From positions 1,472,001 to 1,536,000 of the forward strand of contig CAWIKF010000002.1 in assembly GCA_963836755.1 (NCBI GenBank): a stretch of DNA of 64,000 nucleotides, read 5' to 3'. The position numbers and the translations under genes are program-made. Positions 1 through 64,000 of this stretch are shown here, piece after piece (position 1 is the stretch's first letter; each line of letters opens with the position of its first letter). This stretch comes from an uncultured Verrucomicrobiae bacterium. GTDB lineage: Bacteria; Verrucomicrobiota; Verrucomicrobiia; Chthoniobacterales; Chthoniobacteraceae. The notes beneath the pieces were generated by a model. It saw nothing but the letters and a program-made list of their open reading frames with translations, made no database searches and was not told where the DNA came from.

Positions 1-1
1 C

Positions 2-154
2 TGCTGGAAGAAGCATTATTCTATCGCGAAGCTTTTACTTGAGCGCGGCGCCGATCCGAATGCCCACGGCGAAGGCACGCCTTTGTATGCAGCTCAGTCC
101 ACCGATCAACCTGACTTAGTATTACTATTACAGCAGCACGGAGCACATGACTAA
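2..154 (+). CDS. Ankyrin-repeat protein, C-terminal part (cassette; 5' end outside window)
   Basis: Manual translation KHYSIAKLLLERGADPNAHGEGTPLYAA...LLQQHGAHD* has the ankyrin motifs LLERGADPN and TPL. Confidence 0.8.
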   Translation, partial: CWKKHYSIAKLLLERGADPNAHGEGTPLYAAQSTDQPDLVLLLQQHGAHD

Positions 155-166
155 CTCGACCAAGTC

Positions 167-286
167 GCCTAACCATGCGATGCAGCTAACAGGCTCCGCG
201 CGTCACGGCCTGTGCTACAGACCCGCAGACCTACCGGCACATGCCGCGCCGCGCTCCGCCTGTAGCTGATCTTGTTCTCGTTAGGC
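167..286 (+). mobile_element. attC site 1 (120 bp)
   Basis: GCCTAAC...GCTGATCTTGTTCTCGTTAGGC. Confidence 0.92.
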
Positions 287-309
287 GTATTCGCTTACTC
301 TTTTACTGA

Positions 310-903
310 ATGGGAACTTCAATTTACTGTCCACATTGCCACAAGCACACCGAACTAAGCTTGGGCACATCCCAGTTTAGATGGCAAGGCCACCAAGTCG
401 AAGGACCGGCAATATGCACAGATGCATGGGAGCGGAATTGGTGGATTGGAGTCTGCAATTCGTGCAAGGAGACCTGTTTGGTTCTCGGCGAGGGAGACAT
501 CATTTATCCCCATCCTCTACCGACACCAACCGATCCAGAAATACCGAAAGACATTGCGACCGATTTAGACGAAGCCAAGCTTTGCTTTTCGGTTTCCTGT
601 TACCGAGCGTGTGCTGCAATGGCTCGTCGCACGATCCAGCTTACTTGCATCACGAAGGGTGCATCGAAAGGAGATTTAGTTGGTCAGATTGCAGAGCTCG
701 CAGCAAGCGGTGTTATCACGAAGGATTTGGCGGAGTGGGCGACTGTGGTTCGCTGGATCGGCAACGACGCCGCACACCCAAATCCTTCGACGGTCACGCA
801 AGAGGATGCCGCTGATTGCCTGCACTTAGCCGAGCAGTTCTTACATGTTATTTTCGTTACACCCGCACGAGCGAAGGCAAGGCGAGCCGCTCGTGGGAAG
901 TAG
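310..903 (+). CDS. DUF4145/HEPN-like domain protein (cassette)
   Basis: N-terminal CxxC motifs, AMARRTIQ, and RWIGNDAAH (Rx4-6H motif). Confidence 0.8.
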   Translation: MGTSIYCPHCHKHTELSLGTSQFRWQGHQVEGPAICTDAWERNWWIGVCNSCKETCLVLGEGDIIYPHPLPTPTDPEIPKDIATDLDEAKLCFSVSCYRACAAMARRTIQLTCITKGASKGDLVGQIAELAASGVITKDLAEWATVVRWIGNDAAHPNPSTVTQEDAADCLHLAEQFLHVIFVTPARAKARRAARGK

Positions 904-925
904 CTATGCTCGCTTTCGACCATAC

Positions 926-1088
926 GCCTAACCATGCGATGCAGCTAACAGGCTCCGCGCGTCACGGTAGCTGCTCCCCGCCGAAGTGGCGGAAGGGACT
1001 AGTGGATGTTGGCGGCCGGGTGAGCCAGACCCTCCACGGCAGCTACCGCGCCGCGCTCCGCCTGTAGCTGATCTTGTTCTCGTTAGAC
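926..1088 (+). mobile_element. attC site 2 (163 bp, with central insertion)
   Basis: GCCTAAC...GTTAGAC; arms match attC1. Confidence 0.9.
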
Positions 1089-1100
1089 GACTCGACCTAT

Positions 1101-1451
1101 ATGGGCTACGACACCACGATTACGAGACGTGACACTTGGTCCGCCGACGAAGGGCCGGCCATCACGCGCGCGGAATGGCAAGCCATCTTGGCTAGCGATG
1201 TGGAGTTGGAGCGCGTTGATGAAGAGGACACCGCTCGGATGCTCGATCCATCACGCCATGTGGCTCGCTTCTTCTGGTATCAACCCGATGGCAGAATCTT
1301 TGTCAAAAAGCCAAACCGGCCTGTGCTGATGAAGATGCTCGCCATCGCCGAGAAGCTGGGGGCACGCGTCATCGGAGACGACGACGAGGTCTACTCCCGC
1401 GACGGCGTCCCCGACAAACCAGCACCGTTCACCATCACCGACCGTTGGTGA
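1101..1451 (+). CDS. Hypothetical protein (cassette)
   Basis: ATG 12 nt after attC2; the ORF fills the cassette. Confidence 0.7.
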   Translation: MGYDTTITRRDTWSADEGPAITRAEWQAILASDVELERVDEEDTARMLDPSRHVARFFWYQPDGRIFVKKPNRPVLMKMLAIAEKLGARVIGDDDEVYSRDGVPDKPAPFTITDRW

Positions 1452-1474
1452 GGCCGTCTTCCAACTGCCCCGTC

Positions 1475-1577
1475 GTCCAACAACGCGCTCCAGCGAACAG
1501 AGGCTGGCGATCGGCTTCTCCTTGTATTCCACTTCCTTCTTCGCCAGCCTCTGTCGCTGAGCTTGAGTTCGTTAGGC
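1475..1577 (+). mobile_element. attC site 3 (103 bp)
   Basis: GTCCAAC...GTCGCTGAGCTTGAGTTCGTTAGGC. Confidence 0.9.
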
Positions 1578-1621
1578 GTCGCTACGTGCGTCCCGAGGAA
1601 GTAAAGCCAAAGAGACACGCA

Positions 1622-2185
1622 ATGAATCCGTCAAATGCAACAGCAAGCGGCGCCACCGTGGTGATTACGCATCGTGTGCGCGATGGCAAGGAGGCGGACT
1701 ACGACCACTGGCTGAACGAAATCGGGCCGCTTTGCCAAGCGTCTCCGGGACATCTGGACTGGCAGATTATCCGTCCCATTGTCGGCCTTACGACGACTTA
1801 CACCGTGGTCATTCGCTTCGATACCTGCGACCGTCTCCGGCAGTGGATGGGTTCACCAGACCGGCAACGGCTTATCGAGCGGGCGCGGCCGCTGCTCGTG
1901 GCGGACGATGATTACACGATTCGGAGCGGCCTGGATTTCTGGTTCACACCTCCCGGCACGGCCAAGGTTCCGGTGCGATGGAAGCAGTTTCTGATTACGT
2001 GGTCCGCGATTTACCCGCTGGTGCTGGGTGTGCCATTGGTGGTGGTTCCATTGCTGCATCAGTTCGGAGCGCCTGACAACCGATTCCTTACGACGCTGTT
2101 GGTCACAGCCACCGTGGTTTTCCTCATGGTTTACGTCGTTATGCCACGCTACACGAAGTTAGTTCGACAATGGCTTTTCAACTAA
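1622..2185 (+). CDS. Antibiotic biosynthesis monooxygenase (ABM)-like protein with C-terminal TM helices (cassette)
   Basis: VVITHRVRDGKEADY...GLDFWF...RWKQFLITWSAIYPL pattern. Confidence 0.78.
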   Translation: MNPSNATASGATVVITHRVRDGKEADYDHWLNEIGPLCQASPGHLDWQIIRPIVGLTTTYTVVIRFDTCDRLRQWMGSPDRQRLIERARPLLVADDDYTIRSGLDFWFTPPGTAKVPVRWKQFLITWSAIYPLVLGVPLVVVPLLHQFGAPDNRFLTTLLVTATVVFLMVYVVMPRYTKLVRQWLFN

Positions 2186-2201
2186 ACCAAAAGGCCGCAA
2201 C

Positions 2202-2325
2202 GCCCAACTATGCGATGCAGCGAACGGCTCCGGCTGTCACCGCGGCTGCTTCCGGCCTCCGCCTTTCCCCCATCATGCAGCCAGCGCGCCGCGCTCCGCA
2301 GTCGCTGAGCTTGTTCTCGTCAGGC
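2202..2325 (+). mobile_element. attC site 4 (R' core mutated GTT>GTC)
   Basis: GCCCAAC...GTCAGGC. Confidence 0.85.
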
Positions 2326-2365
2326 GTCGCTACGCCTTTTAAACTCAACAACAAAGAAACTAACC

Positions 2366-3121
2366 ATGTCGAATAAACTTGAAGGAAAAATCGCACTGAT
2401 CACGGGCGGGACGAGCGGAATCGGGCTCGCTACCGCTCAGCGCTTTGTGGCAGAAGGGGCGCATGTTTACATCACCGGCCGACGGCAAGCGGAGCTGGAT
2501 GCGGCTACGGAGAAGATCGGACGGAGCGTGACCGGTGTGCGCGGGGATGTGTCGAACATGGCCGATCTTGACGCGCTCTATGATACGATACGCAAGGCTC
2601 ACGGCCGACTGGATGTGTTATTCGCCAATGCCGGTGGCGGCGCGTTCGTGCCTCTGGAGCAGGTGACGGAGGAACACTTTGACAAGTATTTTGGGATCAA
2701 CGTCAAGGGGACGCTTTTCACCGTGCAGAAGGCGTTGCCGCTCATGCCGCCGGGGTCTGCCATTGTCCTAAACGCTTCGATGGTTTCGGTGCAGGGAGTG
2801 CCCGGCTTCACCGTTTACTCGGCTACGAAGGCGGCTCTGCGATCATTTGCGCGCACGTGGTCGGTGGATCTAAAAGACCGCAGGATTCGCGTCAACGTGG
2901 TGAACCCTGGTGTGGTCGTGACGCCGGGCTACAGAAACGAACTCGGGATGAGCGATGAGCAGATCAAACAGTTCGAGGCTCAGGCTTCGGCGACGACTCC
3001 GCTGGGCCGAACCGGCACGCCAGACGAGATTGCCAAGGCGGTGGTTTTTCTAGCGAGCGACGATGCGAGCTTTGTCACGGGCATCGCTCTGTTCGTCGAT
3101 GGCGGTGCGGCGCAAATCTGA
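2366..3121 (+). CDS. Short-chain dehydrogenase/reductase (cassette)
   Basis: TGGTSGIG, NAG and YSATK catalytic motifs. Confidence 0.95.
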   Translation: MSNKLEGKIALITGGTSGIGLATAQRFVAEGAHVYITGRRQAELDAATEKIGRSVTGVRGDVSNMADLDALYDTIRKAHGRLDVLFANAGGGAFVPLEQVTEEHFDKYFGINVKGTLFTVQKALPLMPPGSAIVLNASMVSVQGVPGFTVYSATKAALRSFARTWSVDLKDRRIRVNVVNPGVVVTPGYRNELGMSDEQIKQFEAQASATTPLGRTGTPDEIAKAVVFLASDDASFVTGIALFVDGGAAQI

Positions 3122-3156
3122 GTGGGAGGAAAGGGCTCTTGAATTTCATCCGCAAC

Positions 3157-3216
3157 GCCTAACTATGCGATGCAGCTGGCAAGCTCCGCCTGTAGCTGAG
3201 TTTGTTCTCGTTAGCC
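3157..3216 (+). mobile_element. attC site 5 (60 bp minimal form)
   Basis: GCCTAAC...GTTAGCC. Confidence 0.88.
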
Positions 3217-3286
3217 GTCGCTACGCGCGTCGAGGAACAGAAATCTTATTGAACTCACCCAACGGCATTTCGACAGCCCGACACTC

Positions 3287-3613
3287 ATGGACATCATTGA
3301 TCTATTCTGGAACTTCTCTCAGGACGGCGACATTCGTGACCTGAAGGCGTCACACACAAAGGCTGTCGGAAAGAATGCCGATCTCGTAAAGCGCCTTCAG
3401 GAGGAGAACTACGAACTTCGCATTCGCGTCAGCCTCCTGATCCGCTTGCTTATCGAGCGTGGCGTCTTCACAGCGGACGACTTCACCTCATTACTCAACG
3501 AAACCAAAGCACAACTAACAGCCGCAACGGCTAACCCCGCGCTGCAGCGAACCGGCTCGGCTGTCACGGCTCCTGCTTCCACCCCGCCGCCTTCGCCCGC
3601 CCACACCGCGTAG
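3287..3613 (+). CDS. Hypothetical coiled-coil protein (cassette; reads into attC6)
   Basis: ORF fills the cassette and its stop codon lies inside attC6. Confidence 0.6.
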   Translation: MDIIDLFWNFSQDGDIRDLKASHTKAVGKNADLVKRLQEENYELRIRVSLLIRLLIERGVFTADDFTSLLNETKAQLTAATANPALQRTGSAVTAPASTPPPSPAHTA

Positions 3614-3658
3614 GAGCCGCGCCAGCTCCGCCGGTCGCTGAGCTTGGGGTCGTGAGGT
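3529..3658 (+). mobile_element. attC site 6 (R' core mutated GTT>GTG)
   Basis: GGCTAAC...GTCGCTGAGCTTGGGGTCGTGAGGT. Confidence 0.85.
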
Positions 3659-3726
3659 GCCTCGCCGATCTCCCTTGACGCAAGACGAACTGGACCGACA
3701 AAGCATCAGGCAACTCCACATCCGCT

Positions 3727-4641
3727 ATGCCACACGACCACGAACACGGACATTCCCACACGCCACCGAGCAACAACGCTGCCTTTGCCATCGGCATCAC
3801 GCTCAATCTCGGTTTTGTAGTCGCCGAGGTGGTCTATGGCTTGGCGGCTCATTCGCTGGCGTTGCTTTCCGATGCCGGCCACAACATGAGCGACGTTCTC
3901 GGTCTGCTCATTGCGTGGGGAGCCATCCACATCGGCAAGTCTTTGCCCACCAAGCGGCATACTTACGGTTTGCGCCGCTCTTCTATTCTAGCCGCTCTCA
4001 CGAACGCCGTTGTTTTACTCATCGTAGTCGGCGGCATTACTTGGGAGGCTATCGGACGCATCGCTCATCCAGAAGTGGTTGCAGGCAGCACCGTCATGTG
4101 GGTTGCGGCCGCTGGCGTGGTCATCAACACTATTTCAGCGTTGCTATTCATGGCCGGGCGCGAGCACGACCTCAACATCAAGGGTGCGTTCATGCACATG
4201 GCAGGCGATGCGGCTGTCTCGCTTGGCGTAGTCTTCATCGGCTTCGCGATTCGCGCGACCGGCTGGCACTGGCTTGATCCGGCGGTTAGCATCCTTATCG
4301 GCGGCGTGATCGTTTGGGGCACCTGGGGTTTGTTGCGCGAGTCCGTCAACCTCGCGATGGACGCGGTTCCAGCAGGCATAGACCCTCACGCAGTCGAGGC
4401 GTATCTTGCCGGTCTAGCTGGTGTGCAGGCGGTTCACGATTTGCACATTTGGGGCATGAGCACCACGGAGTCAGCACTTACCGTTCACTTAGTCATGCCG
4501 CAGCCACCCGCAGACGACAAGTTCTTGCACGACGTCGGCCATGAGCTTCACGAGCACTTCGAGATAGGACACATTACCATCCAGATCGAGCACGGAGACG
4601 GGGATGTTACCTGCCACCAAGAGCCAGCGCATGTTGTCTAG
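3727..4641 (+). CDS. czcD: Cation diffusion facilitator (Zn/Co/Cd efflux, CzcD-like) (cassette)
   Basis: His-rich N-terminus, SLALLSDAGHNMSD, LNIKGAFMHMAGD, VHDLHIW. Confidence 0.92.
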   Translation: MPHDHEHGHSHTPPSNNAAFAIGITLNLGFVVAEVVYGLAAHSLALLSDAGHNMSDVLGLLIAWGAIHIGKSLPTKRHTYGLRRSSILAALTNAVVLLIVVGGITWEAIGRIAHPEVVAGSTVMWVAAAGVVINTISALLFMAGREHDLNIKGAFMHMAGDAAVSLGVVFIGFAIRATGWHWLDPAVSILIGGVIVWGTWGLLRESVNLAMDAVPAGIDPHAVEAYLAGLAGVQAVHDLHIWGMSTTESALTVHLVMPQPPADDKFLHDVGHELHEHFEIGHITIQIEHGDGDVTCHQEPAHVV

Positions 4642-4665
4642 CTCCATTAGGGCACTTCGCGCGCC

Positions 4666-4962
4666 ATGCGTAATTTTTCACTCATCATTCTGGCAAGCGT
4701 TGCAGTTGGATGCGCTCCTGCTCAGCGCACGCACTGCGTGGCCGTTCGTAGCGGTGTTCTCGGTGAGGCCGACGTCATCGCGATTGCACGCGCAGAAGTG
4801 GCTAGGAACGACACATGGGTTTCCAGAGCGACATTCGATGCAAAGCGCGACGGAGCGGGTTGGTCGGTTCACGTTTGGCGTGAGCCTCGCACGCCCGGTG
4901 GTGACCGCATTGTTTTGATTGATGAGAGAGGCAGAGTCACCGCTTATTCCCGTGGAGAGTGA
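4666..4962 (+). CDS. Small putative lipoprotein (cassette)
   Basis: Signal peptide ending in AVGC; ORF ends just before attC7. Confidence 0.65.
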   Translation: MRNFSLIILASVAVGCAPAQRTHCVAVRSGVLGEADVIAIARAEVARNDTWVSRATFDAKRDGAGWSVHVWREPRTPGGDRIVLIDERGRVTAYSRGE

Positions 4963-4965
4963 ACG

Positions 4966-5089
4966 GCCTAACCATGCGATGCAGCGAACCGCTCCGTGCG
5001 TCACGGCACCTGCTTCCGCCGCCACCTTTCCGCCCACCATGCAGGTGCCGCGCCGCACTCCGCGGTCGCTGATCTTGTGGTCGTTAGGC
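4966..5089 (+). mobile_element. attC site 7 (124 bp)
   Basis: GCCTAAC...GTTAGGC. Confidence 0.92.
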
Positions 5090-5109
5090 GACTCAGAGCA
5101 TCCTTTCCG

Positions 5110-5538
5110 ATGAACGCACGCTTTCAGCAGCAAAGACAGCGCCGAAGCAATCTTTCCATTGTTGCTCTGATCCTTCTTATCGCATTGCTTTTATTTCCAT
5201 CACTGGCCGGCCTGCGATTGGCTCGCTCTTTCGATCCGCGCTTTATCTTCGGCTATCTTGTCATTATCTCTGGGCTCACGTTTTGGCTCTACTGGCACGA
5301 CAAGCGCAGAGCAGAAGTGGATGGCTGGAGGACACCAGAAGCCACCTTGCATCTCGCCGAGCTACTTGGCGGATGGCCTGCTGCTTTTCTCGCCCAGCGC
5401 ACTTTTCGTCACAAGATTTCCAAGACCCGTTATCAAATCGCATTTTGGGCTATCGTTGCATTCCACGAGGCGGCATCGTTCGACTTTGTTTCCGAGTGGC
5501 ATTATTCCCGAGCAGCGATCAGACTCTTGCACCCATGA
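5110..5538 (+). CDS. DUF1294 membrane protein (cassette)
   Basis: DKRRA...WRTPEATLHL..LLGGWP....AQRTFRHK signature. Confidence 0.88.
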   Translation: MNARFQQQRQRRSNLSIVALILLIALLLFPSLAGLRLARSFDPRFIFGYLVIISGLTFWLYWHDKRRAEVDGWRTPEATLHLAELLGGWPAAFLAQRTFRHKISKTRYQIAFWAIVAFHEAASFDFVSEWHYSRAAIRLLHP

Positions 5539-5542
5539 AGTC

Positions 5543-5602
5543 GACTAACGCTGCGATGCAACTAATAGGCTCCGCCTCTAGCTGATCTTGTTTCCGTTAG
5601 GT
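5543..5602 (+). mobile_element. attC site 8 (60 bp)
   Basis: GACTAAC...GTTAGGT. Confidence 0.85.
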
Positions 5603-5640
5603 GCCATTCGCACACCAATTTGAACGGTTCTCAAACGTGG

Positions 5641-6207
5641 ATGAAAACATCAAGCCAGAAGGCATTTACGTTGGTGGAGCTAATATGTGTTGTGGCGATT
5701 ATCGCCGTATTAGCTGCGCTGCTGGCGGGGCTTTATTCGCATGTTCAGGAATCCGGCAGGCAGACGAAATGCTTGCATAATCTCACTCAAATTGCGACAG
5801 CGGTGCATCTGTTTGCCATAGATCACGAAGGACGTTTTCCGGTTTTCAAGGATTTCGACGTGCCGCTCGAACCATACATTCCCGATCCGCGCATCTTTTA
5901 CTGTCCTTCGGCGGAGGGTAAAGGGAATCGCGCCGATGGGCGTCGAAATGACTATTTCTTGAGTCTAGCAGCGAACGACTGGGTCTGGGATGCGGATGGA
6001 CATATCCACGCCGTAGGCAAGCTCGCACTCGTGCAGCCGAATCCTTCAAGCACTGTTATGTGTGGCGACGCGACCGGAAGCCTCCTAGCGCTTAGCACCT
6101 CCGCAGGAATGGCGGAAGGTTTACTCAGGCATTCTTCCGGCGCCAATTATGTCTTTATGGACGGTCACGCGAAGCTCATGACACCGGAGGAGCAGATTCA
6201 ACCATGA
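5641..6207 (+). CDS. Prepilin-type N-terminal cleavage / H-X9-DG domain protein (cassette)
   Basis: KAFTLVEL prepilin motif; C-terminal RHSSGANYVFMDGH. Confidence 0.9.
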   Translation: MKTSSQKAFTLVELICVVAIIAVLAALLAGLYSHVQESGRQTKCLHNLTQIATAVHLFAIDHEGRFPVFKDFDVPLEPYIPDPRIFYCPSAEGKGNRADGRRNDYFLSLAANDWVWDADGHIHAVGKLALVQPNPSSTVMCGDATGSLLALSTSAGMAEGLLRHSSGANYVFMDGHAKLMTPEEQIQP

Positions 6208-6238
6208 GGCGCTATTCAATCAAGAGCTTGAGATTGAC

Positions 6239-6298
6239 GCCTAACCATGCGATGCAGCTAACAGGCTCCGCCTGTAGCTGATCTTGTTCTCATTAGGC
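6239..6298 (+). mobile_element. attC site 9 (60 bp; R' core GTT>ATT)
   Basis: GCCTAAC...CTCATTAGGC. Confidence 0.85.
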
Positions 6299-6313
6299 CC
6301 AGAAACCACCCTC

Positions 6314-6946
6314 ATGGAATTCAATCGCAAATGGTTACGAGAAAACGGTCTTTCTCTCGTCTTCTTCAGCCTCTTTTGCGCTGCTCTTATTGCCCAGAGC
6401 ATCTCAGGCTTTTTCGGATACTCCGACACCTTGGTGACGCTGCACCGGCCGCCGATTAGTTTTGTGAGTTATCTTGGCAGCGGAGACTTCCTCGAAGGGG
6501 TGTTCTCCAACTGGCAGGCCGCGCTCTTGCAGCTTGGCTGTCTCATTCTTTTCGGGGCGAAGCTACAGCAAAAAGGAGCCTCGCATTCGCTAAAATCCAC
6601 ACCCGGCAAGGAAAAGCAGCATGGCAGAAAACGTGGCTCGTGGCTGTATCGAAACTCCCTTTCGCTGGCCTTCGCCTTTCTCTTCGCAGGATCGTTCCTG
6701 GGCCACGTCGTCTTCGGGACGCGGGCTTTCAACGAAACCCGTTCCCTGCAAGGCCAGGCGCCGGTATCCGTCGCCGCTTATCTGCGCAGCGGAACCTTCT
6801 GGGCAAAAACAGTTCAGACGTGGCAGGCGGAATTCGTCGCCATCGGAGTATTCTTGGTCCTGAGCATTTTCCTGCGTCAGGAGGGGTCGGCCGAGTCCAA
6901 ACCCGTTGACAGCAGCGACGACGAAACCGGAGAGGTCAACCACTGA
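6314..6946 (+). CDS. DUF6766-like duplicated membrane protein (cassette)
   Basis: Two internal repeats (ENGLSL..NWQAALL and RNSLSL..TWQAEF). Confidence 0.72.
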   Translation: MEFNRKWLRENGLSLVFFSLFCAALIAQSISGFFGYSDTLVTLHRPPISFVSYLGSGDFLEGVFSNWQAALLQLGCLILFGAKLQQKGASHSLKSTPGKEKQHGRKRGSWLYRNSLSLAFAFLFAGSFLGHVVFGTRAFNETRSLQGQAPVSVAAYLRSGTFWAKTVQTWQAEFVAIGVFLVLSIFLRQEGSAESKPVDSSDDETGEVNH

Positions 6947-6952
6947 CCCAAC

Positions 6953-7055
6953 GCCTAACCACGCGCTCCAGCGAAGGGAGGCTGGCGGTGGGGCTTGCAT
7001 TGCAATCCACGCCTTGCGTCGCCAGCCTCGGTCGCTGAGCTTAAAGGCGTAAGGT
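6953..7055 (+). mobile_element. attC site 10 (R' core GTT>GTA)
   Basis: GCCTAAC...GTCGCTGAGCTTAAAGGCGTAAGGT; same subtype as attC3. Confidence 0.85.
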
Positions 7056-7058
7056 CTC

Positions 7059-7441
7059 ATGACACACGTTTAAAGAATGACGAATTTCCCGAAAAATACC
7101 GGAAGTGGGTCGCCACTAATTTTAACAGCGATGTAAAAGAGCAGCTTTTCGACATTTACAAGGAGTCGATGTATGAGGAACAGAATGACGCCGGTAGAAT
7201 TTCCAAAACAATAGCGAAGGCATCCACGCTGTTCGCCAGATTGTCCCACGATCAGGAGAGAACCGCGAAGAAGCTCATAGGTCTCACTTGGGCGCTTATC
7301 ATCCTTACGTTGATCCTTGCGATTTTGACCGCTCCACTCGCGTATGAGTCCTATCTCAAAATACAGCAACACCATAAGACAGACAAAGACGGCACAAGCC
7401 AACAAAGGTGGCGTAGAGCCACACTAACTCCCAATCAATGA
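7059..7441 (+). CDS. Hypothetical single-TM protein (cassette; start uncertain, possibly 5' frameshifted)
   Basis: Open frame to 7441 with one hydrophobic helix. The first in-frame ATG is at 7169; the ATG at 7059 is out of frame. Confidence 0.45.
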
Positions 7442-7442
7442 G

Positions 7443-7473
7443 ACCTAACCATGCGATGCAGCTAACAGGCTCC
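7443..7473 (+). mobile_element. Truncated attC (left arm only)
   Basis: ACCTAACCATGCGATGCAGCTAACAGGCTCC is joined directly to the next ATG. Confidence 0.85.
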
Positions 7474-7836
7474 ATGCGTGCGCTCGTATCATTCGCCCTT
7501 TTGCTGGCAGTTTGTAGCTGTTCGCACAGCCATGACACCACGGCTGATTCGCAGCTTCAGCGGTTGGTTGGCCAGACAGCGACATTGAGCGGTAAGTTCG
7601 AGTTAGCTGGTAAAGTTGGCCCTTATATTGATCGCACTGGCGAGCCAGTTTATCTAGTGCCGCATGGTTCGTTTAGTTGGGCTTCGGAGTATGAGAAGAT
7701 GCAAGGCAAGGTCGTAAGCATCACCGGCATTTTACGTTTTCAGCATTGTGATCGAGTCAAGAGTGACACGCTTGTTGACCAACCAGTGGATTATTTTTAT
7801 TTTGACGCAGAGACAGCTAAGATCAGACTGGAATGA
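7474..7836 (+). CDS. Putative lipoprotein (cassette)
   Basis: MRALVSFALLLAVCSC signal peptide/lipobox. Confidence 0.68.
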   Translation: MRALVSFALLLAVCSCSHSHDTTADSQLQRLVGQTATLSGKFELAGKVGPYIDRTGEPVYLVPHGSFSWASEYEKMQGKVVSITGILRFQHCDRVKSDTLVDQPVDYFYFDAETAKIRLE

Positions 7837-7843
7837 GTATGGA

Positions 7844-7942
7844 GCCTAACAAGTCGCCGGAGCCGACCGCGGTTGGCGCTTGCCGTTCCGCTATCGCGGT
7901 TCACGCCGCGAGTCGGCGGTGGCTCAGCTATCTACGTTAGGC
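7844..7942 (+). mobile_element. attC site 12 (99 bp, divergent subtype)
   Basis: GCCTAACAAGTCGCCGGAGCC...GGCTCAGCTATCTACGTTAGGC. Confidence 0.9.
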
Positions 7943-7953
7943 CTCTATCCACT

Positions 7954-8361
7954 ATGCCGAAAGAACCTGCACCACTGAAGTTGAAGATAGTAGCTTATCT
8001 CTCCCTACTCTCTGGCGTTTCTGCCGTCATCAAGTGTTTCGTTTCTCTATCGCACAATTCGCTCTATCTGCCTTTTGACGCACTTGGCATTCCCATCTGT
8101 TTTGGCCTGCTCTACTACCGTCCAGCATGGCGCACACTCGCACTGATCTTCATCTGGATCGCTCTTGTCATGCTGCCGATTATTTTTGGCATGGGCTTCT
8201 TCGCTCAGACTACATATTTTGAGTTTCTGGGCATTCACATCGCCGATATTCCACGAATCCTGTTTTTTATTTTGGCGATCGCAGTTTATTCTCTCGTCGT
8301 TTGGCAGTATCGCGTTTTAACCGATCACTCAATTAAGCGTTTATTCCATGAACCGGCCTAA
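7954..8361 (+). CDS. Hypothetical 4-TM membrane protein (cassette)
   Basis: Hydrophobic ORF whose stop codon overlaps R'' of attC13. Confidence 0.7.
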   Translation: MPKEPAPLKLKIVAYLSLLSGVSAVIKCFVSLSHNSLYLPFDALGIPICFGLLYYRPAWRTLALIFIWIALVMLPIIFGMGFFAQTTYFEFLGIHIADIPRILFFILAIAVYSLVVWQYRVLTDHSIKRLFHEPA

Positions 8362-8469
8362 CATGCGATGCAGGTAACAGGCTCCGCGCCTCACGGTAGC
8401 TGCTCGCAGACCCGCCGTGGCAGCTACCGCGCCGCGCTCCGCCTGTAGCTGATCTTGTTCTCGCCGGGC
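8356..8469 (+). mobile_element. Terminal attC site 13 (R' degenerate, GCCGGGC)
   Basis: Arms nearly match attC1/attC2; last site before chromosomal genes. Confidence 0.85.
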
Positions 8470-8554
8470 GGCTCACACGCTTTTTACACCTGCAAATGAA
8501 AAGCCGCTGATCGCTTTCCATCGCCGCGCCTTTCGTATAGAGGAAAGCGCGCCA

Positions 8555-9427
8555 ATGGAATTCGAGATCACGCACACCACGCATTATCGCTACGGGAATC
8601 CGGCGGCGGAGGCTTATGGCGAGGCGCGGTTGACGCCGCCCGATTTGCCATCGCAAACAGTCGTAAAACATGCGTTGTCCATCGAGCCGGCGACGAGCAC
8701 GTCGCGCTACGTGGATCATTATGGAAATGCGGTGGACTTTTTTTCGCTGCCGTATTTGCACAAGAAATTGGTCGTGAAAAATGAGATGGTGGTCCGGACG
8801 CGCCCGCCGGTGCGCCCGGTCGAAAGTCTCGAGCTGACAGTGGGCGAGGCGCGGCAAATTTTTACTTCGGCGCTGCCCGATATTTTCGATTATCTCCAGC
8901 CGACGGAGATCGTGGAGATCGGGAGCAATCCGCTGCAATGGGCGCGAAAGTTTTTGCCGCCAAAAGCGGTGCTCGGCGAGGCGCTGCCGCGCTTGAATGC
9001 AGCGATCCACGAGAGCTTCGATTACGCGAAAGGCGCGACCGATAATTCGACGACCTTGTCGGCAATCTGGAAGCAGCGCAAAGGCGTCTGCCAGGATTTC
9101 GCGCACGTGGCGCTCAGTATTTTGCGCACCGCCGGACTGCCCGCGCGCTACGTCTGCGGCTACATCGAGACCGACCCGCCGCGTGATGGGACGGCGGCTT
9201 TGACCGGCGCCGTCGCGACGCACGCGTGGATCGAAGCGCTGGTGCCGGGGATGGTGTGGGTGGCGCTCGATCCGACGAATCGGCAGTGGATAAACGAGCG
9301 CTACGTGGCCGTCTCGTTCGGGCGCGACTCGCGTGACGCGACGCCGCTGCGCGGCACGTTCAAAGGCTCGGGCGGACAGAAGATGGATGTGAAAGTGGTG
9401 ATGAAAAGACGGGCGGAAAAAAAATGA
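8555..9427 (+). CDS. Transglutaminase-like protein
   Basis: Catalytic triad motifs GVCQDFAH, THAW and DPTN. Confidence 0.93.
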   Translation: MEFEITHTTHYRYGNPAAEAYGEARLTPPDLPSQTVVKHALSIEPATSTSRYVDHYGNAVDFFSLPYLHKKLVVKNEMVVRTRPPVRPVESLELTVGEARQIFTSALPDIFDYLQPTEIVEIGSNPLQWARKFLPPKAVLGEALPRLNAAIHESFDYAKGATDNSTTLSAIWKQRKGVCQDFAHVALSILRTAGLPARYVCGYIETDPPRDGTAALTGAVATHAWIEALVPGMVWVALDPTNRQWINERYVAVSFGRDSRDATPLRGTFKGSGGQKMDVKVVMKRRAEKK

Positions 9428-10263
9428 AAATCGAGGTGCGCTACGAGACGCAATACCGATACGAAAGCGAGGTCAGCTTTTCGCCGCACACGTTCCGGAT
9501 TTTTCCGAAGACGGACTATTTCGTGGCGATGGAAGCGATGAAATTTACGACGAACGAAGGCGCTTCCGTGCAGCATCGCCGCGACATTTTCGACAACCCG
9601 GTCGCGTTCTGTTTTTATCCTGTCAAGGGTCGCGACCTGCACGCGGAGCTGGCGATGACGCTGCAGCTGCGGGAGAGAAACGCGTTTGATTTTTTGCTCG
9701 AGGGACGCGCGACTGACTTTCCGTTCCGTTATCAAAGTGATGAACAGCGTGTGCTCGCGCCGTATTTGCAAACGTCGGGCGCGATCGATCTCGGTTTTTG
9801 GCACCCGGCCCGGAAGCCGACGGTGTTGGCGCTGGTGGAATTGAACGAGGCGCTGCATGACAATCTCGGCTACGAACGGCGCGACGAAGGGACGGCGCGA
9901 TCGCCCGCGGAGACTGTGGCAATCGGCTCTGGCGCCTGTCGCGACTTCGCGGTGCTGCTGGCGGAAACGTTGCGCGGGGAGGGGATCGCAGCGCGATTGG
10001 TGAGCGGATTTTTGTGCGAATTTGGCGAGGGGGAAAAGCGCGCGGAGGGAGCGATGCACGCGTGGACGGAAGCGTATTTGCCGGGCGCGGGCTGGGTTGG
10101 TCTCGATCCGACGAACGGAGTTTTTTGCAATCACAATCACATCACGACGGCCGTGGGACTTTTGCCGCGAGACGTGACGCCGGTGAGCGGCAGCTATTAT
10201 CACAAGACGCATGTCGCCGCGGAAATGAGCGCGAAGCTGGAGATGATTCCGTGCAAAGAGTGA
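9424..10263 (+). CDS. Transglutaminase-like protein
   Basis: GACRDFA, MHAW, DPTN; ATGA overlap with the upstream gene. Confidence 0.93.
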   Translation: MKIEVRYETQYRYESEVSFSPHTFRIFPKTDYFVAMEAMKFTTNEGASVQHRRDIFDNPVAFCFYPVKGRDLHAELAMTLQLRERNAFDFLLEGRATDFPFRYQSDEQRVLAPYLQTSGAIDLGFWHPARKPTVLALVELNEALHDNLGYERRDEGTARSPAETVAIGSGACRDFAVLLAETLRGEGIAARLVSGFLCEFGEGEKRAEGAMHAWTEAYLPGAGWVGLDPTNGVFCNHNHITTAVGLLPRDVTPVSGSYYHKTHVAAEMSAKLEMIPCKE

Positions 10264-12236
10264 AGTCCGGCACGGCCGAAGAGGTCGCGAAAAAAGTCAC
10301 CGCGCGGCTGCGCAAACTGCGCGTGCAGCTCACGCTCGGCGGCGAGCCAAGCTACGTGCCGGTCGAGCCGGAAGGGATGGAATGGAGCATCACGGCGCTC
10401 GGCCCCGAAAAGCTGCGATACGCGCACGCGCTGGCGGCGGAACTGGTGGAAAAAGTTTTGCCGGGCGCAGTCGTTTTCTTTTCGCCGGGGAAAACGTATC
10501 CGGGCGAAACCAATCCGCGCTGGGCGCTGCACCTGCTCTGGAATCAAGACGGCAAGCCGATCTTCGCCGCATCGCCCAATGCGAGAAAATTGACGACGCC
10601 CATGCTCAAGCGCGCGCTCGCGCTAGCGCTGAAGGTCGGGCCGAACTGGATTCGCGCGGTCGATCCGGACGCGCCGGAGCGGGAAATTTGGGTGCTTCCG
10701 CTCGATCACAACGGCAGAAAATGGGGCAGCGAAAAATGGCCTCTCGGCAAGCGGATCGAGCTGCTGCCGGGCAGCGCGCCCGCGGGACTTCGGCTGCCGT
10801 TGCACCTGCTGCCGGACGCGGCGCTCAAGCGCGCGCTCGTAGTCGAGCCTGGCGATGGCGCGCTGCACATTTTCTTCCCGCCGCTGCTTCAGCCGGCGTT
10901 TTCAAAGTTGCTGCACGTGTTTCACATTGTGCCGCAGGCGTTTTTCTCCGGCTACGTTCCCGACGATGAGGCTGGTGTGTGGGGAAAACTTTCACTCACA
11001 CCGGACCCGGGCGTGCTCGAGATCAATCTCCCGCCGTGCGCAGATGCCGCAGCCTATGGCCGCTGGCTCACCGATCTCGAGCGATGTGCGACCGCGGTTG
11101 GTTTACGCTCATTTAAACAGCGTGCATCGGGCGAAACAGCCGGCACCGGCGGCGGCAATCATCTTCTTTTTGGCGCGCCACCTTTCGCGCCAAACGCATT
11201 TTTCACCCGTCCGCGCTGGATCCCTGCGATAATGCGCTATTGGCAACGGCATCCGGCGCTCTCGTATTTGTTCACCGGCGACTATGTCGGCCCGTCGTCG
11301 CAGGCGCCGCGGCCCGACGAGTCGGCGAGCGCGCTTTACGATCTCGAGATGGCTTATCAGTTTCTGGAAAAACTTCCTGCCGGCCGCGACCATCGCCATC
11401 TCATCAGCGAAACGCTGCGGCATTTGCACACCGACGGCTCGGGCAACACCCACCGGAGCGAGGTTTCATTCGACAAGTTTTGGAACGTGAGCTCGCTGGG
11501 CGGCTGCCGCGGACTGATTGAATTCCGCGCCGTCGAAACAATGCCGCACGCCGAATGGATGGCCGCGGTCGCCGCGCTCTGGCACGCGCTGGCCGCGATG
11601 CTATTGGAGAAAAAAATCAAGGGCCCGCTGGTCGAGCACGGCAGCAGACTGCACGATTATTTTTTCCTGCCAAACCTGCTCTGGAGCGACTTTGAGGAAG
11701 TCCTGCACGATCTGCGCGCGGCTGGATTTGATTTTGCGCCCGACATTTTCCGCGAGATATGGAACTGGCGTTTTCCGTTTATGCTCAACTTTGAAAACGA
11801 CGGCGCGGGACTCATGGTGCGCAAGGCGCTCGAGGGCTGGCCGCTGCTTTGCGAGACGCCGCTCGAAGGCGGATCGACGAGCCGCTTCGTCGACACGTCC
11901 ATGGAGCGGCTGGAGTTTTTTGCGAACAAACATTTCCTGACGCGACATCGTATCTTCGTCGAAGGGCGCGAGCTGGCGCTCCAGCCGCTGCCCGCGGGCG
12001 ACTACGGCGCGGGTCTCCGCTACCGCCGCACGGCGCTGCATCCCTCGCTTCATCCGGGCATTGCGCCGCACATGCCGCTTCGGCTGGAAATCGCTTCCGG
12101 TGCGCAGAGTTGGAACTTTCGACTCGAGCCGGGCAAGCGGGAGTTTCAATCAAGCGCTGCCCGCCCGCCGAAACGTCGCTCGCCTTGCAAAAAGCTGCAT
12201 CCCGAGCTGCTGACCTACGACCTTCGTCTGGCGTGA
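10260..12236 (+). CDS. DUF2126 putative amidoligase
   Basis: LTLGGEP, TPDPGVLEIN, GTGGGNH, HPALSYLF, SQAPRPDE, GNTHRSE and GLIEFRA motifs. The GTG start overlaps the upstream TGA. Confidence 0.88.
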   Translation: MKSGTAEEVAKKVTARLRKLRVQLTLGGEPSYVPVEPEGMEWSITALGPEKLRYAHALAAELVEKVLPGAVVFFSPGKTYPGETNPRWALHLLWNQDGKPIFAASPNARKLTTPMLKRALALALKVGPNWIRAVDPDAPEREIWVLPLDHNGRKWGSEKWPLGKRIELLPGSAPAGLRLPLHLLPDAALKRALVVEPGDGALHIFFPPLLQPAFSKLLHVFHIVPQAFFSGYVPDDEAGVWGKLSLTPDPGVLEINLPPCADAAAYGRWLTDLERCATAVGLRSFKQRASGETAGTGGGNHLLFGAPPFAPNAFFTRPRWIPAIMRYWQRHPALSYLFTGDYVGPSSQAPRPDESASALYDLEMAYQFLEKLPAGRDHRHLISETLRHLHTDGSGNTHRSEVSFDKFWNVSSLGGCRGLIEFRAVETMPHAEWMAAVAALWHALAAMLLEKKIKGPLVEHGSRLHDYFFLPNLLWSDFEEVLHDLRAAGFDFAPDIFREIWNWRFPFMLNFENDGAGLMVRKALEGWPLLCETPLEGGSTSRFVDTSMERLEFFANKHFLTRHRIFVEGRELALQPLPAGDYGAGLRYRRTALHPSLHPGIAPHMPLRLEIASGAQSWNFRLEPGKREFQSSAARPPKRRSPCKKLHPELLTYDLRLA

Positions 12237-12249
12237 CCGTGCGAAAAAA

Positions 12250-12321
12250 TGGGCAGTGAGGGGATCGAACCCCCGACCAACTCGGTGTAAACGAGCCGCT
12301 CTACCGCTGAGCTAACTGCCC
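12250..12321 (-). tRNA. tRNA-Val(TAC)
   Basis: Reverse complement GGGCAGTTAGCTCAGCGGTAGAGCGGCTCGTTTACACCGAGTTGGTCGGGGGTTCGATCCCCTCACTGCCCA folds as a cloverleaf with anticodon TAC. Confidence 0.97.
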
Positions 12322-12533
12322 TGAGTGATTCACGACGTCGCGCCTTGCACGCTGCATCGGGGCGAGCCTTTCTCGCTGGTCAACATCGGGCGTCTACTAT
12401 GCGATGGACCGCCATCAGGGCAAGTGGATTCGACGCGGTCATCAGACCGACGACAGGGGCTGCGTCGCCGCGCGACACGGCTTGTGACCTCAGGGCAAGG
12501 TCGTGCGGCGCAAAAATCTCAGGCAGAAAACTG

Positions 12534-12752
12534 CTACATCGAGTCGAACCTTGCAGCGGCGCGAGCGTCTTCGCGTTCGCCGCGTTCCTGCCAGCGATCC
12601 TGACGGGCGGAGGTGCGGGAATCCATGCGGTCCTGGCGATTATCGAGGCCAGAGGCGCGCGCGTCTTGCACTCCGTGCGTGGAGCAGGCGGGGAGCAGGA
12701 TAAAAGTGCCGAGGAGTGCGACAGCGGTGATGAGAGCGGCGAGTGATTTCAT
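12534..12752 (-). CDS. Small hydrophilic lipoprotein
   Basis: Signal peptide with LPAC lipobox; R/D/Q-rich mature part. Confidence 0.65.
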   Translation of the reverse strand: MKSLAALITAVALLGTFILLPACSTHGVQDARASGLDNRQDRMDSRTSARQDRWQERGEREDARAAARFDSM

Positions 12753-12875
12753 AGTGGAGGACGGATCATGCCTTGCGTTTCGCGGCGCGGAGCGGGCACC
12801 TTGCAGTCGTCGACGATGGCGGTGAGTGGCGTGGGCATTGCAAGGGAAAGGTGACGGTTTATGCGAACCGTTAAA

Positions 12876-12891
12876 TCGGACTTTGGTCGTA
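12876..12891 (-). promoter_or_regulatory. Palindromic box 1
   Basis: TCGGAC-TTTG-GTCGTA upstream of the gene starting at 12752. Confidence 0.75.
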
Positions 12892-12985
12892 TGCGTATTC
12901 GCTGCGCTGCCGCCAGCTCAAGATCCCAGTCTGCGGATCCCCAAGCTTAAAGCGGTGACCGCCTATCCTTGCCCGCCGAGCAGCA

Positions 12986-14707
12986 TCAGATCGCGGGAAC
13001 TTTCTGAAAATCGTCGATCGCATCGGCGAGCATGGTGAAGCGGTCGATGCGCCCAATCTTTTCCTCGATGCCTTCGATGCGAAGGATGTCTCGGACGCTC
13101 GAACGCGCTTCGACGAGACGCAAGACGATCCCGCGCTTGGCGATTTCCGCCTGCAGGTTCAGGAACATCCGCGCGCCCGCCATATCCATATTCGGCGAAG
13201 TCGAGAGATCGCCGATGACCAGACGCATCGTTTCACGCGCAGCGTCCAGCCGCGCGATCACGGCATCGAAGATGTGCTCGGCGTTAAAGTAGACGATCGG
13301 CGACTCGACTCGGAACGCGAGAACGCCAGCGATCGGTTCGTTCGACGAATGCCGCTCGAGATCGGAGTAACGCCGCGTGCCGGGGATGCGACCGAGAAAC
13401 GCGACGTGCGGCGCCGACGCCCGGCGGATCAGGCGCACCAGCGAAATAATCGCGCCAAGCATCACCCCTTGCAGCAGGCCGGCCCAGAGCACACCGGCGA
13501 GCGCGGCCATTGCCACCACAAATTCGCCCGTGTGATACTGCCATAGCCTTTTCAGCGCCTTCACTTTGACGAGGCTCGCCACCGCCATCAGCACCACGGC
13601 GGCGAGCACCGGCTGCGGCAGGTTGCGAAGCAGTTCGGTAAAAAAAAGCGCGACGATGAGCATGAGCCCGGTCGCGATTAGCCCGGACAGCGGCGTGCGC
13701 GCGCCGCCGCTTTCATTGACCAACGATTGCGACATGCCGCCGCTGATCGGGAATCCGTGACCCAGCCCGGATGCAAGGTTCGCAGCAGCGAGCCCGAGAA
13801 ACTCCCGGTTGCTGTCGATCCGGTAGCCGTGTTTCTCGGCAAACATTCGCCCGATCGCCGCCGTCTCAACCGCGCCGAGGAGGAAGCACGCAAGAGCCAA
13901 CGGCATCAGCTCGCGGACGGCCTGAGAGTTGACGGCCGGGAGCGACGGGATTGGCAGGCCCCTTGGCACCGGACCCAAAAGTTTCACCCCTTGCGCGCCA
14001 AAGTCGATGAACGATGCCGCTGCGATTCCGCCGATGACGACGAAGAGCGCGACCGGTTTGTTCGGCAGCAGTTTCTTGCCGAGAATCAGCACCGCGAGCG
14101 CGGCGCCGCCGAGCAGGAGCGACGTGCGGTTCGTCTCGCCGATGTGCTGGAGGAAAATTTGAATCCGTTCCCAGAAATCTCCGTGCCCGCCTTTCACGCC
14201 AAAGAGCTTCGGCAATTGCGTGCTCGCGAGGTGCAGCGCGACGCCCGCTTTGAAGCCGAGCATCACGCTTTCCGAGATGAAATTCACCGCCGAGCCCGCG
14301 CGCGCCAGCCACGCAAGAAACGCGATCGCTGCCACCAGCATCGCGGTGCAAGCCGCAAGAGCTGAGTAGCGCCCCGGATCGCCATGCGCCATGCCTCCGA
14401 TCGACGAGCCGATGAGGAGCGAGATCGCCGATGTGACCGTGATCGCCGTTTGCCGCGAACTGCAAAAGAGCCACCAGACAAGCCCGCCGAAAAGACACGC
14501 GTAGATTCCCGCCTGGGGCGGCAACCCGGCCAGCGACGCATCACCGAGCGCTGCCGGCAGCAGATACGCCGCGAGCGTCACGCCCGCCGCGAGGTCCGGT
14601 CGAAAGGATTGGCAATCGTAGCTCGGCAGCCAACGCGCCGCAAAAATCATCCCGCGCCACCGGCTCGGGACTGCAGCCGTGTCAGCGTTGGCAGCGATCG
14701 CGGTCAT
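12986..14707 (-). CDS. SulP family anion transporter with STAS domain
   Basis: DLAAGVTLA, GLPPQAGIY, GGMSQSLVN; C-terminal STAS domain. Confidence 0.93.
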   Translation of the reverse strand: MTAIAANADTAAVPSRWRGMIFAARWLPSYDCQSFRPDLAAGVTLAAYLLPAALGDASLAGLPPQAGIYACLFGGLVWWLFCSSRQTAITVTSAISLLIGSSIGGMAHGDPGRYSALAACTAMLVAAIAFLAWLARAGSAVNFISESVMLGFKAGVALHLASTQLPKLFGVKGGHGDFWERIQIFLQHIGETNRTSLLLGGAALAVLILGKKLLPNKPVALFVVIGGIAAASFIDFGAQGVKLLGPVPRGLPIPSLPAVNSQAVRELMPLALACFLLGAVETAAIGRMFAEKHGYRIDSNREFLGLAAANLASGLGHGFPISGGMSQSLVNESGGARTPLSGLIATGLMLIVALFFTELLRNLPQPVLAAVVLMAVASLVKVKALKRLWQYHTGEFVVAMAALAGVLWAGLLQGVMLGAIISLVRLIRRASAPHVAFLGRIPGTRRYSDLERHSSNEPIAGVLAFRVESPIVYFNAEHIFDAVIARLDAARETMRLVIGDLSTSPNMDMAGARMFLNLQAEIAKRGIVLRLVEARSSVRDILRIEGIEEKIGRIDRFTMLADAIDDFQKVPAI

Positions 14708-14782
14708 GTTCTTTGTCGCCGGGATCGATGTCGGTGGATTTCATCGTGTGGCGACTCCGGGCTCTTGCGAAAACGCGCGACG

Positions 14783-14980
14783 CTATTTGCCTTCCATGAA
14801 TGCCCGGAGTTCCTCGTCCTTATCCTTGGTCAGCGAAGTCTGGAGAACTTTGCCTTTGCCGGCAAAGGGCTTGAGCGCTTCGAGCACTTTGTCGGGCGTC
14901 GATTTGCGCACGAGGACGAAGAGCGCGGAGGTGCCGGTCCGCGTCGCGCCGAGGTCTTTCATGACGACGAGGTTGCTCAT
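14783..14980 (-). pseudogene. DUF1269-like protein with large internal deletion
   Basis: MSNLVV is joined directly to the C-terminal GTSALFVLVRKSTPDKVL...VLQTSL; the Gly-rich core is missing. Confidence 0.65.
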
Positions 14981-15015
14981 GCCGCAATCATGCAAATCCG
15001 TGCGCGGCCGGGGTA

Positions 15016-15031
15016 TCGGACCTAGGTCTTA
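15016..15031 (-). promoter_or_regulatory. Palindromic box 2
   Basis: TCGGAC-CTAG-GTCTTA. Confidence 0.82.
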
Positions 15032-15075
15032 CGCCACAAGCTGTTGGTTTTCTCGGTCAGCTTGCGGGCGACGGT

Positions 15076-15891
15076 TCAATACTTTTCCGGCACAAACTTT
15101 CTTCCCTTCAGCGCGGCCGCGTCGTCGTATGCGCCTTTCTTCGAGCGGTCGGGGAGTTTGATCTTTTCGCGCGGGACTTTCTTGTGAGGGATGAGGCTGA
15201 GGATGTGCGCGAGGCAGTTCAGGCGCGCGCGTTTCTTGTCGTCGGAACGCAGGATGTGCCAGGGCGCATGCTTCGTGTCGGTGGCGTCGAGCATCAGGTC
15301 GCGGGCGCGCGAATACTCATACCACTTGCTCCGCGAAGGAAGATCCATCGGGCTGAGTTTCCACTGGCGGAGCGGATCGTCGATGCGCGCCTCGAAGCGG
15401 CGCTTCTGTTCCTCGTCGCTGGAATCGAGCCAGATTTTGATGAGCTGGATCCCGTTCTCGACCACGAATTTTTCCACATCGGGACAGATCTCGAGGAAGC
15501 GCTTGTGCTGCTCCTTCGTGCAGAAGCCCATCACATACTCGACGCCCGCGCGGTTATACCAACTGCGGTCGAAAATTACGATCTCCCCCGCCGCCGGAAA
15601 ATGCGCCATGTAACGCTGCAAATACATCTGCGACTTCTCGCGCTCGGATGGCGCCGGCAGCGCGACGGTGCGAAACACGCGTGGGCTGACCCGCTCGGTA
15701 AGGGCGCGAATGGTGCCGCCTTTGCCCGCCGCGTCGCGGCCCTCGAAGACGATGATCACGCGGAGACCCTTGTGTTTTACCCACTCCTGGAGGTGGCAGA
15801 GCTCGCCCTGGAGCTTGCGCAGTTCCTTCATGTATTCCTTCGACTTTAGTTTTTCGGATTTTGCGTCGTGGGTTTTGTCATTCTTGCTCAT
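15076..15891 (-). CDS. ppk2: Polyphosphate kinase 2
   Basis: FEGRDAAGKGG, FDRSWYNRAGVE, WKLSPMD. Confidence 0.95.
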   Translation of the reverse strand: MSKNDKTHDAKSEKLKSKEYMKELRKLQGELCHLQEWVKHKGLRVIIVFEGRDAAGKGGTIRALTERVSPRVFRTVALPAPSEREKSQMYLQRYMAHFPAAGEIVIFDRSWYNRAGVEYVMGFCTKEQHKRFLEICPDVEKFVVENGIQLIKIWLDSSDEEQKRRFEARIDDPLRQWKLSPMDLPSRSKWYEYSRARDLMLDATDTKHAPWHILRSDDKKRARLNCLAHILSLIPHKKVPREKIKLPDRSKKGAYDDAAALKGRKFVPEKY

Positions 15892-16013
15892 GATTTTCTT
15901 GCGCGGCGAGATTTGGACGGTTGTCAGGCTTCGAAAAGGGCGGTCGTTCGGCCACTTGGCTGGAACTGCTGACACCCGTTCTCAGTTTCCCCGCAGTGGA
16001 CCGGCTGCGGCTA

Positions 16014-16029
16014 TCGGACCTTGGTCTTA
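16014..16029 (-). promoter_or_regulatory. Palindromic box 3
   Basis: TCGGAC-CTTG-GTCTTA upstream of ppk2. Confidence 0.82.
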
Positions 16030-16102
16030 CCCGTGCAGGGGAACGGCTTACGTGCCGACGTTTCCGCGGCAGCGCGCTTTTTCACTTGGTGCGATTTTTA
16101 AC

Positions 16103-16581
16103 CTACGGCAGCCGGCCGCCGCAACGGCTACAGAAGCGCGCATCGCGGTCGCCTTCGGGGTCGTGGCACTCGGCGCAAATCCACCTTTCTTTGCTCAGCA
16201 CCGTCTGACGCAATTCCATCGAAAGATCCCGGTCGGCACCGCGATGATCCCGTAGCCCATGATCATGATAAAGCAGGCGAGAATGCGACCGGGCACCGTG
16301 TGCGGAGTCACGTCGCTGTAGCCGACGGTCGTGAGGGTGACGATCGCCCAAAGACGCCGCGTGGGATGCTATCAAAACCATTCTCGGCGCCTTCCACCAG
16401 ATACATCTAGGACCACCGCGAGGATGAATGAGAGGAAGATCGCGATCTTGCGCCGGCTGGCATAGAGCAGGCAAATGTCGAACAACTTCCCTCCGCGCGT
16501 CCCGCTCTCGAAGATGATGAGGTAAAGGCGACGCTTCTAAGCGGGCTGATCGCTGCTTCGGCGATTTCGGGAAGACGGCAT
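16103..16581 (-). pseudogene. Ion transporter/K+ channel pseudogene
   Basis: Fragments in different frames: [41 protein letters not shown], and a C-terminal Zn-ribbon FCSRCG. Confidence 0.75.
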
Positions 16582-16639
16582 CTGCTATGGCTCCCGAGCG
16601 GTCGAACTGCATCGCGGCGATGAGCGTGCCGTAATTTGG

Positions 16640-16928
16640 AATAAAAAGTAACCATTCACCTCCTTCGGATTTTTCCGAATGATCCGCTCGGCAATTCGCA
16701 CTAAAAAATCGATCCCGCCCGCAACCTCCATCGCCGAGGCAGCCATGATCACAGTCAGCACAATGAGCAGCACCTCGCCGGGAATTGCCGCCGGCGCGAT
16801 GTCAAAGCCGACAACCAGCACGAGCAATCCCGCTGCGCCCCAGAGGCCAAGTCCCACACCGCCATGCATGCGCCCATTATGAGTGCGCCAAGGATCACTA
16901 GGAATTCCAGGATAAGTCTGATCTCCAT
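16640..16928 (-). pseudogene. Anaerobic C4-dicarboxylate transporter (Dcu) 5' fragment
   Basis: Frameshifted N-terminus: LGALIMGA / GGVGLGLWG...AASAMEVAGGIDFLVRIAERIIRKNPK. Confidence 0.75.
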
Positions 16929-17016
16929 CGGCGGGTGAATGATCCGCAAATCCGACGCCATACACCTTCCGTTGCCAAGTCCGCCGCACTGCCGCGCCGC
17001 ACCGAGAATCGGACGC

Positions 17017-18507
17017 TTACTTTGCCGGGCTGCCGGTGCCTTGAAAATCGCCGCCGAGCGCGAGGTGCAGGTTCACCCGTTCGCGCAGGCGCGAGGCGCG
17101 GATCTTGGTCAGCTCGATTTTGGCGGCAAGGTTCTCGCCAGCGTGGCGCAGGATCGTGAACATGTCGGCGTGGCCTTCGTCAAATTGCTGCCGACCAAAC
17201 TTCAAGGTGTCCGCGCTTGCGTCCACCATCTCGCCCAATGCGGCTTCGCGCTGGCGCAGATAGTAATCGTTCGACAGCGCGTCTTCCACGTCTCCAAACG
17301 CGCGCAGGGCAACGCCGACGTAACTGGCCGTCGCGGCTTTTTGCTCGGCGGTGCGGACATCCTGCGCGGCTTTCAGTTCGCCGCCGAAGAAAATCGGCTG
17401 GATCACTCCTGCAGCGAGGCTCCAGCTGACTGCGTCGATCACGCCCACAGTATCGAGCTGCGCGGTGCCCATGCCGGCGCTGGCGCTGATTGAGAACCGA
17501 GGCAACCGCGCCGCACGCGCCGCAGCCGTGCGATGAAATGCGGCACCGACGCGCTGCTCGGCGGCGAGGATGTCGGGTCGGCGTTCCAGAATTTGCGAGG
17601 GCAGCCCAGCGGGCACGGCTTTCGGCTGCGCGGGAAATGATCGGCGCACATCGAGTCGTCCCGCGGGATAGTTGCTTGTGACAATTTCGATCGCCCGAAT
17701 GGCCTGCGCGCGTGCGGCCTGCGCCGCGATGTAGGTGTCTTTCGCGCCGGCAGTGCGGGAGCGAATTTGTGAAACATCGTAGTCGCTCGCATGGCCTTGC
17801 TGTTTTTTCTTCTGAGTCAGGTCCGAAAAATCCTGGTAAAGTTCGAGAGTTTCGCGGGCGTTGGATTCCTGCTGCGCGGCTTCGATGACGGAAAAGTAGG
17901 CGCGCGCCACCGCCGCCGCGAGCGACTGCCTGGCGAACTCATAATCCTCGGCCAGCGCGACGCTTTCGGCGGCCGCTGCTGCTTTATTCGAGCGCACTCG
18001 CGCCCAGACATCGAGTTCCCAAGAGGCACCAATGCCAAGTCCATACACCCATCGCTGTGTGGAAGGGTCGAGGACGTTGCTCGTGTCGGAGGCGCCGCTG
18101 CTGAGGTCGACGCCGAGTCCGCCGAGGTCCGGTGGATCGATGCCGCCGCCGTGCGAGTCGGTAATCTCGCGGCCCTGACGTTCGCCGAGACCTTTCACAG
18201 CGATGCGCGGATACAGCGAAGACGCGGCGATTTTGATCGCATAGCGCGAAGCTTCCACGTGCGCGGCGGCAGCCTTGAGGTCAGGGTTGCGTGCGACCGC
18301 CTCAGCGACGAGCGCTGTCAGTTGCGGATCGTTGAAGGTGCGAATCCAGTTTGGGACAACGTCGCCCCTTTTGTGTGAGCTGGCCCAGCCGCCGGGAATT
18401 TTGCGCGCCGCGTCGGGTGCGATATCGGCGCCAGTCGGCGGTTTTTGAACGGCACAGCCGGTGACGAGCAGGACGAGAATCGCTCGCGGGAGAAAGGAAT
18501 GTTTCAT
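17017..18507 (-). CDS. Outer membrane efflux lipoprotein (TolC/NodT family)
   Basis: VTGC lipobox, ASWELDVW, GLPSQILERRPDI, ALGG. Confidence 0.92.
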   Translation of the reverse strand: MKHSFLPRAILVLLVTGCAVQKPPTGADIAPDAARKIPGGWASSHKRGDVVPNWIRTFNDPQLTALVAEAVARNPDLKAAAAHVEASRYAIKIAASSLYPRIAVKGLGERQGREITDSHGGGIDPPDLGGLGVDLSSGASDTSNVLDPSTQRWVYGLGIGASWELDVWARVRSNKAAAAAESVALAEDYEFARQSLAAAVARAYFSVIEAAQQESNARETLELYQDFSDLTQKKKQQGHASDYDVSQIRSRTAGAKDTYIAAQAARAQAIRAIEIVTSNYPAGRLDVRRSFPAQPKAVPAGLPSQILERRPDILAAEQRVGAAFHRTAAARAARLPRFSISASAGMGTAQLDTVGVIDAVSWSLAAGVIQPIFFGGELKAAQDVRTAEQKAATASYVGVALRAFGDVEDALSNDYYLRQREAALGEMVDASADTLKFGRQQFDEGHADMFTILRHAGENLAAKIELTKIRASRLRERVNLHLALGGDFQGTGSPAK

Positions 18508-18519
18508 GCGAGACGCGGC

Positions 18520-19704
18520 TTAGTGAAGCTTGAAGACAAACCAGTCCATCTTCGTGGAAACACGGACGAACACCTTGCGGATGATGTGCAGGAGTTTCCC
18601 GTGTTCGGTGTAGATCGCGCCCGCTCCCACCGCGCCGGCGGCGAGAAAGAGTTCCCTGTCCTTTGGTTCAACGAGAAGCCGAACCGCGATTTCCTGATTG
18701 AGGCTGGCGCCCGGGGGGGTGGTTTGCAAATTGCCGCTGATCGGCAATTGACCCTGAGCGGTGGACCAAAGGATCGAGTCCACTTTGCATTTGATGATGC
18801 GCCCGGGATACATCTCGAGGAAAATTTCCGCTTCGTTGCCGGGCTCAACGTAGCGCAATTCGTTCTGATGGTAATAAGCGAGGATCCACGGGTCGTCCTC
18901 CTGGATAAAGCTCATCACGGGCATGGTCGCGAATTGAGTCGCGCGCACGCCGGGCTGGAGTGCGAGATTCGTAACACGACCATTGGCTGGCGCGAGATGA
19001 ACGCAGCCTTCGAGATTATATTTGTCACTGGCGAGGTCGGCTTCCGACTTCGCGATTGCTGCCCTGGCCTGAGCGACCTGGTCGAGCTCGCCAGCCTCAT
19101 TGCGTGCGCTGAGCTTCTGCTTTACTTCGGATTCCGTCGCGTCGGCCGCCAGATACTCGCTCTCCAGATTGCCGAGATCGGCCTGAGCTTGCTCGAGGTC
19201 CGCACGTTTGCCGGCGCCGCTCGCGGCAAGCGAGGTGAATTGCTCGACGCGCTTTTTCGCGAGGTCGAGCCGCGGCTCAAGCGCAGCCTTTTTTGCCGAT
19301 GCGTTCTTGAATTGATCCATCATCCCCCGCTCAAAGGCTTGGGCGGTGACGAGCGTGACCTTGTTCGACTCGAGCGTCGCCTCCGCCGCCTTCACCGCGG
19401 CCTCAAACGGAGTCGGATCAAGCTTGAAAAGCACGTCGCCTTTTTTGATCGGGCGGTTCGGCTCGATCGGCACTTCAGTGACCTGGCCGGTCACGCGCGG
19501 AACGATCGGCACGACATAATTCATCGCGCGGATGTCGTGCGAAGACGGCGCGACGATGTTCATCAAAAGGATGATGACCGCCAGCACGAAGATCGGGATG
19601 GTGACGACGATGACCTGACTGGTGATATTCCAAGGCAGCCACTTTTTCTTGAAAAAAATGAACCAGACGCAGACCGAATAAATGATGAGAAGGATGAGTT
19701 CCAT
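18520..19704 (-). CDS. HlyD-family membrane fusion protein
   Basis: IVPRVTGQV..IKKGDVLFKLD lipoyl-like half motif; APANGRV. Confidence 0.92.
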   Translation of the reverse strand: MELILLIIYSVCVWFIFFKKKWLPWNITSQVIVVTIPIFVLAVIILLMNIVAPSSHDIRAMNYVVPIVPRVTGQVTEVPIEPNRPIKKGDVLFKLDPTPFEAAVKAAEATLESNKVTLVTAQAFERGMMDQFKNASAKKAALEPRLDLAKKRVEQFTSLAASGAGKRADLEQAQADLGNLESEYLAADATESEVKQKLSARNEAGELDQVAQARAAIAKSEADLASDKYNLEGCVHLAPANGRVTNLALQPGVRATQFATMPVMSFIQEDDPWILAYYHQNELRYVEPGNEAEIFLEMYPGRIIKCKVDSILWSTAQGQLPISGNLQTTPPGASLNQEIAVRLLVEPKDRELFLAAGAVGAGAIYTEHGKLLHIIRKVFVRVSTKMDWFVFKLH

Positions 19705-20145
19705 TTACGCCTTTTCTCCTTTGCCCTGCTCGATTTCTGACGCTGGCTTTTCGGCACCGTGATTGCCGATCGATTCATCGACGTCGGTGCCGTAGGCCAT
19801 CTTGTGCAGCACCGGTTTCGTGTAGGTCCAGAGCCATGCGATCGGCCACAGCAGACCGCCGAAACAAAGCGAGAGCAGGCATAAACACTGGATCGCGTGC
19901 GTCTGCGGGTGCTTTTTCTTCTCGGCAATTTTTTCGGGCAGGATGTGGACGAGCCAGAAAACAGTGATGCCAATGATCGGCGCGATGATTAGCACGACCC
20001 ACGAGATTGCGTTGGCGATTGCGTCGAGGGTTTCGCCGTGGAAAAGCGAGGCGTGCGCATGCGTCGGCGCGGCGACGAGCAACGCGAGCACGGCAGGCGC
20101 GACGATTCGCGCAGATCGTCGCGTATGGATTGGATTCGGCTTCAT
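19705..20145 (-). CDS. DUF3302 membrane protein
   Basis: HILPEKIAEKKKHPQ..AI and GGLLWPIAWLW.YTKP signature. Confidence 0.85.
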   Translation of the reverse strand: MKPNPIHTRRSARIVAPAVLALLVAAPTHAHASLFHGETLDAIANAISWVVLIIAPIIGITVFWLVHILPEKIAEKKKHPQTHAIQCLCLLSLCFGGLLWPIAWLWTYTKPVLHKMAYGTDVDESIGNHGAEKPASEIEQGKGEKA

Positions 20146-20326
20146 AGGGCTTTTGAAAACAGAGGCAGCGGATGACGCGGGCGACGTGAACTTTGATCCG
20201 CGATGAATGCGAATGTTAGAAATTTACGGGCGTGGCTGGATTTTGAGATCGAGCTCCAGAATTTTGGCGGATTGAGCATCGCGGATTTGGAGCCAAAAGG
20301 TTCGTAGACGGAGGTGGCGTCGGCTA

Positions 20327-20342
20327 TCGGACTTAAGTCCTA
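20327..20342 (-). promoter_or_regulatory. Palindromic box 4
   Basis: TCGGAC-TTAA-GTCCTA upstream of the DUF3302 operon. Confidence 0.82.
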
Positions 20343-20361
20343 CAATCCGGCTGGCACAGCA

Positions 20362-21297
20362 TCATGACGCCTTTTTCACCGCGAGCGTCGCCTCGGTCAT
20401 CCGGAGCGCGCTGAGTTCGCTCACGAAAGTGTTGAAGCGCTGAAAGAGAGTCGTGAAATCGCGGTTCAGTTCGTTGATCGATTTTTTCATCGCTTGATCC
20501 AGATCCATCGCTTCCTTGAGCGCGACCTCGCGAGAATCCGCTTCCGCCGCGCGCAACACCTCTTGCTTCTGCTGGCGCCGTTCGGCGATGAGAGCGTCGT
20601 TTTTCGCGATGTCCGCTGCGCGCTGTTTTTGACGGGCAGGATCGCTGGTGGCCGCATGCTGCGCGCGCAATTCGCGGCCCATCCGATCGAGCCGCGCGAT
20701 GCTCGCGTCGAGTTGCTTGAGGAGCGTGGCGCGCTGGGTATTGCCGTGCGAGGTGAGGCGGCGATTGTGTTCGAAATCCTCGTTGCGCTGGTATTCGGTG
20801 CCGGACCAGCCGCCGCCCGTGGCGGTGTAGCGTTCGTAGTCCTTGTGCGACGGCATCGACTTGTTCAACGCAATAATTTGATCGATCCGCTTTTCGATCC
20901 GTTGATCGAAGACGGCGACGAGCTTGTGCTTGTCGTCCGCGGTGAGCGCGCTGTGCGGATTCAGCAGTTCCTGACGAAAAACGCGCCGCTTCTTGTCGTA
21001 GTATTCGATCGTCTTCGCGAGGCGTTTCATCGTCTCCTCTTTCATCCTGGCAACCTTCGTGCGCGAATTTTTTGAGTCGGTAATCGCGCTCAGCGCTTGG
21101 ATAATGTCGTCCATCCTTGCTTCGATGTCCGCGTCGGTTTGTTTCATCTCGTCGCGCAGTAGATCGACTCGTTGCTGACGGACGTCGATCAAGGACTTGA
21201 GCTGGCCGGCAGCCGGTTCGGCGCTTTGTGCGAACAAATTTGCAGCGGCGCCGACGGCGAGGCTGAACGAAAGAACGCGAAGGAAGGGAATGGACAT
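20362..21297 (-). CDS. Secreted coiled-coil hypothetical protein
   Basis: Signal peptide followed by a long charged helical sequence. Confidence 0.75.
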   Translation of the reverse strand: MSIPFLRVLSFSLAVGAAANLFAQSAEPAAGQLKSLIDVRQQRVDLLRDEMKQTDADIEARMDDIIQALSAITDSKNSRTKVARMKEETMKRLAKTIEYYDKKRRVFRQELLNPHSALTADDKHKLVAVFDQRIEKRIDQIIALNKSMPSHKDYERYTATGGGWSGTEYQRNEDFEHNRRLTSHGNTQRATLLKQLDASIARLDRMGRELRAQHAATSDPARQKQRAADIAKNDALIAERRQQKQEVLRAAEADSREVALKEAMDLDQAMKKSINELNRDFTTLFQRFNTFVSELSALRMTEATLAVKKAS

Positions 21298-21334
21298 CGC
21301 GAGAGGCTAGGGACTCGCGGGTGCGGAAGAAAAG

Positions 21335-21350
21335 TGGGACTTTGGTCCTA
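21335..21350 (-). promoter_or_regulatory. Palindromic box 5
   Basis: TGGGAC-TTTG-GTCCTA. Confidence 0.82.
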
Positions 21351-21378
21351 TTGCGCAGCCCGAATGCTGCGACCGGAT

Positions 21379-22032
21379 TTAGCGGGAACGGCTTACAACA
21401 ACGTGCAACACCGGCTTCACTCCAGCCACCTGCGTAGCGCGCACGAGATCGGCTACGGATGTCACGCCCATCTTTTCCATCACGCGACCGCGATGAACTT
21501 TCACGGTTTTTTCCGCGGAGTTCAACTCATCGGCGATCTGCTTGTTCAGCATTCCGCCGATCACGCGCTGCATCACCGCAAATTCACGCGGCGTCAGCGC
21601 ATCGATCCGCGCCCGCGCGGCGGCACGTTCGTCGAGACGCTGGCGAATCGCCGCGGATCGCGCAAGCGCCCGCGACACCGCGTGGAGCAGGATTTCATCA
21701 TCCACCGGCTTGGTTAAAAAATCGACCGCGCCGGCTTTCATCGCATCGGCGCACGTCGGCACATCACCGTAGCCAGTGAGAAAAACAATCTGCGTTTCGC
21801 GCGCGGCGAGCGTCCCCTGCAGTTCGAGGCCATCGACGCCTGGCATTCGCAAATCGAGCACCAGACAGGACGGGCCATTGTGCACGGCGCGTTCGAGGAA
21901 AGCGGTTGCCGAAGAAAATGTCTCAGCTTGCACCCGAGCCGAACGAAAAAGCCGTGCGAGGCTGCGGAGGACGGATGTGTCATCGTCCACGATGCAAACC
22001 AGCGCATCCAGCGGCACTTCCGGCGGACGCAT
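21379..22032 (-). CDS. FixJ/NodW-type response regulator (REC + LuxR HTH)
   Basis: IVDDD, LDLRMP, AVDFLTKP, LTPRE...NKQIADEL..AEKTVKVHRGRVMEKM. Confidence 0.95.
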   Translation of the reverse strand: MRPPEVPLDALVCIVDDDTSVLRSLARLFRSARVQAETFSSATAFLERAVHNGPSCLVLDLRMPGVDGLELQGTLAARETQIVFLTGYGDVPTCADAMKAGAVDFLTKPVDDEILLHAVSRALARSAAIRQRLDERAAARARIDALTPREFAVMQRVIGGMLNKQIADELNSAEKTVKVHRGRVMEKMGVTSVADLVRATQVAGVKPVLHVVVSRSR

Positions 22033-22168
22033 TTTCAAAGGTTTTTCCGACACGGCGTTCAGATGCTCTAATCCTGCTACGGAACGCGGAGACGTCAAGA
22101 CTTCTGCCCAGAGTGAAGTGTTACATTTGTGTGTCAGCTTTCCACGGTGGCGGTTGCATCCAGCCGTA

Positions 22169-22184
22169 TAGGACATTGGTCTTA
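22169..22184 (+). promoter_or_regulatory. Palindromic box 6
   Basis: TAGGAC-ATTG-GTCTTA between the regulator gene and the divergent gene at 22243. Confidence 0.82.
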
Positions 22185-22242
22185 TGGACGCCTCGGCGCG
22201 GGAGGCGCACTTTTTCCTCTTCTCATACAACTCGTGGCTCGC

Positions 22243-23139
22243 ATGAAAACACTCCTCCTCGCTTCCTCGTTGATCGTTGTCTTCACCGGTCTTTGCATCG
22301 CTCAAACGCCGGACACATCTCCGGAAAAAGCCACCATGCAGGCGAACGATCGCGCGTATGAAGCGGCCTACGCAAAATCCGATGTGAAAGCGCTCGGGGA
22401 CTTTTTTGCCGAAGATGCCGACTACACGACCAGCGAAGGCCGCTCATTCACGGGACGAGAAGCAATAACCGCGGCGATAAAGTCTGGTCTCGTCGCAAAC
22501 CGCGGCTCGACAATCGCCATCACCACCGATTCCGTCCGCACACTCGCGCCCGATACCATCGTGCAAAAAGGCTCTACGACGGTGACGTCAAAAAACGGTG
22601 AAAGCAGCAGCGAACTTTTCACCGCCATTCAGGTAAAAAAAGACGGCAAGTGGAAGATCAGCCAGCTCATCGAATCGCCCATGCCGAATGCGACTCCGGC
22701 CGACCATCTCGCCGAACTCTCTTGGCTCGTCGGTGAATGGGAGGATAGCGATAAGACCGACGACATGACTGTCCGGAGCCAGTATTCTTGGGCGCGTGGC
22801 GGCAATTTTCTCGCCCGCAGCATCACAGTGCGGCGTGCCGGCGTCGTCACTCTCGAAGGCTGGCAGATTATCGGCTGGGATCCGGTCGAAGCGCGTCTGC
22901 GCTCGTGGACCTTTGACGGCGAGGGTGGTTTTTCCGGAGGATACTTCACCCGTGACGGTAACCGCTGGCTCCTCCGCGAAACCGGCGTCGCTCCCGACGG
23001 CAGTCGCACCAGCTCCGACAACACCTTTACGAAGATCAGCAACGACCGTCTGACGTGGGAATCGAACAACCGCACGCTGGACGGCGACCCGCAGCCGAGC
23101 ATCGGGAAGATTGAAATCAATCGCGTGAAAGGACGCTAA
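22243..23139 (+). CDS. Secreted NTF2/SnoaL-like (DUF4440-type) two-domain protein
   Basis: Signal peptide; AYAKSDVKALGDFFAEDADY...GREAI...DGKWKI; second domain LSWLVGEW. Confidence 0.8.
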   Translation: MKTLLLASSLIVVFTGLCIAQTPDTSPEKATMQANDRAYEAAYAKSDVKALGDFFAEDADYTTSEGRSFTGREAITAAIKSGLVANRGSTIAITTDSVRTLAPDTIVQKGSTTVTSKNGESSSELFTAIQVKKDGKWKISQLIESPMPNATPADHLAELSWLVGEWEDSDKTDDMTVRSQYSWARGGNFLARSITVRRAGVVTLEGWQIIGWDPVEARLRSWTFDGEGGFSGGYFTRDGNRWLLRETGVAPDGSRTSSDNTFTKISNDRLTWESNNRTLDGDPQPSIGKIEINRVKGR

Positions 23140-23141
23140 CT

Positions 23142-24917
23142 ATGCGCTCCCGACTTCGCTCCACCTTGGCCGTGGCGATGGTGATCGCCATGTCTTTCGA
23201 AAGCGTTTCCATCTACGCCCGCGGCGGTGGCGGTGGGGGTGGACGAGGCGGCGGTGGTGGGGGTGGAAGAAGTGGCGGCGGCGGTGGCTCCCGAAGCAGT
23301 AGCAGTGGTGGTGGCAGTTTCTCCCGATCTTCCGGTGGCGGAAGTTCACGTCCCTCGGGTGGATCACGGCCTTCGAGCGGTAGCAGCTATTCGCGGCCAT
23401 CGGGTGGCAGTAGCCGCCCGTCAGGAAGTGGCAGCGGGTCCGATGTTTCGAGGCCGTCACAGTTGCCCTCGAATGGAGGATCACGTCCGACTTCCGGTAG
23501 CGGCGGTCGCGTGCCTTCTTCGCCATCGCAGCGTCCAGCGGCTGGCAACCGACCCACCGGTGGCAACAGCGCCGCCCAATTGCCTTCCGGCACTCGTCCC
23601 GGTTCCGCGGGCGCGAACCTGCCTTCGCAACAGCCGTCGCGTCCCGGCAGTGGAACTGCTTCTACTCGTCCCGGCTCGGCAAATCGGCCTTCACAGCTAC
23701 CGGCTACCGGTGCGGGCGTCGCGAATCGCCCCAGCGGAGCAAAACCAGGTCAACGGCCGAGTCAGGGCGACGTGGGTGATTTTCTCGGCGTCGCGGGTGG
23801 CGTCGCCGGCGGAGCAGCGCTCGGCGGTGCGCTGGGAAATCGGCCGACGCAACTCCCGGCGGAGCGTCCAGGCGTTGGCGATCGTCCCCGCGCCGAGCAG
23901 CTTCCCGCGCGTCCGGAGCAACGTCCCGATTGGGCCGAGCGCTCACAAGGGCGTAACGAGCAGTGGAACGAGCGCGTGGATGACCGCAACGAGGCGTGGA
24001 ACCAGCGCTCCAAGAACCGCCAGGAGTCTCGCAACGATTTCCAAGAACACCGCAATGAGCGCTGGGAGAACCTCGAGAGCGCCCGCAACGACCGCCAGGA
24101 TTGGCGCAACGAGAACCGCGAGGACTGGCAGAACCATCGCGAGGATTTGTGGGAATACCGAGGCGATCGGGCCGACGAAATCTGGGACAACACGCGCGAC
24201 TTTTACGACAATGTCTTTGACGACCATTGGTGGGGCGCCTGTGGCTGGGGCGCCGTGGGAAATTACCCATCCAATCCATGGTGGTGGTGGGCACCCGCCG
24301 CGTTTGGCGCTGCCGCGGCGTTTGTGGACGGCATCACGCCCGATCCAATTTACATCGATTACGGCATGAACGTCGTCTACGAAGGCGACACGGTGTATGT
24401 GGATAACAAGCCGATTCCCGCCGAGCAGTATTCCCAGCCGATGATCGATCTCGCGGTGAACGTCGAGCAGCCGCCACCACCTGGACCCGCAGTCGCGGCT
24501 CCGGCCGCGGGTGTTCCTGCCGAGGAGTGGATGCCGCTCGGTGTCTTCGCGCTCGCACAGGAGGAAAAGGGCGATCCGGTGATGTTTTTCCAAATCTCGA
24601 TCAATCGCCAAGGCGTGATCAGTGGCGGTTACAACAGCATCATCGCCGAGGACGAGCGTCCCATTGCGGGGCAGATCGACAAAGCCACCCAGCGCCTCGC
24701 GTGGCGCATCGGCGACAACAAGGAGACGATCTTTGTGTCCAGCCTGGGCAACCTCACGCAGGATGTTTCGCCAGTCGCGATTCACTTTGGGAAAACACGC
24801 ACGCAGACGTGGCTGCTGGTCCGCATGCCCGAGCCCGCGCCCGCTGGGGAGCCGCAGAAACTGCCGACGCCGCCGAAGGAGCCGCCGCCTCTCAAGATCC
24901 CAGAGAAGGCGAAATAG
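23142..24917 (+). CDS. Secreted Gly/Ser/Arg-rich low-complexity protein with Trp-rich C-terminal domain
   Basis: Signal peptide, long disordered region, ~11-residue periodic charged segment, EWMPLGVFAL domain. Confidence 0.8.
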   Translation: MRSRLRSTLAVAMVIAMSFESVSIYARGGGGGGGRGGGGGGGRSGGGGGSRSSSSGGGSFSRSSGGGSSRPSGGSRPSSGSSYSRPSGGSSRPSGSGSGSDVSRPSQLPSNGGSRPTSGSGGRVPSSPSQRPAAGNRPTGGNSAAQLPSGTRPGSAGANLPSQQPSRPGSGTASTRPGSANRPSQLPATGAGVANRPSGAKPGQRPSQGDVGDFLGVAGGVAGGAALGGALGNRPTQLPAERPGVGDRPRAEQLPARPEQRPDWAERSQGRNEQWNERVDDRNEAWNQRSKNRQESRNDFQEHRNERWENLESARNDRQDWRNENREDWQNHREDLWEYRGDRADEIWDNTRDFYDNVFDDHWWGACGWGAVGNYPSNPWWWWAPAAFGAAAAFVDGITPDPIYIDYGMNVVYEGDTVYVDNKPIPAEQYSQPMIDLAVNVEQPPPPGPAVAAPAAGVPAEEWMPLGVFALAQEEKGDPVMFFQISINRQGVISGGYNSIIAEDERPIAGQIDKATQRLAWRIGDNKETIFVSSLGNLTQDVSPVAIHFGKTRTQTWLLVRMPEPAPAGEPQKLPTPPKEPPPLKIPEKAK

Positions 24918-25352
24918 CTTTGACCCGCGTCGATGCGACGCTATTTGGCGCATCCGTGGGCAAGAGACGTGCCACGCCCGCCCATTTCTCAAAATCGACA
25001 CTACAACGGCTCGAATAGATTTCCCGAGGCCCTCTTGCGACACCAAAAGCTCAACCCGGATTTCATAACCGAGGACTGCAACCCCAAATCGCCAAAACGA
25101 AATCGATCTCGCCCGTGAGGACCCGACAGTTCCATCTCAAACTCAGGCACACTCCAAAACACCGCTTAATATTGCCTCCCGCCCCCGCATCGCCGTCTTA
25201 ATAGCTCAGGAAGCCGACCTCACGTATTGGCCGGAAGCGTTGCCGGCATTGGCCTATCCGTTGAGCTCCCTCGACGCCTTTTCGCTCGCCTCGGCCGCGC
25301 AAGCGCTCGCGCTACCGCTTCCCGCTCAGCAGGAAGGCGGTGTCCAACCGAC

Positions 25353-25772
25353 TCAACGGTAGTAACGACCGTGATAGTGCATTCCGCCGACATACGGCCC
25401 GTAAGCTCCATACCAACCCGTCGCCATGTCGCGCTGCATTTGGGCAGCCTGATATTGTTCTTGAGCGATCTTCCGCTGAACCGCCAGAGCTTCGTATCGC
25501 TGGTAGTTCGCCTCATCGCCGAGATAGGCGATGCCGTCCTTCTCATCCTTGTAGGCGTAGAACGTCTTCCCCTTGAAAGCGACCCGCTCCACTGTGTAAG
25601 CAGGCATGGCCCCATAGAGTTCCTTCTGCTTCGGAGTCGCGGGCACATGGCTGCGGAAGCCGGCGGCGGAAAGCATGCTCTTCGTTTCGGACGATCCCAT
25701 GCTTGCACAGCCGGCGAGCGCGAGTGCAGCGACGAGAGATAGCAGTCCGTAGTGGTGGGGTTTCATTTTCAT
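25353..25772 (-). CDS. Putative lipoprotein
   Basis: LAGC lipobox; LSAAGF motif. Confidence 0.78.
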   Translation of the reverse strand: MKMKPHHYGLLSLVAALALAGCASMGSSETKSMLSAAGFRSHVPATPKQKELYGAMPAYTVERVAFKGKTFYAYKDEKDGIAYLGDEANYQRYEALAVQRKIAQEQYQAAQMQRDMATGWYGAYGPYVGGMHYHGRYYR

Positions 25773-25839
25773 TGTTTGGTTCTGGTTAAAGCGATCTTCG
25801 ATCAAACGTCACGATGAACCGGATGCTGGCATCCGCCTA

Positions 25840-25855
25840 TGGGACCTTCGTCCTA
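25840..25855 (-). promoter_or_regulatory. Palindromic box 7
   Basis: TGGGAC-CTTC-GTCCTA. Confidence 0.82.
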
Positions 25856-25912
25856 CTCCTCACCCGAGCGACGTTGGCGCGACTTTTACCCGCAGGATTA
25901 CGCGTCGCCGTT

Positions 25913-26302
25913 TCAGCGATTCGGTGTCGCCGCGGATTCGATGACGGCGAGCAGTTCGGCGTCGTCCGCGGGCTTGGGCAAAAAGGCAAACGCTCCCGCC
26001 TTGCGTGCACTCTCGCGAGTCGACGAATCGTCGTGGCTGGTGAGAAAAATCACTTCCGTCCCCGGCGAGAGTTCGCGCAGGCGCGTTTGCACTTCGAGGC
26101 CATTCATGATCGGCATGGATATATCGATTACCGCCACTGGCGGCTTGTTTGACGCCGCGTGCTCCAGGAATGCGGGCGGATCTTCAAACGCAGCCACAGG
26201 TCGGCCGACAGACAGAAGGAGCCTCGTCAGCGCTTTCAAGACTGACGGGTCATCGTCGAGCAGCGAAACGGTGGGAAGCAATTTATCCACTAGAATAGTC
26301 AC
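25913..26302 (-). CDS. Single-domain response regulator receiver
   Basis: LLDDD, IDISMP, IFLTS, FLPKP. Confidence 0.9.
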   Translation of the reverse strand: MTILVDKLLPTVSLLDDDPSVLKALTRLLLSVGRPVAAFEDPPAFLEHAASNKPPVAVIDISMPIMNGLEVQTRLRELSPGTEVIFLTSHDDSSTRESARKAGAFAFLPKPADDAELLAVIESAATPNR

Positions 26303-26308
26303 AAAACT

Positions 26309-28657
26309 TCAATCGGAGTTCGACGATCTATCAGCCTCCGGCCGCGCATGCGCAAATGAGACAGCTCCGATCGCATTGTCAGGTTTTTCCTCATGGCTTT
26401 CTGCGACCGAGGGCAACCGAAAGTCGAAATATGCACCGCCGCCTTCGGCATTGCCGGCGGTGACTTTTCCGCCATGCGCTTCGATGATGGATCGCACGAT
26501 CGACAATCCCATTCCCAGGCCGTCCTTTCTCGTGGTGTAAAAGTGCTCGAAAAGTCGGTCCTGCATTTCAGCCGAAATGCCGGTGCCATGATCCCGCACA
26601 ATCACCTGCACCGATCCGTTCCCGTCCACTCGCGTCGTGATCTCCACTTTACGCAGCGGGATCGGCGTTTCGCTCATGGCATGGAAGGCATTGACCACGA
26701 GGTTGACCAGCACCTGTTGTATCTGGGTCGGGTCCGCTTCGACAAAGGGGAGACGATCTGCCAGCGAGGTTTCCACCGTGCACGAATAAGCCGCAGCGTC
26801 AGGTCGAAGCATCAGTGCGACATCCGTGACGATTCCGCTCAGATCGATCCGTTCACGCACCGAGCTGCCTTTCTTGATGGCGTTGCGCACACTGAGAATG
26901 ATGTTGTGAGCGCGGCGGCCATCCGCTCCGACATCGGACAAAATCTCGCGCAAGGCCTCGGCTTCGGTTTCGCCGCCGTCGATGAAACGGACGCCGGCGC
27001 TCGCGTTGGTGACGATCGCCGCGAGCGGCTGATTGAGTTCGTGCGCGAGAGAGGCCGTCATTTCGCCAAGCAGACTCGCGCGACCGAGGAGATCGACTTG
27101 CTCGCGCTGCCGCCGCGCTTCTTCCTCCGCCTGCCTGCGCGCAAAAATCGCTTCCTTGCGCTCGGTAATGTCCCGCGAAATGCCGAAGAGCCGCGTCGGT
27201 TCTCCCTCGGCGTTGTTCATGCGGCGGCCTCGTCCGCTGATCCAGCGAACCGTCTTGTCCGGCAGCACGATGCGGTATTCCACTTCGTATTCGCCTTCTC
27301 CGCAAATGGCGCGATCAATCGCGGCGGCTCGCAGCGCGCGGTCCTCGGGATGCACCCGCTCTGAAATCGTCGCGAGATCGACCACCGCGTTGCCATCGAG
27401 ATCAAAAAGTTCGCGCATCTTGCCGGACACCCAAATCTCGCCCGTCGTCGCATTTAATTCCCAGACGCCCAAACGCGCCGCCTCGGCAGCGAGCGCGATG
27501 CGATCCTCGCTTTCGCGCAAAGAATTCTCCGCACGACGCCGACGCAGATGATTGGCAATGAGCGCCGCAATCAAAATTGCCTCGGCGAAAATCACCGTCA
27601 GCGTTCCGACGATCCACCCCGAATATTTCTGCCAGACGCTCGGCGAGCGGAAAAGAATCGTGCTCCCTTTCGGTAAAAGGTCTTCGTCGATCTGCCACCT
27701 CTGCAGCTCTCGCCAATCGTAGCGTGGCGGCAAAGGCCCGATGATCAACGGCGCGAAATTTGACGCCGGTTCACCGCGCAAAATGCGGACTGCGATGCGC
27801 GCCGCTTCCACGCCTTCCGTCTCCGCCTGGTAAAGTCGGCCGCCGATGATTCCCATGCCGAGCTGATGCTGGAAAAGACCGTAGATCGGGGCGTTGGCGA
27901 CCGCGTGGATTTGCCTCAGCACTTCATCGCCGTCGTGCGTCACCCCGCTCGCGTCGCGGATCATCAGCACATCGAGGATGAACGAATGCGGCGGCATTTT
28001 TCTCGTCTGCTGCAAAATGCCGTCGAGCGGCAGATCGCTGAGCCATGTAAAACTGACGCGCTTGTCAAAGAGCTGAAACTCGTTTTTTAGAATCTCGCTC
28101 CATGCGCGTTCGAGTGGAGAGTCGCCGATCACGACGGCGATGTTGTCGGTATCCGGCGCGATTTGCAGGATGTCCTGAACCCACCCGCGAACATCGAATG
28201 ATTCCCCGGCAAACGCAGCGTTGTGCTCGAGGGCACCGGGTGGCAACCGGCGTCGATCCATGCCGGCGTAAAGGATCGGCGTGCGCGGCGGAAAAATTTG
28301 ATCCCGATGCCGCGCCAGAAAGATTCCCGCGGGCGATCCAATCGGCACCACCAGGTCCGGCTGCCATTTCGCCTGACGGGCGCGCAGGAGAGTCACCAGC
28401 GCTTCTTCCATGTCGAGCGACGCATACCGCGCCACATCGAGCGAGACCTCATCCAGATCCACCGGCTCCCCGAGTTTGCTGGTCAGCTCCGTTTCAAACG
28501 CGGTCGAATGGGTGGTGAAAGGCGGCGCGGCGCTTCCGAAGGAATTGATGATGAGAACGCGCTTCGGCGTGGCCGCATTTCCCGAAACAGCCAGCAGAAA
28601 AAACCCGCAGACCAGGGCCGGGAAGACTCCCCGGCAATGTTTTCTGCGCAAAAACAT
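26309..28657 (-). CDS. Membrane sensor histidine kinase (extracytoplasmic sensor, PAS, HisKA, HATPase); start uncertain
   Basis: SLAHELNQPL H-box, QQVLVNLVVNA, VRDHGTG, GLGMGLSI, HPEDR PAS motif, and a TM helix. Confidence 0.93.
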   Translation of the reverse strand: MFLRRKHCRGVFPALVCGFFLLAVSGNAATPKRVLIINSFGSAAPPFTTHSTAFETELTSKLGEPVDLDEVSLDVARYASLDMEEALVTLLRARQAKWQPDLVVPIGSPAGIFLARHRDQIFPPRTPILYAGMDRRRLPPGALEHNAAFAGESFDVRGWVQDILQIAPDTDNIAVVIGDSPLERAWSEILKNEFQLFDKRVSFTWLSDLPLDGILQQTRKMPPHSFILDVLMIRDASGVTHDGDEVLRQIHAVANAPIYGLFQHQLGMGIIGGRLYQAETEGVEAARIAVRILRGEPASNFAPLIIGPLPPRYDWRELQRWQIDEDLLPKGSTILFRSPSVWQKYSGWIVGTLTVIFAEAILIAALIANHLRRRRAENSLRESEDRIALAAEAARLGVWELNATTGEIWVSGKMRELFDLDGNAVVDLATISERVHPEDRALRAAAIDRAICGEGEYEVEYRIVLPDKTVRWISGRGRRMNNAEGEPTRLFGISRDITERKEAIFARRQAEEEARRQREQVDLLGRASLLGEMTASLAHELNQPLAAIVTNASAGVRFIDGGETEAEALREILSDVGADGRRAHNIILSVRNAIKKGSSVRERIDLSGIVTDVALMLRPDAAAYSCTVETSLADRLPFVEADPTQIQQVLVNLVVNAFHAMSETPIPLRKVEITTRVDGNGSVQVIVRDHGTGISAEMQDRLFEHFYTTRKDGLGMGLSIVRSIIEAHGGKVTAGNAEGGGAYFDFRLPSVAESHEEKPDNAIGAVSFAHARPEADRSSNSD

Positions 28658-28800
28658 TGCTCCACGTCTGACTCCGCGCAGAACGCGAGTCAATGTTTCT
28701 CCGGAGGTTTCAGCGATTGTGATTACACTCCTTGTCAAAAAAGGCGCGAGCGTTCGAGCTCTCGCCCGATTAAATGGTCTGTTTACGGTTGACGAGTTAA

Positions 28801-30042
28801 TTACACGAACCGCTCCGGCTGTCCGGTCGCGGCGAGGACGGAGCGCCACCAACCGCTACCGGGGTCGAGGCGCTTCTTATGTTTGGCGAGAAGCGCGATC
28901 GGCACGTGGATGAAACGCTCGTGCAGAAATCCGATGACGACGCCGGTCTTGCCCGCCATCGCCGCGTGGACGGCGTAACGCGAGAAAAGATCGCACAGCA
29001 CCGCATCCTCGCAATTCGCGGGGCGGCTTCGGATTTGATAACTGGGATCAAAGTAGCGTAGCACGACCGGCATCCCTTCGGCTTCGAAAAACGCCTCGAT
29101 CTTCTCGCGCAAAAACGGGCCGATGTCCTGCAGCTTCACATTGCCGGACGCATCGCGCGAACCGGCATCGGCGGCGAGCAAGTCCTGACCCGCGCCTTCC
29201 GCCACGGCGATCACGGCATGCGGTTTCGTCTTCATCCGCTGCTTCAGCGCGGCGAGAAATGGGTCGAGCTTGAACGGAACTTCGGGCACGAGAGCAATGT
29301 TCACATCTTGACTCGCGACGACTGCGCCCGCGGTGACGAAGCCCGCGTGCCGGCCCATGAGTTTCACGAGTCCGATGCCGTTCCGAACGCTTCGCGCCTC
29401 GGTGTGTGCGCAGTCGAGCACGCGCGCCGCTTCCTCGATTGCAGTCATAAAACCAAACGTGCGCGAGACAAAGCCGACGTCGTTATCAATCGTCTTCGGC
29501 ACGCCGACGACCGACAGCGCGTGGCCGCGTTTGCGCGCTTCCTGGAAGAGATCATTGCCACCGCGCTGCGTTCCATCGCCGCCGACGGTGAAGAGAATAT
29601 TGACGCCACGCGCGATCAGGTTATCGACCGCGCGGCAAATATCCACCGGCCCGCGCGAAGAGCCGAGAATCGTCCCGCCTTTTTGATGAATGCCGTCGAT
29701 GAACTGCGGCGTGATGACGACCGGCTCCACGCCGCAATCCGGATCGAGTCCGCTGTAGCCGCCGCGAAATCCGAGCACCTCGGCGACGCCGTAGCCGTAA
29801 TGCAATTCGAGAAAGAGCGAGCGGATGACGTTGTTGAGCCCCGGGCATAAGCCGCCGCACGTGACGATGGCCGCGCGCGTTTGCTCGGGATTAAAAAAGA
29901 TCTTCTCGCGCGGCCCGGAGAGCTCGAATTGCAGGCCCGGATCGGCGCCGATTTCGATGTGCTCGGGGATGCGAACCTCATCGCCAATCGTATGAGATTT
30001 GCCAGAATCGAAACGAGGTTCGCCGAGAGTGGATGTTTCCAT
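28801..30042 (-). CDS. pfkA: 6-phosphofructokinase (PfkA family)
   Basis: TCGGLCPGLN, GGTILGSSRG, GGDGT, PKTIDND, LMGRHAG. Confidence 0.93.
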   Translation of the reverse strand: METSTLGEPRFDSGKSHTIGDEVRIPEHIEIGADPGLQFELSGPREKIFFNPEQTRAAIVTCGGLCPGLNNVIRSLFLELHYGYGVAEVLGFRGGYSGLDPDCGVEPVVITPQFIDGIHQKGGTILGSSRGPVDICRAVDNLIARGVNILFTVGGDGTQRGGNDLFQEARKRGHALSVVGVPKTIDNDVGFVSRTFGFMTAIEEAARVLDCAHTEARSVRNGIGLVKLMGRHAGFVTAGAVVASQDVNIALVPEVPFKLDPFLAALKQRMKTKPHAVIAVAEGAGQDLLAADAGSRDASGNVKLQDIGPFLREKIEAFFEAEGMPVVLRYFDPSYQIRSRPANCEDAVLCDLFSRYAVHAAMAGKTGVVIGFLHERFIHVPIALLAKHKKRLDPGSGWWRSVLAATGQPERFV

Positions 30043-30086
30043 GGGCAGCTGCGTGCACGGTGCCCGCTTCTGCGTCCGCGGGTCTA

Positions 30087-30102
30087 TCAGACTTAGGTCT
30101 TA
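30087..30102 (-). promoter_or_regulatory. Palindromic box 8
   Basis: TCAGAC-TTAG-GTCTTA, 45 nt upstream of pfk. Confidence 0.8.
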
Positions 30103-30254
30103 TTTCGGAAGCCACACGGCATAAAGTTCAGTGCTGGGATACATCGGTGGAATCCGATCCTCTTCCGTCCACCCGAGCGGCATCGTCCTCCGCAATCGCT
30201 CCCGGATGCGCCGCGGTGCAACTCACTACGGACGAACTTCCCAAGTCGCTAGCC

Positions 30255-31271
30255 ATGATGTGCGCCACGCTCGAATCGACCACGGACGCGATCGTGATCA
30301 TCGACGAGCACGACCATGTGACCGGCCACGATGAAAGATTTGTAAAGCTGTGGCGGGTCCCGGCCGAAATCATGAAGTCGGGGGATGCCGCCAGGCTGCG
30401 GGAAGGAGCCGCGCCCGGCTTGCCGGCGGAATACAATGAGGTTCGGCCTTGGAGCGTGCTGCTCGACGCCGGATCTTTTCCAGTTCCCGGACACTGCTCG
30501 GAACGGTGGCGATGTATTATCCCGACTCGCACGAACCAGGTCCGCACGATCGGGAATTGACCCGAATGGCAACGCATCTTGCGGGCATCGTCATTGCGAG
30601 AGATCGGGCGAAGGAACAACCGCGCGCTGCCAAAGCCGCAGCGGAGACTCGCGCGGGGGAAATCAGTTGCCTACGATCAACAGTATCGGTTCGCTTTCTA
30701 CCTGCTCGACGTTTTCGGCCACGGCGTGAAATCCGCGCTCATGGCCGTGTCAATCCTCGACACCTTGCGCACGCACAACCTGACGCGAATTGGTTGGAAT
30801 GATCCGAGCACAGTGCTTTCCGCACTCAATGAAACCTACCTGTCGCCATGCACCGGGCGCTCGTATTTTACCATCTGGTATGGAGTTTTCGATCGTGCCA
30901 CTGGGCAGTTGCGCTATGCGGCCGGTGGACATCCGCCCGCTGTGGTCCACGGTGCGCCGCGCGGTAATCCGCGTCTGCCTGCCAGCGGGCGGCCGGTGGG
31001 TTGCTTTGCCGACGCGGAATTTCCGACCGTGGAGATGCAGCTAGATCTGCCGGCTGATTTGTATCTTTTCTCCAGTGGAGTATTCGAAACACGCCGCCAT
31101 TCGGATGGGAAAGCGCTGGACGGATTGGTTGACTTTCTTCTCGAACCTCCCCACGGCCACGGCCGATCTGTGGAAGAAATCCGCAACCACGCCTTCAAGT
31201 TCCTCCTCGGCGCGTCGCCACCGGACGATTGCTCTGTATTAAAAGTCTCCTTCGGTCCGTCCGGCGGCTAG
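30255..31271 (+). pseudogene. Fragmented PAS/GAF/SpoIIE (PP2C) phosphatase gene
   Basis: PAS (LESTTDAIVIID), GAF (GTVAMYY) and PP2C (DVFGHG, AGGHPP, DDCS) pieces lie in different frames. FSSG replaces the catalytic FSDG. Confidence 0.72.
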
Positions 31272-31290
31272 TCGATTTTTTTCCGACCCT

Positions 31291-32964
31291 TCAACGGAAA
31301 AGCAAAATCGCCAGCAGCTGTGCGCAGAGAATGCGCAGCAAAGTCGTGAGCGGAAAAACCGTGGCGTAGGCCACGGTCGATGCGTCTGTTTTCGAGATGT
31401 TCGCCGCGAAGGCAAGCGCGGGAGGATCGGTCATGCTGCCCGCGAGAAGGCCGCAGAGTTCGACGAAGTTCATCTTCAAAAGGACGCGGGCAAAAATCCC
31501 GACGAGCAGGATCGGCAGCATCGTCACGCACCCGCCGGCGAGCAACCATTGCACCCCGGTGGCGCTGAATACCGTTGCGAAAAATTTCGCGCCGGCACCG
31601 AGTCCGACGGCGGCAAAGAAGATGGCGATCCCGAATTCGCGGAAGGCGAGGTTCGTGTTCACCGGCATGTGCCAGACCTGCCGGCCGATGCGGCCGACGC
31701 GTCCGAGGATGAGCGCGACGATGAGCGGACCGCCGGCGAGCCCGAGCTTGATCGGCTGCGGCAGACCTGGAAACGGGATCGGCAGCGTGCCGAGCACCAC
31801 GCCGAGTCCGATGCCGATGAAGAAGGGAATGAAGTGCGTTTCGTTCAGTTCCTTCAGCGAGTTCCCAACAGCACGCGCGGCTTTGTTGAGATCCTCGTCG
31901 GTGCCGACGATCTGCATCTGGTCGCCGAATTGCAGGCGGAGGCCGGGCACAGCAGACATCTCCATGTCTGCGCGGGTGATCCGAGTGACGGCAACGCCGA
32001 AGCGGCCGTCGAGATCAATTTCGCCCACCGTCTTTCCAAGCATGTTGCGATCGGTCACGACGACTCGGCGGGCGGTGACGCCGGTTTCAGCAAGGACGAG
32101 ATCTTCGTCGCTGCGACCGCCGATAATGCGCTCGAACTCGTCGATACTGGCGCGCGTTCCAACGACAGAGAGGCGGTCGTCGCGATAGATCATCGTCGCA
32201 TCAGTAGCCACACGCGTTTCGTCGCCATGGCGGATTCGGGAAATGGTCACCGGCGATTCAAGTCGGCCGGGGATGCCGTCAAGACGGACGCCTTCAAGAT
32301 GTGCATGGGCAACGACGAGTGTGCGCCGCTCGAGCGCTTCCACCTTGCGATGATTCTTCGCTGCAAATTCCGCCGCTTCCTGCTGCGGATCTATTCGAAA
32401 GATTTCCTTCAGAAGCAGCAGCGTGCCGATGATTCCGATGATGGCGGTGGGATACGTCACTGCGTAAGCCATTGCCGGCAGCTCCAGCCGGTCGGGCGTG
32501 ATTCCCGGCATGGTGCCAAGCGTCTGTGTCCCGGCACCAAGCGAGGGTGTGTTCGTCGAGGCGCCGGAAAAAATCCCGAGCACTGCCGCCGAGTCGAAGC
32601 CCGCGACCCAGCCGATGAGCGGAGCACCCACCGCCCCGAGCACGACGACCGCCGCGGCCAGGACGTTCATCTTCACCCCTTGGTGCCGCAGTGCCGCGAA
32701 AAAGCCGGGGCCGAGCTGCAGCCCGATGGTGAAGACAAACAGGATCAGTCCGAATTCTTTGACGAAATGCAGCGTGTGCTCATCGACCTGCTCGCCAAAG
32801 TGCCCCACGAGAATCCCCGCAAAGAGCACTCCTGCTGTGCCGAGCCCGATGCCGCGAAATTTGAAACTCCCCAGCGTCATCCCCAGCACGCAGACAAACG
32901 AGAGCATGCCAACGGTGTGCGCGATTGGCTGAGTTGTGGAAAGTTCGGAAAGCCAGTGGAACAT
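31291..32964 (-). CDS. AspT/YidE/YbjL family antiporter with TrkA-C domains
   Basis: EFGLILFVFTIGLQLGPGFF, GASTNTPSL, GSMTDPPAL. Confidence 0.92.
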   Translation of the reverse strand: MFHWLSELSTTQPIAHTVGMLSFVCVLGMTLGSFKFRGIGLGTAGVLFAGILVGHFGEQVDEHTLHFVKEFGLILFVFTIGLQLGPGFFAALRHQGVKMNVLAAAVVVLGAVGAPLIGWVAGFDSAAVLGIFSGASTNTPSLGAGTQTLGTMPGITPDRLELPAMAYAVTYPTAIIGIIGTLLLLKEIFRIDPQQEAAEFAAKNHRKVEALERRTLVVAHAHLEGVRLDGIPGRLESPVTISRIRHGDETRVATDATMIYRDDRLSVVGTRASIDEFERIIGGRSDEDLVLAETGVTARRVVVTDRNMLGKTVGEIDLDGRFGVAVTRITRADMEMSAVPGLRLQFGDQMQIVGTDEDLNKAARAVGNSLKELNETHFIPFFIGIGLGVVLGTLPIPFPGLPQPIKLGLAGGPLIVALILGRVGRIGRQVWHMPVNTNLAFREFGIAIFFAAVGLGAGAKFFATVFSATGVQWLLAGGCVTMLPILLVGIFARVLLKMNFVELCGLLAGSMTDPPALAFAANISKTDASTVAYATVFPLTTLLRILCAQLLAILLFR

Positions 32965-32978
32965 AGGGCGCGAGTGAT

Positions 32979-33988
32979 TTAAAAGAGCCACTCGATTGGC
33001 AACCAGCTGATCACCGTGGACATAATTTTCTTCATCTCGCTCGCCTTTGGCTCGGAGGTATAACGCACTTCCCTCCCGTTTTCCTGCGTCACCCAGACGA
33101 GACAGTTGTGGTCGAGTTTCACGCGATATGCGTTGTGCGAGAGATCGGTTTCCGTCTGCTCGGGCAGACGCTTCGCCACCGCGGGGCAATCGAAGACGAC
33201 GCCCATCTCCGTGTTCAGCTTGCTTGAGCGCGGATCGAGATTGTAGAAGCCGATGAAGCCGATCTGGCGGTCAAAGGCGAACGTTTTTGCATGCAATCCT
33301 CCGATGCTCGATCCAGCGGGCTGGCGGAAGCGCCGCGTCGGTTGCGCGCCGGCGGTTGGTTGATCTCGTAGAGCTCGATCCCCGCCTCGACGAGCGGCTT
33401 GCGGTAAAGTTGGTATTTGGCGTGGACATGCGCCCCGTCGCTGGAAGCGAGTGAGTTGGTGATTACGACGACTCGCACGCCGCGCTGATGCACACCCGCC
33501 AGAAGCTCGACCCCCTCTTTACCCGGCACGAAGTAAGGCGAAATCAGGAACAGCTCGCGCTTCGTTTTATTCGCGAGCCCGCGCAAATACGGAGCGAGAT
33601 GCATCTCCGTCTGCCTGGCGGAGGTTACCACTTTGTCCGGATTGTCGGCTACAATCGTTGCCTTACCCCACAAAAACGGAACATCGCGGTTTCTGATCTG
33701 TCGGAAAAATTCACTGTCGCGCAGGCTTTCGGCGTAGGCAGAAGCTTGCATGGTTTCGTGGTGCGCGATGAGGGCCGCCCTCTGCGCGGCGAACTGCTCA
33801 GGCGTCGAGTTGTGTTTAGCCAGCGCGGTGATTGGTATCGCCGATTCGTTATTCCAATAAAGGTCGAATTCGTCCGATACTTCCTTCACCACCGGTCCAA
33901 TAACCGCCACGTCGAGGTCGGCGTAATTCATCTTCACGTTCGCGTCGGTGAGCAGAATGGCTGCGCACTGCAGGAAAGGCCAGTTCAT
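32979..33988 (-). pseudogene. Phospholipase D / cardiolipin synthase (ClsC-like), 5'-truncated and frameshifted
   Basis: SPYFVPG, TNSLAS, HAK....D and NLDPRS..LNTE are split over two frames; the first HKD motif is missing. Confidence 0.8.
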
Positions 33989-34032
33989 GAAGTCAAAGTC
34001 GGACGATCACCGAATGGCGTAAGCGCAGACCA

Positions 34033-34048
34033 TTGGACTTTGGTCCCA
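34033..34048 (-). promoter_or_regulatory. Palindromic box 9
   Basis: TTGGAC-TTTG-GTCCCA. Confidence 0.75.
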
Positions 34049-34088
34049 TCGACGCACGTGGCGATCGAGGACTTGGGCGCATCGAACA

Positions 34089-35711
34089 TCAGTGGGATGC
34101 GTGCGCTTTCAGAATTTGCAGCACGTCGGCGATCGCCTGCGGGTTCTGGTGCGCGCCGTGATTGGAGGGGACGATGTGCTCGCTCTTTGCACCGTCCATG
34201 TGCGAACTCCAATATGGGACGACGCCGTCGCTCGAGTTCGGCGAATCGCCACGGCCGCGGTCGCCAATGATGGTGTCGTAACGCACGCCGGGCGTGATCG
34301 GGAGCGTATTGACTGCTTTCACAAACCGGCTGTCGGGCGAAAGCGTATCCAGGCTGTTGGCGCGGCGTTTCGGCCTCAACTCTTTTTCGCGGACGCTCGT
34401 CAATTGCAGCATTTCTCGGCTCGCCTGCGATGCAACGCGCGCTGGCCGAATGATGCCGGCGACGAGGCGACCGAACCAGCCCCTCGCGAGATCCGCTCCT
34501 CGCAGCGGGGATGAGATGAAAATCACGCGACCGATTTCCGGCCGGTGGCGAAAATATAATTCGTCCTGAAAATATGCTCGTGTGTGCGGCGAGAGCGGAA
34601 CCTGATCGAGTGGCTTGCCGAAGATCTGCTTGCAAAGCTCATCGCCACTGTCGGTGATCAGAAGCCGGCTTATGCATCCGCCCATGCTGTGCCCGATGAC
34701 GACCATCGGCTTCGGCGCGGGGTAACGCTTTTCCACGGCGTCGAGTTCGTGGCGCAGGATGGCAGCGGAATACGGATAGGGATAGCCGCTCGGATAGCTG
34801 TAGAACCAAAACTGGTAATGCTTTCGGATCGCGGGATCGCCGCGGAGCTTGTTGATCATTGGCGTCCACGTGGCTTGCGAATCCATCAGCCCGTGAATCA
34901 CAAGCACGATAGTTTTGTCCGGATCGTAGGGTTGGAGCCGCTCGATGGCTGCAGTGTTCGCATATTTCTCCGGGTTTAAGACGCGCCAGATCTCGTATTT
35001 TTTCGGATCAGTTTGCTGGAGCATCACCGCCAGAGGCACAGTAAAATCTGCTGCGAGCGGGAAGGTGTGGCCTTTGAGCGTGACGGTTTCCTCGTCGAGC
35101 GGGTCGTGAAACGAGAGGACGCATCGACGACCCTCAAAGCGGGCGACCGCGGTCTCGCAGCGGAAGATGCGGGAGGGGATGAAGCTTTCTCGGCGGCCCT
35201 TGGTCATCGTATTGCGTTCCACCGCCACGAGCGGCGCGCCGACGCCGTCGCGCGTGGTGCGCTCGGTCACGTATTTGCCGTTGACGTCAAACTGATCGGC
35301 CGGCGTGAAATCAAAGAGCGCGGGGTTCCACTCCGGCCGCGGGTCGGGCAGATCCGAGAGCACATAATCGCCGTGATCGCTGGGGACCGTGAGCGGCTTC
35401 GTCCAGGCGTCGAGCTTTGATTTTTTAATGATCTCAAAGATCCGACCGAGAGCGAAATTATAGTCACGCTGGGCGGTGGCGCTTCCGAGATCGCGTGATG
35501 TAGTTTCGAGCGCCTCCACGCACTCGCCAAGCGCCGGAAGGGGATCGCTTCGTTCCCGCCGTGAAGCTTGAGTGATCTGCTTTTCCGCGGATGCAAGCGG
35601 TTCTGGGCCCGAAGGTCCTTGGAGCACCGGGCGCTTCGGCGTTACCTCCGCATACTGCGCACAACCGCCGAACACAATTGCCGCCGCCAGCGCACAAACA
35701 ATCGCGCGCAT
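34089..35711 (-). CDS. Alpha/beta-hydrolase (lipase/esterase-like) lipoprotein, paralog A
   Basis: FGGC lipobox, IHGL, GHSMGG, SDGVVPYWS, C-terminal His. Confidence 0.9.
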   Translation of the reverse strand: MRAIVCALAAAIVFGGCAQYAEVTPKRPVLQGPSGPEPLASAEKQITQASRRERSDPLPALGECVEALETTSRDLGSATAQRDYNFALGRIFEIIKKSKLDAWTKPLTVPSDHGDYVLSDLPDPRPEWNPALFDFTPADQFDVNGKYVTERTTRDGVGAPLVAVERNTMTKGRRESFIPSRIFRCETAVARFEGRRCVLSFHDPLDEETVTLKGHTFPLAADFTVPLAVMLQQTDPKKYEIWRVLNPEKYANTAAIERLQPYDPDKTIVLVIHGLMDSQATWTPMINKLRGDPAIRKHYQFWFYSYPSGYPYPYSAAILRHELDAVEKRYPAPKPMVVIGHSMGGCISRLLITDSGDELCKQIFGKPLDQVPLSPHTRAYFQDELYFRHRPEIGRVIFISSPLRGADLARGWFGRLVAGIIRPARVASQASREMLQLTSVREKELRPKRRANSLDTLSPDSRFVKAVNTLPITPGVRYDTIIGDRGRGDSPNSSDGVVPYWSSHMDGAKSEHIVPSNHGAHQNPQAIADVLQILKAHASH

Positions 35712-35719
35712 CCTGAGCT

Positions 35720-36718
35720 TTAGCTTTCCATCACCGGCACGTTGCGACGGCGCACCACCGGTTCATCAGTGATGATCACGGTCGTGCCGGGCGTGATGGC
35801 GTCGTAGACTTTTCCCGCGAATTCCGGGTTCACGTGCAGGCGCGAGGCAATGTCCTCGGGATCGGCGCGGCGGCCGCTGCTCGTCACGCTGAGCCAACGC
35901 CGCCCTTCGCGTCCCGGCGCGAGTGAGCTCCGGCGGCCTGTTGTGCCTTCGAGCAGCGAGAAAACCTGGTTGCCGAGCGCACCGTGCCCGCTGACTTCCA
36001 CCGCCGCGCGCCCAATTGGATTGCCGTTACGATAGACATAGATCGCTCTGTCTGCTGAGCTGACCACAATGGTGATCGGTCCGGTGGTGCTGCGCTCCGG
36101 ATTCCAGTCGTAGCCGTTCTTCGCGAGCGGACGCAGCATCTCGGGCTTGAAATCTTTTGGTGCAAGCACAAGACCGGGATTTGATGCGAAATGCGGGACC
36201 GGCACTTTGCCGTCACCGACGACTACCGTGCCGCCTTTCGCCGTCACGCCGAAGAGCAGCTTTGCAAAATCATAAGGCATCCGGATGCAACCGTGACTCG
36301 CCGGGTAGCCGGGCAAATTGCCCGAGTGCATCGCGATGCCGGTCCACGTGAGCCGCTGCATCATCGGCATTGGTGCATTATCGTATTTCTTCGAGCGGTG
36401 CGTCTGCTTTTTCTCAAGAATGGAAAATACACCACCCGGCGTGGCGTGACCCTTTGATCCTGTGCTCACCGTCGTGCGTCCGATGAGGATGCCATTGCGA
36501 TAGACGTGCATGACTTGCTCCGGCACGCTCACCAGCACTACGACCGGTCCATTCGGCGAGAGCTGCGGCTTCCACCAATATTCTCCGGGCCTGAGGCTGC
36601 CGGTGGGCTTGCCCGTAGGCGTGCCCTGTGTGTGGAACGACGGTTTTTCCATCGCCTGCGCGGTGGTGAACAACGTGAGCAAACTGATGTAAGTGGCGAA
36701 TGTGCGCAGGTGCTTCAT
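35720..36718 (-). CDS. L,D-transpeptidase (YkuD) family protein
   Basis: GIAMHSG..PGYPASHGCIRM motif; signal peptide. Confidence 0.92.
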   Translation of the reverse strand: MKHLRTFATYISLLTLFTTAQAMEKPSFHTQGTPTGKPTGSLRPGEYWWKPQLSPNGPVVVLVSVPEQVMHVYRNGILIGRTTVSTGSKGHATPGGVFSILEKKQTHRSKKYDNAPMPMMQRLTWTGIAMHSGNLPGYPASHGCIRMPYDFAKLLFGVTAKGGTVVVGDGKVPVPHFASNPGLVLAPKDFKPEMLRPLAKNGYDWNPERSTTGPITIVVSSADRAIYVYRNGNPIGRAAVEVSGHGALGNQVFSLLEGTTGRRSSLAPGREGRRWLSVTSSGRRADPEDIASRLHVNPEFAGKVYDAITPGTTVIITDEPVVRRRNVPVMES

Positions 36719-36766
36719 AGTGGTTTTGGAATGCGTGAGGAAAGCTTGGCAGCGCGAGGGCGGGAA

Positions 36767-36782
36767 TAGGACGTTCGTCTCA
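36767..36782 (-). promoter_or_regulatory. Palindromic box 10
   Basis: TAGGAC-GTTC-GTCTCA. Confidence 0.72.
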
Positions 36783-36814
36783 TGCTGTGCTAATACGGCC
36801 GACGAATCTGACGC

Positions 36815-38095
36815 CTAATGCGTGCTCGAATCTCTCTTGCCCAGCGCGTCGGTGGTGACGGAGATGTGGCGAGCGGCCAACTCCTGAGCGAGGCGATCGG
36901 AAACTTTGCCATCAACCCAGAGAGCGAGTCCGTGAATGTCGGGATTACTATGCGCCAGCGCCGCAAAATCCTCGGCACGCCGTGCGGTGCGCTCTGCCCA
37001 AATCGCATAGTCGCATGAAAGCGGAACCACCAGCGCACCATCGCGATCCATCGCGCAGACGACTCCATTTTTGAGACTGATGGAACGCAGTGGCGTCGCG
37101 GTCTTGTTGTAGCGTGCCAGCAATTGTGCGAGGCGCTGGAAAAAGAACGCATCCTCGGAGGTGAGCGCACGGCAGGCTTGTGCGAGAAAAGTTGTCGGAT
37201 TGACGCCGATCGATGTAAGCGCTTCGGTGATGACCGTTTCGTTCACTGGAGAATACCACGGGTGCATGAGAAACGTGTCCGCATCGGGGCGCGAGACGCC
37301 AAGGGCGAAGAGCTTCTTGCGATTCATGATGCGAAGATCTTCGGGCGTGGAATTGATGAGCGTATCCTGCAGCGTCTGGTTCATGCCAATCACTGAGAGC
37401 GCGGCACCGGCGCCGCCGGTGGCTACTGAAGTCGCAGCGGAAACGATCAGCCCGCCGCCAGCCATGGCCTGCGCGGTGCTGGTGAGTTCGCGCTGCAATT
37501 CCTCATTGTTCGTGTAAGGGCTCACGCCGAGCTTCGCAGCGAGTTGCGCCTTCGCTTTGGTGGTGCCCGTAAAACCCTGCAACGCCCCGCCGCTCTCGGA
37601 TTTACTCGCGCCGCCCTTGAGTCCCTCTCCAATGCGGCCAAAAAAGCGAGACGCGCCTTTCGGAATGTTCTGGATTGTGCCGTAGGGGTCGCGCACTACC
37701 TCGGCGACGCTATCGACTTTTGCTCCCACGCTTTGCCCAAGCGCTTTTCGAAACTCGTCCGTTTTGCTCAGTCCGCGCAAATAATCGATCGCATAAATTT
37801 CGCGGATGCGCATCAGCAGCGAGGGCGTGCCGCTGACCTCCAAAACGCCGGAGGGCGAGTCGAGGAAATACGTGTTGTTGAAGCCGTCATTGACGGCGAG
37901 CGGACGAACCGTGTGCAGCGAGCCGTGCATCGAATCCTCCGGTGTAAAGTCTTTCGCCTGCACGTCTCCGCCGGTCTCGAAAGTTTTTTCAAATCTCCCG
38001 AGGAAATCCCGATCATCGGTCTGCGCGGAGGCGGGCGCCAGTGCTGCTGCGAGCAGCGCGAAGATTGATGTGGTGAGGAAGAGATGACGGTTCAT
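36815..38095 (-). CDS. Secreted hypothetical protein
   Basis: Signal peptide ending ASA-Q; 426 aa. Confidence 0.78.
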   Translation of the reverse strand: MNRHLFLTTSIFALLAAALAPASAQTDDRDFLGRFEKTFETGGDVQAKDFTPEDSMHGSLHTVRPLAVNDGFNNTYFLDSPSGVLEVSGTPSLLMRIREIYAIDYLRGLSKTDEFRKALGQSVGAKVDSVAEVVRDPYGTIQNIPKGASRFFGRIGEGLKGGASKSESGGALQGFTGTTKAKAQLAAKLGVSPYTNNEELQRELTSTAQAMAGGGLIVSAATSVATGGAGAALSVIGMNQTLQDTLINSTPEDLRIMNRKKLFALGVSRPDADTFLMHPWYSPVNETVITEALTSIGVNPTTFLAQACRALTSEDAFFFQRLAQLLARYNKTATPLRSISLKNGVVCAMDRDGALVVPLSCDYAIWAERTARRAEDFAALAHSNPDIHGLALWVDGKVSDRLAQELAARHISVTTDALGKRDSSTH

Positions 38096-38165
38096 GGCAT
38101 TGAGAAAGACTGCGACTTTAGAGAGGTCGTGGTGCGACCCTAGGTGGCCCGCTTGAAGGACACTA

Positions 38166-38181
38166 TCGGACTTTGGTCCTA
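38166..38181 (-). promoter_or_regulatory. Palindromic box 11
   Basis: TCGGAC-TTTG-GTCCTA. Confidence 0.85.
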
Positions 38182-38218
38182 TCCACTGACGTCGCCGAAA
38201 TGAACCGCCCCAAATTCG

Positions 38219-38234
38219 TAGGACCTTCGTCCGA
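38219..38234 (+). promoter_or_regulatory. Palindromic box 12
   Basis: TAGGAC-CTTC-GTCCGA upstream of glgP. Confidence 0.85.
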
Positions 38235-38272
38235 TAGACCGGCGCATCGACTACACATCAGGGTGGAGGCGC

Positions 38273-40735
38273 ATGAACATTTCCAATTCTTCTGCCAGCT
38301 CTCTCCGGACCGGTGGAGCCGTGGCGGATCTCAAGCAGAGCTTCCTCGATAACCTTTTCTGCGCGCTCGGTCGTGCACCATTGGCCGCGACGCCGCACGA
38401 CGCTTACGTGGCGCTGGCGCTCACCGTGCGCGACCGCGTGCTAAACCGCGGCGTTCAAACGTTGGAAGCTTACGGAAAGCAGGACGCGAGAGCCGTGGCG
38501 TATCTTTCGGCAGAGTTCCTGCCCGGCCCTCACCTCGCCAACAATCTCCTCAGCCTCGGCATTACCGAACCGGCGCGACAGGCGATGAGCGAACTCGGGT
38601 TGGATCTCGACGAACTGATCGAACTGGAAGAAGAACCGGGCCTTGGCAATGGCGGACTGGGACGACTCGCGGCGTGCTACATGGACTCGCTTGCGTCGGT
38701 GGAGGTGCCGGCGGTCGGCTACGGAATTCGCTACGAGTTCGGGATTTTCGATCAAGTCATCCGCGATGGTTGGCAGGTCGAGATCACCGACAAATGGCTT
38801 CGGTCCGGCAATCCGTGGGAAGTCGCGAGGCCAGAGATCGCGTATGAAATCAAATTTGGCGGAGTCACGGAAACTGGGAACAACAAACGGGTGCGTTGGG
38901 TTCCGCAGACTGTCGTCAAGGGCATTGCCTACGACACGTCAATCCTTGGCTACCGCGTCGGCACATGCAATTGCTTGCGGCTTTGGAAAGCGGAGGCCGT
39001 CGAGTCGTTCGATTTCGCGGCGTTCAACCACGGCGACTATTACCGAGCCGTCGAAGACAAGGTGGCGTCCGAGAACATAACAAAGGTCCTTTACCCGAAC
39101 GATGAGGTCGAGCAGGGCAAGGCGCTGCGACTTCAACAGCAATTCTTTTTCGTCTCGTGTTCGCTCCAGGACATGATCCGCATCCATCTGCTGCTCGGGC
39201 GCTCGCTCGATTCTTTCCATGAAAAATGGGCGGTGCAGCTGAATGACACGCATCCTGCGCTGGCGGTGGCCGAGTTGATGCGGCTGCTGGTGGACGAGCA
39301 CGGCATGGGTTGGGACGCAGCCTGGGAAGTCACGCGTGCGACATGTGCCTACACGAATCACACCCTGCTGCCAGAGGCGCTCGAGAAATGGCCTGTGCCG
39401 CTTTTCTGCCGGCTCCTGCCGCGGCATCTCGAGATCGTCTATGAGATCAACCGGCGCTTCGTCGAAGAAGTGCGCGCCGCTTTTCCCGATGACGACGCCC
39501 GCCTCGAGCGGATGTCGCTCATTGACGAGAGCGGGCCTCGCTATGTCCGTATGGCGAATCTCGCCACTGCCGGCAGCCATCATGTGAATGGAGTCGCGCA
39601 GCTCCACTCCGACTTGCTGAAACGGACCGTTCTGCGCGATTTCGCCGATCTTTGGCCCGAGAAATTCTGCAACGTCACGAATGGCGTCACGCCGCGCCGA
39701 TTCATCGCGCTCAGCAATCCCGCGCTCACGCAGCTCATCACCAGCCACATCGGCGACGGATGGTTACAAAATCTCGATCTGTTGCGGAAACTGGAGCCGC
39801 TGGCCGACGACGCCGCCTTTCAGCAGCAATGGCGCGACGTGAAGCTCGGTGCGAAGCGCAGCCTCGCCGCGCTCATCAAGCAGCGCACGGGCATCGAGGT
39901 CAACCCGGAGTCGCTGTTCGATGTGCAGGTCAAGCGGCTGCACGAATACAAGCGCCAGCATTTGAACGTGCTGCACATCCTCACGCTGTTTCTGCGCCTG
40001 AAACGTGACCCGAACGCCGACGTTCCGGCGCGCACTTTCCTCTTTGGCGCGAAGGCCGCTCCCGGCTACTTCATGGCGAAGCTCATTATCAAGCTAATCA
40101 ATTCTGTCGCTGAGGTGCTCAACAATGACCCCGATGTGCGTGGTCGGCTGAAGGTTGTTTTCTTCCCCGACTACAACGTGAAAAACGCGCAGCACATTTT
40201 TCCCGCAGCGGATCTCTCGGAGCAAATTTCTACCGCTGGCAAGGAAGCATCCGGCACCGGCAACATGAAGCTGTCGATGAATGGGTCGCTGACCATCGGC
40301 ACACTCGATGGCGCCAATGTCGAGATTCGCGAGGAAGTCGGAGCAGAAAACTTTTTTCTCTTCGGACTTCCGGAGGATGAGGTTGTAAAGTTGAAAGCTC
40401 GCGGCTATCGACCGCGCGATTACTACGAAGAGAATGTCACACTGCGCGAGGTGATCGACTTCATCGCGAGTGGCAGTCTGAGCCGCAGCGACGCGGAGCT
40501 GTTTCGTCCGATCGTGGAAAATCTCCTCAATCACGACCCGTTCCTGCTGCTCGCAGATTATCAAAGTTACATCGACGCGCAGGAACGCGTGAGCACGATC
40601 TGGCGGGACTCCCGCGCTTGGACGCGGCAGTCAATTCTCAACTCAGCTCGCATGGGAAAATTCTCCAGCGACCGCTCTATCCGCGATTACTGCGACCGCG
40701 TCTGGAAAATCCAGCCGGCGCCGCTTTCGCAGTAG
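38273..40735 (+). CDS. glgP: Glycogen/maltodextrin phosphorylase
   Basis: GLGNGGLGRLAAC, KRLHEYKRQ, and the PLP motif EASGTGNMK. Confidence 0.97.
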   Translation: MNISNSSASSLRTGGAVADLKQSFLDNLFCALGRAPLAATPHDAYVALALTVRDRVLNRGVQTLEAYGKQDARAVAYLSAEFLPGPHLANNLLSLGITEPARQAMSELGLDLDELIELEEEPGLGNGGLGRLAACYMDSLASVEVPAVGYGIRYEFGIFDQVIRDGWQVEITDKWLRSGNPWEVARPEIAYEIKFGGVTETGNNKRVRWVPQTVVKGIAYDTSILGYRVGTCNCLRLWKAEAVESFDFAAFNHGDYYRAVEDKVASENITKVLYPNDEVEQGKALRLQQQFFFVSCSLQDMIRIHLLLGRSLDSFHEKWAVQLNDTHPALAVAELMRLLVDEHGMGWDAAWEVTRATCAYTNHTLLPEALEKWPVPLFCRLLPRHLEIVYEINRRFVEEVRAAFPDDDARLERMSLIDESGPRYVRMANLATAGSHHVNGVAQLHSDLLKRTVLRDFADLWPEKFCNVTNGVTPRRFIALSNPALTQLITSHIGDGWLQNLDLLRKLEPLADDAAFQQQWRDVKLGAKRSLAALIKQRTGIEVNPESLFDVQVKRLHEYKRQHLNVLHILTLFLRLKRDPNADVPARTFLFGAKAAPGYFMAKLIIKLINSVAEVLNNDPDVRGRLKVVFFPDYNVKNAQHIFPAADLSEQISTAGKEASGTGNMKLSMNGSLTIGTLDGANVEIREEVGAENFFLFGLPEDEVVKLKARGYRPRDYYEENVTLREVIDFIASGSLSRSDAELFRPIVENLLNHDPFLLLADYQSYIDAQERVSTIWRDSRAWTRQSILNSARMGKFSSDRSIRDYCDRVWKIQPAPLSQ

Positions 40736-40762
40736 CGCGCCGGATGATGGCAAAATCAGCAA

Positions 40763-41197
40763 ATGGTTGCAAACCTCCTCATCGCCTGGTGCCTGCTCGC
40801 GCTGTGCGTCGCGATCCATGCGACGGGATTGACGGTGGGTTTCAACTGGCTCCGGCGTCGGACCCCGCCAGCCGAAGGGCAAATCTGGCCGGCGACGTGG
40901 CTGCTCATCCAGATCGCGGGCTGGACGCTGTTCATACATCTCATCGAAATCGCCGTGTGGGCGTTCGCCTATGTCGGGTTGCGCGCATTGCCGGACCTCA
41001 CGAGCGCACTTTACTTCAGCGCCGTGACCTATACCACCACGGGCTACGGCGATCTCGTGCTGCCGCAGGATTGGCGCCTCGTCGGCGCAATCGAGGCGCT
41101 CACTGGCATCCTGATGTGCGGCCTTTCGGCGGGAATGTTTTTTGCGGTTTTCTCGAAGGTCTTTCGACTGAACATAGTGAGTCCGGAAATTAAATGA
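40763..41197 (+). CDS. Potassium channel family protein (Ion_trans_2)
   Basis: YFSAVTYTTTGYGD selectivity filter. Confidence 0.88.
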   Translation: MVANLLIAWCLLALCVAIHATGLTVGFNWLRRRTPPAEGQIWPATWLLIQIAGWTLFIHLIEIAVWAFAYVGLRALPDLTSALYFSAVTYTTTGYGDLVLPQDWRLVGAIEALTGILMCGLSAGMFFAVFSKVFRLNIVSPEIK

Positions 41198-41200
41198 GTC

Positions 41201-42295
41201 ATGCAAGTGCTGCTCACAGAAATCCGCCGCAACCCACTTCTCTGGCTGCTTGCCTTTGTCCCGGTGGTGTTCGCCGCGGAACACTTTTGGCCGGAGGCGC
41301 ACACGTTGCTTTTCCTGCTGTCGGTGCTCGCTATCGTGCCGCTGGCGGCATTGCTCAGCCACGCCACGGAATCCGTCGCGAGCAAGACGGGCGACGCGGT
41401 CGGCGGCTTGCTCAATGCCACGCTAGGCAATCTCACGGAACTCGTCATCGCGCTGGCCGCCTTGCGTGCCGGTCAATACATGCTGGTGAAGGCTTCAGTC
41501 GCTGGCGCGATTGTCACCAATACGCTGTTCATGCTCGGAGCCTCGTTTCTCTTGGGCGGACTCAAACATCACACACAAGAGTTCAACCGCGTCTCCGCCC
41601 GGATGCAAGCGGGCCTGCTTTTTCTCGCGACGGTGGCACTGCTTGTTCCATCGGCTATTTCAAAAGTCGATTCAGCCAAGTTTGCCGGTGTGACCCAAAC
41701 CCTGAGCGTTGGCCTCGCCGTATTGCTGATCGCAGTTTATGGGCTTGGCATGCTTTTTTCCCTGAAGACACATCGCGAGCTCTTCACCAGTGCCGAGCAC
41801 GGCGAGGAAGGCGAAGAGCCGTGGCCCATCGGGCTGGCGCTTGTAGTGCTGGCGGTCGTCACCGTGCTTGTGGCTCTGGTGAGCGAAATTTTCGTCGAGT
41901 CCGTGCAGGAGGCGGCGAAGGTGTTTGGAATGACTCCCGCGTTCGTGGGCTTCATCGTCGTCGCGCTCGTTGGCGGCGCGGCAGAAATGGCCTCCGCTTT
42001 CTCCGGAGCGCGTAAAAATCGCTTGGATCTGAGCGTCGGCATCGCGCTGGGCAGTGCGTCGCAAATCGCGCTTTTTGTGGCGCCCGCGCTTGTGCTTCTC
42101 AGCTATGTGCTCGGTCCGACGCCGATGGACCTGCGGTTCTGGCCGGGTGCCGTGGTGATGATGCTTCTTGCCACGGTGACCGCCTCCTTCGTCAGCGGTA
42201 GCGGACGCTCGACGTGGTTTACCGGCGTGCTCGTGCTGACCGTTTACCTCATCTTCGCCATGACGCTTTACGTCCTGCCGCCCCAAGGACAATGA
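41201..42295 (+). CDS. Ca2+/H+ exchanger (CAX family)
   Basis: LLNATLGNLTEL, GGAAE, GSASQIALFVAP. Confidence 0.92.
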   Translation: MQVLLTEIRRNPLLWLLAFVPVVFAAEHFWPEAHTLLFLLSVLAIVPLAALLSHATESVASKTGDAVGGLLNATLGNLTELVIALAALRAGQYMLVKASVAGAIVTNTLFMLGASFLLGGLKHHTQEFNRVSARMQAGLLFLATVALLVPSAISKVDSAKFAGVTQTLSVGLAVLLIAVYGLGMLFSLKTHRELFTSAEHGEEGEEPWPIGLALVVLAVVTVLVALVSEIFVESVQEAAKVFGMTPAFVGFIVVALVGGAAEMASAFSGARKNRLDLSVGIALGSASQIALFVAPALVLLSYVLGPTPMDLRFWPGAVVMMLLATVTASFVSGSGRSTWFTGVLVLTVYLIFAMTLYVLPPQGQ

Positions 42296-42326
42296 CCGCA
42301 TTTTTAACCTCAAATCCTCACCACCC

Positions 42327-43332
42327 ATGCCTACCATATTGACCGTTGTTTTCGACACGAAACGCTTCGACCGCGAAGCTCTCGAAGGGGCGTCCACCGG
42401 CAGCGACGTCGAATGGCGTTTTATGGACTGCCGGCTCTCGGTGGAGACCGCGGCGGCCGCGACAGGTGCGCAGGCTGTCTGCACATTCGTGAATGACCGC
42501 GTGGACCGCGCCTGTGTCGAAGCGCTTGGAAAGCTCGGCGTGCGGCACGTCGCCCTGCGGTGCGCGGGATTCAACAGCGTCGACCTCGCCGCCACTAAAG
42601 ATCTCGGCATCACCGTCACGCGCGTGCCCGCATATTCGCCTCACGCGGTGGCCGAGCACGCCGTGGCGCTGCTGCTCGCGCTCAACCGCAAAATTCCCGC
42701 GCGCCAACAACCGTGTCCACGACCTGAACTTCTCGCTGAGCGGCCTCGTCGGTTTTGACTTGAACGGCAAGACCGCGGGCATTTTCGGCACGGGAAAAAT
42801 CGGCCGCATCGCTGCGCAAATCCTGCGCGGATTTGGCATGCGGGTGCTGGCATACGACCCGTATCCGTCGTCCGAGTGGGCGCAGCAGTTTGGAGTGGAA
42901 TATATCGAGCCGCAGACGCTCGCGCGCGAGAGCGATGTCATCTCGCTGCACACTCCGCTGACCCCCGAAACGCGGCATATCATCAACTCGCGAACCCTGA
43001 ACCTGATGAAGCCGGGCGCGGTGCTGATCAACGTGAGCCGCGGCGCGCTGATCGACACCAAGGCGCTGATCGAGGCGCTGAAATCTGGACGCCTCGGCGG
43101 CGTCGCACTCGATGTTTACGAGGAAGAGGAAGGTGTATTTTTCGAGGACCTCTCCGGCCAAATCCTCCACGACGATGAACTCGCCCGGCTGCTTACTTTC
43201 CCGAACGTCCTCATCACCGCCCACCAAGCGTTCCTCACCCACGAAGCCTTGAGCGAGATCGCCCGCGTGACAGTTGCAAATCTCACCGCCCTTGGAAAAG
43301 CCGAACCATTCCTCGAAGGCACCGCGCTGTAA
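42327..43332 (+). pseudogene. ldhA: D-lactate dehydrogenase (LdhA-like), one frameshift near 42700
   Basis: ALRCAGFN, RVPAYSPHAVAEH / GTGKIG, INVSRG, LDVYEEE, TAHQAF. One extra base in ATTCCCGCGCGCC. Confidence 0.88.
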
Positions 43333-43379
43333 GTTCAACGCAACAATCTGCGCTTAAGTCAGCGTCCTACAATGCAGCT

Positions 43380-44307
43380 AGATAACTCGTTGATCGCGAT
43401 GGGGCATCGTAGGAATCCAGAGACGGTTATGCCCTTCCAGGCGGATCATCCGATAGTTATTGGCGACGGCAAAGCGGTCCAACTGATCCTCCCAGCGCTT
43501 CTCTGTGCCGAGAAGAACGCCTTCGGGATGATTAGCGGAAAGCATGGCGTCAGAGTGCCGGGCGTGGTGATTTTCAAGCGGGCGGCCTTTCGATCCTCAA
43601 GAAACGGGGCAGTGCGCCAGGCGAAGGGGCCGGTGGAACGACGGGTAGATGGAGACGTCCCCTTCCGGCGGATAGATGGGAGCGAGCGTCAGGATTCGCC
43701 CGCGCCTGTTCGTTGGCGAAGGGTTGCACCTTCGCGGTGAATTTTTATGGGCTCCCAACGTCAATAGCGGCAAGATTGTCCACGCGCTCGTAAGCGTGAA
43801 TACCCAGTCGGCGGAGATTTCCGGTTAGGGCGTGCCCATACTTTCTCGGTGTAAGTTTTGAAGAAAATGTTGAACAGCCGGCGCTCCGAATTGGTTCGAC
43901 ATTCACTCCTGAAAGTTGCGCGGGGGCCGAATGGGGAATATCCGCGCCCAGACGTAGGACAGGACGCACAGCAGCGATTCAAAGATTCGCAGCTTTCTCA
44001 GCGCTTCAAACGCCTTTAACGGAGACGAGAAAAAATTTTGGCGATATAGGATACGGGAAGATCGAGGCCGCACCAGCATGTCGTCTGGCAGAATCTCCGT
44101 CCAAAGATCTTCGACTTCCCGTGACTTGAAAAAAAACGATGCCCACCAATGTCGAAATGAAAGCCCTTGTATTCGACGGTTTTCGACATTCCTCCGCCAT
44201 ACTTCGCTTTCGAGAACGATCACCGGCCTTCCCTCCTTCGAGAGAAGATAAGCTGAGGTAAGTCCGGCAGGGCCGGCACCGACGACAAGGACCGGAAGAG
44301 GGGGCAT
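43380..44307 (-). pseudogene. Degraded FAD-dependent oxidoreductase
   Basis: VVGAGPAGLTSAY Rossmann start and FFKTYTEKVW fragment; multiple frameshifts. Confidence 0.7.
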
Positions 44308-44362
44308 TTAATCGCCGATCTTACCACAGGATGAACATCGAGCACTTTGAAATTCCAGCGGA

Positions 44363-44438
44363 ATCGCCCGCGTTTACGGTTGCGAATCTCACCGCCCTTG
44401 GAAAAGCCAAACCCTTCATCGAAGGCACGGTTTCGTAG
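44363..44438 (+). repeat. Diverged duplicate of the ldhA 3' end (43258-43332)
   Basis: Shared ATCGCCCGCG...AATCTCACCGCCCTTGGAAAAGCC..ACC.TTC.TCGAAGGCAC. Confidence 0.85.
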
Positions 44439-44475
44439 CTGATTACCTTGAACCAGCCGCGTTCTGAACGCGGTG

Positions 44476-44491
44476 TAAGACCAAGGTCCGA
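44476..44491 (+). promoter_or_regulatory. Palindromic box 13
   Basis: TAAGAC-CAAG-GTCCGA. Confidence 0.85.
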
Positions 44492-44601
44492 TAGGCGTGA
44501 GGCAAGAGGATGGGGTTTCTTTTTTCGCGAGCGTGCGTCATCGCAACGCTCCGAGTAGCTCACCGCTTTCATACGTCAATAAGACCAAACTCGATCACAC
44601 G

Positions 44602-44934
44602 ATGCCTTCCGAAAATTTCAACATGGACGAGCTCACCGAGGAGCGCCGCAAAGCACTCGCGGCGAGTATTCGCACGATCAGTGTCGACGAATTGAATACC
44701 CTCGGAAGAGAGATCTTTCCAAATTTCGATCACCCGTGGCACACCGCCTTTTTCGACTTCCTCGCGGAGAACTCCGGCGCCACGTTCCATCACGCGACGG
44801 CAGAGGACGGCATCCACGTCATTTATTGCGGTGCTAAGGACAAAGGCATTTGGTTTATACCGGGACGCGGAAAGGGGCCGCTGCAAACGAAGGGGCTGGC
44901 GATCATGAAAGAACTCGCCGCGGGCGCGGCGTGA
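44602..44934 (+). CDS. Hypothetical protein
   Basis: 110-aa ORF between box 13 and glgX. Confidence 0.7.
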   Translation: MPSENFNMDELTEERRKALAASIRTISVDELNTLGREIFPNFDHPWHTAFFDFLAENSGATFHHATAEDGIHVIYCGAKDKGIWFIPGRGKGPLQTKGLAIMKELAAGAA

Positions 44935-44964
44935 CGCTGGCGCGATTGCGTCCAACGTCCGATC

Positions 44965-47073
44965 ATGACCGACTCGCGCGTCTGGCCAGGCCGACCGTCG
45001 CCGCTCGGCGCGACCGTCGATGCGAGCGGCGTTAACTTCGCGCTCTTCTCCGAGAACGCGACGAAGGTCGAGCTGTGCCTGTTCGATTCGCCTGATGCGC
45101 AGGCGGAATCGCAGCGCATCTCACTGCCGGAAAAGACCAATCAAGTCTGGCACGGCTTTTTGCCCGACGTGCAGCGGGGACAAATCTACGGCTATCGCGT
45201 GCATGGACCACACGACCCAGCTCGCGGCCATCGCTTTAATCCGCGAAAGGTTCTGCTTGATCCTTATGCCAAAGCCATCGCGCGCGATTTGCGCTGGCAC
45301 GATTCGGTGCTCGATCCCAAGCGCGACACTGCGCACTGTGCGCCGCTCGCCCGCGTTGTAGATTCGGCGTTTCACTGGAATGGCGACCAGCCGCTGCGCA
45401 CTCCGTGGCACGAGACGCTCGTTTATGAGATGCACGTCAAAGGCTTCACGAAGCAGCATCCCGAAGTGCCGGAGAAGCTGCGCGGAACTTACGCGGGCGT
45501 CGCGTCGCCTGCGGCGATCAAGCATCTGCGCGAGCTGGGCGCGACTGCCGTCGAGCTGCTCCCCGTCCATTACCACATCGATGAGAACTTCCTCGCGTCG
45601 AAAAGTCGCGTGAACTACTGGGGCTACAACACGCTCGGTTTTCTCGCACCCGATCCGCGCTTCTGCGCGAGCGGCCCGGAGGGCGCTGTGCGTGAGTTTC
45701 AGGAGATGGTGTTCGCGCTGCACGCGGCGGGAATCGAGGTCATTCTCGACGTCGTTTACAACCACACCGCCGAGGGCAACGAGCACGGTCCCACGCTTTC
45801 GCTCAAAGGCATCGACAACGCCGCCTACTACCGTCTCGCTGATGATCGCGCGCGCTACGTCGATTTCACCGGCTGTGGCAATTCGCTCAATGTCGCGCAT
45901 CCGCGCGCGCTCCAGCTCATCATGGACTCGCTGCGCCATTGGGTGATCGAGATGCACGCCGATGGTTTCCGCTTCGATCTCGCCAGCGCGCTCGCACGCG
46001 AACTGTGGGAAGTCGATAAGCTCGGCGCGTTTTTTGATATCATCCACCAGGACCCGGTGCTTTCGGAAGTAAAGCTCATCGCCGAGCCGTGGGACCTCGG
46101 CCCGAACGGCTACCAAGTCGGAAATTTTCCGGTGCTCTGGAGCGAGTGGAATGGCAAATATCGCGACTGCGTCCGGCGCTTTTGGAAAGGGCGCGGCGGC
46201 TCCGTGAGCGAGCTGGCGTCGCGGCTCGCGGGCAGCAGCGATCTTTACGCGCACAATGGCCGCCGCCCGAGCGCGAGCGTCAATTTCATCACTGCGCACG
46301 ATGGCTTCACGATGCGCGATCTCGTGAGCTACGATGGCAAACACAACGAGGCGAACGGCGAGGAAAACCGCGATGGTTGCAACGATAACGACAGTTGGAA
46401 TTGCGGCGCGGAGGGCGCGACAAACGACGCGGAGATCATCACGTTGCGCGCCCGGCAGCAGCGCAATCTCCTTGCGACGCTTCTCCTTTCGCAAGGCGTG
46501 CCGATGCTCCTCGCCGGCGACGAATTCGGCCAGACGCAGCACGGTAACAACAACGCCTACTGCCAGGATTCGCCGATCGCGTGGCTCGACTGGAACCTTT
46601 CCGACGAACAGCGCGCGCTGCTGGAGTTCACGCGTGAATTGATGCGGCTGCGGAAATCGGAGCCCGTCTTCCGGCGCCGCCATTTTTTCCAAGGCCGCAC
46701 AATCCATGGCGCCGAAATCAAAGACCTTTATTGGCTGAAGTTTGACGGCACCGAAATGACGGACGCCGACTGGAACGCCGGCCATGCGCGCTGTATCGGC
46801 ATGGGATTGCCCGGCGATCAGATCACGGAAATCGGCGAGCATGGCGAGCGCATCAGCGGCGACACTTTCGCGATCCTGCTCAACGCGCATCACGAGCCGC
46901 TTGATTTCCGTCTTGGCGCACGAAGCCGCGATGCGCGCTGGAGGTGTGTCTTCGACACCGCTGCACCCGACGCCGAATCGCGCACCTTCGAGCACATGAG
47001 CACCTTTCCGCTCCAAGCCCGCTCCCTCGCCGTCCTGCGCGCCGAATTTCCTCCGATTTCCGCCACGATTTGA
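44965..47073 (+). CDS. glgX: Glycogen debranching enzyme
   Basis: [40 protein letters not shown]. Confidence 0.97.
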
Positions 47074-47124
47074 ACGTCGAACGTTCGCAAAAGCTCGCGG
47101 CTGAATTAACGAGTGGGAATAAGC

Positions 47125-47443
47125 ATGGATGATCGAATGCAGCGGCTCCAAACGCTGTCGGTTGTCGTATTTCTCGTGATCGCCGCGCCGCTCGCCCGCG
47201 CTGCTTTTTTTCCCTACGCTCTTCGTTCTCGGCTGGTGGTTTGGCGGCGCGCAGCGCAGGGAACTCGGCCTCGCCACCGCCGCGCGAAATTTCGGCGCGG
47301 CACTCGCCCCTGCGGCGAGCTTCTTCCCGGACCCGAACGTCAGCGTAATGATCGTCGTTGGCGCGATCGTTTGCCTCGTCGTCACGTTCGTAGCAGCCGG
47401 ATGGGTGCGCCGACGGAGTGAGCCGGTCTTAGAAGGCGAATAG
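47125..47443 (+). pseudogene. Remnant of a bile acid:sodium symporter-like gene
   Basis: C-terminal fragment LGLATAARNFGAALAPAASFFPDPNVSVMIVV. Confidence 0.5.
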
Positions 47444-47476
47444 ACGGAGTCGCTGCCGGCGGAGCTCGCTCGTGCA

Positions 47477-47492
47477 TAAGACCAAGGTCCGA
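47477..47492 (+). promoter_or_regulatory. Palindromic box 14
   Basis: TAAGAC-CAAG-GTCCGA upstream of fba. Confidence 0.85.
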
Positions 47493-47548
47493 TTGGCGCA
47501 GCGCGAGGACTCGGGAACTGTGGGTTCGCTTCAAACCAGCCGCCCGCC

Positions 47549-48574
47549 ATGCCTGTCGCCGACTACAAAACTTACTGCAAAATTCTCGACCGCGCCCGCG
47601 CCGGCCGCTTCGCGCTGCCCGCCGTCAACGTCACCTCACTCACCACCGCCAACGCCGTCTTGCGCGGCCTCGCCGAGAGCAAGAGCGACGGCATCATCCA
47701 AATTTCCACGGGCGGCGGCGCGTTTGCATCGGGCTCGGCGCTGAAGGACATGGCGCTCGGCGCGATTGCGATCGCGGAGCACGTGCATCGCGCGGCGGCG
47801 CGTTACAACATCTACGTCGCGCTGCACACCGACCATTGTTTGAAAGACAAGCTTGACAAATTTGTCCTGCCGCTCGTCGAGGAAACGGAGAAGCGCCGCG
47901 CGGCGGGCCGACCCAATCTTTTCAACTGCCACATGTTCGATGGGAGCAATCTCTCGTTGCAGGAGAACATCCAAATTTCCGCAAAGCTGCTCGAACGCTT
48001 TAAGAAAAACGATCTCATCCTCGAAATCGAAACGGGCGCGGTGGGCGGCGAGGAAGATGACGTCGTCGGTGAAAAGGGCGCAAAACTTTATACCACTCCC
48101 GAGGACACGCTCGAAGTCGCGCGGGAGCTGAATCCAATCAGCGGCCGCTACTTGCTCGCGGCGACTTTTGGCAACGTCCACGGCGTTTACAAACCGGGCC
48201 ACGTGAAGCTAAAGCCGAGCGTGCTGAAGGCGTGTGATGATGCCGTCGCAAAGGCGCATGGAGAGGATGCGCGCTTCGATTTTGTATTCCACGGCGGCTC
48301 GGGATCAACGCTGGCGGAGATTCACGAATCACTCGACTACGGCGTGGTGAAGATGAACGTCGATACCGACATGCAGTATTCATTCACGCGTGCAGTCGCG
48401 GGACACATGTTTAAAAACTACGACGGCGTTCTGAAGGTGGACGGCGAGGTCGGGAACAAGAAAGCCTATGATCCGCGCGCTTATCTCGCCCTCGCTGAGG
48501 CGTCGATGGCGGAACGGGTGAAGCAGGCGGTGAGCGATCTGCGCGGCACGGGGACGACGATGTTTGCGGCGTAA
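47549..48574 (+). CDS. fbaA: Class II fructose-bisphosphate aldolase
   Basis: LHTDHC, HMFDGS, TFGNVHGVY, FHGGSG, KMNVDTD. Confidence 0.96.
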   Translation: MPVADYKTYCKILDRARAGRFALPAVNVTSLTTANAVLRGLAESKSDGIIQISTGGGAFASGSALKDMALGAIAIAEHVHRAAARYNIYVALHTDHCLKDKLDKFVLPLVEETEKRRAAGRPNLFNCHMFDGSNLSLQENIQISAKLLERFKKNDLILEIETGAVGGEEDDVVGEKGAKLYTTPEDTLEVARELNPISGRYLLAATFGNVHGVYKPGHVKLKPSVLKACDDAVAKAHGEDARFDFVFHGGSGSTLAEIHESLDYGVVKMNVDTDMQYSFTRAVAGHMFKNYDGVLKVDGEVGNKKAYDPRAYLALAEASMAERVKQAVSDLRGTGTTMFAA

Positions 48575-48599
48575 GTTGACGCGAAACAGCAGCGTCCTA

Positions 48600-48615
48600 T
48601 CCGACCTTGGTCCCA
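48600..48615 (+). promoter_or_regulatory. Palindromic box 15
   Basis: TCCGAC-CTTG-GTCCCA upstream of eno. Confidence 0.7.
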
Positions 48616-48671
48616 TTCACTGCGACTCCCGAACTGCGGCAGGCTCCCCTAGTCCAACAGCTTTCTCGTAA

Positions 48672-51067
<2,396 letters not shown>

Positions 51068-51107
51068 CAGCGCGTCACTCTCGCCCAAACCTAGAGATCC
51101 AATCACC

Positions 51108-52544
51108 ATGAACGCGGCGCTTCCCGACCACAAAACGAAGATTGTCGCAACGATCGGACCGGCTTCGGAATCGCCGGAGATGCTCGAGCGCCTCATCCGA
51201 GCAGGGCTGAACGTCGCGCGGCTAAACTTTTCGCACGGCGAATTTTCCAAACACGCAGAGGTGGTCAAACGCATTCGCGCGGCGGCGCAGGCCACAGGCC
51301 GGCGCGTCGCGATCATGGCCGATCTGCCGGGGCCGAAAATGCGCGTTGGAAAGGTTTCGCCGGAGCCAATCTTGCTCGTGCCCGGGGAAATGTTTACGCT
51401 CACGAATGAAGAAATCGTCGGCGATGCGCAGCGCGTTTCGATGAGCTTTGAGCCTCTGCCGCGTGTGGTAAAGCCAGACGACCGGCTTTTTCTCAATGAC
51501 GGACTCCTCCAACTGATCGTCAAAAGCGTCGAGGGCAACGACGTTCATTGCGTGGTTGCGGTTGGCGGGGAGTTGAGGTCAAAAAAGGGACTCAATCTGC
51601 CGGGTATCGACCTCGGCATCAGCGCGTTCACAGAGCGCGATCGCGAATGTCTCGAATTTGCGCTCGACGCCGGCGTGGATGCGGTGAGTCAGTCTTTTGT
51701 CGAGCGCGCCCGCGACATCGAGGCAGTGCGCGAGGCGGCGACGAAGCTCGGGCGGGTGCCGTTCATTATCGCAAAAATCGAGCGATCGGATGCGCTCAAG
51801 TATTACGACGAAATCCTCGCGGTGGCCGATGGCATCATGGTTGCGCGCGGCGATCTCGGCGTGGAGGTGCCGATCGAGGCGATCGCGCAGACGCAGAAGC
51901 AGCTCATCGCGAAAGCAAACCTCGCGAGCAAGCCCGTCATCACGGCCACGCAAATGCTCGAATCAATGGTCAGCAGCCGCCTGCCCACGCGCGCCGAGGC
52001 AACCGACGTCGCCAATGCGATCCTCGACGGCACCGATTGCGTGATGCTCTCCGGCGAATCGGCGATGGGTAAATTTCCCGAGGAAGCAGTGACGATGCTG
52101 GCAAAGATTGCAGCTTACGCCGAGACGCATCGCGTGCGCGCCGCCCTCGCCGCGCGCCGCGCGTTTTTCGCACAAGACACGCCGCCGACGCCGGATAGCA
52201 GGATCGCATCGCTCGTGGAATACACCTTCGACACCGTGCCTTGCGACCTGGCGCTGGTGCCGACGCATAGCGGCAAAACCGCGCGCGTCATTTCCGGGCG
52301 CAAGCCGCCAGTGTGGATCCTCTCTCCCAGCAGGGACGCCGCTGTTTGCCAGGGGCTCGCGTTTTCCTACGGTGTTTATCCAGTCGATCTCGCGGATGAA
52401 CCGGACGATTGGCGGGAGTTCAACACACGCATGTGCTCTGAGCACGGCATTGATGCGAGCCGTGTCATTCTCGTCGCCGGCCCCTCCGCGCGAAATCCGC
52501 GGGCAAATCACCGCATCGAGCTCATGCAACTCTCCCCGCGGTAA
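51108..52544 (+). CDS. pyk: Pyruvate kinase
   Basis: TKIVATIGP, RLNFSHG, IAKIE, MVARGDLGVE, ATQMLESM. Confidence 0.96.
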   Translation: MNAALPDHKTKIVATIGPASESPEMLERLIRAGLNVARLNFSHGEFSKHAEVVKRIRAAAQATGRRVAIMADLPGPKMRVGKVSPEPILLVPGEMFTLTNEEIVGDAQRVSMSFEPLPRVVKPDDRLFLNDGLLQLIVKSVEGNDVHCVVAVGGELRSKKGLNLPGIDLGISAFTERDRECLEFALDAGVDAVSQSFVERARDIEAVREAATKLGRVPFIIAKIERSDALKYYDEILAVADGIMVARGDLGVEVPIEAIAQTQKQLIAKANLASKPVITATQMLESMVSSRLPTRAEATDVANAILDGTDCVMLSGESAMGKFPEEAVTMLAKIAAYAETHRVRAALAARRAFFAQDTPPTPDSRIASLVEYTFDTVPCDLALVPTHSGKTARVISGRKPPVWILSPSRDAAVCQGLAFSYGVYPVDLADEPDDWREFNTRMCSEHGIDASRVILVAGPSARNPRANHRIELMQLSPR

Positions 52545-52699
52545 AAGCGCACGCCGCGCTTTCGGCTCTGTCCTTGGTCGACAAGCCTCTTACAAAAAGT
52601 TTGGGGCAACAACCGTGCGACGCTCCCCCTTTTCGCATGAATGGGACTGCAAATGCCCAGAAAAAGTTTTTCCGGCCCTGTTCCCGCGGTAAACCTTCC

Positions 52700-52916
52700 A
52701 GAGAGACAAACTGCGGTAAACCCGCCAGAAAAGGGTCGTCCGGCCTAGTTTTCCAGCAACCGCCTTCTTCACGACCGACATCGTCGCTCGTTTGGGCGCC
52801 TCAAAGCTGCTAGAGTTCTGTTTCGTGGCGAGCCGACCAACGTGGGTCCCATTACTGCGGTGATTTTCGATGACACCTGTGGAAACCTCATCAACTTAGT
52901 TCAACCTGCGGCCTAA
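52700..52916 (+). pseudogene. VOC/glyoxalase cassette gene remnant
   Basis: FPATAFFTTDI / RLKAARVLFRGEPTNVGPITAVIFDDTCGNLINLVQ*, with a frameshift. Confidence 0.7.
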
Positions 52917-52970
52917 CCATGCGCTGCAGCGAACCGGCTCCGCCTGTAGCTGATCTTGTTCTCGTTAGGC
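52911..52970 (+). mobile_element. Isolated 60-bp attC site
   Basis: GCCTAACCATGCGCTGCAGCGAACCGGCTCCGCCTGTAGCTGATCTTGTTCTCGTTAGGC; same family as the array sites. Confidence 0.9.
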
Positions 52971-53298
52971 GCTTTTCCACGCACGAGCCAAGCAACACGC
53001 ACCCAAAATGGAGCAAGCTTCCGAGACTGAACTATTTCGCCGGCGTATCGAGGTCGTCCTCGATTTCATTTCTGACGACATCTTCCCGCTTATGCTTCGC
53101 TGGCTGGTTATTGCTCTCCTCTTCATCGGCCTGGCCAGGCAGCGGATGGGTGAGCTTAAAACGTCTCGCCAGCTTCGATGAAGGTCGTCGATCTCGATCA
53201 CGCAGCCATCGGCTCGAACTCAGGAGCCTTTTCCCTCTTCGCGCGATGCACACCGGCTCGATTTTGTCGTGCGCTACGATCTCGTGCGCTGACGCGAA

Positions 53299-54345
53299 TT
53301 AAAATCCGGCCCGTCCTTCGCGGATGCGGTGGGAAAAATCAGGATCGGCGTCCGCGGATTTTGCCGCGTGATTGATGCGCGCTTGTTCTTTCAATTCGGG
53401 GAAACTCAACCCGCCGGGGGCGAGGGCGTGGCGTTCGAAAAGCAGCTCGTCCATTTTGCCATTGAGAAGGATTCGCCAATCCCATGGCGTCCGCTTCGCG
53501 GCGGCGCGCTGAGTGCGGATGCTCGTCGTGCAGTTACTCGTCGCCGCGTTATACCAGCACGGCTTGGCATGCATGGCGTTGAGCGCGCCAAGGTAATCCT
53601 CGAATCGTTCGCGCGCCTGTGCCGGAGCCATGTCGAGCCGGTAGAGGTAAACGTCCTCGCCCTTGCGGTAGTTGGTGCGCACGCGGATGACATCGCGTTC
53701 GTTGGCGACGATGTAAATCAACTCATATTGCCGGTAGAGACCGCCGACTGCCGAATAGCTCTCGCCGATTTCTTTGCGTGTCTCGATTGAAAAGCATACT
53801 GGCGGCGCGTCGGCAAACTGGAAGCTCGCGACGGGATGCGCGATGTAAGCCGAACCCCAATAATTGATCGCGAGGTCGAGGCCGGTGATCTGCGAAAGTC
53901 GCACCGTGCGCGTTTCCCAGCGCGGAGTGAAATCGGTTTCGGTGCGGTAATCGAAATTGCGGACATTGTGCAGCACGACAGTGTCGCCGCTGATTTCGGC
54001 CCAAGCTGTTCGATCCACGTCCGGCTGCCACCGGCGATCCTGGCTCGGCTGCAGCGTGAACCACCAGACGAGCACCAGCGCAAACAGGACGATGAGCGCG
54101 CCGAGCTTTCTGAATGGGCCGCGGACGAAAATACCAGCCGCGGCCACAGCGCACAAAAACGCCACGGCGACCGCGCTTTTCCAAAACGGAGAATCGTAAT
54201 ACAGCGCGCCCACCGCCCAGGCATCGCAACCAAGCGCTATCGGCCAGGCGAGCCAGAGCGCGATGGTGCGAAAGGCGCGGCGCGGCCCGTAGCAGCGGTG
54301 CTTATCGCGGCCACCAGCGCTGTCATCCGCTGCCGTGCTCTCCAT
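53299..54345 (-). CDS. DUF4105 (Lnb N-terminal-like) membrane protein
   Basis: HNVRNFDYRTETDF, IAHPVASF, YNAATSNCTT. Confidence 0.85.
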   Translation of the reverse strand: MESTAADDSAGGRDKHRCYGPRRAFRTIALWLAWPIALGCDAWAVGALYYDSPFWKSAVAVAFLCAVAAAGIFVRGPFRKLGALIVLFALVLVWWFTLQPSQDRRWQPDVDRTAWAEISGDTVVLHNVRNFDYRTETDFTPRWETRTVRLSQITGLDLAINYWGSAYIAHPVASFQFADAPPVCFSIETRKEIGESYSAVGGLYRQYELIYIVANERDVIRVRTNYRKGEDVYLYRLDMAPAQARERFEDYLGALNAMHAKPCWYNAATSNCTTSIRTQRAAAKRTPWDWRILLNGKMDELLFERHALAPGGLSFPELKEQARINHAAKSADADPDFSHRIREGRAGF

Positions 54346-54770
54346 TACTCGGGATCGAGAAGCGCCAGCGGGACTTCCAGCCATTCCGCTGCCGCGGCCC
54401 GCTCTCGGAATGTGCGCACTTGGATCGACGCGTCTTCCATGAGCGCCTCATACATCCGCGCGATACCGAATCCCGCCACCGTGCTGGAGAAAAAGGCCGA
54501 TTTCGCCGGCTGAACGACGTCCCGCCGACGGTCGGCGATTTTGAAGACATGTCCGATCGTCAGCCGGATTCTGGTGAGCTCGCTGAAATCTGCATAGCGG
54601 TGAAACGGACGTTCATTAAAAAGTTCCTCCGTCTCGATGACGGCGACGATCGCGTCTGCAACGGCGTCGGTAAGTTCTCCGCGCGGATGCCATGTAAAGA
54701 GCCGGGCTCCCGGGTGAAAGCGCGTGTGGTCAAAGAGCCGTAGGATATCAGCAACTGGAATCTCGTTCAT
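54345..54770 (-). CDS. Hypothetical protein (STAS/SpoIIAA-like)
   Basis: FGIARMYE...FRERAAAAEWL; TAATG overlap with the next gene. Confidence 0.65.
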   Translation of the reverse strand: MNEIPVADILRLFDHTRFHPGARLFTWHPRGELTDAVADAIVAVIETEELFNERPFHRYADFSELTRIRLTIGHVFKIADRRRDVVQPAKSAFFSSTVAGFGIARMYEALMEDASIQVRTFRERAAAAEWLEVPLALLDPE

Positions 54771-54792
54771 TTCTTGCGTGACGGCTGAAACG

Positions 54793-56454
54793 CTACCGCG
54801 CAGCGTGGAGCGTGAGGATGCGCTCTACCTCGGCGATTGCCTCGAGGTTTTGATGCGCGCTGTGACCGGACGGGACAATCAACTCGGATTTCGCCCCCGG
54901 CATGTGACTGCTCCAGTAGGGGACGACGCCGTCGGACATTGTCGGGTTCGTCTGGTCTTTGTTCCCGTCCTTTCCTCGATCGCCGCAGATGACGTGATAC
55001 GGAATCCCCGGTGTGATCGGGATGGTATTGATCGCTTTCACAAAGCGATTGTTCGGCGCAAGCGTGTCGACGCTGTTCGGGATGCGTTTGAGCTTCAGGT
55101 CGTCAGCTCCAAACGCCGCCGCGTCGATCGCTTCGGCACCCACTTTGAGCAAAGTCGTCGGCGAGCGCACGAGCATTGAGCCGATCCGGCCGAGCCAGTT
55201 GCTCGCGAGATTGCTGCCTCGCAGCGGCGAGGAGATGAAAATCACGCGTCCCACTTCCGGCCTGTGCTGAAAGATCAGCGCGTCGGTCAGAAGCTTCCGG
55301 TTTTCGGGCGAAAGTTTTGTTTGCTCCGGAGTTTTTTTGAAAATCGCCGTCCAAAGTTTGTCCCCGGTGTCGGTGATGAGCAGCCGGCTGATACAGCCGC
55401 CCATGCTGTGCCCGATGACAACAATTTTACGCCGCAGCGGGAAACGTTTTTCGATCGCATCCAACTGGTGACGCAGGATGAGAGCGGAGTAAGGATAAGG
55501 ATAGCCGCTCGGGTAGCTGTAAAACCAGAATTGGTAATTGCGGCGAATTCGCTCATCGCCGCGCAGATGATTGAGCATCGGCGCCCAAGTCGCGGGCGAG
55601 TCCATCAACCCATGGATGACAAGGACGACGGTCTTATCGGGATCGTAGGGCTGAAGCCGCGCGATGCGTGCGGTCTCGGCATATTTCTCCGGACGCAGCA
55701 GGCGCGAGAGTTCCTGCTTTTTCGGGTTCATGGACTTCAGCATCACAGCCAGCGGCACGGTGAAATCCGCCGCGAGCGCATAAGACCTATTGCCCAGGCG
55801 GACGGTCTCGACATCCAGCGGATCCTCGAAATCAATCACGGCGCGGCGTCCCTCAAAACGAATGATCGCTGTGACACCGTAGAAGATTCGCTTGGTGGTA
55901 AAGTCCCGGTCAGCTCCTGCGTAATCGGCGCGCGCAACGGCAACCAACGGTGCGCCGATCCCTTCCCTTCGAACTCTCTCTTTCACATAGGTGCCGCGCA
56001 CGTCAAATTGATCAGCAGGGGTGAAATCGTAAAGCGCCGGGTTTCGCTGCGGGCGCGGGTCGGGCTTGTGCGCCAGCACGAATTCCCCACCGGCGGATGG
56101 CACGCGCAGCGGTTGCGACCACGGCTCGAGCTTCGCGCTTTTGAGCACGGTGAAAACGCGAGCAACAGCAAAGTTGTAGCGCTCACGCGCGGCTATGTCC
56201 GCGGGATTTGTCTTAAGCTGTCGCGCCGCCGAATCGGCGGCTGCCAGAAATTCACCGAGCGCTGCCCGCGGCTCACGGCGCTCCTCGCGCATGGCGATTT
56301 CGAAGCCCTGGGTTTCCTTCTGCGCAGTCGCCGCATCGACCAAGCCGCGGACGGGGCGAAAGGTCGGTTTCTTTTCGGAGATCGTTGCATATTGCGCGCA
56401 GCCGGCGAGAAGCAGAGCTGCTGCGGCTACGAGACCGAGCTTGGAGAGGTTCAT
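54793..56454 (-). CDS. Alpha/beta-hydrolase lipoprotein, paralog B
   Basis: LAGC lipobox and GHSMGG; long identical blocks shared with 34089-35711. Confidence 0.9.
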   Translation of the reverse strand: MNLSKLGLVAAAALLLAGCAQYATISEKKPTFRPVRGLVDAATAQKETQGFEIAMREERREPRAALGEFLAAADSAARQLKTNPADIAARERYNFAVARVFTVLKSAKLEPWSQPLRVPSAGGEFVLAHKPDPRPQRNPALYDFTPADQFDVRGTYVKERVRREGIGAPLVAVARADYAGADRDFTTKRIFYGVTAIIRFEGRRAVIDFEDPLDVETVRLGNRSYALAADFTVPLAVMLKSMNPKKQELSRLLRPEKYAETARIARLQPYDPDKTVVLVIHGLMDSPATWAPMLNHLRGDERIRRNYQFWFYSYPSGYPYPYSALILRHQLDAIEKRFPLRRKIVVIGHSMGGCISRLLITDTGDKLWTAIFKKTPEQTKLSPENRKLLTDALIFQHRPEVGRVIFISSPLRGSNLASNWLGRIGSMLVRSPTTLLKVGAEAIDAAAFGADDLKLKRIPNSVDTLAPNNRFVKAINTIPITPGIPYHVICGDRGKDGNKDQTNPTMSDGVVPYWSSHMPGAKSELIVPSGHSAHQNLEAIAEVERILTLHAAR

Positions 56455-56530
56455 GAAATCCAGGTTTGGGCGCTTGAGTGACGCGACGCCAGTTGAATTG
56501 GATATTGGACGACTCAGACGGGCGTGCACA

Positions 56531-56546
56531 TAGGACCTTTGTCCTA
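56531..56546 (-). promoter_or_regulatory. Palindromic box 16 (perfect arms)
   Basis: ATAGGAC-CTTT-GTCCTAT. Confidence 0.88.
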
Positions 56547-56593
56547 TAGCAAACCGCCGTCGCCGGATTCGCGGAGTCAGCTTGATCGCGGAA

Positions 56594-56609
56594 TAGGATC
56601 AAGGTCCGA
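56594..56609 (+). promoter_or_regulatory. Palindromic box 17
   Basis: TAGGAT-CAAG-GTCCGA. Confidence 0.75.
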
Positions 56610-56769
56610 TACTCGTTTCCAGCCGGGAATCCGGAATTCGTAGATATCCCCGCGCGTGGCACCTTGCTCATTTTTGGCCTTTCTCCTTCGTTTTGAGGCG
56701 TTTTTGGGTGAAAAGCGGGTGCTTTTCGTGAAAATTGGCCTCCGGGAGCGCCTTTCGAGGATCGACTTT

Positions 56770-57000
56770 GAGCCGGGAGCGAACAAACCGCTCCCGGGAG
56801 CGGATGAACCGCTCCTCGGAGCGGACGGTCCGCGCTTCGGAGCGGATGAGCCGCTCCTCGGGGTGGACAAGCCGCGCTTCGGAGCGGATGAGCCGCTCCT
56901 CGGGGTGGACAAGCCGCGCTTCGGGGTGGACGAGCCGCGCTTCGGGGTGGACGAACCGCGTTTCGGGGTGGACGAACCGCGCCTCGGGGTGGACGGGCGC
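56770..57000. repeat. Tandem repeat, 11 x 21 bp
   Basis: Unit approximately CGCTTCGGGGTGGACGAGCCG / CTCCTCGGAGCGGATGAACCG, with no spacers. Confidence 0.93.
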
Positions 57001-57032
57001 GCTCGCGCAGCTGTAAATTTTCTAAAATGAAG

Positions 57033-57388
57033 TGGAGGCGAGGGGAGTCGAACCCCTGTCCTTGCCATTATCTACGCAAGTTTCTACATGTTTAGCCCGC
57101 CTTGAATTGTCGGGCCGCGGCTGCTGGCTGGCGCGCTGCTTTGGCCTTAGCGACCACGAAATCGATTCACTCGCCGGCGCGGTCACTCCGCTGGCGAGCC
57201 AGCCTGCTGTCGTCGCTCCCTCGCCGTAGCAGGCGTCCGGCGGGAAACGTCACGGTCAATTAAGCCGCGAGAGCGAGATCTTCGTAATCTGCGTTTATGT
57301 TTTTGACTCGAGAGTTTTACGAGGCCAACGAGTCATCCTCGACATGCCGCCTGCGCTTCAAACAACGAGTCGAAACCAGTGCGCCCCC
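57033..57388 (-). ncRNA. ssrA: tmRNA
   Basis: 5' GGGGGCGCACTGGTTTCGAC, 3' GGTTCGACTCCCCTCGCCTCCA; internal tag ORF ADYEDLALAA* at 57260-57292. Confidence 0.96.
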
Positions 57389-57492
57389 TTTTTTTGAGGA
57401 GGCGGAAAAGCTACACGCATGGCGATCGATTGCAACCCGCAATGGCGCTTGCCGCTGGTCTTGGCGGCATCGCGAGCATAAAGTGCGAGGGA

Positions 57493-57663
57493 ATGAAAAA
57501 GCTCCATGCCAGTCTTCTCTGCGTTTTGGTTTGTTTAACGGGCTGTGCGCATGGACACCGTCAGCCGCGCTCCTCCGCAGAAATCATCATGGAGGGAGAT
57601 CGGAATCCAAACATCCGCGACGATGTGCAGCACGCCGGCGAGACAGTGCGGGAAGCTCGCTGA
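57493..57663 (+). CDS. Small putative lipoprotein
   Basis: GAGG Shine-Dalgarno; MKKLHASLLCVLVCLTGC lipobox. Confidence 0.6.
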   Translation: MKKLHASLLCVLVCLTGCAHGHRQPRSSAEIIMEGDRNPNIRDDVQHAGETVREAR

Positions 57664-57697
57664 TTTGGCGGTTGTTTAAAAAGCGCGGTGACTGCGA

Positions 57698-58465
57698 TCA
57701 AACTCGGCCCGTTCCCCAGCGGCGGTGCAAAAAGCGCTCCCACGGCGAAAACAGAATTTTGTCCGCGAGCAATCCGATGATCACGATGACGAACATTATC
57801 CCGATCACCTGATCCATCGCATTGAGTTCGCGACCGTTGTGCAGCAAATTTCCGAGGCCAAAGCCGGTCAGGATCGTCACAAAAATTTCCGCAGCCATCA
57901 GCGAGCGCCACGCGAAGGCCCAGCCTTGTTTCATGCCGCTGACCACGAACGGCAGCGAAGCGGGCAAAATCACGCGGAGCCAGGTGTGAAGCTGCTTTGA
58001 GCCCATCGTCTTCGCCGCGCGCGCGAAGATCGGCGGCACATTGCGCACGCCATTTTCGGTGGCGATGATCACCGACCAGAGCGTTCCCATGATGACGATG
58101 AACAGCATCGCCGCCTCCGTCTGCCCGAACCATAAAAGCGCGAGCGGCACCCAGCAAACGCTAGGCAACGTTTGTAAACCAAGCGCAAGCACTCCGAGCG
58201 TGTCCTCGAGAAACTTCCAGCGCGCCGTCAACAACCCGAGCGGCAGCCCCACGACGAGCCCGATGAAATAACCGAGCAGCAGCCGCTTCATCGTGACAAA
58301 AATTGCCTGCCACAAAGTCCCATCCTGCGAAGCCGACCACAAATATTCGCCGACACTTTTCGGATCCGGCAGCAGCACGGGCGACCAAATTTTCGCGAGC
58401 ACCAGTTCATGCCAGAGCAGCAACAGCCCGCCAAAAAAGAGCAGCGACCAAATAACGCGTCTCAT
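57698..58465 (-). CDS. NitT/TauT-family ABC transporter permease
   Basis: LQTLPSVCWVPLALLWFG; EAA-like loop RAAKTMGS. Confidence 0.92.
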   Translation of the reverse strand: MRRVIWSLLFFGGLLLLWHELVLAKIWSPVLLPDPKSVGEYLWSASQDGTLWQAIFVTMKRLLLGYFIGLVVGLPLGLLTARWKFLEDTLGVLALGLQTLPSVCWVPLALLWFGQTEAAMLFIVIMGTLWSVIIATENGVRNVPPIFARAAKTMGSKQLHTWLRVILPASLPFVVSGMKQGWAFAWRSLMAAEIFVTILTGFGLGNLLHNGRELNAMDQVIGIMFVIVIIGLLADKILFSPWERFLHRRWGTGRV

Positions 58466-59269
58466 TCCTCGATCTCGGTTTTCACGTAGCCTTTGAGCGC
58501 GCGCATGATCTCCGTGGAGTAGCCCGCAAGCTCGATGCTGTTGATGTCTCGCGGCCGTTCGAGCTCAATGGAAAATTGCTCGCGAATTCTGCCGGGATGC
58601 GGCGAAAAAAGGATAACCCGGTCGCCGAGACATGCGGCTTCGCGGACATTGTGCGTCACAAAGACGATGGTCTTTTTACGCGCCGCCCAAATTTTCTGAA
58701 TGTCGCCGTAAAGCTGCTCGCGCGTGAGCGCATCGAGCGCCGCGAAGGGCTCGTCCATCAAGAGCACGCGCGGGTTCGGCGCGAGCGCGCGGGCCAGCGC
58801 GACACGCTGCTTCATTCCGCCGGAAAGCTCATGGATATTGGCATTCGCGAAGTTTTTCAGGCCGACGAGATTGAGGTAAAATTTTGCGACCTCGCGCCGT
58901 TCGCTGTTGTTTAAATTTCGGTTTCAGCTTCAGCCCGAACATCACGTTCCCCATCACATCGAGCCACGGAAAAAGCGCCGATTCCTGGAACATCACCATG
59001 CGGTCGCGTCCGGGCGCGCCTACCAGTTTGCCATCCGCCAGCACCTGTCCTTGATCGGGTTTTTCCAAGCCAGCGATGATGTTGAGCAGCGTAGATTTTC
59101 CGCAGCCACTCGGGCCCACGAGGCAGACGAACTCGCCTTCGTTCACATTGAGCGAGACGTTGTCGAGTGCCTGAACTTTCTGCCCTCGCTCCGTGCGAAA
59201 TTCCTTTGAAACCCGCTCTACAGCAAGTTTCGAGGGCTCAATGACCTGGAGCTCATCCGTGACTGGCAT
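58462..59269 (-). pseudogene. NitT/TauT-family ABC ATPase with one frameshift near 58915 (possibly a sequencing error)
   Basis: Walker A GPSGCGKS is in one frame; LSGGMKQR and LLMDEPF are in another. Confidence 0.85.
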
Positions 59270-59290
59270 CGGAGAAAAGTTACAATCTGT

Positions 59291-60253
59291 TTACGGAGCG
59301 ACGATCAACCGTCCGAGATCCGGCGAGCTGCGAAGGAAGCCCGCCGCCTTCGCGTTTGCGACAAATTTTTCCAGCGAAGCGCGTGAAAGTTCGTTGGTCA
59401 AAATGATGCGCGGCCATGCGTGCGCGATGAGTTCCGCCGACATTTGTTTTTTCATTTCCTCGCTCAATTCCTCGCGCGCGAGCTTCTGCGCCTCCGCCGG
59501 GTTTTTTAAAATCCAATCGGTCAAATTGCGATGCGCCTGGGCGAACTTTTTCGCGAGATCGGGTTTTTCTTTTAAAAATTTCACGCTCGAAACGAGCACC
59601 GTGGTCGTCGTTTCGTTTTCCTCCACCAGCGCCTTTGCCCCCGCTTCCATCTCGAGCCGCGAGACCCACGGCTCAACGGTCCACGCGGCATCGATTTTCT
59701 TCGTTTGGAAAAGCCCGAGCTGATCGGGATTTTGCGTCGGCAGAATCTGCGCGTCGCCGCCAAGCTGGTTGATTTTCAAGCCACCGGCCGCGAGCCACGC
59801 GCGGCACGAGATGTCCTGCGTGTTCCCGAGCTGTGGCGTGGCGATGCGTTTGCCGCGAAAATCGGCGGCTGTTTTTAAATTTTCGTCAGGCTGCACGACC
59901 AGCGCCGCGCCGCCATTGGCCGCATTTGCGAGCATGCGGATTTCTTCGCCACCCGATTTCGAATATGCATTCAGCGCCGGGCTCGGGCCGACGTAGGTAA
60001 GGTCCACCGAGTTTGCAAAAATCGCCTCCATCGCGCTCGGGCCGGCATTATAAACAAACCACTGCAGCTCCACATCCGGGCCGAGCCGCTGCTCAAACCA
60101 GCCTTTGCCTTGGCGCGAGAGGGCGTGCGCGACGAGGCCCTGCACGTGCGTGATATTGGGAAAATGCCCGACACGGATCGTCGTTTTTTCCGCGCTGAAA
60201 GCCTGCGCGATGGTGGCAGAGAAAATGATGAAAGATTTGATGAAGATGTTCAT
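59291..60253 (-). CDS. ABC transporter substrate-binding protein (SsuA/sulfonate-like)
   Basis: GHFPNITH, NAGPSAMEA, ATPQLGNTQD. Confidence 0.9.
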   Translation of the reverse strand: MNIFIKSFIIFSATIAQAFSAEKTTIRVGHFPNITHVQGLVAHALSRQGKGWFEQRLGPDVELQWFVYNAGPSAMEAIFANSVDLTYVGPSPALNAYSKSGGEEIRMLANAANGGAALVVQPDENLKTAADFRGKRIATPQLGNTQDISCRAWLAAGGLKINQLGGDAQILPTQNPDQLGLFQTKKIDAAWTVEPWVSRLEMEAGAKALVEENETTTTVLVSSVKFLKEKPDLAKKFAQAHRNLTDWILKNPAEAQKLAREELSEEMKKQMSAELIAHAWPRIILTNELSRASLEKFVANAKAAGFLRSSPDLGRLIVAP

Positions 60254-60342
60254 GGTTTCGTTGGCTTGTTGCGAACGGAGTTTTGGCACGCGCCTTAAAA
60301 ACCATTTGCCGGTGAAGGCCAATCTTTTTCCGTTTCGCTTTA

Positions 60343-61518
60343 TTATAAAGCGGCCCGCAAAACTTCCGCGACTCGTGAAAGTTCCTCGCGCGTGTTGTAA
60401 AAATGCGGCGAGAGGCGCAGATATGCCAGACCCGCGCGATCGTAACGAAGCGATGCGATGATGCGATTTTGCTCGAGCGCGCGGAAGAGCGCGGCCATGT
60501 CCGCGTGTGGATGGCGGAACGTGGTGATGCCGGAAATGTTCGGGCCGCTCGTCGGCGCGATGAACTCGAAACCGAGCGGTTCGAGATCGGAAACGATCTG
60601 TGATTTCAACTCCAGAATGCGCCGCTCCACTTTGTCTAAACCGACGTTGAGCAACATCTCGATCGCGGCGCGCATCCCATAAACTCCCGCGACGTTGAGC
60701 ACGCCAGGTTCGTAGCGCTGCGCGGTGTCGTGAAAGTTGATTTCGTCCTGGGTGATGAAGTTCGGCGAGCACACATTCCAGGCGCCGAGCAATGTGGGCC
60801 GTAGTAGCGGGAAGTGTTCTTTTTTTACAAAAACAATCCCGATGGCCATTGGCCCGAGCATCCATTTATGCGCATCGGCGCTCAGGAAATCGACGTGCGC
60901 GACCGAGAGCGGCGCGGCGCCAAGCGTCTGGATCGCATCGAGTGAAAAAAGCACACCGCGGTCGTGCAGAAGCCGGCCGATTGCGTCCACGTCGATGCGA
61001 TAACCTGTTAAAAAGTTGCAGGAGGCGAGGGCGGCGAGGCGCGTGCGGGGCGTGAGCGCCGCCGCGATGAGATCGGGCGTGATTTCGCCGGCGCGTTCCG
61101 GCTTGAGATAGCGAATGACGACGCCGCGGCGCGCAAGGTCGAGCCACGGATAAACGTTCGCCGGATAATCATCGGCGTAGCACAAAATCTCGTCGCCCTC
61201 GCTCCACGGCAGGCCATTCGCGAACAAACTCAGCCCGAGCGATGTCGGCCCGAGCAGCGCGATTTCGTCCGCTTGCGCTCCGATGAATTTTGCGGCGATG
61301 GCGCGCGTTTCCTGAATCACGCGCAGCACTTCCCCGAACTCCTGGTGATTCTCGCACGAGCGTTTTGTGTATTGGATCACCGCGTCCGCGACGCACTGCG
61401 GCAGCGCGGTGACGCCTGCGTGCGCGAGAAAAGTTTGATTCCGACAGACAGGAAATGCCGCGGCCCGCGCCGCTTCATCGAGCTGTGAGAAATCGGCTGG
61501 GAATCCTGCTCCCATCAC
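60343..61518 (-). CDS. Class V PLP-dependent aminotransferase (cysteine desulfurase-like)
   Basis: DAIQTLG, ADAHKWMLGP, RLSPHFYN. Confidence 0.9.
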   Translation of the reverse strand: MMGAGFPADFSQLDEAARAAAFPVCRNQTFLAHAGVTALPQCVADAVIQYTKRSCENHQEFGEVLRVIQETRAIAAKFIGAQADEIALLGPTSLGLSLFANGLPWSEGDEILCYADDYPANVYPWLDLARRGVVIRYLKPERAGEITPDLIAAALTPRTRLAALASCNFLTGYRIDVDAIGRLLHDRGVLFSLDAIQTLGAAPLSVAHVDFLSADAHKWMLGPMAIGIVFVKKEHFPLLRPTLLGAWNVCSPNFITQDEINFHDTAQRYEPGVLNVAGVYGMRAAIEMLLNVGLDKVERRILELKSQIVSDLEPLGFEFIAPTSGPNISGITTFRHPHADMAALFRALEQNRIIASLRYDRAGLAYLRLSPHFYNTREELSRVAEVLRAAL

Positions 61519-61877
61519 GGTTTGCGGGCGTTTTCGCCTTCCTGGATCAGCTTCCAGAATTCCTTCGCCTGCCCGAGCTGGTCGTCCTCAGCCATCGGAA
61601 GTTTCGTGCGAAAAAGAAAATCGCGAATCGTGTTTTTGTGCAGCACGCGGTGGATCGTGATCCCCTCAGCGCTCTTCGCGAAATAAATGCGATAGTCTTT
61701 CGCGCGGTAACGAAAAAGTCTGCGGCCCTCGCGTTCGATGAGACCAAACTTTTCCGAATCGAGATTGTCGAGATCGGTCGGGAGCACTTGAAATTCCGCG
61801 AGCAAATCGAGCTGAAGTTCCTTTGGCAGGCGCGACATTTCTGCGGCGCTAATTTTGTTAAAAACAATTTGGAACAT
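61515..61877 (-). CDS. RelE/ParE-fold-like protein
   Basis: MFQIVF..ISAAEMSRLP...LFRYRAKDYRIYF...IHRVLHK. Confidence 0.65.
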   Translation of the reverse strand: MFQIVFNKISAAEMSRLPKELQLDLLAEFQVLPTDLDNLDSEKFGLIEREGRRLFRYRAKDYRIYFAKSAEGITIHRVLHKNTIRDFLFRTKLPMAEDDQLGQAKEFWKLIQEGENARKP

Positions 61878-61927
61878 CGGCTGGTAGTCGCGAAAGCCGC
61901 GCAGCATTGCATTCGCACGCGGAGATT

Positions 61928-63034
61928 TCAAACATAGACCCGCTCCACGCGGCTGCTGATGCCGGTGAAAATTTCCCACGCGATCGTCCCGGCGCGGCGC
62001 GCGAGGTCGGCGGCAAAAATTTCATCGCGTCCCTGCGCGCCGATGAGCGCGACTTCGTCGCCGCATTCGACCTCGGGCGAATGCGTCACGTCCGCCATGA
62101 TCTGATCCATCGTCACGCGGCCAAGAACCGGACAGCGCCGCCCGCGGATGAGCACCTCGGCGCCGGTGTTTGACAGGCGTCGCGGGTAACCGTCTGCGTA
62201 GCCGATGGCGAGCGTGGCGATGCGCATCGCATGCGGTGTGATGAACGTGCGGCCGTAGCTCACGCCGCGTCCGGCGCCGAAATCGCGCACCAGTGTGACG
62301 CGGCTTTTCAAGGTCATCACCGCTCGCAATTCGCTCTGAAATTCCGGCAAAGGCGAGCTGCCATAAAGCATCAGCCCGGCGCGCACGAGCGTCTGCGCGT
62401 GCGTGGAAAAACAGAGCACTCCGGCGCTGTTCAGCGTGTGGACGATGGGCGCCCGAATGCCCATTTCGCAAAGATCGGCGACGAGTTTCTCAAAATGGGC
62501 CAGCTGCTCGCGCGTAAAAGTTTCGTCCTCGTCGGCGACAGGCAAATGCGTCGCAATGCCCGCCAGCTCTACGTTCGCGAGCTGCGTGATTTCGCGTGCC
62601 AGCTCTCGCGCCTCATCCTGCCAAACGCCGATGCGGCCCATGCCAGTGTCGATCACGAGGTGAATCCGCACACGCGTGCCGCGAGCGAGCGCGCCATAAG
62701 CGGCCGCCTCCTCCAGTGTCGAAACCGCAGGCACAAAACCGCTTTCGGCGATTTCTTCGCGCTCATCGGGAAGCGCCGGTCCGAGCAAAAATATCTCTGG
62801 CTCGGACGTGCCGAGAGCTTCGCGCAGCGCTCGCGCTTCCGCTACATTCGCGACGCCAAACATGCGGACTTCATTGCGAATCGCATTCGCAATTTCCCGC
62901 ATCCCATGGCCATAGGCATTCGCTTTCACGATCGCCATCACCTCGGAATTTGCGCCGATTTTTTTACGGGCCACGCCGAGATTATGGCGCACCGCACCGA
63001 GATCAATTTCCGCCCAGCAGCGGCGGGTTTTCAC
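61928..63034 (-). CDS. alr: Alanine racemase
   Basis: VKANAYGHG, DTGMGRIG, GYADGY, GRVTMDQ. Confidence 0.96.
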   Translation of the reverse strand: MKTRRCWAEIDLGAVRHNLGVARKKIGANSEVMAIVKANAYGHGMREIANAIRNEVRMFGVANVAEARALREALGTSEPEIFLLGPALPDEREEIAESGFVPAVSTLEEAAAYGALARGTRVRIHLVIDTGMGRIGVWQDEARELAREITQLANVELAGIATHLPVADEDETFTREQLAHFEKLVADLCEMGIRAPIVHTLNSAGVLCFSTHAQTLVRAGLMLYGSSPLPEFQSELRAVMTLKSRVTLVRDFGAGRGVSYGRTFITPHAMRIATLAIGYADGYPRRLSNTGAEVLIRGRRCPVLGRVTMDQIMADVTHSPEVECGDEVALIGAQGRDEIFAADLARRAGTIAWEIFTGISSRVERVYV

Positions 63035-63567
63035 GCGACGAATTGCGGTGCGGGCGCGTTCTCCACCAGCTCGCGCAAATGCGTAAGACTCCGCTCAAAA
63101 TAGCGGCCGATCATCCAGACGAAAACCAGATCGATGTAGCGCGTATATGGGTTCGCCAAAGCGACCCAGCTGCAGACCCAGGTGACGCGCGTGTTCGCGC
63201 CGATCGGCTCCAGCGACAAGACTCCCTCGAAATGATATTTGCCATCGGTGAGATCGAGATCGTAGGCCACGCGCTCGTCGGGCACGCTCTGCGTGATGTG
63301 CAGCGCCCCATCCATTTTGCGGCTGCTCCAGCGCTGAGTCGCGCCGACGCCGGCTGGTGCGCCGTCGTAGGAAAAGCGCATCTCCTCGCACCGCGCCCAA
63401 TCCGTCCAAAGCGGCCAATTGCGCAGATCATTGAGCAGCGGAAAAATGTCCGCCGGATTCCCTCGCATGACGGCGCGGCGGACCACGCGCGGGCGGCGGC
63501 TGAGAAACCACGGCAGCGCGAGGAAAAATGAAACGAGCGCGATGAGGCGAAGGTGGATTCTATTCAT
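63031..63567 (-). CDS. SRPBCC/polyketide cyclase-like protein
   Basis: IFPLLNDLRNWPLW...GVGA...TRVTW. Confidence 0.82.
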   Translation of the reverse strand: MNRIHLRLIALVSFFLALPWFLSRRPRVVRRAVMRGNPADIFPLLNDLRNWPLWTDWARCEEMRFSYDGAPAGVGATQRWSSRKMDGALHITQSVPDERVAYDLDLTDGKYHFEGVLSLEPIGANTRVTWVCSWVALANPYTRYIDLVFVWMIGRYFERSLTHLRELVENAPAPQFVA

Positions 63568-63677
63568 GATGCAATTTGGTTGCGTTTACGGTCGGACGGA
63601 AAACGGCGGACGAAAGTGTGTTTGATATCGACAGAAAAAAACGCAAATCACAAGCTGACAAAACCCGAACTTTGCCA

Positions 63678-64000
63678 ATGAAAAAAATCCCGCTTTTCCT
63701 TTTTGCCGCCGTTTTCGCATTTGCTCCGGCGATCTCACAAGCGGCGGTCGAATCGAAAAAATCCGACTCCGTGGAAGCTGCCGCTTCGCCCACTCCGGCG
63801 ACGCAAAGACGAGTTCACCATCGCTACGCGGAGACACCATCGCCGTCGCCCACGCCTGCGCCCGTCGAGAAAAAACGTTCGTGGTTTTATTGGCTCTTTC
63901 ATCACAAGCCGCAGGCTGCCGCCGTTTCTCCGACGCCTTCGCCAACGCCGGCCACGGTGAAAAAACATCGTCCAAAAGCGAAGCCGACGCCGGCCGAGGA
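63678..64000 (+). CDS. Secreted Pro/Thr-rich protein (partial, runs off window)
   Basis: MKKIPLFLFAAVFAFAPAISQA signal peptide followed by SPTP repeats. Confidence 0.7.
   Translation, partial: MKKIPLFLFAAVFAFAPAISQAAVESKKSDSVEAAASPTPATQRRVHHRYAETPSPSPTPAPVEKKRSWFYWLFHHKPQAAAVSPTPSPTPATVKKHRPKAKPTPAE

Follow-up and report, generated by a model that had tools for sequence, protein, structure and literature searches.

What does a short palindrome do when it is repeated 17 times over about 44 kb of the genome of a soil Verrucomicrobium, and which protein reads it? The DNA comes from an uncultured Verrucomicrobiae bacterium (assembly GCA_963836755.1, contig CAWIKF010000002.1, positions 1,472,001 to 1,536,000 of the forward strand), and this whole stretch of 64,000 nt is called the window. 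An initial annotation had proposed that the boxes define a block-wide regulon, and this stands: they are almost exclusive to the block, lie on the promoter side of genes, and are conserved across genera. The block is a real, undescribed regulon, well supported and ordinary in concept; no regulon of this description was found in the literature searched, as the initial annotation had supposed.

A box nearly confined to one block

The sixteen-mers are present at all 17 starts first listed, and 16 of them fit the pattern T..GAC....GTC..A, the exception being the one at 56594, where GAT replaces GAC. The gene-oriented consensus is TA(A/G)GACCAAGGTCCGA, followed by TAG.C. Within the window, the core GGAC-N4-GTCC is found 8 times where 0.89 are expected (at least 8 in 0 of 100 shuffles), although one of these, at 24650, lies within a coding sequence and is not a box. 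A 20-column scoring matrix made from the 17 sites was run over the whole genome (4 contigs, 3,183,637 bases, 3.18 Mb) and returned 24 sites of at least 12 bits. Eighteen reach at least 20 bits, and 17 of these are the block boxes; the eighteenth is C1:131899 (23.2 bits), and the next-ranked site below 20 bits is C1:396922 (17.4 bits). Held-out scores of the boxes range from 17.5 to 26.2 bits, whereas the best non-box position across the window reaches 6.7 bits, so no box was missed in 1-12500 or past the tmRNA, in agreement with the earlier scan by eye. The untrained pattern T..GAC....GTC..A occurs 44 times genome-wide, with 16 in the block against 0.61 expected.

The stretch 12800-56700 is 89% coding in our gene model, and all 17 boxes fall outside the genes. 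In this model, five longest-ORF starts (SnoaL-like, abh578, orf150, HK and PK) were shortened on the basis of homology or domains; the unshortened ORFs would overlap one box alone, that at 22169, by the SnoaL-like ORF. Every transcription unit of the block is preceded by a box, and all 17 boxes lie 5' of a gene when four small conserved ORFs are counted, which corrects the earlier figure of 16; the supposed exception, at 12876, precedes the 72-aa ORF described below. The orientation is also regular. The gene-oriented matrix is asymmetric (A at position 2 in 14 of 17, A at position 9 in 15, C at position 14 in 16), and on the 3' flank T follows in 16 of 17 and then A in 10. Of the boxes in this genome, 14 are informative on a central AA rule; 12 obey it (p 0.013, our own count), and those at 38219 and 48600 break it. 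Trained on this genome alone, the matrix predicts the direction of the homologous neighbour for 21 of 22 boxes in relatives with a one-sided neighbour, those upstream of the regulator gene being excluded; three of the 22 share one gene, and the related genomes are not independent. The boxes are thus directly seen to be nearly confined to the block, 5' of genes, and in one orientation to them.

The block is bordered on the left by tRNA-Val (12250..12321, minus strand) and on the right by the tmRNA (57032..57388, minus strand). DNA similarity at the left border stops at 12321 in one congener (G002) and at 12079 in another (G001), and similarity to G002 resumes at 57033. The block was looked for in two congeners and not found, and between the tRNA-Val and the tmRNA there is no integrase and there are no att repeats.

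A short, near-perfect palindrome in many copies could also be a REP- or MITE-like element, a recombination site or a chance palindrome, with no regulatory role. Several genomes from another genus of the family contain 14 copies of a related exact 16-mer, TTGGACTWWAGTCCAA, often paired about 30 nt apart; the strict pattern matches as many as 55 times in a single genome there (a count only), and this variant could be a repeat-type element. For the boxes of the block, such an origin is scarcely credible. Chance is excluded by the shuffles, the matrix scan and the pattern counts, only about 19 nt are conserved between copies with unrelated flanks, each copy faces a gene from outside coding DNA, and copies are kept before orthologues in genera with otherwise diverged intergenic DNA. 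Specificity, footprinting, orientation and placement effectively refute a non-regulatory repeat of this box type.

The units behind the boxes

Boxes 1 to 11 and their units lie on the minus strand. Box 1 (12876..12891; gene-oriented TACGACCAAAGTCCGA) is 123 nt 5' of a conserved 72-aa ORF (12534..12752) with no Pfam match; a 64% identical ORF in L081 has a box before it too. Box 2 (15016..15031) serves unit 2 (12986..14995), which encodes a DUF1269 small membrane protein (14783-14995) and a SulP-family permease with a STAS domain (12986-14707), and box 3 (16014..16029) serves a polyphosphate kinase 2 (PPK2; 15076..15975; PF03976 at 2e-95, TIGR03707 above its cutoff). Behind box 4 (20327..20342) are five genes (16103..20145): DUF3302 (19705-20145), an HlyD-type adaptor (18520-19704), a NodT/TolC-type outer-membrane factor (17017-18507), a Dcu transporter fragment (16585-16989) and orf169 (16103-16612). 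The DUF3302/HlyD/TolC efflux set directly follows a box in L005 and L006, and a box plus REC/DUF1269 genes in L082 and G052 C1. Box 5 (21335..21350) precedes orf311 (20362..21297), a secreted-looking protein with no family match, by 37 nt to the start codon; its orthologues follow boxes in L082 and L087.

Box 6 (22169..22184) lies in a divergent gap and is oriented towards the regulator gene (21379..22032). Facing away from it, on the plus strand (22129..24917), are a SnoaL/DUF4440-like gene (longest ORF from 22129, true start probably about 22240) and orf591 (23142-24917, no family match), which may share this box with the regulator gene. The divergent regulator/SnoaL pair with a box is also found in L001, L003 and L082.

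Box 7 (25840..25855) belongs to orf150 (25353..25805, probable start 25747), which is small and secreted-looking, has no family match, and has a 37% identical ORF in L085. Unit 8 (25913..30042), behind box 8 (30087..30102), comprises an ATP-dependent phosphofructokinase (PFK; 28801-30042), a sensor histidine kinase (HK; longest ORF 26309-28852) and a stand-alone receiver protein (25913-26302). The order box-PFK-HK is kept in G052 and box-PFK in L089, and in L080 the box is about 950 nt upstream of PFK. Box 9 (34033..34048) heads unit 9 (31291..33988), a PLD-like protein (33215-33988) and an AspT/YidE/YbjL-family transporter with TrkA_C domains (31291-33189); a transporter 80% identical to the latter follows a box in G052. 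Box 10 (36767..36782) heads unit 10 (34089..36718), with a YkuD L,D-transpeptidase (35720-36718), which also follows a box in L083 and G052, and the alpha/beta hydrolase abh540 (34089-35711).

Box 11 (38166..38181), before orf426 (36815..38095, no family match), and box 12 (38219..38234) form the divergent pair already described, each gene having its own box oriented to it. Boxes 12 to 15 and their units are on the plus strand. Unit 12 (38273..43740) has five genes, for glycogen phosphorylase (GlgP; 38273-40735), a K+-channel-like protein (Kch; 40763-41197), a Ca2+/H+ exchanger (CaX; 41201-42295), a D-2-hydroxyacid/D-lactate dehydrogenase-like protein (42493-43332) and orf122 (43372-43740); box-GlgP-Kch-CaX is kept in L091. 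Box 13 (44476..44491) and unit 13 (44497..47073), with the conserved orf145 (44497-44934, no family match) and the glycogen debranching enzyme GlgX (44965-47073), keep their order in L005. Box 14 (47477..47492) precedes a class II fructose-bisphosphate aldolase (FBA; 47549..48574), and box 15 (48600..48615) three glycolytic genes (48708..52544), for enolase (48708-49991), GAPDH (50021-51067) and pyruvate kinase (PK; longest ORF 51000-52544), each a second copy in this genome.

Box 16 (56531..56546, minus strand) serves unit 16 (53299..56529, minus strand), which holds the alpha/beta hydrolase abh578 (longest ORF 54793-56529, probable start 56454), 57% identical to abh540, and an Lnb_N-domain protein (53299-54384). 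In L083, too, the hydrolase stands behind a box, and in L085 and L086 homologues of Lnb stand behind boxes of the variant type. Box 17 (56594..56609, plus strand), the GAT variant, precedes orf124 (56656..57030, plus strand), a heptad-repeat ORF over a 21-nt tandem array whose coding status is uncertain. The gene content first read from the block is borne out: it covers glycogen breakdown, glycolysis as far as a lactate-type dehydrogenase, PPK2, transporters for ions and solutes, hydrolases and an L,D-transpeptidase.

The regulator, its candidate kinase and their relatives

The candidate box-binding protein is the response regulator of unit 6 (P0001), which has REC and GerE/LuxR HTH domains. 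The proposed likeness to DosR holds for the site, which has the GAC-N4-GTC geometry of the DosR consensus, but not for the protein. StyR (2.4e-45), its closest solved relative, and FixJ (1.4e-35) match far better than DevR (4e-13), so the regulator is not a close relative of DosR. As for the kinase, the HK consists of a signal/TM segment, a periplasmic ABC_sub_bind-like domain, a TM segment, PAS_3 and a FixL-type kinase core. Because of this core, and because homologous kinases adjoin the regulator gene in L001, L002, L009, L083, L084, L102 and L104, the HK of the PFK operon is likely the regulator's partner. Domain searches of the HK found no haem PAS, no GAF and no recognisable oxygen or redox sensor, and its sensor points to a periplasmic ligand. 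Judged from the outputs, a shortage of energy or oxygen would be a plausible trigger; the stress programme (hypoxia, acid, stationary phase) first read into the block is conjectural.

Other genomes share this arrangement. In further genera of the family, boxes stand before orthologues of the block's genes: in G006, G021, G030, G041 and G052 these are PFK, GlgP-Kch-CaX, PPK2/SulP, DUF3302-HlyD-TolC, orf311, YkuD, the hydrolases, orf145-GlgX, the AspT-like transporter and stand-alone receivers, and orthologues of the regulator itself are likewise preceded by a box. In another genus, a 70 kb contig carries 15 boxes of at least 17 bits and many of the same genes. Boxes co-occur with the regulator's REC+GerE orthologues, which favours the protein originally named. 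In the six closest regulator loci (L001-L006, 60-75% identity), a box lies 160-300 bp upstream of the gene in every case, and 70 of the 79 loci fetched are without a box of at least 14 bits. The strict pattern occurs in 8 of 41 related genomes, and a regulator of at least 58% identity in 5 of these 8 versus 0 of the 33 others. Strict-pattern matches without a regulator at E 1e-40 are seen in G002 (2) and G011 (3), from a search in which 73 first-look candidates were scored, of 89 and 115.

Could the boxes instead be the operators of another DNA-binding protein, outside the block or among its unassigned proteins, with the regulator as one target? Five block proteins lack a family match (orf311, orf426, orf591, orf150, orf145), and four of the seven boxes upstream of relatives' regulator orthologues point away from the gene (L002, L004, L005, L006), so what looks like autoregulation may in fact be control of the divergent neighbour. 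Another binder is nevertheless improbable. The regulator's DNA-binding domain is the only one among the block proteins scanned, the genome's other REC+HTH paralogues are merely 27-33% identical to it, and a 16-bp GAC-N4-GTC palindrome is the site type of a GerE-HTH dimer. Box presence also tracks the orthologues and their recognition helix across genomes. Homologues near boxes share (A/S/V)EKT(V/I)K(I/V)HR(G/A)RVMEK, with near-variants in L104 (ALKTVKVQRGRVMEK) and in L083/L089 (Q for E near the end), and Acidobacteriaceae homologues (50-55% identity), with the helix AE(S/N)TVKV.RSRA(M/L)EK, are without boxes nearby. In G030, a paralogous regulator with EGT for EKT sits within a cluster of a changed box, TTGGACTAAGGTCCAA. 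The regulator is therefore likely the box binder, as far as comparison between genomes can tell.

Promoter geometry and the predicted response

Among 51 oriented sites, which include 34 of the relatives' 52 boxes (10 variant-type G030 boxes, 4 of weak orientation and the 4 regulator-upstream boxes pointing away being left out), a single flank position exceeds 0.45 bits, a T lying 29 nt beyond the box and present in 34 of 51 where about 10 would be expected (p 1.4e-12). Positions +25 and +26 are enriched for A (25/51 and 20/51), and in this genome alone the T at +29 is found in 10 of 17 (p 6e-4). This -10-like signal, 24-29 nt downstream, is weak, and it is absent at that offset for 38219, 44476 and 48600. 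If it is read as a -10 hexamer, TAG.C would occupy the -35 position at a spacing of 17 bp and the middle of the box would fall near -43.5, the geometry of an activator.

Repression by the same regulator is unlikely. It would have the protein occupy the core promoter and be released or dephosphorylated upon the signal. The gap from box to start codon is 37-48 nt in seven units, which hardly accommodates a promoter and a leader beyond the box and could fit an operator overlapping the core promoter; related StyR can repress too, from additional sites (PMC2442086). The shortest gaps, however, 37-38 nt (orf311, PPK2, GlgP), end just past the predicted start site. The -10-like signal lies 3' of the box and TAG.C follows the box immediately, so the box would stand ahead of the core promoter instead of on top of it, and the fixed orientation of an asymmetric site suits an activator touching RNA polymerase and is not needed by a roadblock.

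Activation by the block's own regulator is probably the right account of all 17 units. The HK (26309-28852) would phosphorylate the regulator (21379-22032), a dimer of which would bind each box. With its centre some 43 bases ahead of the transcription start, the dimer would switch on the 17 units together. The predicted result is a cell that draws on its reserves. GlgP and GlgX would break down glycogen, and the products would pass through a dedicated second glycolytic set (PFK, FBA, GAPDH, enolase and PK) to the lactate-type dehydrogenase, while PPK2 would use polyphosphate. The transport of ions and solutes would be altered at the same time, as would the cross-linking of the cell wall.

The regulons of SsrB/SPI-2, DosR and StyR are comparable to the present one. 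Close family members with known sites activate from about -40; StyR itself does so from a site at about -40 (PMC2442086), compared to the box centre predicted near -43.5 here.

Number, placement, and direction of the boxes

All 17 of the 16-bp palindromes (the boxes) that the initial annotation listed between 12876 and 56609 are present. The pattern T..GAC....GTC..A fits 16 of them, and the remaining one, box 56594, has GAT. The core GGAC-N4-GTCC is found 8 times in the window compared to 0.89 expected, a count reached in 0/100 shuffles, and one of the eight matches, at position 24650, is unrelated and lies inside a gene. Enrichment was checked over the entire assembly (3,183,637 bases in 4 contigs, with the window at C2:1472001-1536000) using a 20-column symmetric matrix made from the 17 sites. 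The scan gave 24 matches of at least 12 bits and 18 of at least 20 bits, and 17 of these 18 are the listed boxes inside the block, the stretch of about 44 kb that carries them. Outside the block, only C1:131899 reaches 20 bits (it scores 23.2 bits); C1:396922 follows with 17.4 bits. Since the matrix was trained on the same 17 sites, leave-one-out rescoring was done; held-out boxes scored 17.5-26.2 bits, with the best non-box position in the 64 kb window at 6.7 bits. The by-eye report of no box in 1-12500 or past the tmRNA was thus right. The plain pattern T..GAC....GTC..A, which involves no training, has 44 matches genome-wide, and 16 of them fall in the block, where 0.61 would be expected.

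The lone strong box outside the block (source genome, C1:131901-131916) reads TAAGACCAAGGTCCAA followed by TAGG in gene orientation. Downstream of it, at a distance of 96 nt, is a 271-aa ORF that resembles the N-terminal half of beta-ketoacyl synthase over its first 133 residues; an asparagine synthase gene is divergent from the box. This box is possibly one member of the regulon that sits outside the island.

Every box is intergenic, as the initial annotation had it: none of the 17 overlaps a gene, and our gene model assigns 89% of the block to coding sequence. In this model, five starts were shortened on homology grounds; otherwise, only the longest ORF of the SnoaL-like gene would cover a box. 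The annotation had also put 16 of the 17 boxes 5' of genes. The promoter-side placement stands and the count needs amending, since recognizing four small conserved ORFs brings it to 17/17. These ORFs, at 12534-12752 (-), 14783-14995 (-, a DUF1269 protein), 25353-25805 (-), and 44497-44934 (+), are conserved in relatives and were hidden by the longest-ORF list.

Read in the direction of the gene, the site is TA(A/G)GACCAAGGTCCGA and then TAG.C. All 17 boxes have T at position 1. The site is asymmetric in having A at position 2 (14/17 boxes) and position 9 (15/17), C at position 14 (16/17), and T as the first flanking base (16/17). A rule of "central AA in the gene direction" is obeyed by 12 of the 14 informative boxes (p 0.013), with 38219 and 48600 breaking it. 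An oriented matrix trained on the source genome alone called the gene direction correctly for 21 of 22 boxes in relatives; the boxes used were those with a homologue on one side only, boxes upstream of the regulator orthologue were left out, three of the boxes have a single gene in common, and the genomes, being related, are no independent samples. Upstream of the regulator orthologues in relatives, four of seven boxes point away from the regulator (loci L002, L004, L005, and L006), which is evidence against a simple orientation rule.

Alignment on the box brings out what could be a promoter. The alignment held 51 oriented sites, namely the 17 of the source genome and 34 of 52 relatives' boxes; left out were 10 variant-type boxes of the related genome G030, 4 boxes whose orientation was weakly called, and the 4 that lie upstream of the regulator gene and point away from it. 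Within 60 nt on each side, the information content exceeds 0.45 bits at one flank position alone, 29 nt past the box, where 34/51 sites have T against about 10 expected (p 1.4e-12; 10/17 in the source genome alone). A is enriched at +25 (25/51) and +26 (20/51). This gives a -10-like nAAnnT at +24 to +29 past the box, and several promoters are without a signal at that offset. The A at +25 and T at +29 are spaced as A(-11) and T(-7) are in a -10 hexamer, so that a 17-bp spacer would put TAG.C at -35 and the transcription start about 36 nt past the box. We infer that the box is centered near -43.5, with TAG.C in the -35 position. Class II activator sites (about -41.5) abut or overlap the -35 region and are centered about 40-45 nt upstream of the start. 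The shortest gaps between box and start codon, 37-38 nt (orf311, PPK2, and GlgP) and 44-48 nt (PFK, PLD, YkuD, and orf124; orf names denote block ORFs without a family match), would fit very short leaders. An ECF -35/-10 pair and a sigma-54 -24/-12 element were also considered, and the box spacing fits neither when compared by eye with their consensus sequences.

Gene content and borders of the block

The content of the block was read from Pfam and NCBIfam scans of its ORFs, several of which had no family match in these scans. Transport and polyphosphate functions comprise the small DUF1269 gene followed by a SulP/STAS permease, a PPK2, and a DUF3302-HlyD-NodT/TolC efflux set. Signaling genes include a REC+GerE response regulator with a divergent SnoaL-like gene; a sensor histidine kinase and then a stand-alone receiver come after a PFK gene. 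For the envelope and solutes, there is a PLD-like gene with an AspT/YidE-type transporter. An alpha/beta hydrolase is paired with a YkuD L,D-transpeptidase, and a further copy of the hydrolase with an Lnb_N-domain protein. The GlgP unit encodes glycogen phosphorylase, a K+-channel-like protein, a Ca2+/H+ exchanger, and a D-2-hydroxyacid (lactate-type) dehydrogenase, and further genes for glycogen and glycolysis are GlgX, a class II aldolase, and an enolase-GAPDH-pyruvate kinase set. Rfam searches over the whole window returned only the tRNA and the tmRNA, which means that no known leader RNA lies between boxes and genes.

The glycolytic genes of the block are second copies in this genome. Their identity to the copies elsewhere ranges widely (enolase 76%, GAPDH 86%, GlgX 59%, PK 36%, PFK 30%, and FBA 26%). 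The island enolase is 76-81% identical to every enolase compared, and the housekeeping enolase is 88% identical to those of the congeners. By these identities, the island enolase is an old paralogue, and the comparison names no donor.

Two gene remnants lie inside the block. One, at 16585-16989 (-), is a 134-aa ORF that matches only positions 12-85 of an anaerobic C4-dicarboxylate transporter family and is 89% identical to a fragment in the related genome G021. Another, at 43903-44307 (-), is also a 134-aa ORF and matches only the first ~140 of ~500 residues of an FAD-dependent oxidoreductase family. At 30033-31271 (+), a PP2C (SpoIIE-type) phosphatase ORF is in frame with an upstream ORF carrying the start of a PAS_7 domain, and a single stop codon (30558-30560) parts the two; this looks like a PAS-PP2C signaling gene disrupted by an in-frame stop or else an assembly error.

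Paralogues and repeats were seen as well. The 57 kb contig C4 of the source genome carries, at 3378-7356, adjacent paralogues of three block genes (SulP at 25% identity, the AspT/YidE-like transporter at 51%, and the 2-hydroxyacid dehydrogenase at 36%), with no box there. Between the last box and the 3' end of the tmRNA, a 21-nt unit is repeated in tandem about 10 times (56773-57003), and one frame of this array reads as the heptad repeats GADEPLL/GVDEPRF (orf124, a putative ORF); similar arrays are found at C2:1549181-1549588 and C2:1422517-1422759. Another repeat, short at about 60-130 nt, has window copies at 156-290, 4964-5095, 6233-6299, 7844-7940, and 52900-52984, and many copies, 76-100% identical and without an Rfam match, are spread over many contigs of both same-genus genomes.

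The block is flanked by a tRNA-Val (12250-12321) on the left and the tmRNA (57032-57388) on the right. The regulator was not found, at E 1e-40, in either of the same-genus genomes, G001 and G002, each of which is 91% complete. DNA similarity in the left flank ends at 12321 in G002 and at 12079 in G001, and it starts again at 57033 in G002. Searches with the block save 40001-44000 returned, in these congeners, only paralogue-level matches on other contigs. The GC content (0.575-0.629 in the block and 0.58 in the contig) is not telling.

A simple insertion between the two RNA genes was considered and rejected, since a clean empty site could not be demonstrated: the DNA past the tRNA-Val in G002 matches other parts of the source genome. 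The tmRNA of G002 sits on another, short contig. No integrase was found among the ORFs scanned by the family searches, and no direct or inverted repeats join the two borders; the ends of the tRNA-Val and the tmRNA are not repeated elsewhere in the window over more than 11 nt. With neither an integrase nor an att-like repeat, and with unrelated DNA next to the RNA genes of the congeners, gain here and loss in the congeners are indistinguishable.

Box and regulator in related genomes

The nearest loci with a regulator homologue come from uncultured Verrucomicrobiae, Prosthecobacter, Phragmitibacter, and Verrucomicrobium sp. Each of the six best (60-75% identity) has a box upstream of its regulator gene, at a distance of 160-300 bp. 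Among all 79 fetched regulator loci, 9 have a box of at least 14 bits and 70 have none. The recognition helix of the box-associated homologues reads (A/S/V)EKT(V/I)K(I/V)HR(G/A)RVMEK, and slightly different forms occur in L104 (ALKTVKVQRGRVMEK) and in L083 and L089 (Q for E near the end). Homologues from Acidobacteriaceae (50-55% identity) have the helix AE(S/N)TVKV.RSRA(M/L)EK and no box. A regulator paralogue in G030 has EGT for EKT in the helix and sits within a cluster of variant boxes.

The targets recur along with the box. In five related genomes (G006, G021, G030, G041, and G052), boxes precede orthologues of PFK (83-85% identical), GlgP-Kch-CaX, PPK2/SulP, and DUF3302-HlyD-TolC, as well as those of orf311, YkuD, the hydrolases, and orf145-GlgX; orthologues of the AspT-like transporter and the stand-alone receiver are likewise boxed. 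An Lnb_N-domain homologue in G030 is preceded by variant-type boxes (L086). In G052, which belongs to another genus, a 70 kb contig has 15 boxes of at least 17 bits in a comparable cluster; the GlgP, PLD, YkuD, AspT-like, PFK-kinase, hydrolase, and SnoaL/regulator genes are there too, but arranged differently than in the block. In G006, G021, and G030, the regulon is divided among several smaller clusters. Homologous kinases adjoin the regulator gene in seven relatives' loci, and the order box-PFK-kinase is seen again in G052.

Across 41 related genomes, the strict pattern TNRGACYWWRGTCYNA is found in 8, and the backwards control never gave more than 2. A regulator of at least 58% identity is present in 5 of the 8 genomes with the strict pattern and in 0 of the 33 without it. 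Two genomes, G002 and G011, have boxes but no regulator at E 1e-40, with only part of the first-look candidates scored in both. The box at G002 C17:82221-82236, for example, is a perfect consensus (TAAGACCAAGGTCCGA) in a genome without regulator and block, and no block homologue lies closer than 8 kb to it. Family-wide, 43 of 151 genomes have a match to the pattern and 22 have three or more. Many of these matches, in one genus, are the exact variant TTGGACTWWAGTCCAA; this may be a separate system, so that the family-wide counts overstate the block regulon.

The variant box, TTGGACT(A/T)(A/T)AGTCCAA, is nearer the DosR core and forms clusters of its own in G030 (C2:2867931-2892108 and 5032219-5039247) beside the EGT paralogue. 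It is also found on several contigs of G077, G079, and G083. In another genus of the family, the identical variant 16-mer is present in 14 copies in G077 and G083, often as pairs about 30 nt apart. By pattern count, irrespective of the exact sequence, matches to the strict pattern number 25 in G103 and 55 in G104. The variant box is either the site of a sister regulon or a repeat element.

Outside the phylum, a betaproteobacterial MAG (L035) encodes a regulator that is 44.5% identical overall with the same EKTIKVHRARVMEK helix, and two boxes (TTGGACCAA(A/G)GTCCAA, at 10640 and 11749) follow shortly after the regulator gene. One box, at 1560 (24.6 bits), is found in a locus from a Bdellovibrio MAG (L057). 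The pairing of helix and box may therefore extend beyond Verrucomicrobia.

A predicted two-component regulon and its known counterparts

The regulator (21379-22032, -) has an N-terminal receiver (PF00072, 1.7e-24) and a C-terminal GerE/LuxR HTH (PF00196, 2e-19) and is, by its domains, a NarL/FixJ response regulator (LuxR-type, GerE HTH). Members of this family bind short inverted repeats as dimers, and the regulator is predicted to do so at the boxes from the site type, a 16-bp palindrome, and from the co-occurrence of box and regulator. Its closest solved structure is StyR (1yio, 2.4e-45, residues 11-199), followed by FixJ (5xso, 1.4e-35); DevR (3c3w) comes tenth, behind StyR, FixJ, NarL, and others. 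The best NCBIfam model is FixJ (NF006900, equivalog), with 181.6 bits, which is under the curated cutoff of 255. The kinase (26309-28852, -) consists of a signal/TM segment, a periplasmic domain of about 330 residues, a second TM segment, PAS_3, and a FixL-type kinase core. Against the FixL equivalog (NF041777), it scores 201.5 bits versus a cutoff of 850, matching only FixL positions 248-482 of 485. The periplasmic domain has no solved relative by sequence search. It shows a weak likeness to ABC_sub_bind (Pfam E 0.022; protein-atlas clusters bearing ABC_sub_bind at 0.92-0.95), which is a lead only. Nothing in the domain searches points to oxygen as the signal of the kinase.

Verrucomicrobia are abundant in soil and their genetics have barely been studied; to our knowledge, almost nothing is known about their promoters and regulons. 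The locus offers a very clean candidate operator motif and a predicted first promoter model for the lineage, consisting of the box, TAG.C at -35, a 17-bp spacer, nAAnnT, and very short leaders. About 35 genes are predicted to be switched together. One idea it gives for energy shortage in such aerobes is the use of glycogen and polyphosphate via dedicated isoenzymes to a lactate-type end product. Since cultured relatives (L003 and L006, judging from the locus titles) have the regulator with a box, the prediction is open to bench tests. The initial annotation knew of no such regulon in this lineage, and literature searches found no description either; searches for the motif or the regulon returned nothing relevant, the matches to the motif string being unrelated eukaryote papers. 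Public runs matching window positions 30001-40000 were three DNA-type soil metagenome runs, with no RNA run among those listed.

A wider reading of the block, tentative and on balance doubtful, is that it is a transferable, self-sufficient cassette for "living off reserves", a DosR-like program for dormancy or survival of anoxia that aerobic soil Verrucomicrobia gain or lose as a unit, convergent with that of mycobacteria and run by a StyR/FixJ-type regulator that senses a periplasmic ligand. Such a cassette would bring its own sensor kinase and regulator, an operator at every promoter, and a private second set of glycolytic enzymes, and it would carry the enzymes that mobilize glycogen and polyphosphate. 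The reading draws on the tRNA-Val and tmRNA borders, the absence from the congeners, and the similar 70 kb cluster in another genus.

The DosR regulon, which hypoxia or nitric oxide induces, is partly clustered and contains a phosphofructokinase and survival functions, and the block resembles it in being clustered and having a phosphofructokinase. DosS/DosT-type sensor kinases are haem-GAF proteins; unlike these, the block kinase has no GAF domain, and Pfam finds only PAS_3, HisKA, and HATPase_c in it. The likeness to the DosR box that the initial annotation had drawn is upheld in part. As in DosR/DevR of M. tuberculosis, a LuxR-type HTH regulator goes with a palindrome that has a GAC-N4-GTC core and an A/T center. 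However, the regulator is no DevR orthologue (4e-13, compared to 2.4e-45 for StyR), and the outer half-site differs from the 20-bp DosR consensus as printed, TTSGGGACTWWAGTCCCSAA (PMC2275270): the half-sites here are TA(A/G)GAC and TCGGAC instead of (C/G)GGGAC, with the T at position 1 in 17/17 and the A at position 2 in 14/17 departing from that printed consensus.

A second counterpart is SsrB, a NarL/LuxR-type regulator encoded in SPI-2, the island whose promoters it drives. Its site is described as a degenerate 7-4-7 palindrome of 18 bp with a 4-bp spacer, the orientation of which relative to the downstream gene matters; it is present in all SPI-2 T3SS promoters but one, and 24 palindromes lie upstream of 24 SsrB-regulated genes or operons (PMC2837388). 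As in the SsrA-SsrB/SPI-2 system so described, there is an island-encoded regulator and one type of palindrome with a 4-bp spacer and a relevant orientation, although binding is predicted here. Unlike in SPI-2, the cargo is made up of metabolic and envelope genes rather than a secretion system, and the half-site and the phylum differ. Compared to that account of SsrB, 17 of the 18 strong sites here are confined to the island.

The regulators closest by match are StyR and FixJ. StyR of Pseudomonas fluorescens ST is described as dimerizing when phosphorylated and activating from a high-affinity site at about -40, within one catabolic operon that has three sites and IHF (PMC2442086). This activation geometry is the one inferred for the boxes; unlike in StyS-StyR as described there, one site per promoter is found at 17 promoters, and the architecture of the sensor kinase differs. 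The likeness to FixL-FixJ, the oxygen-sensing system of rhizobia, lies in the NCBIfam results, where FixJ is the top model for the regulator and the FixL kinase core the top match for the kinase. Unlike in FixL, which has a haem-binding PAS domain, the match is limited to the kinase core, the PAS domain is closer to 3mr0 and 3nja (non-FixL PAS_3) than to that of FixL (2.9e-6), and the periplasmic domain, likened to binding proteins, has no counterpart in FixL. Conceptually, then, this is a standard two-component regulon, as predicted, with a site type and a regulator family that are textbook. What is unusual compared to these systems is the near-complete confinement of the sites to one island and the duplication of core glycolysis.
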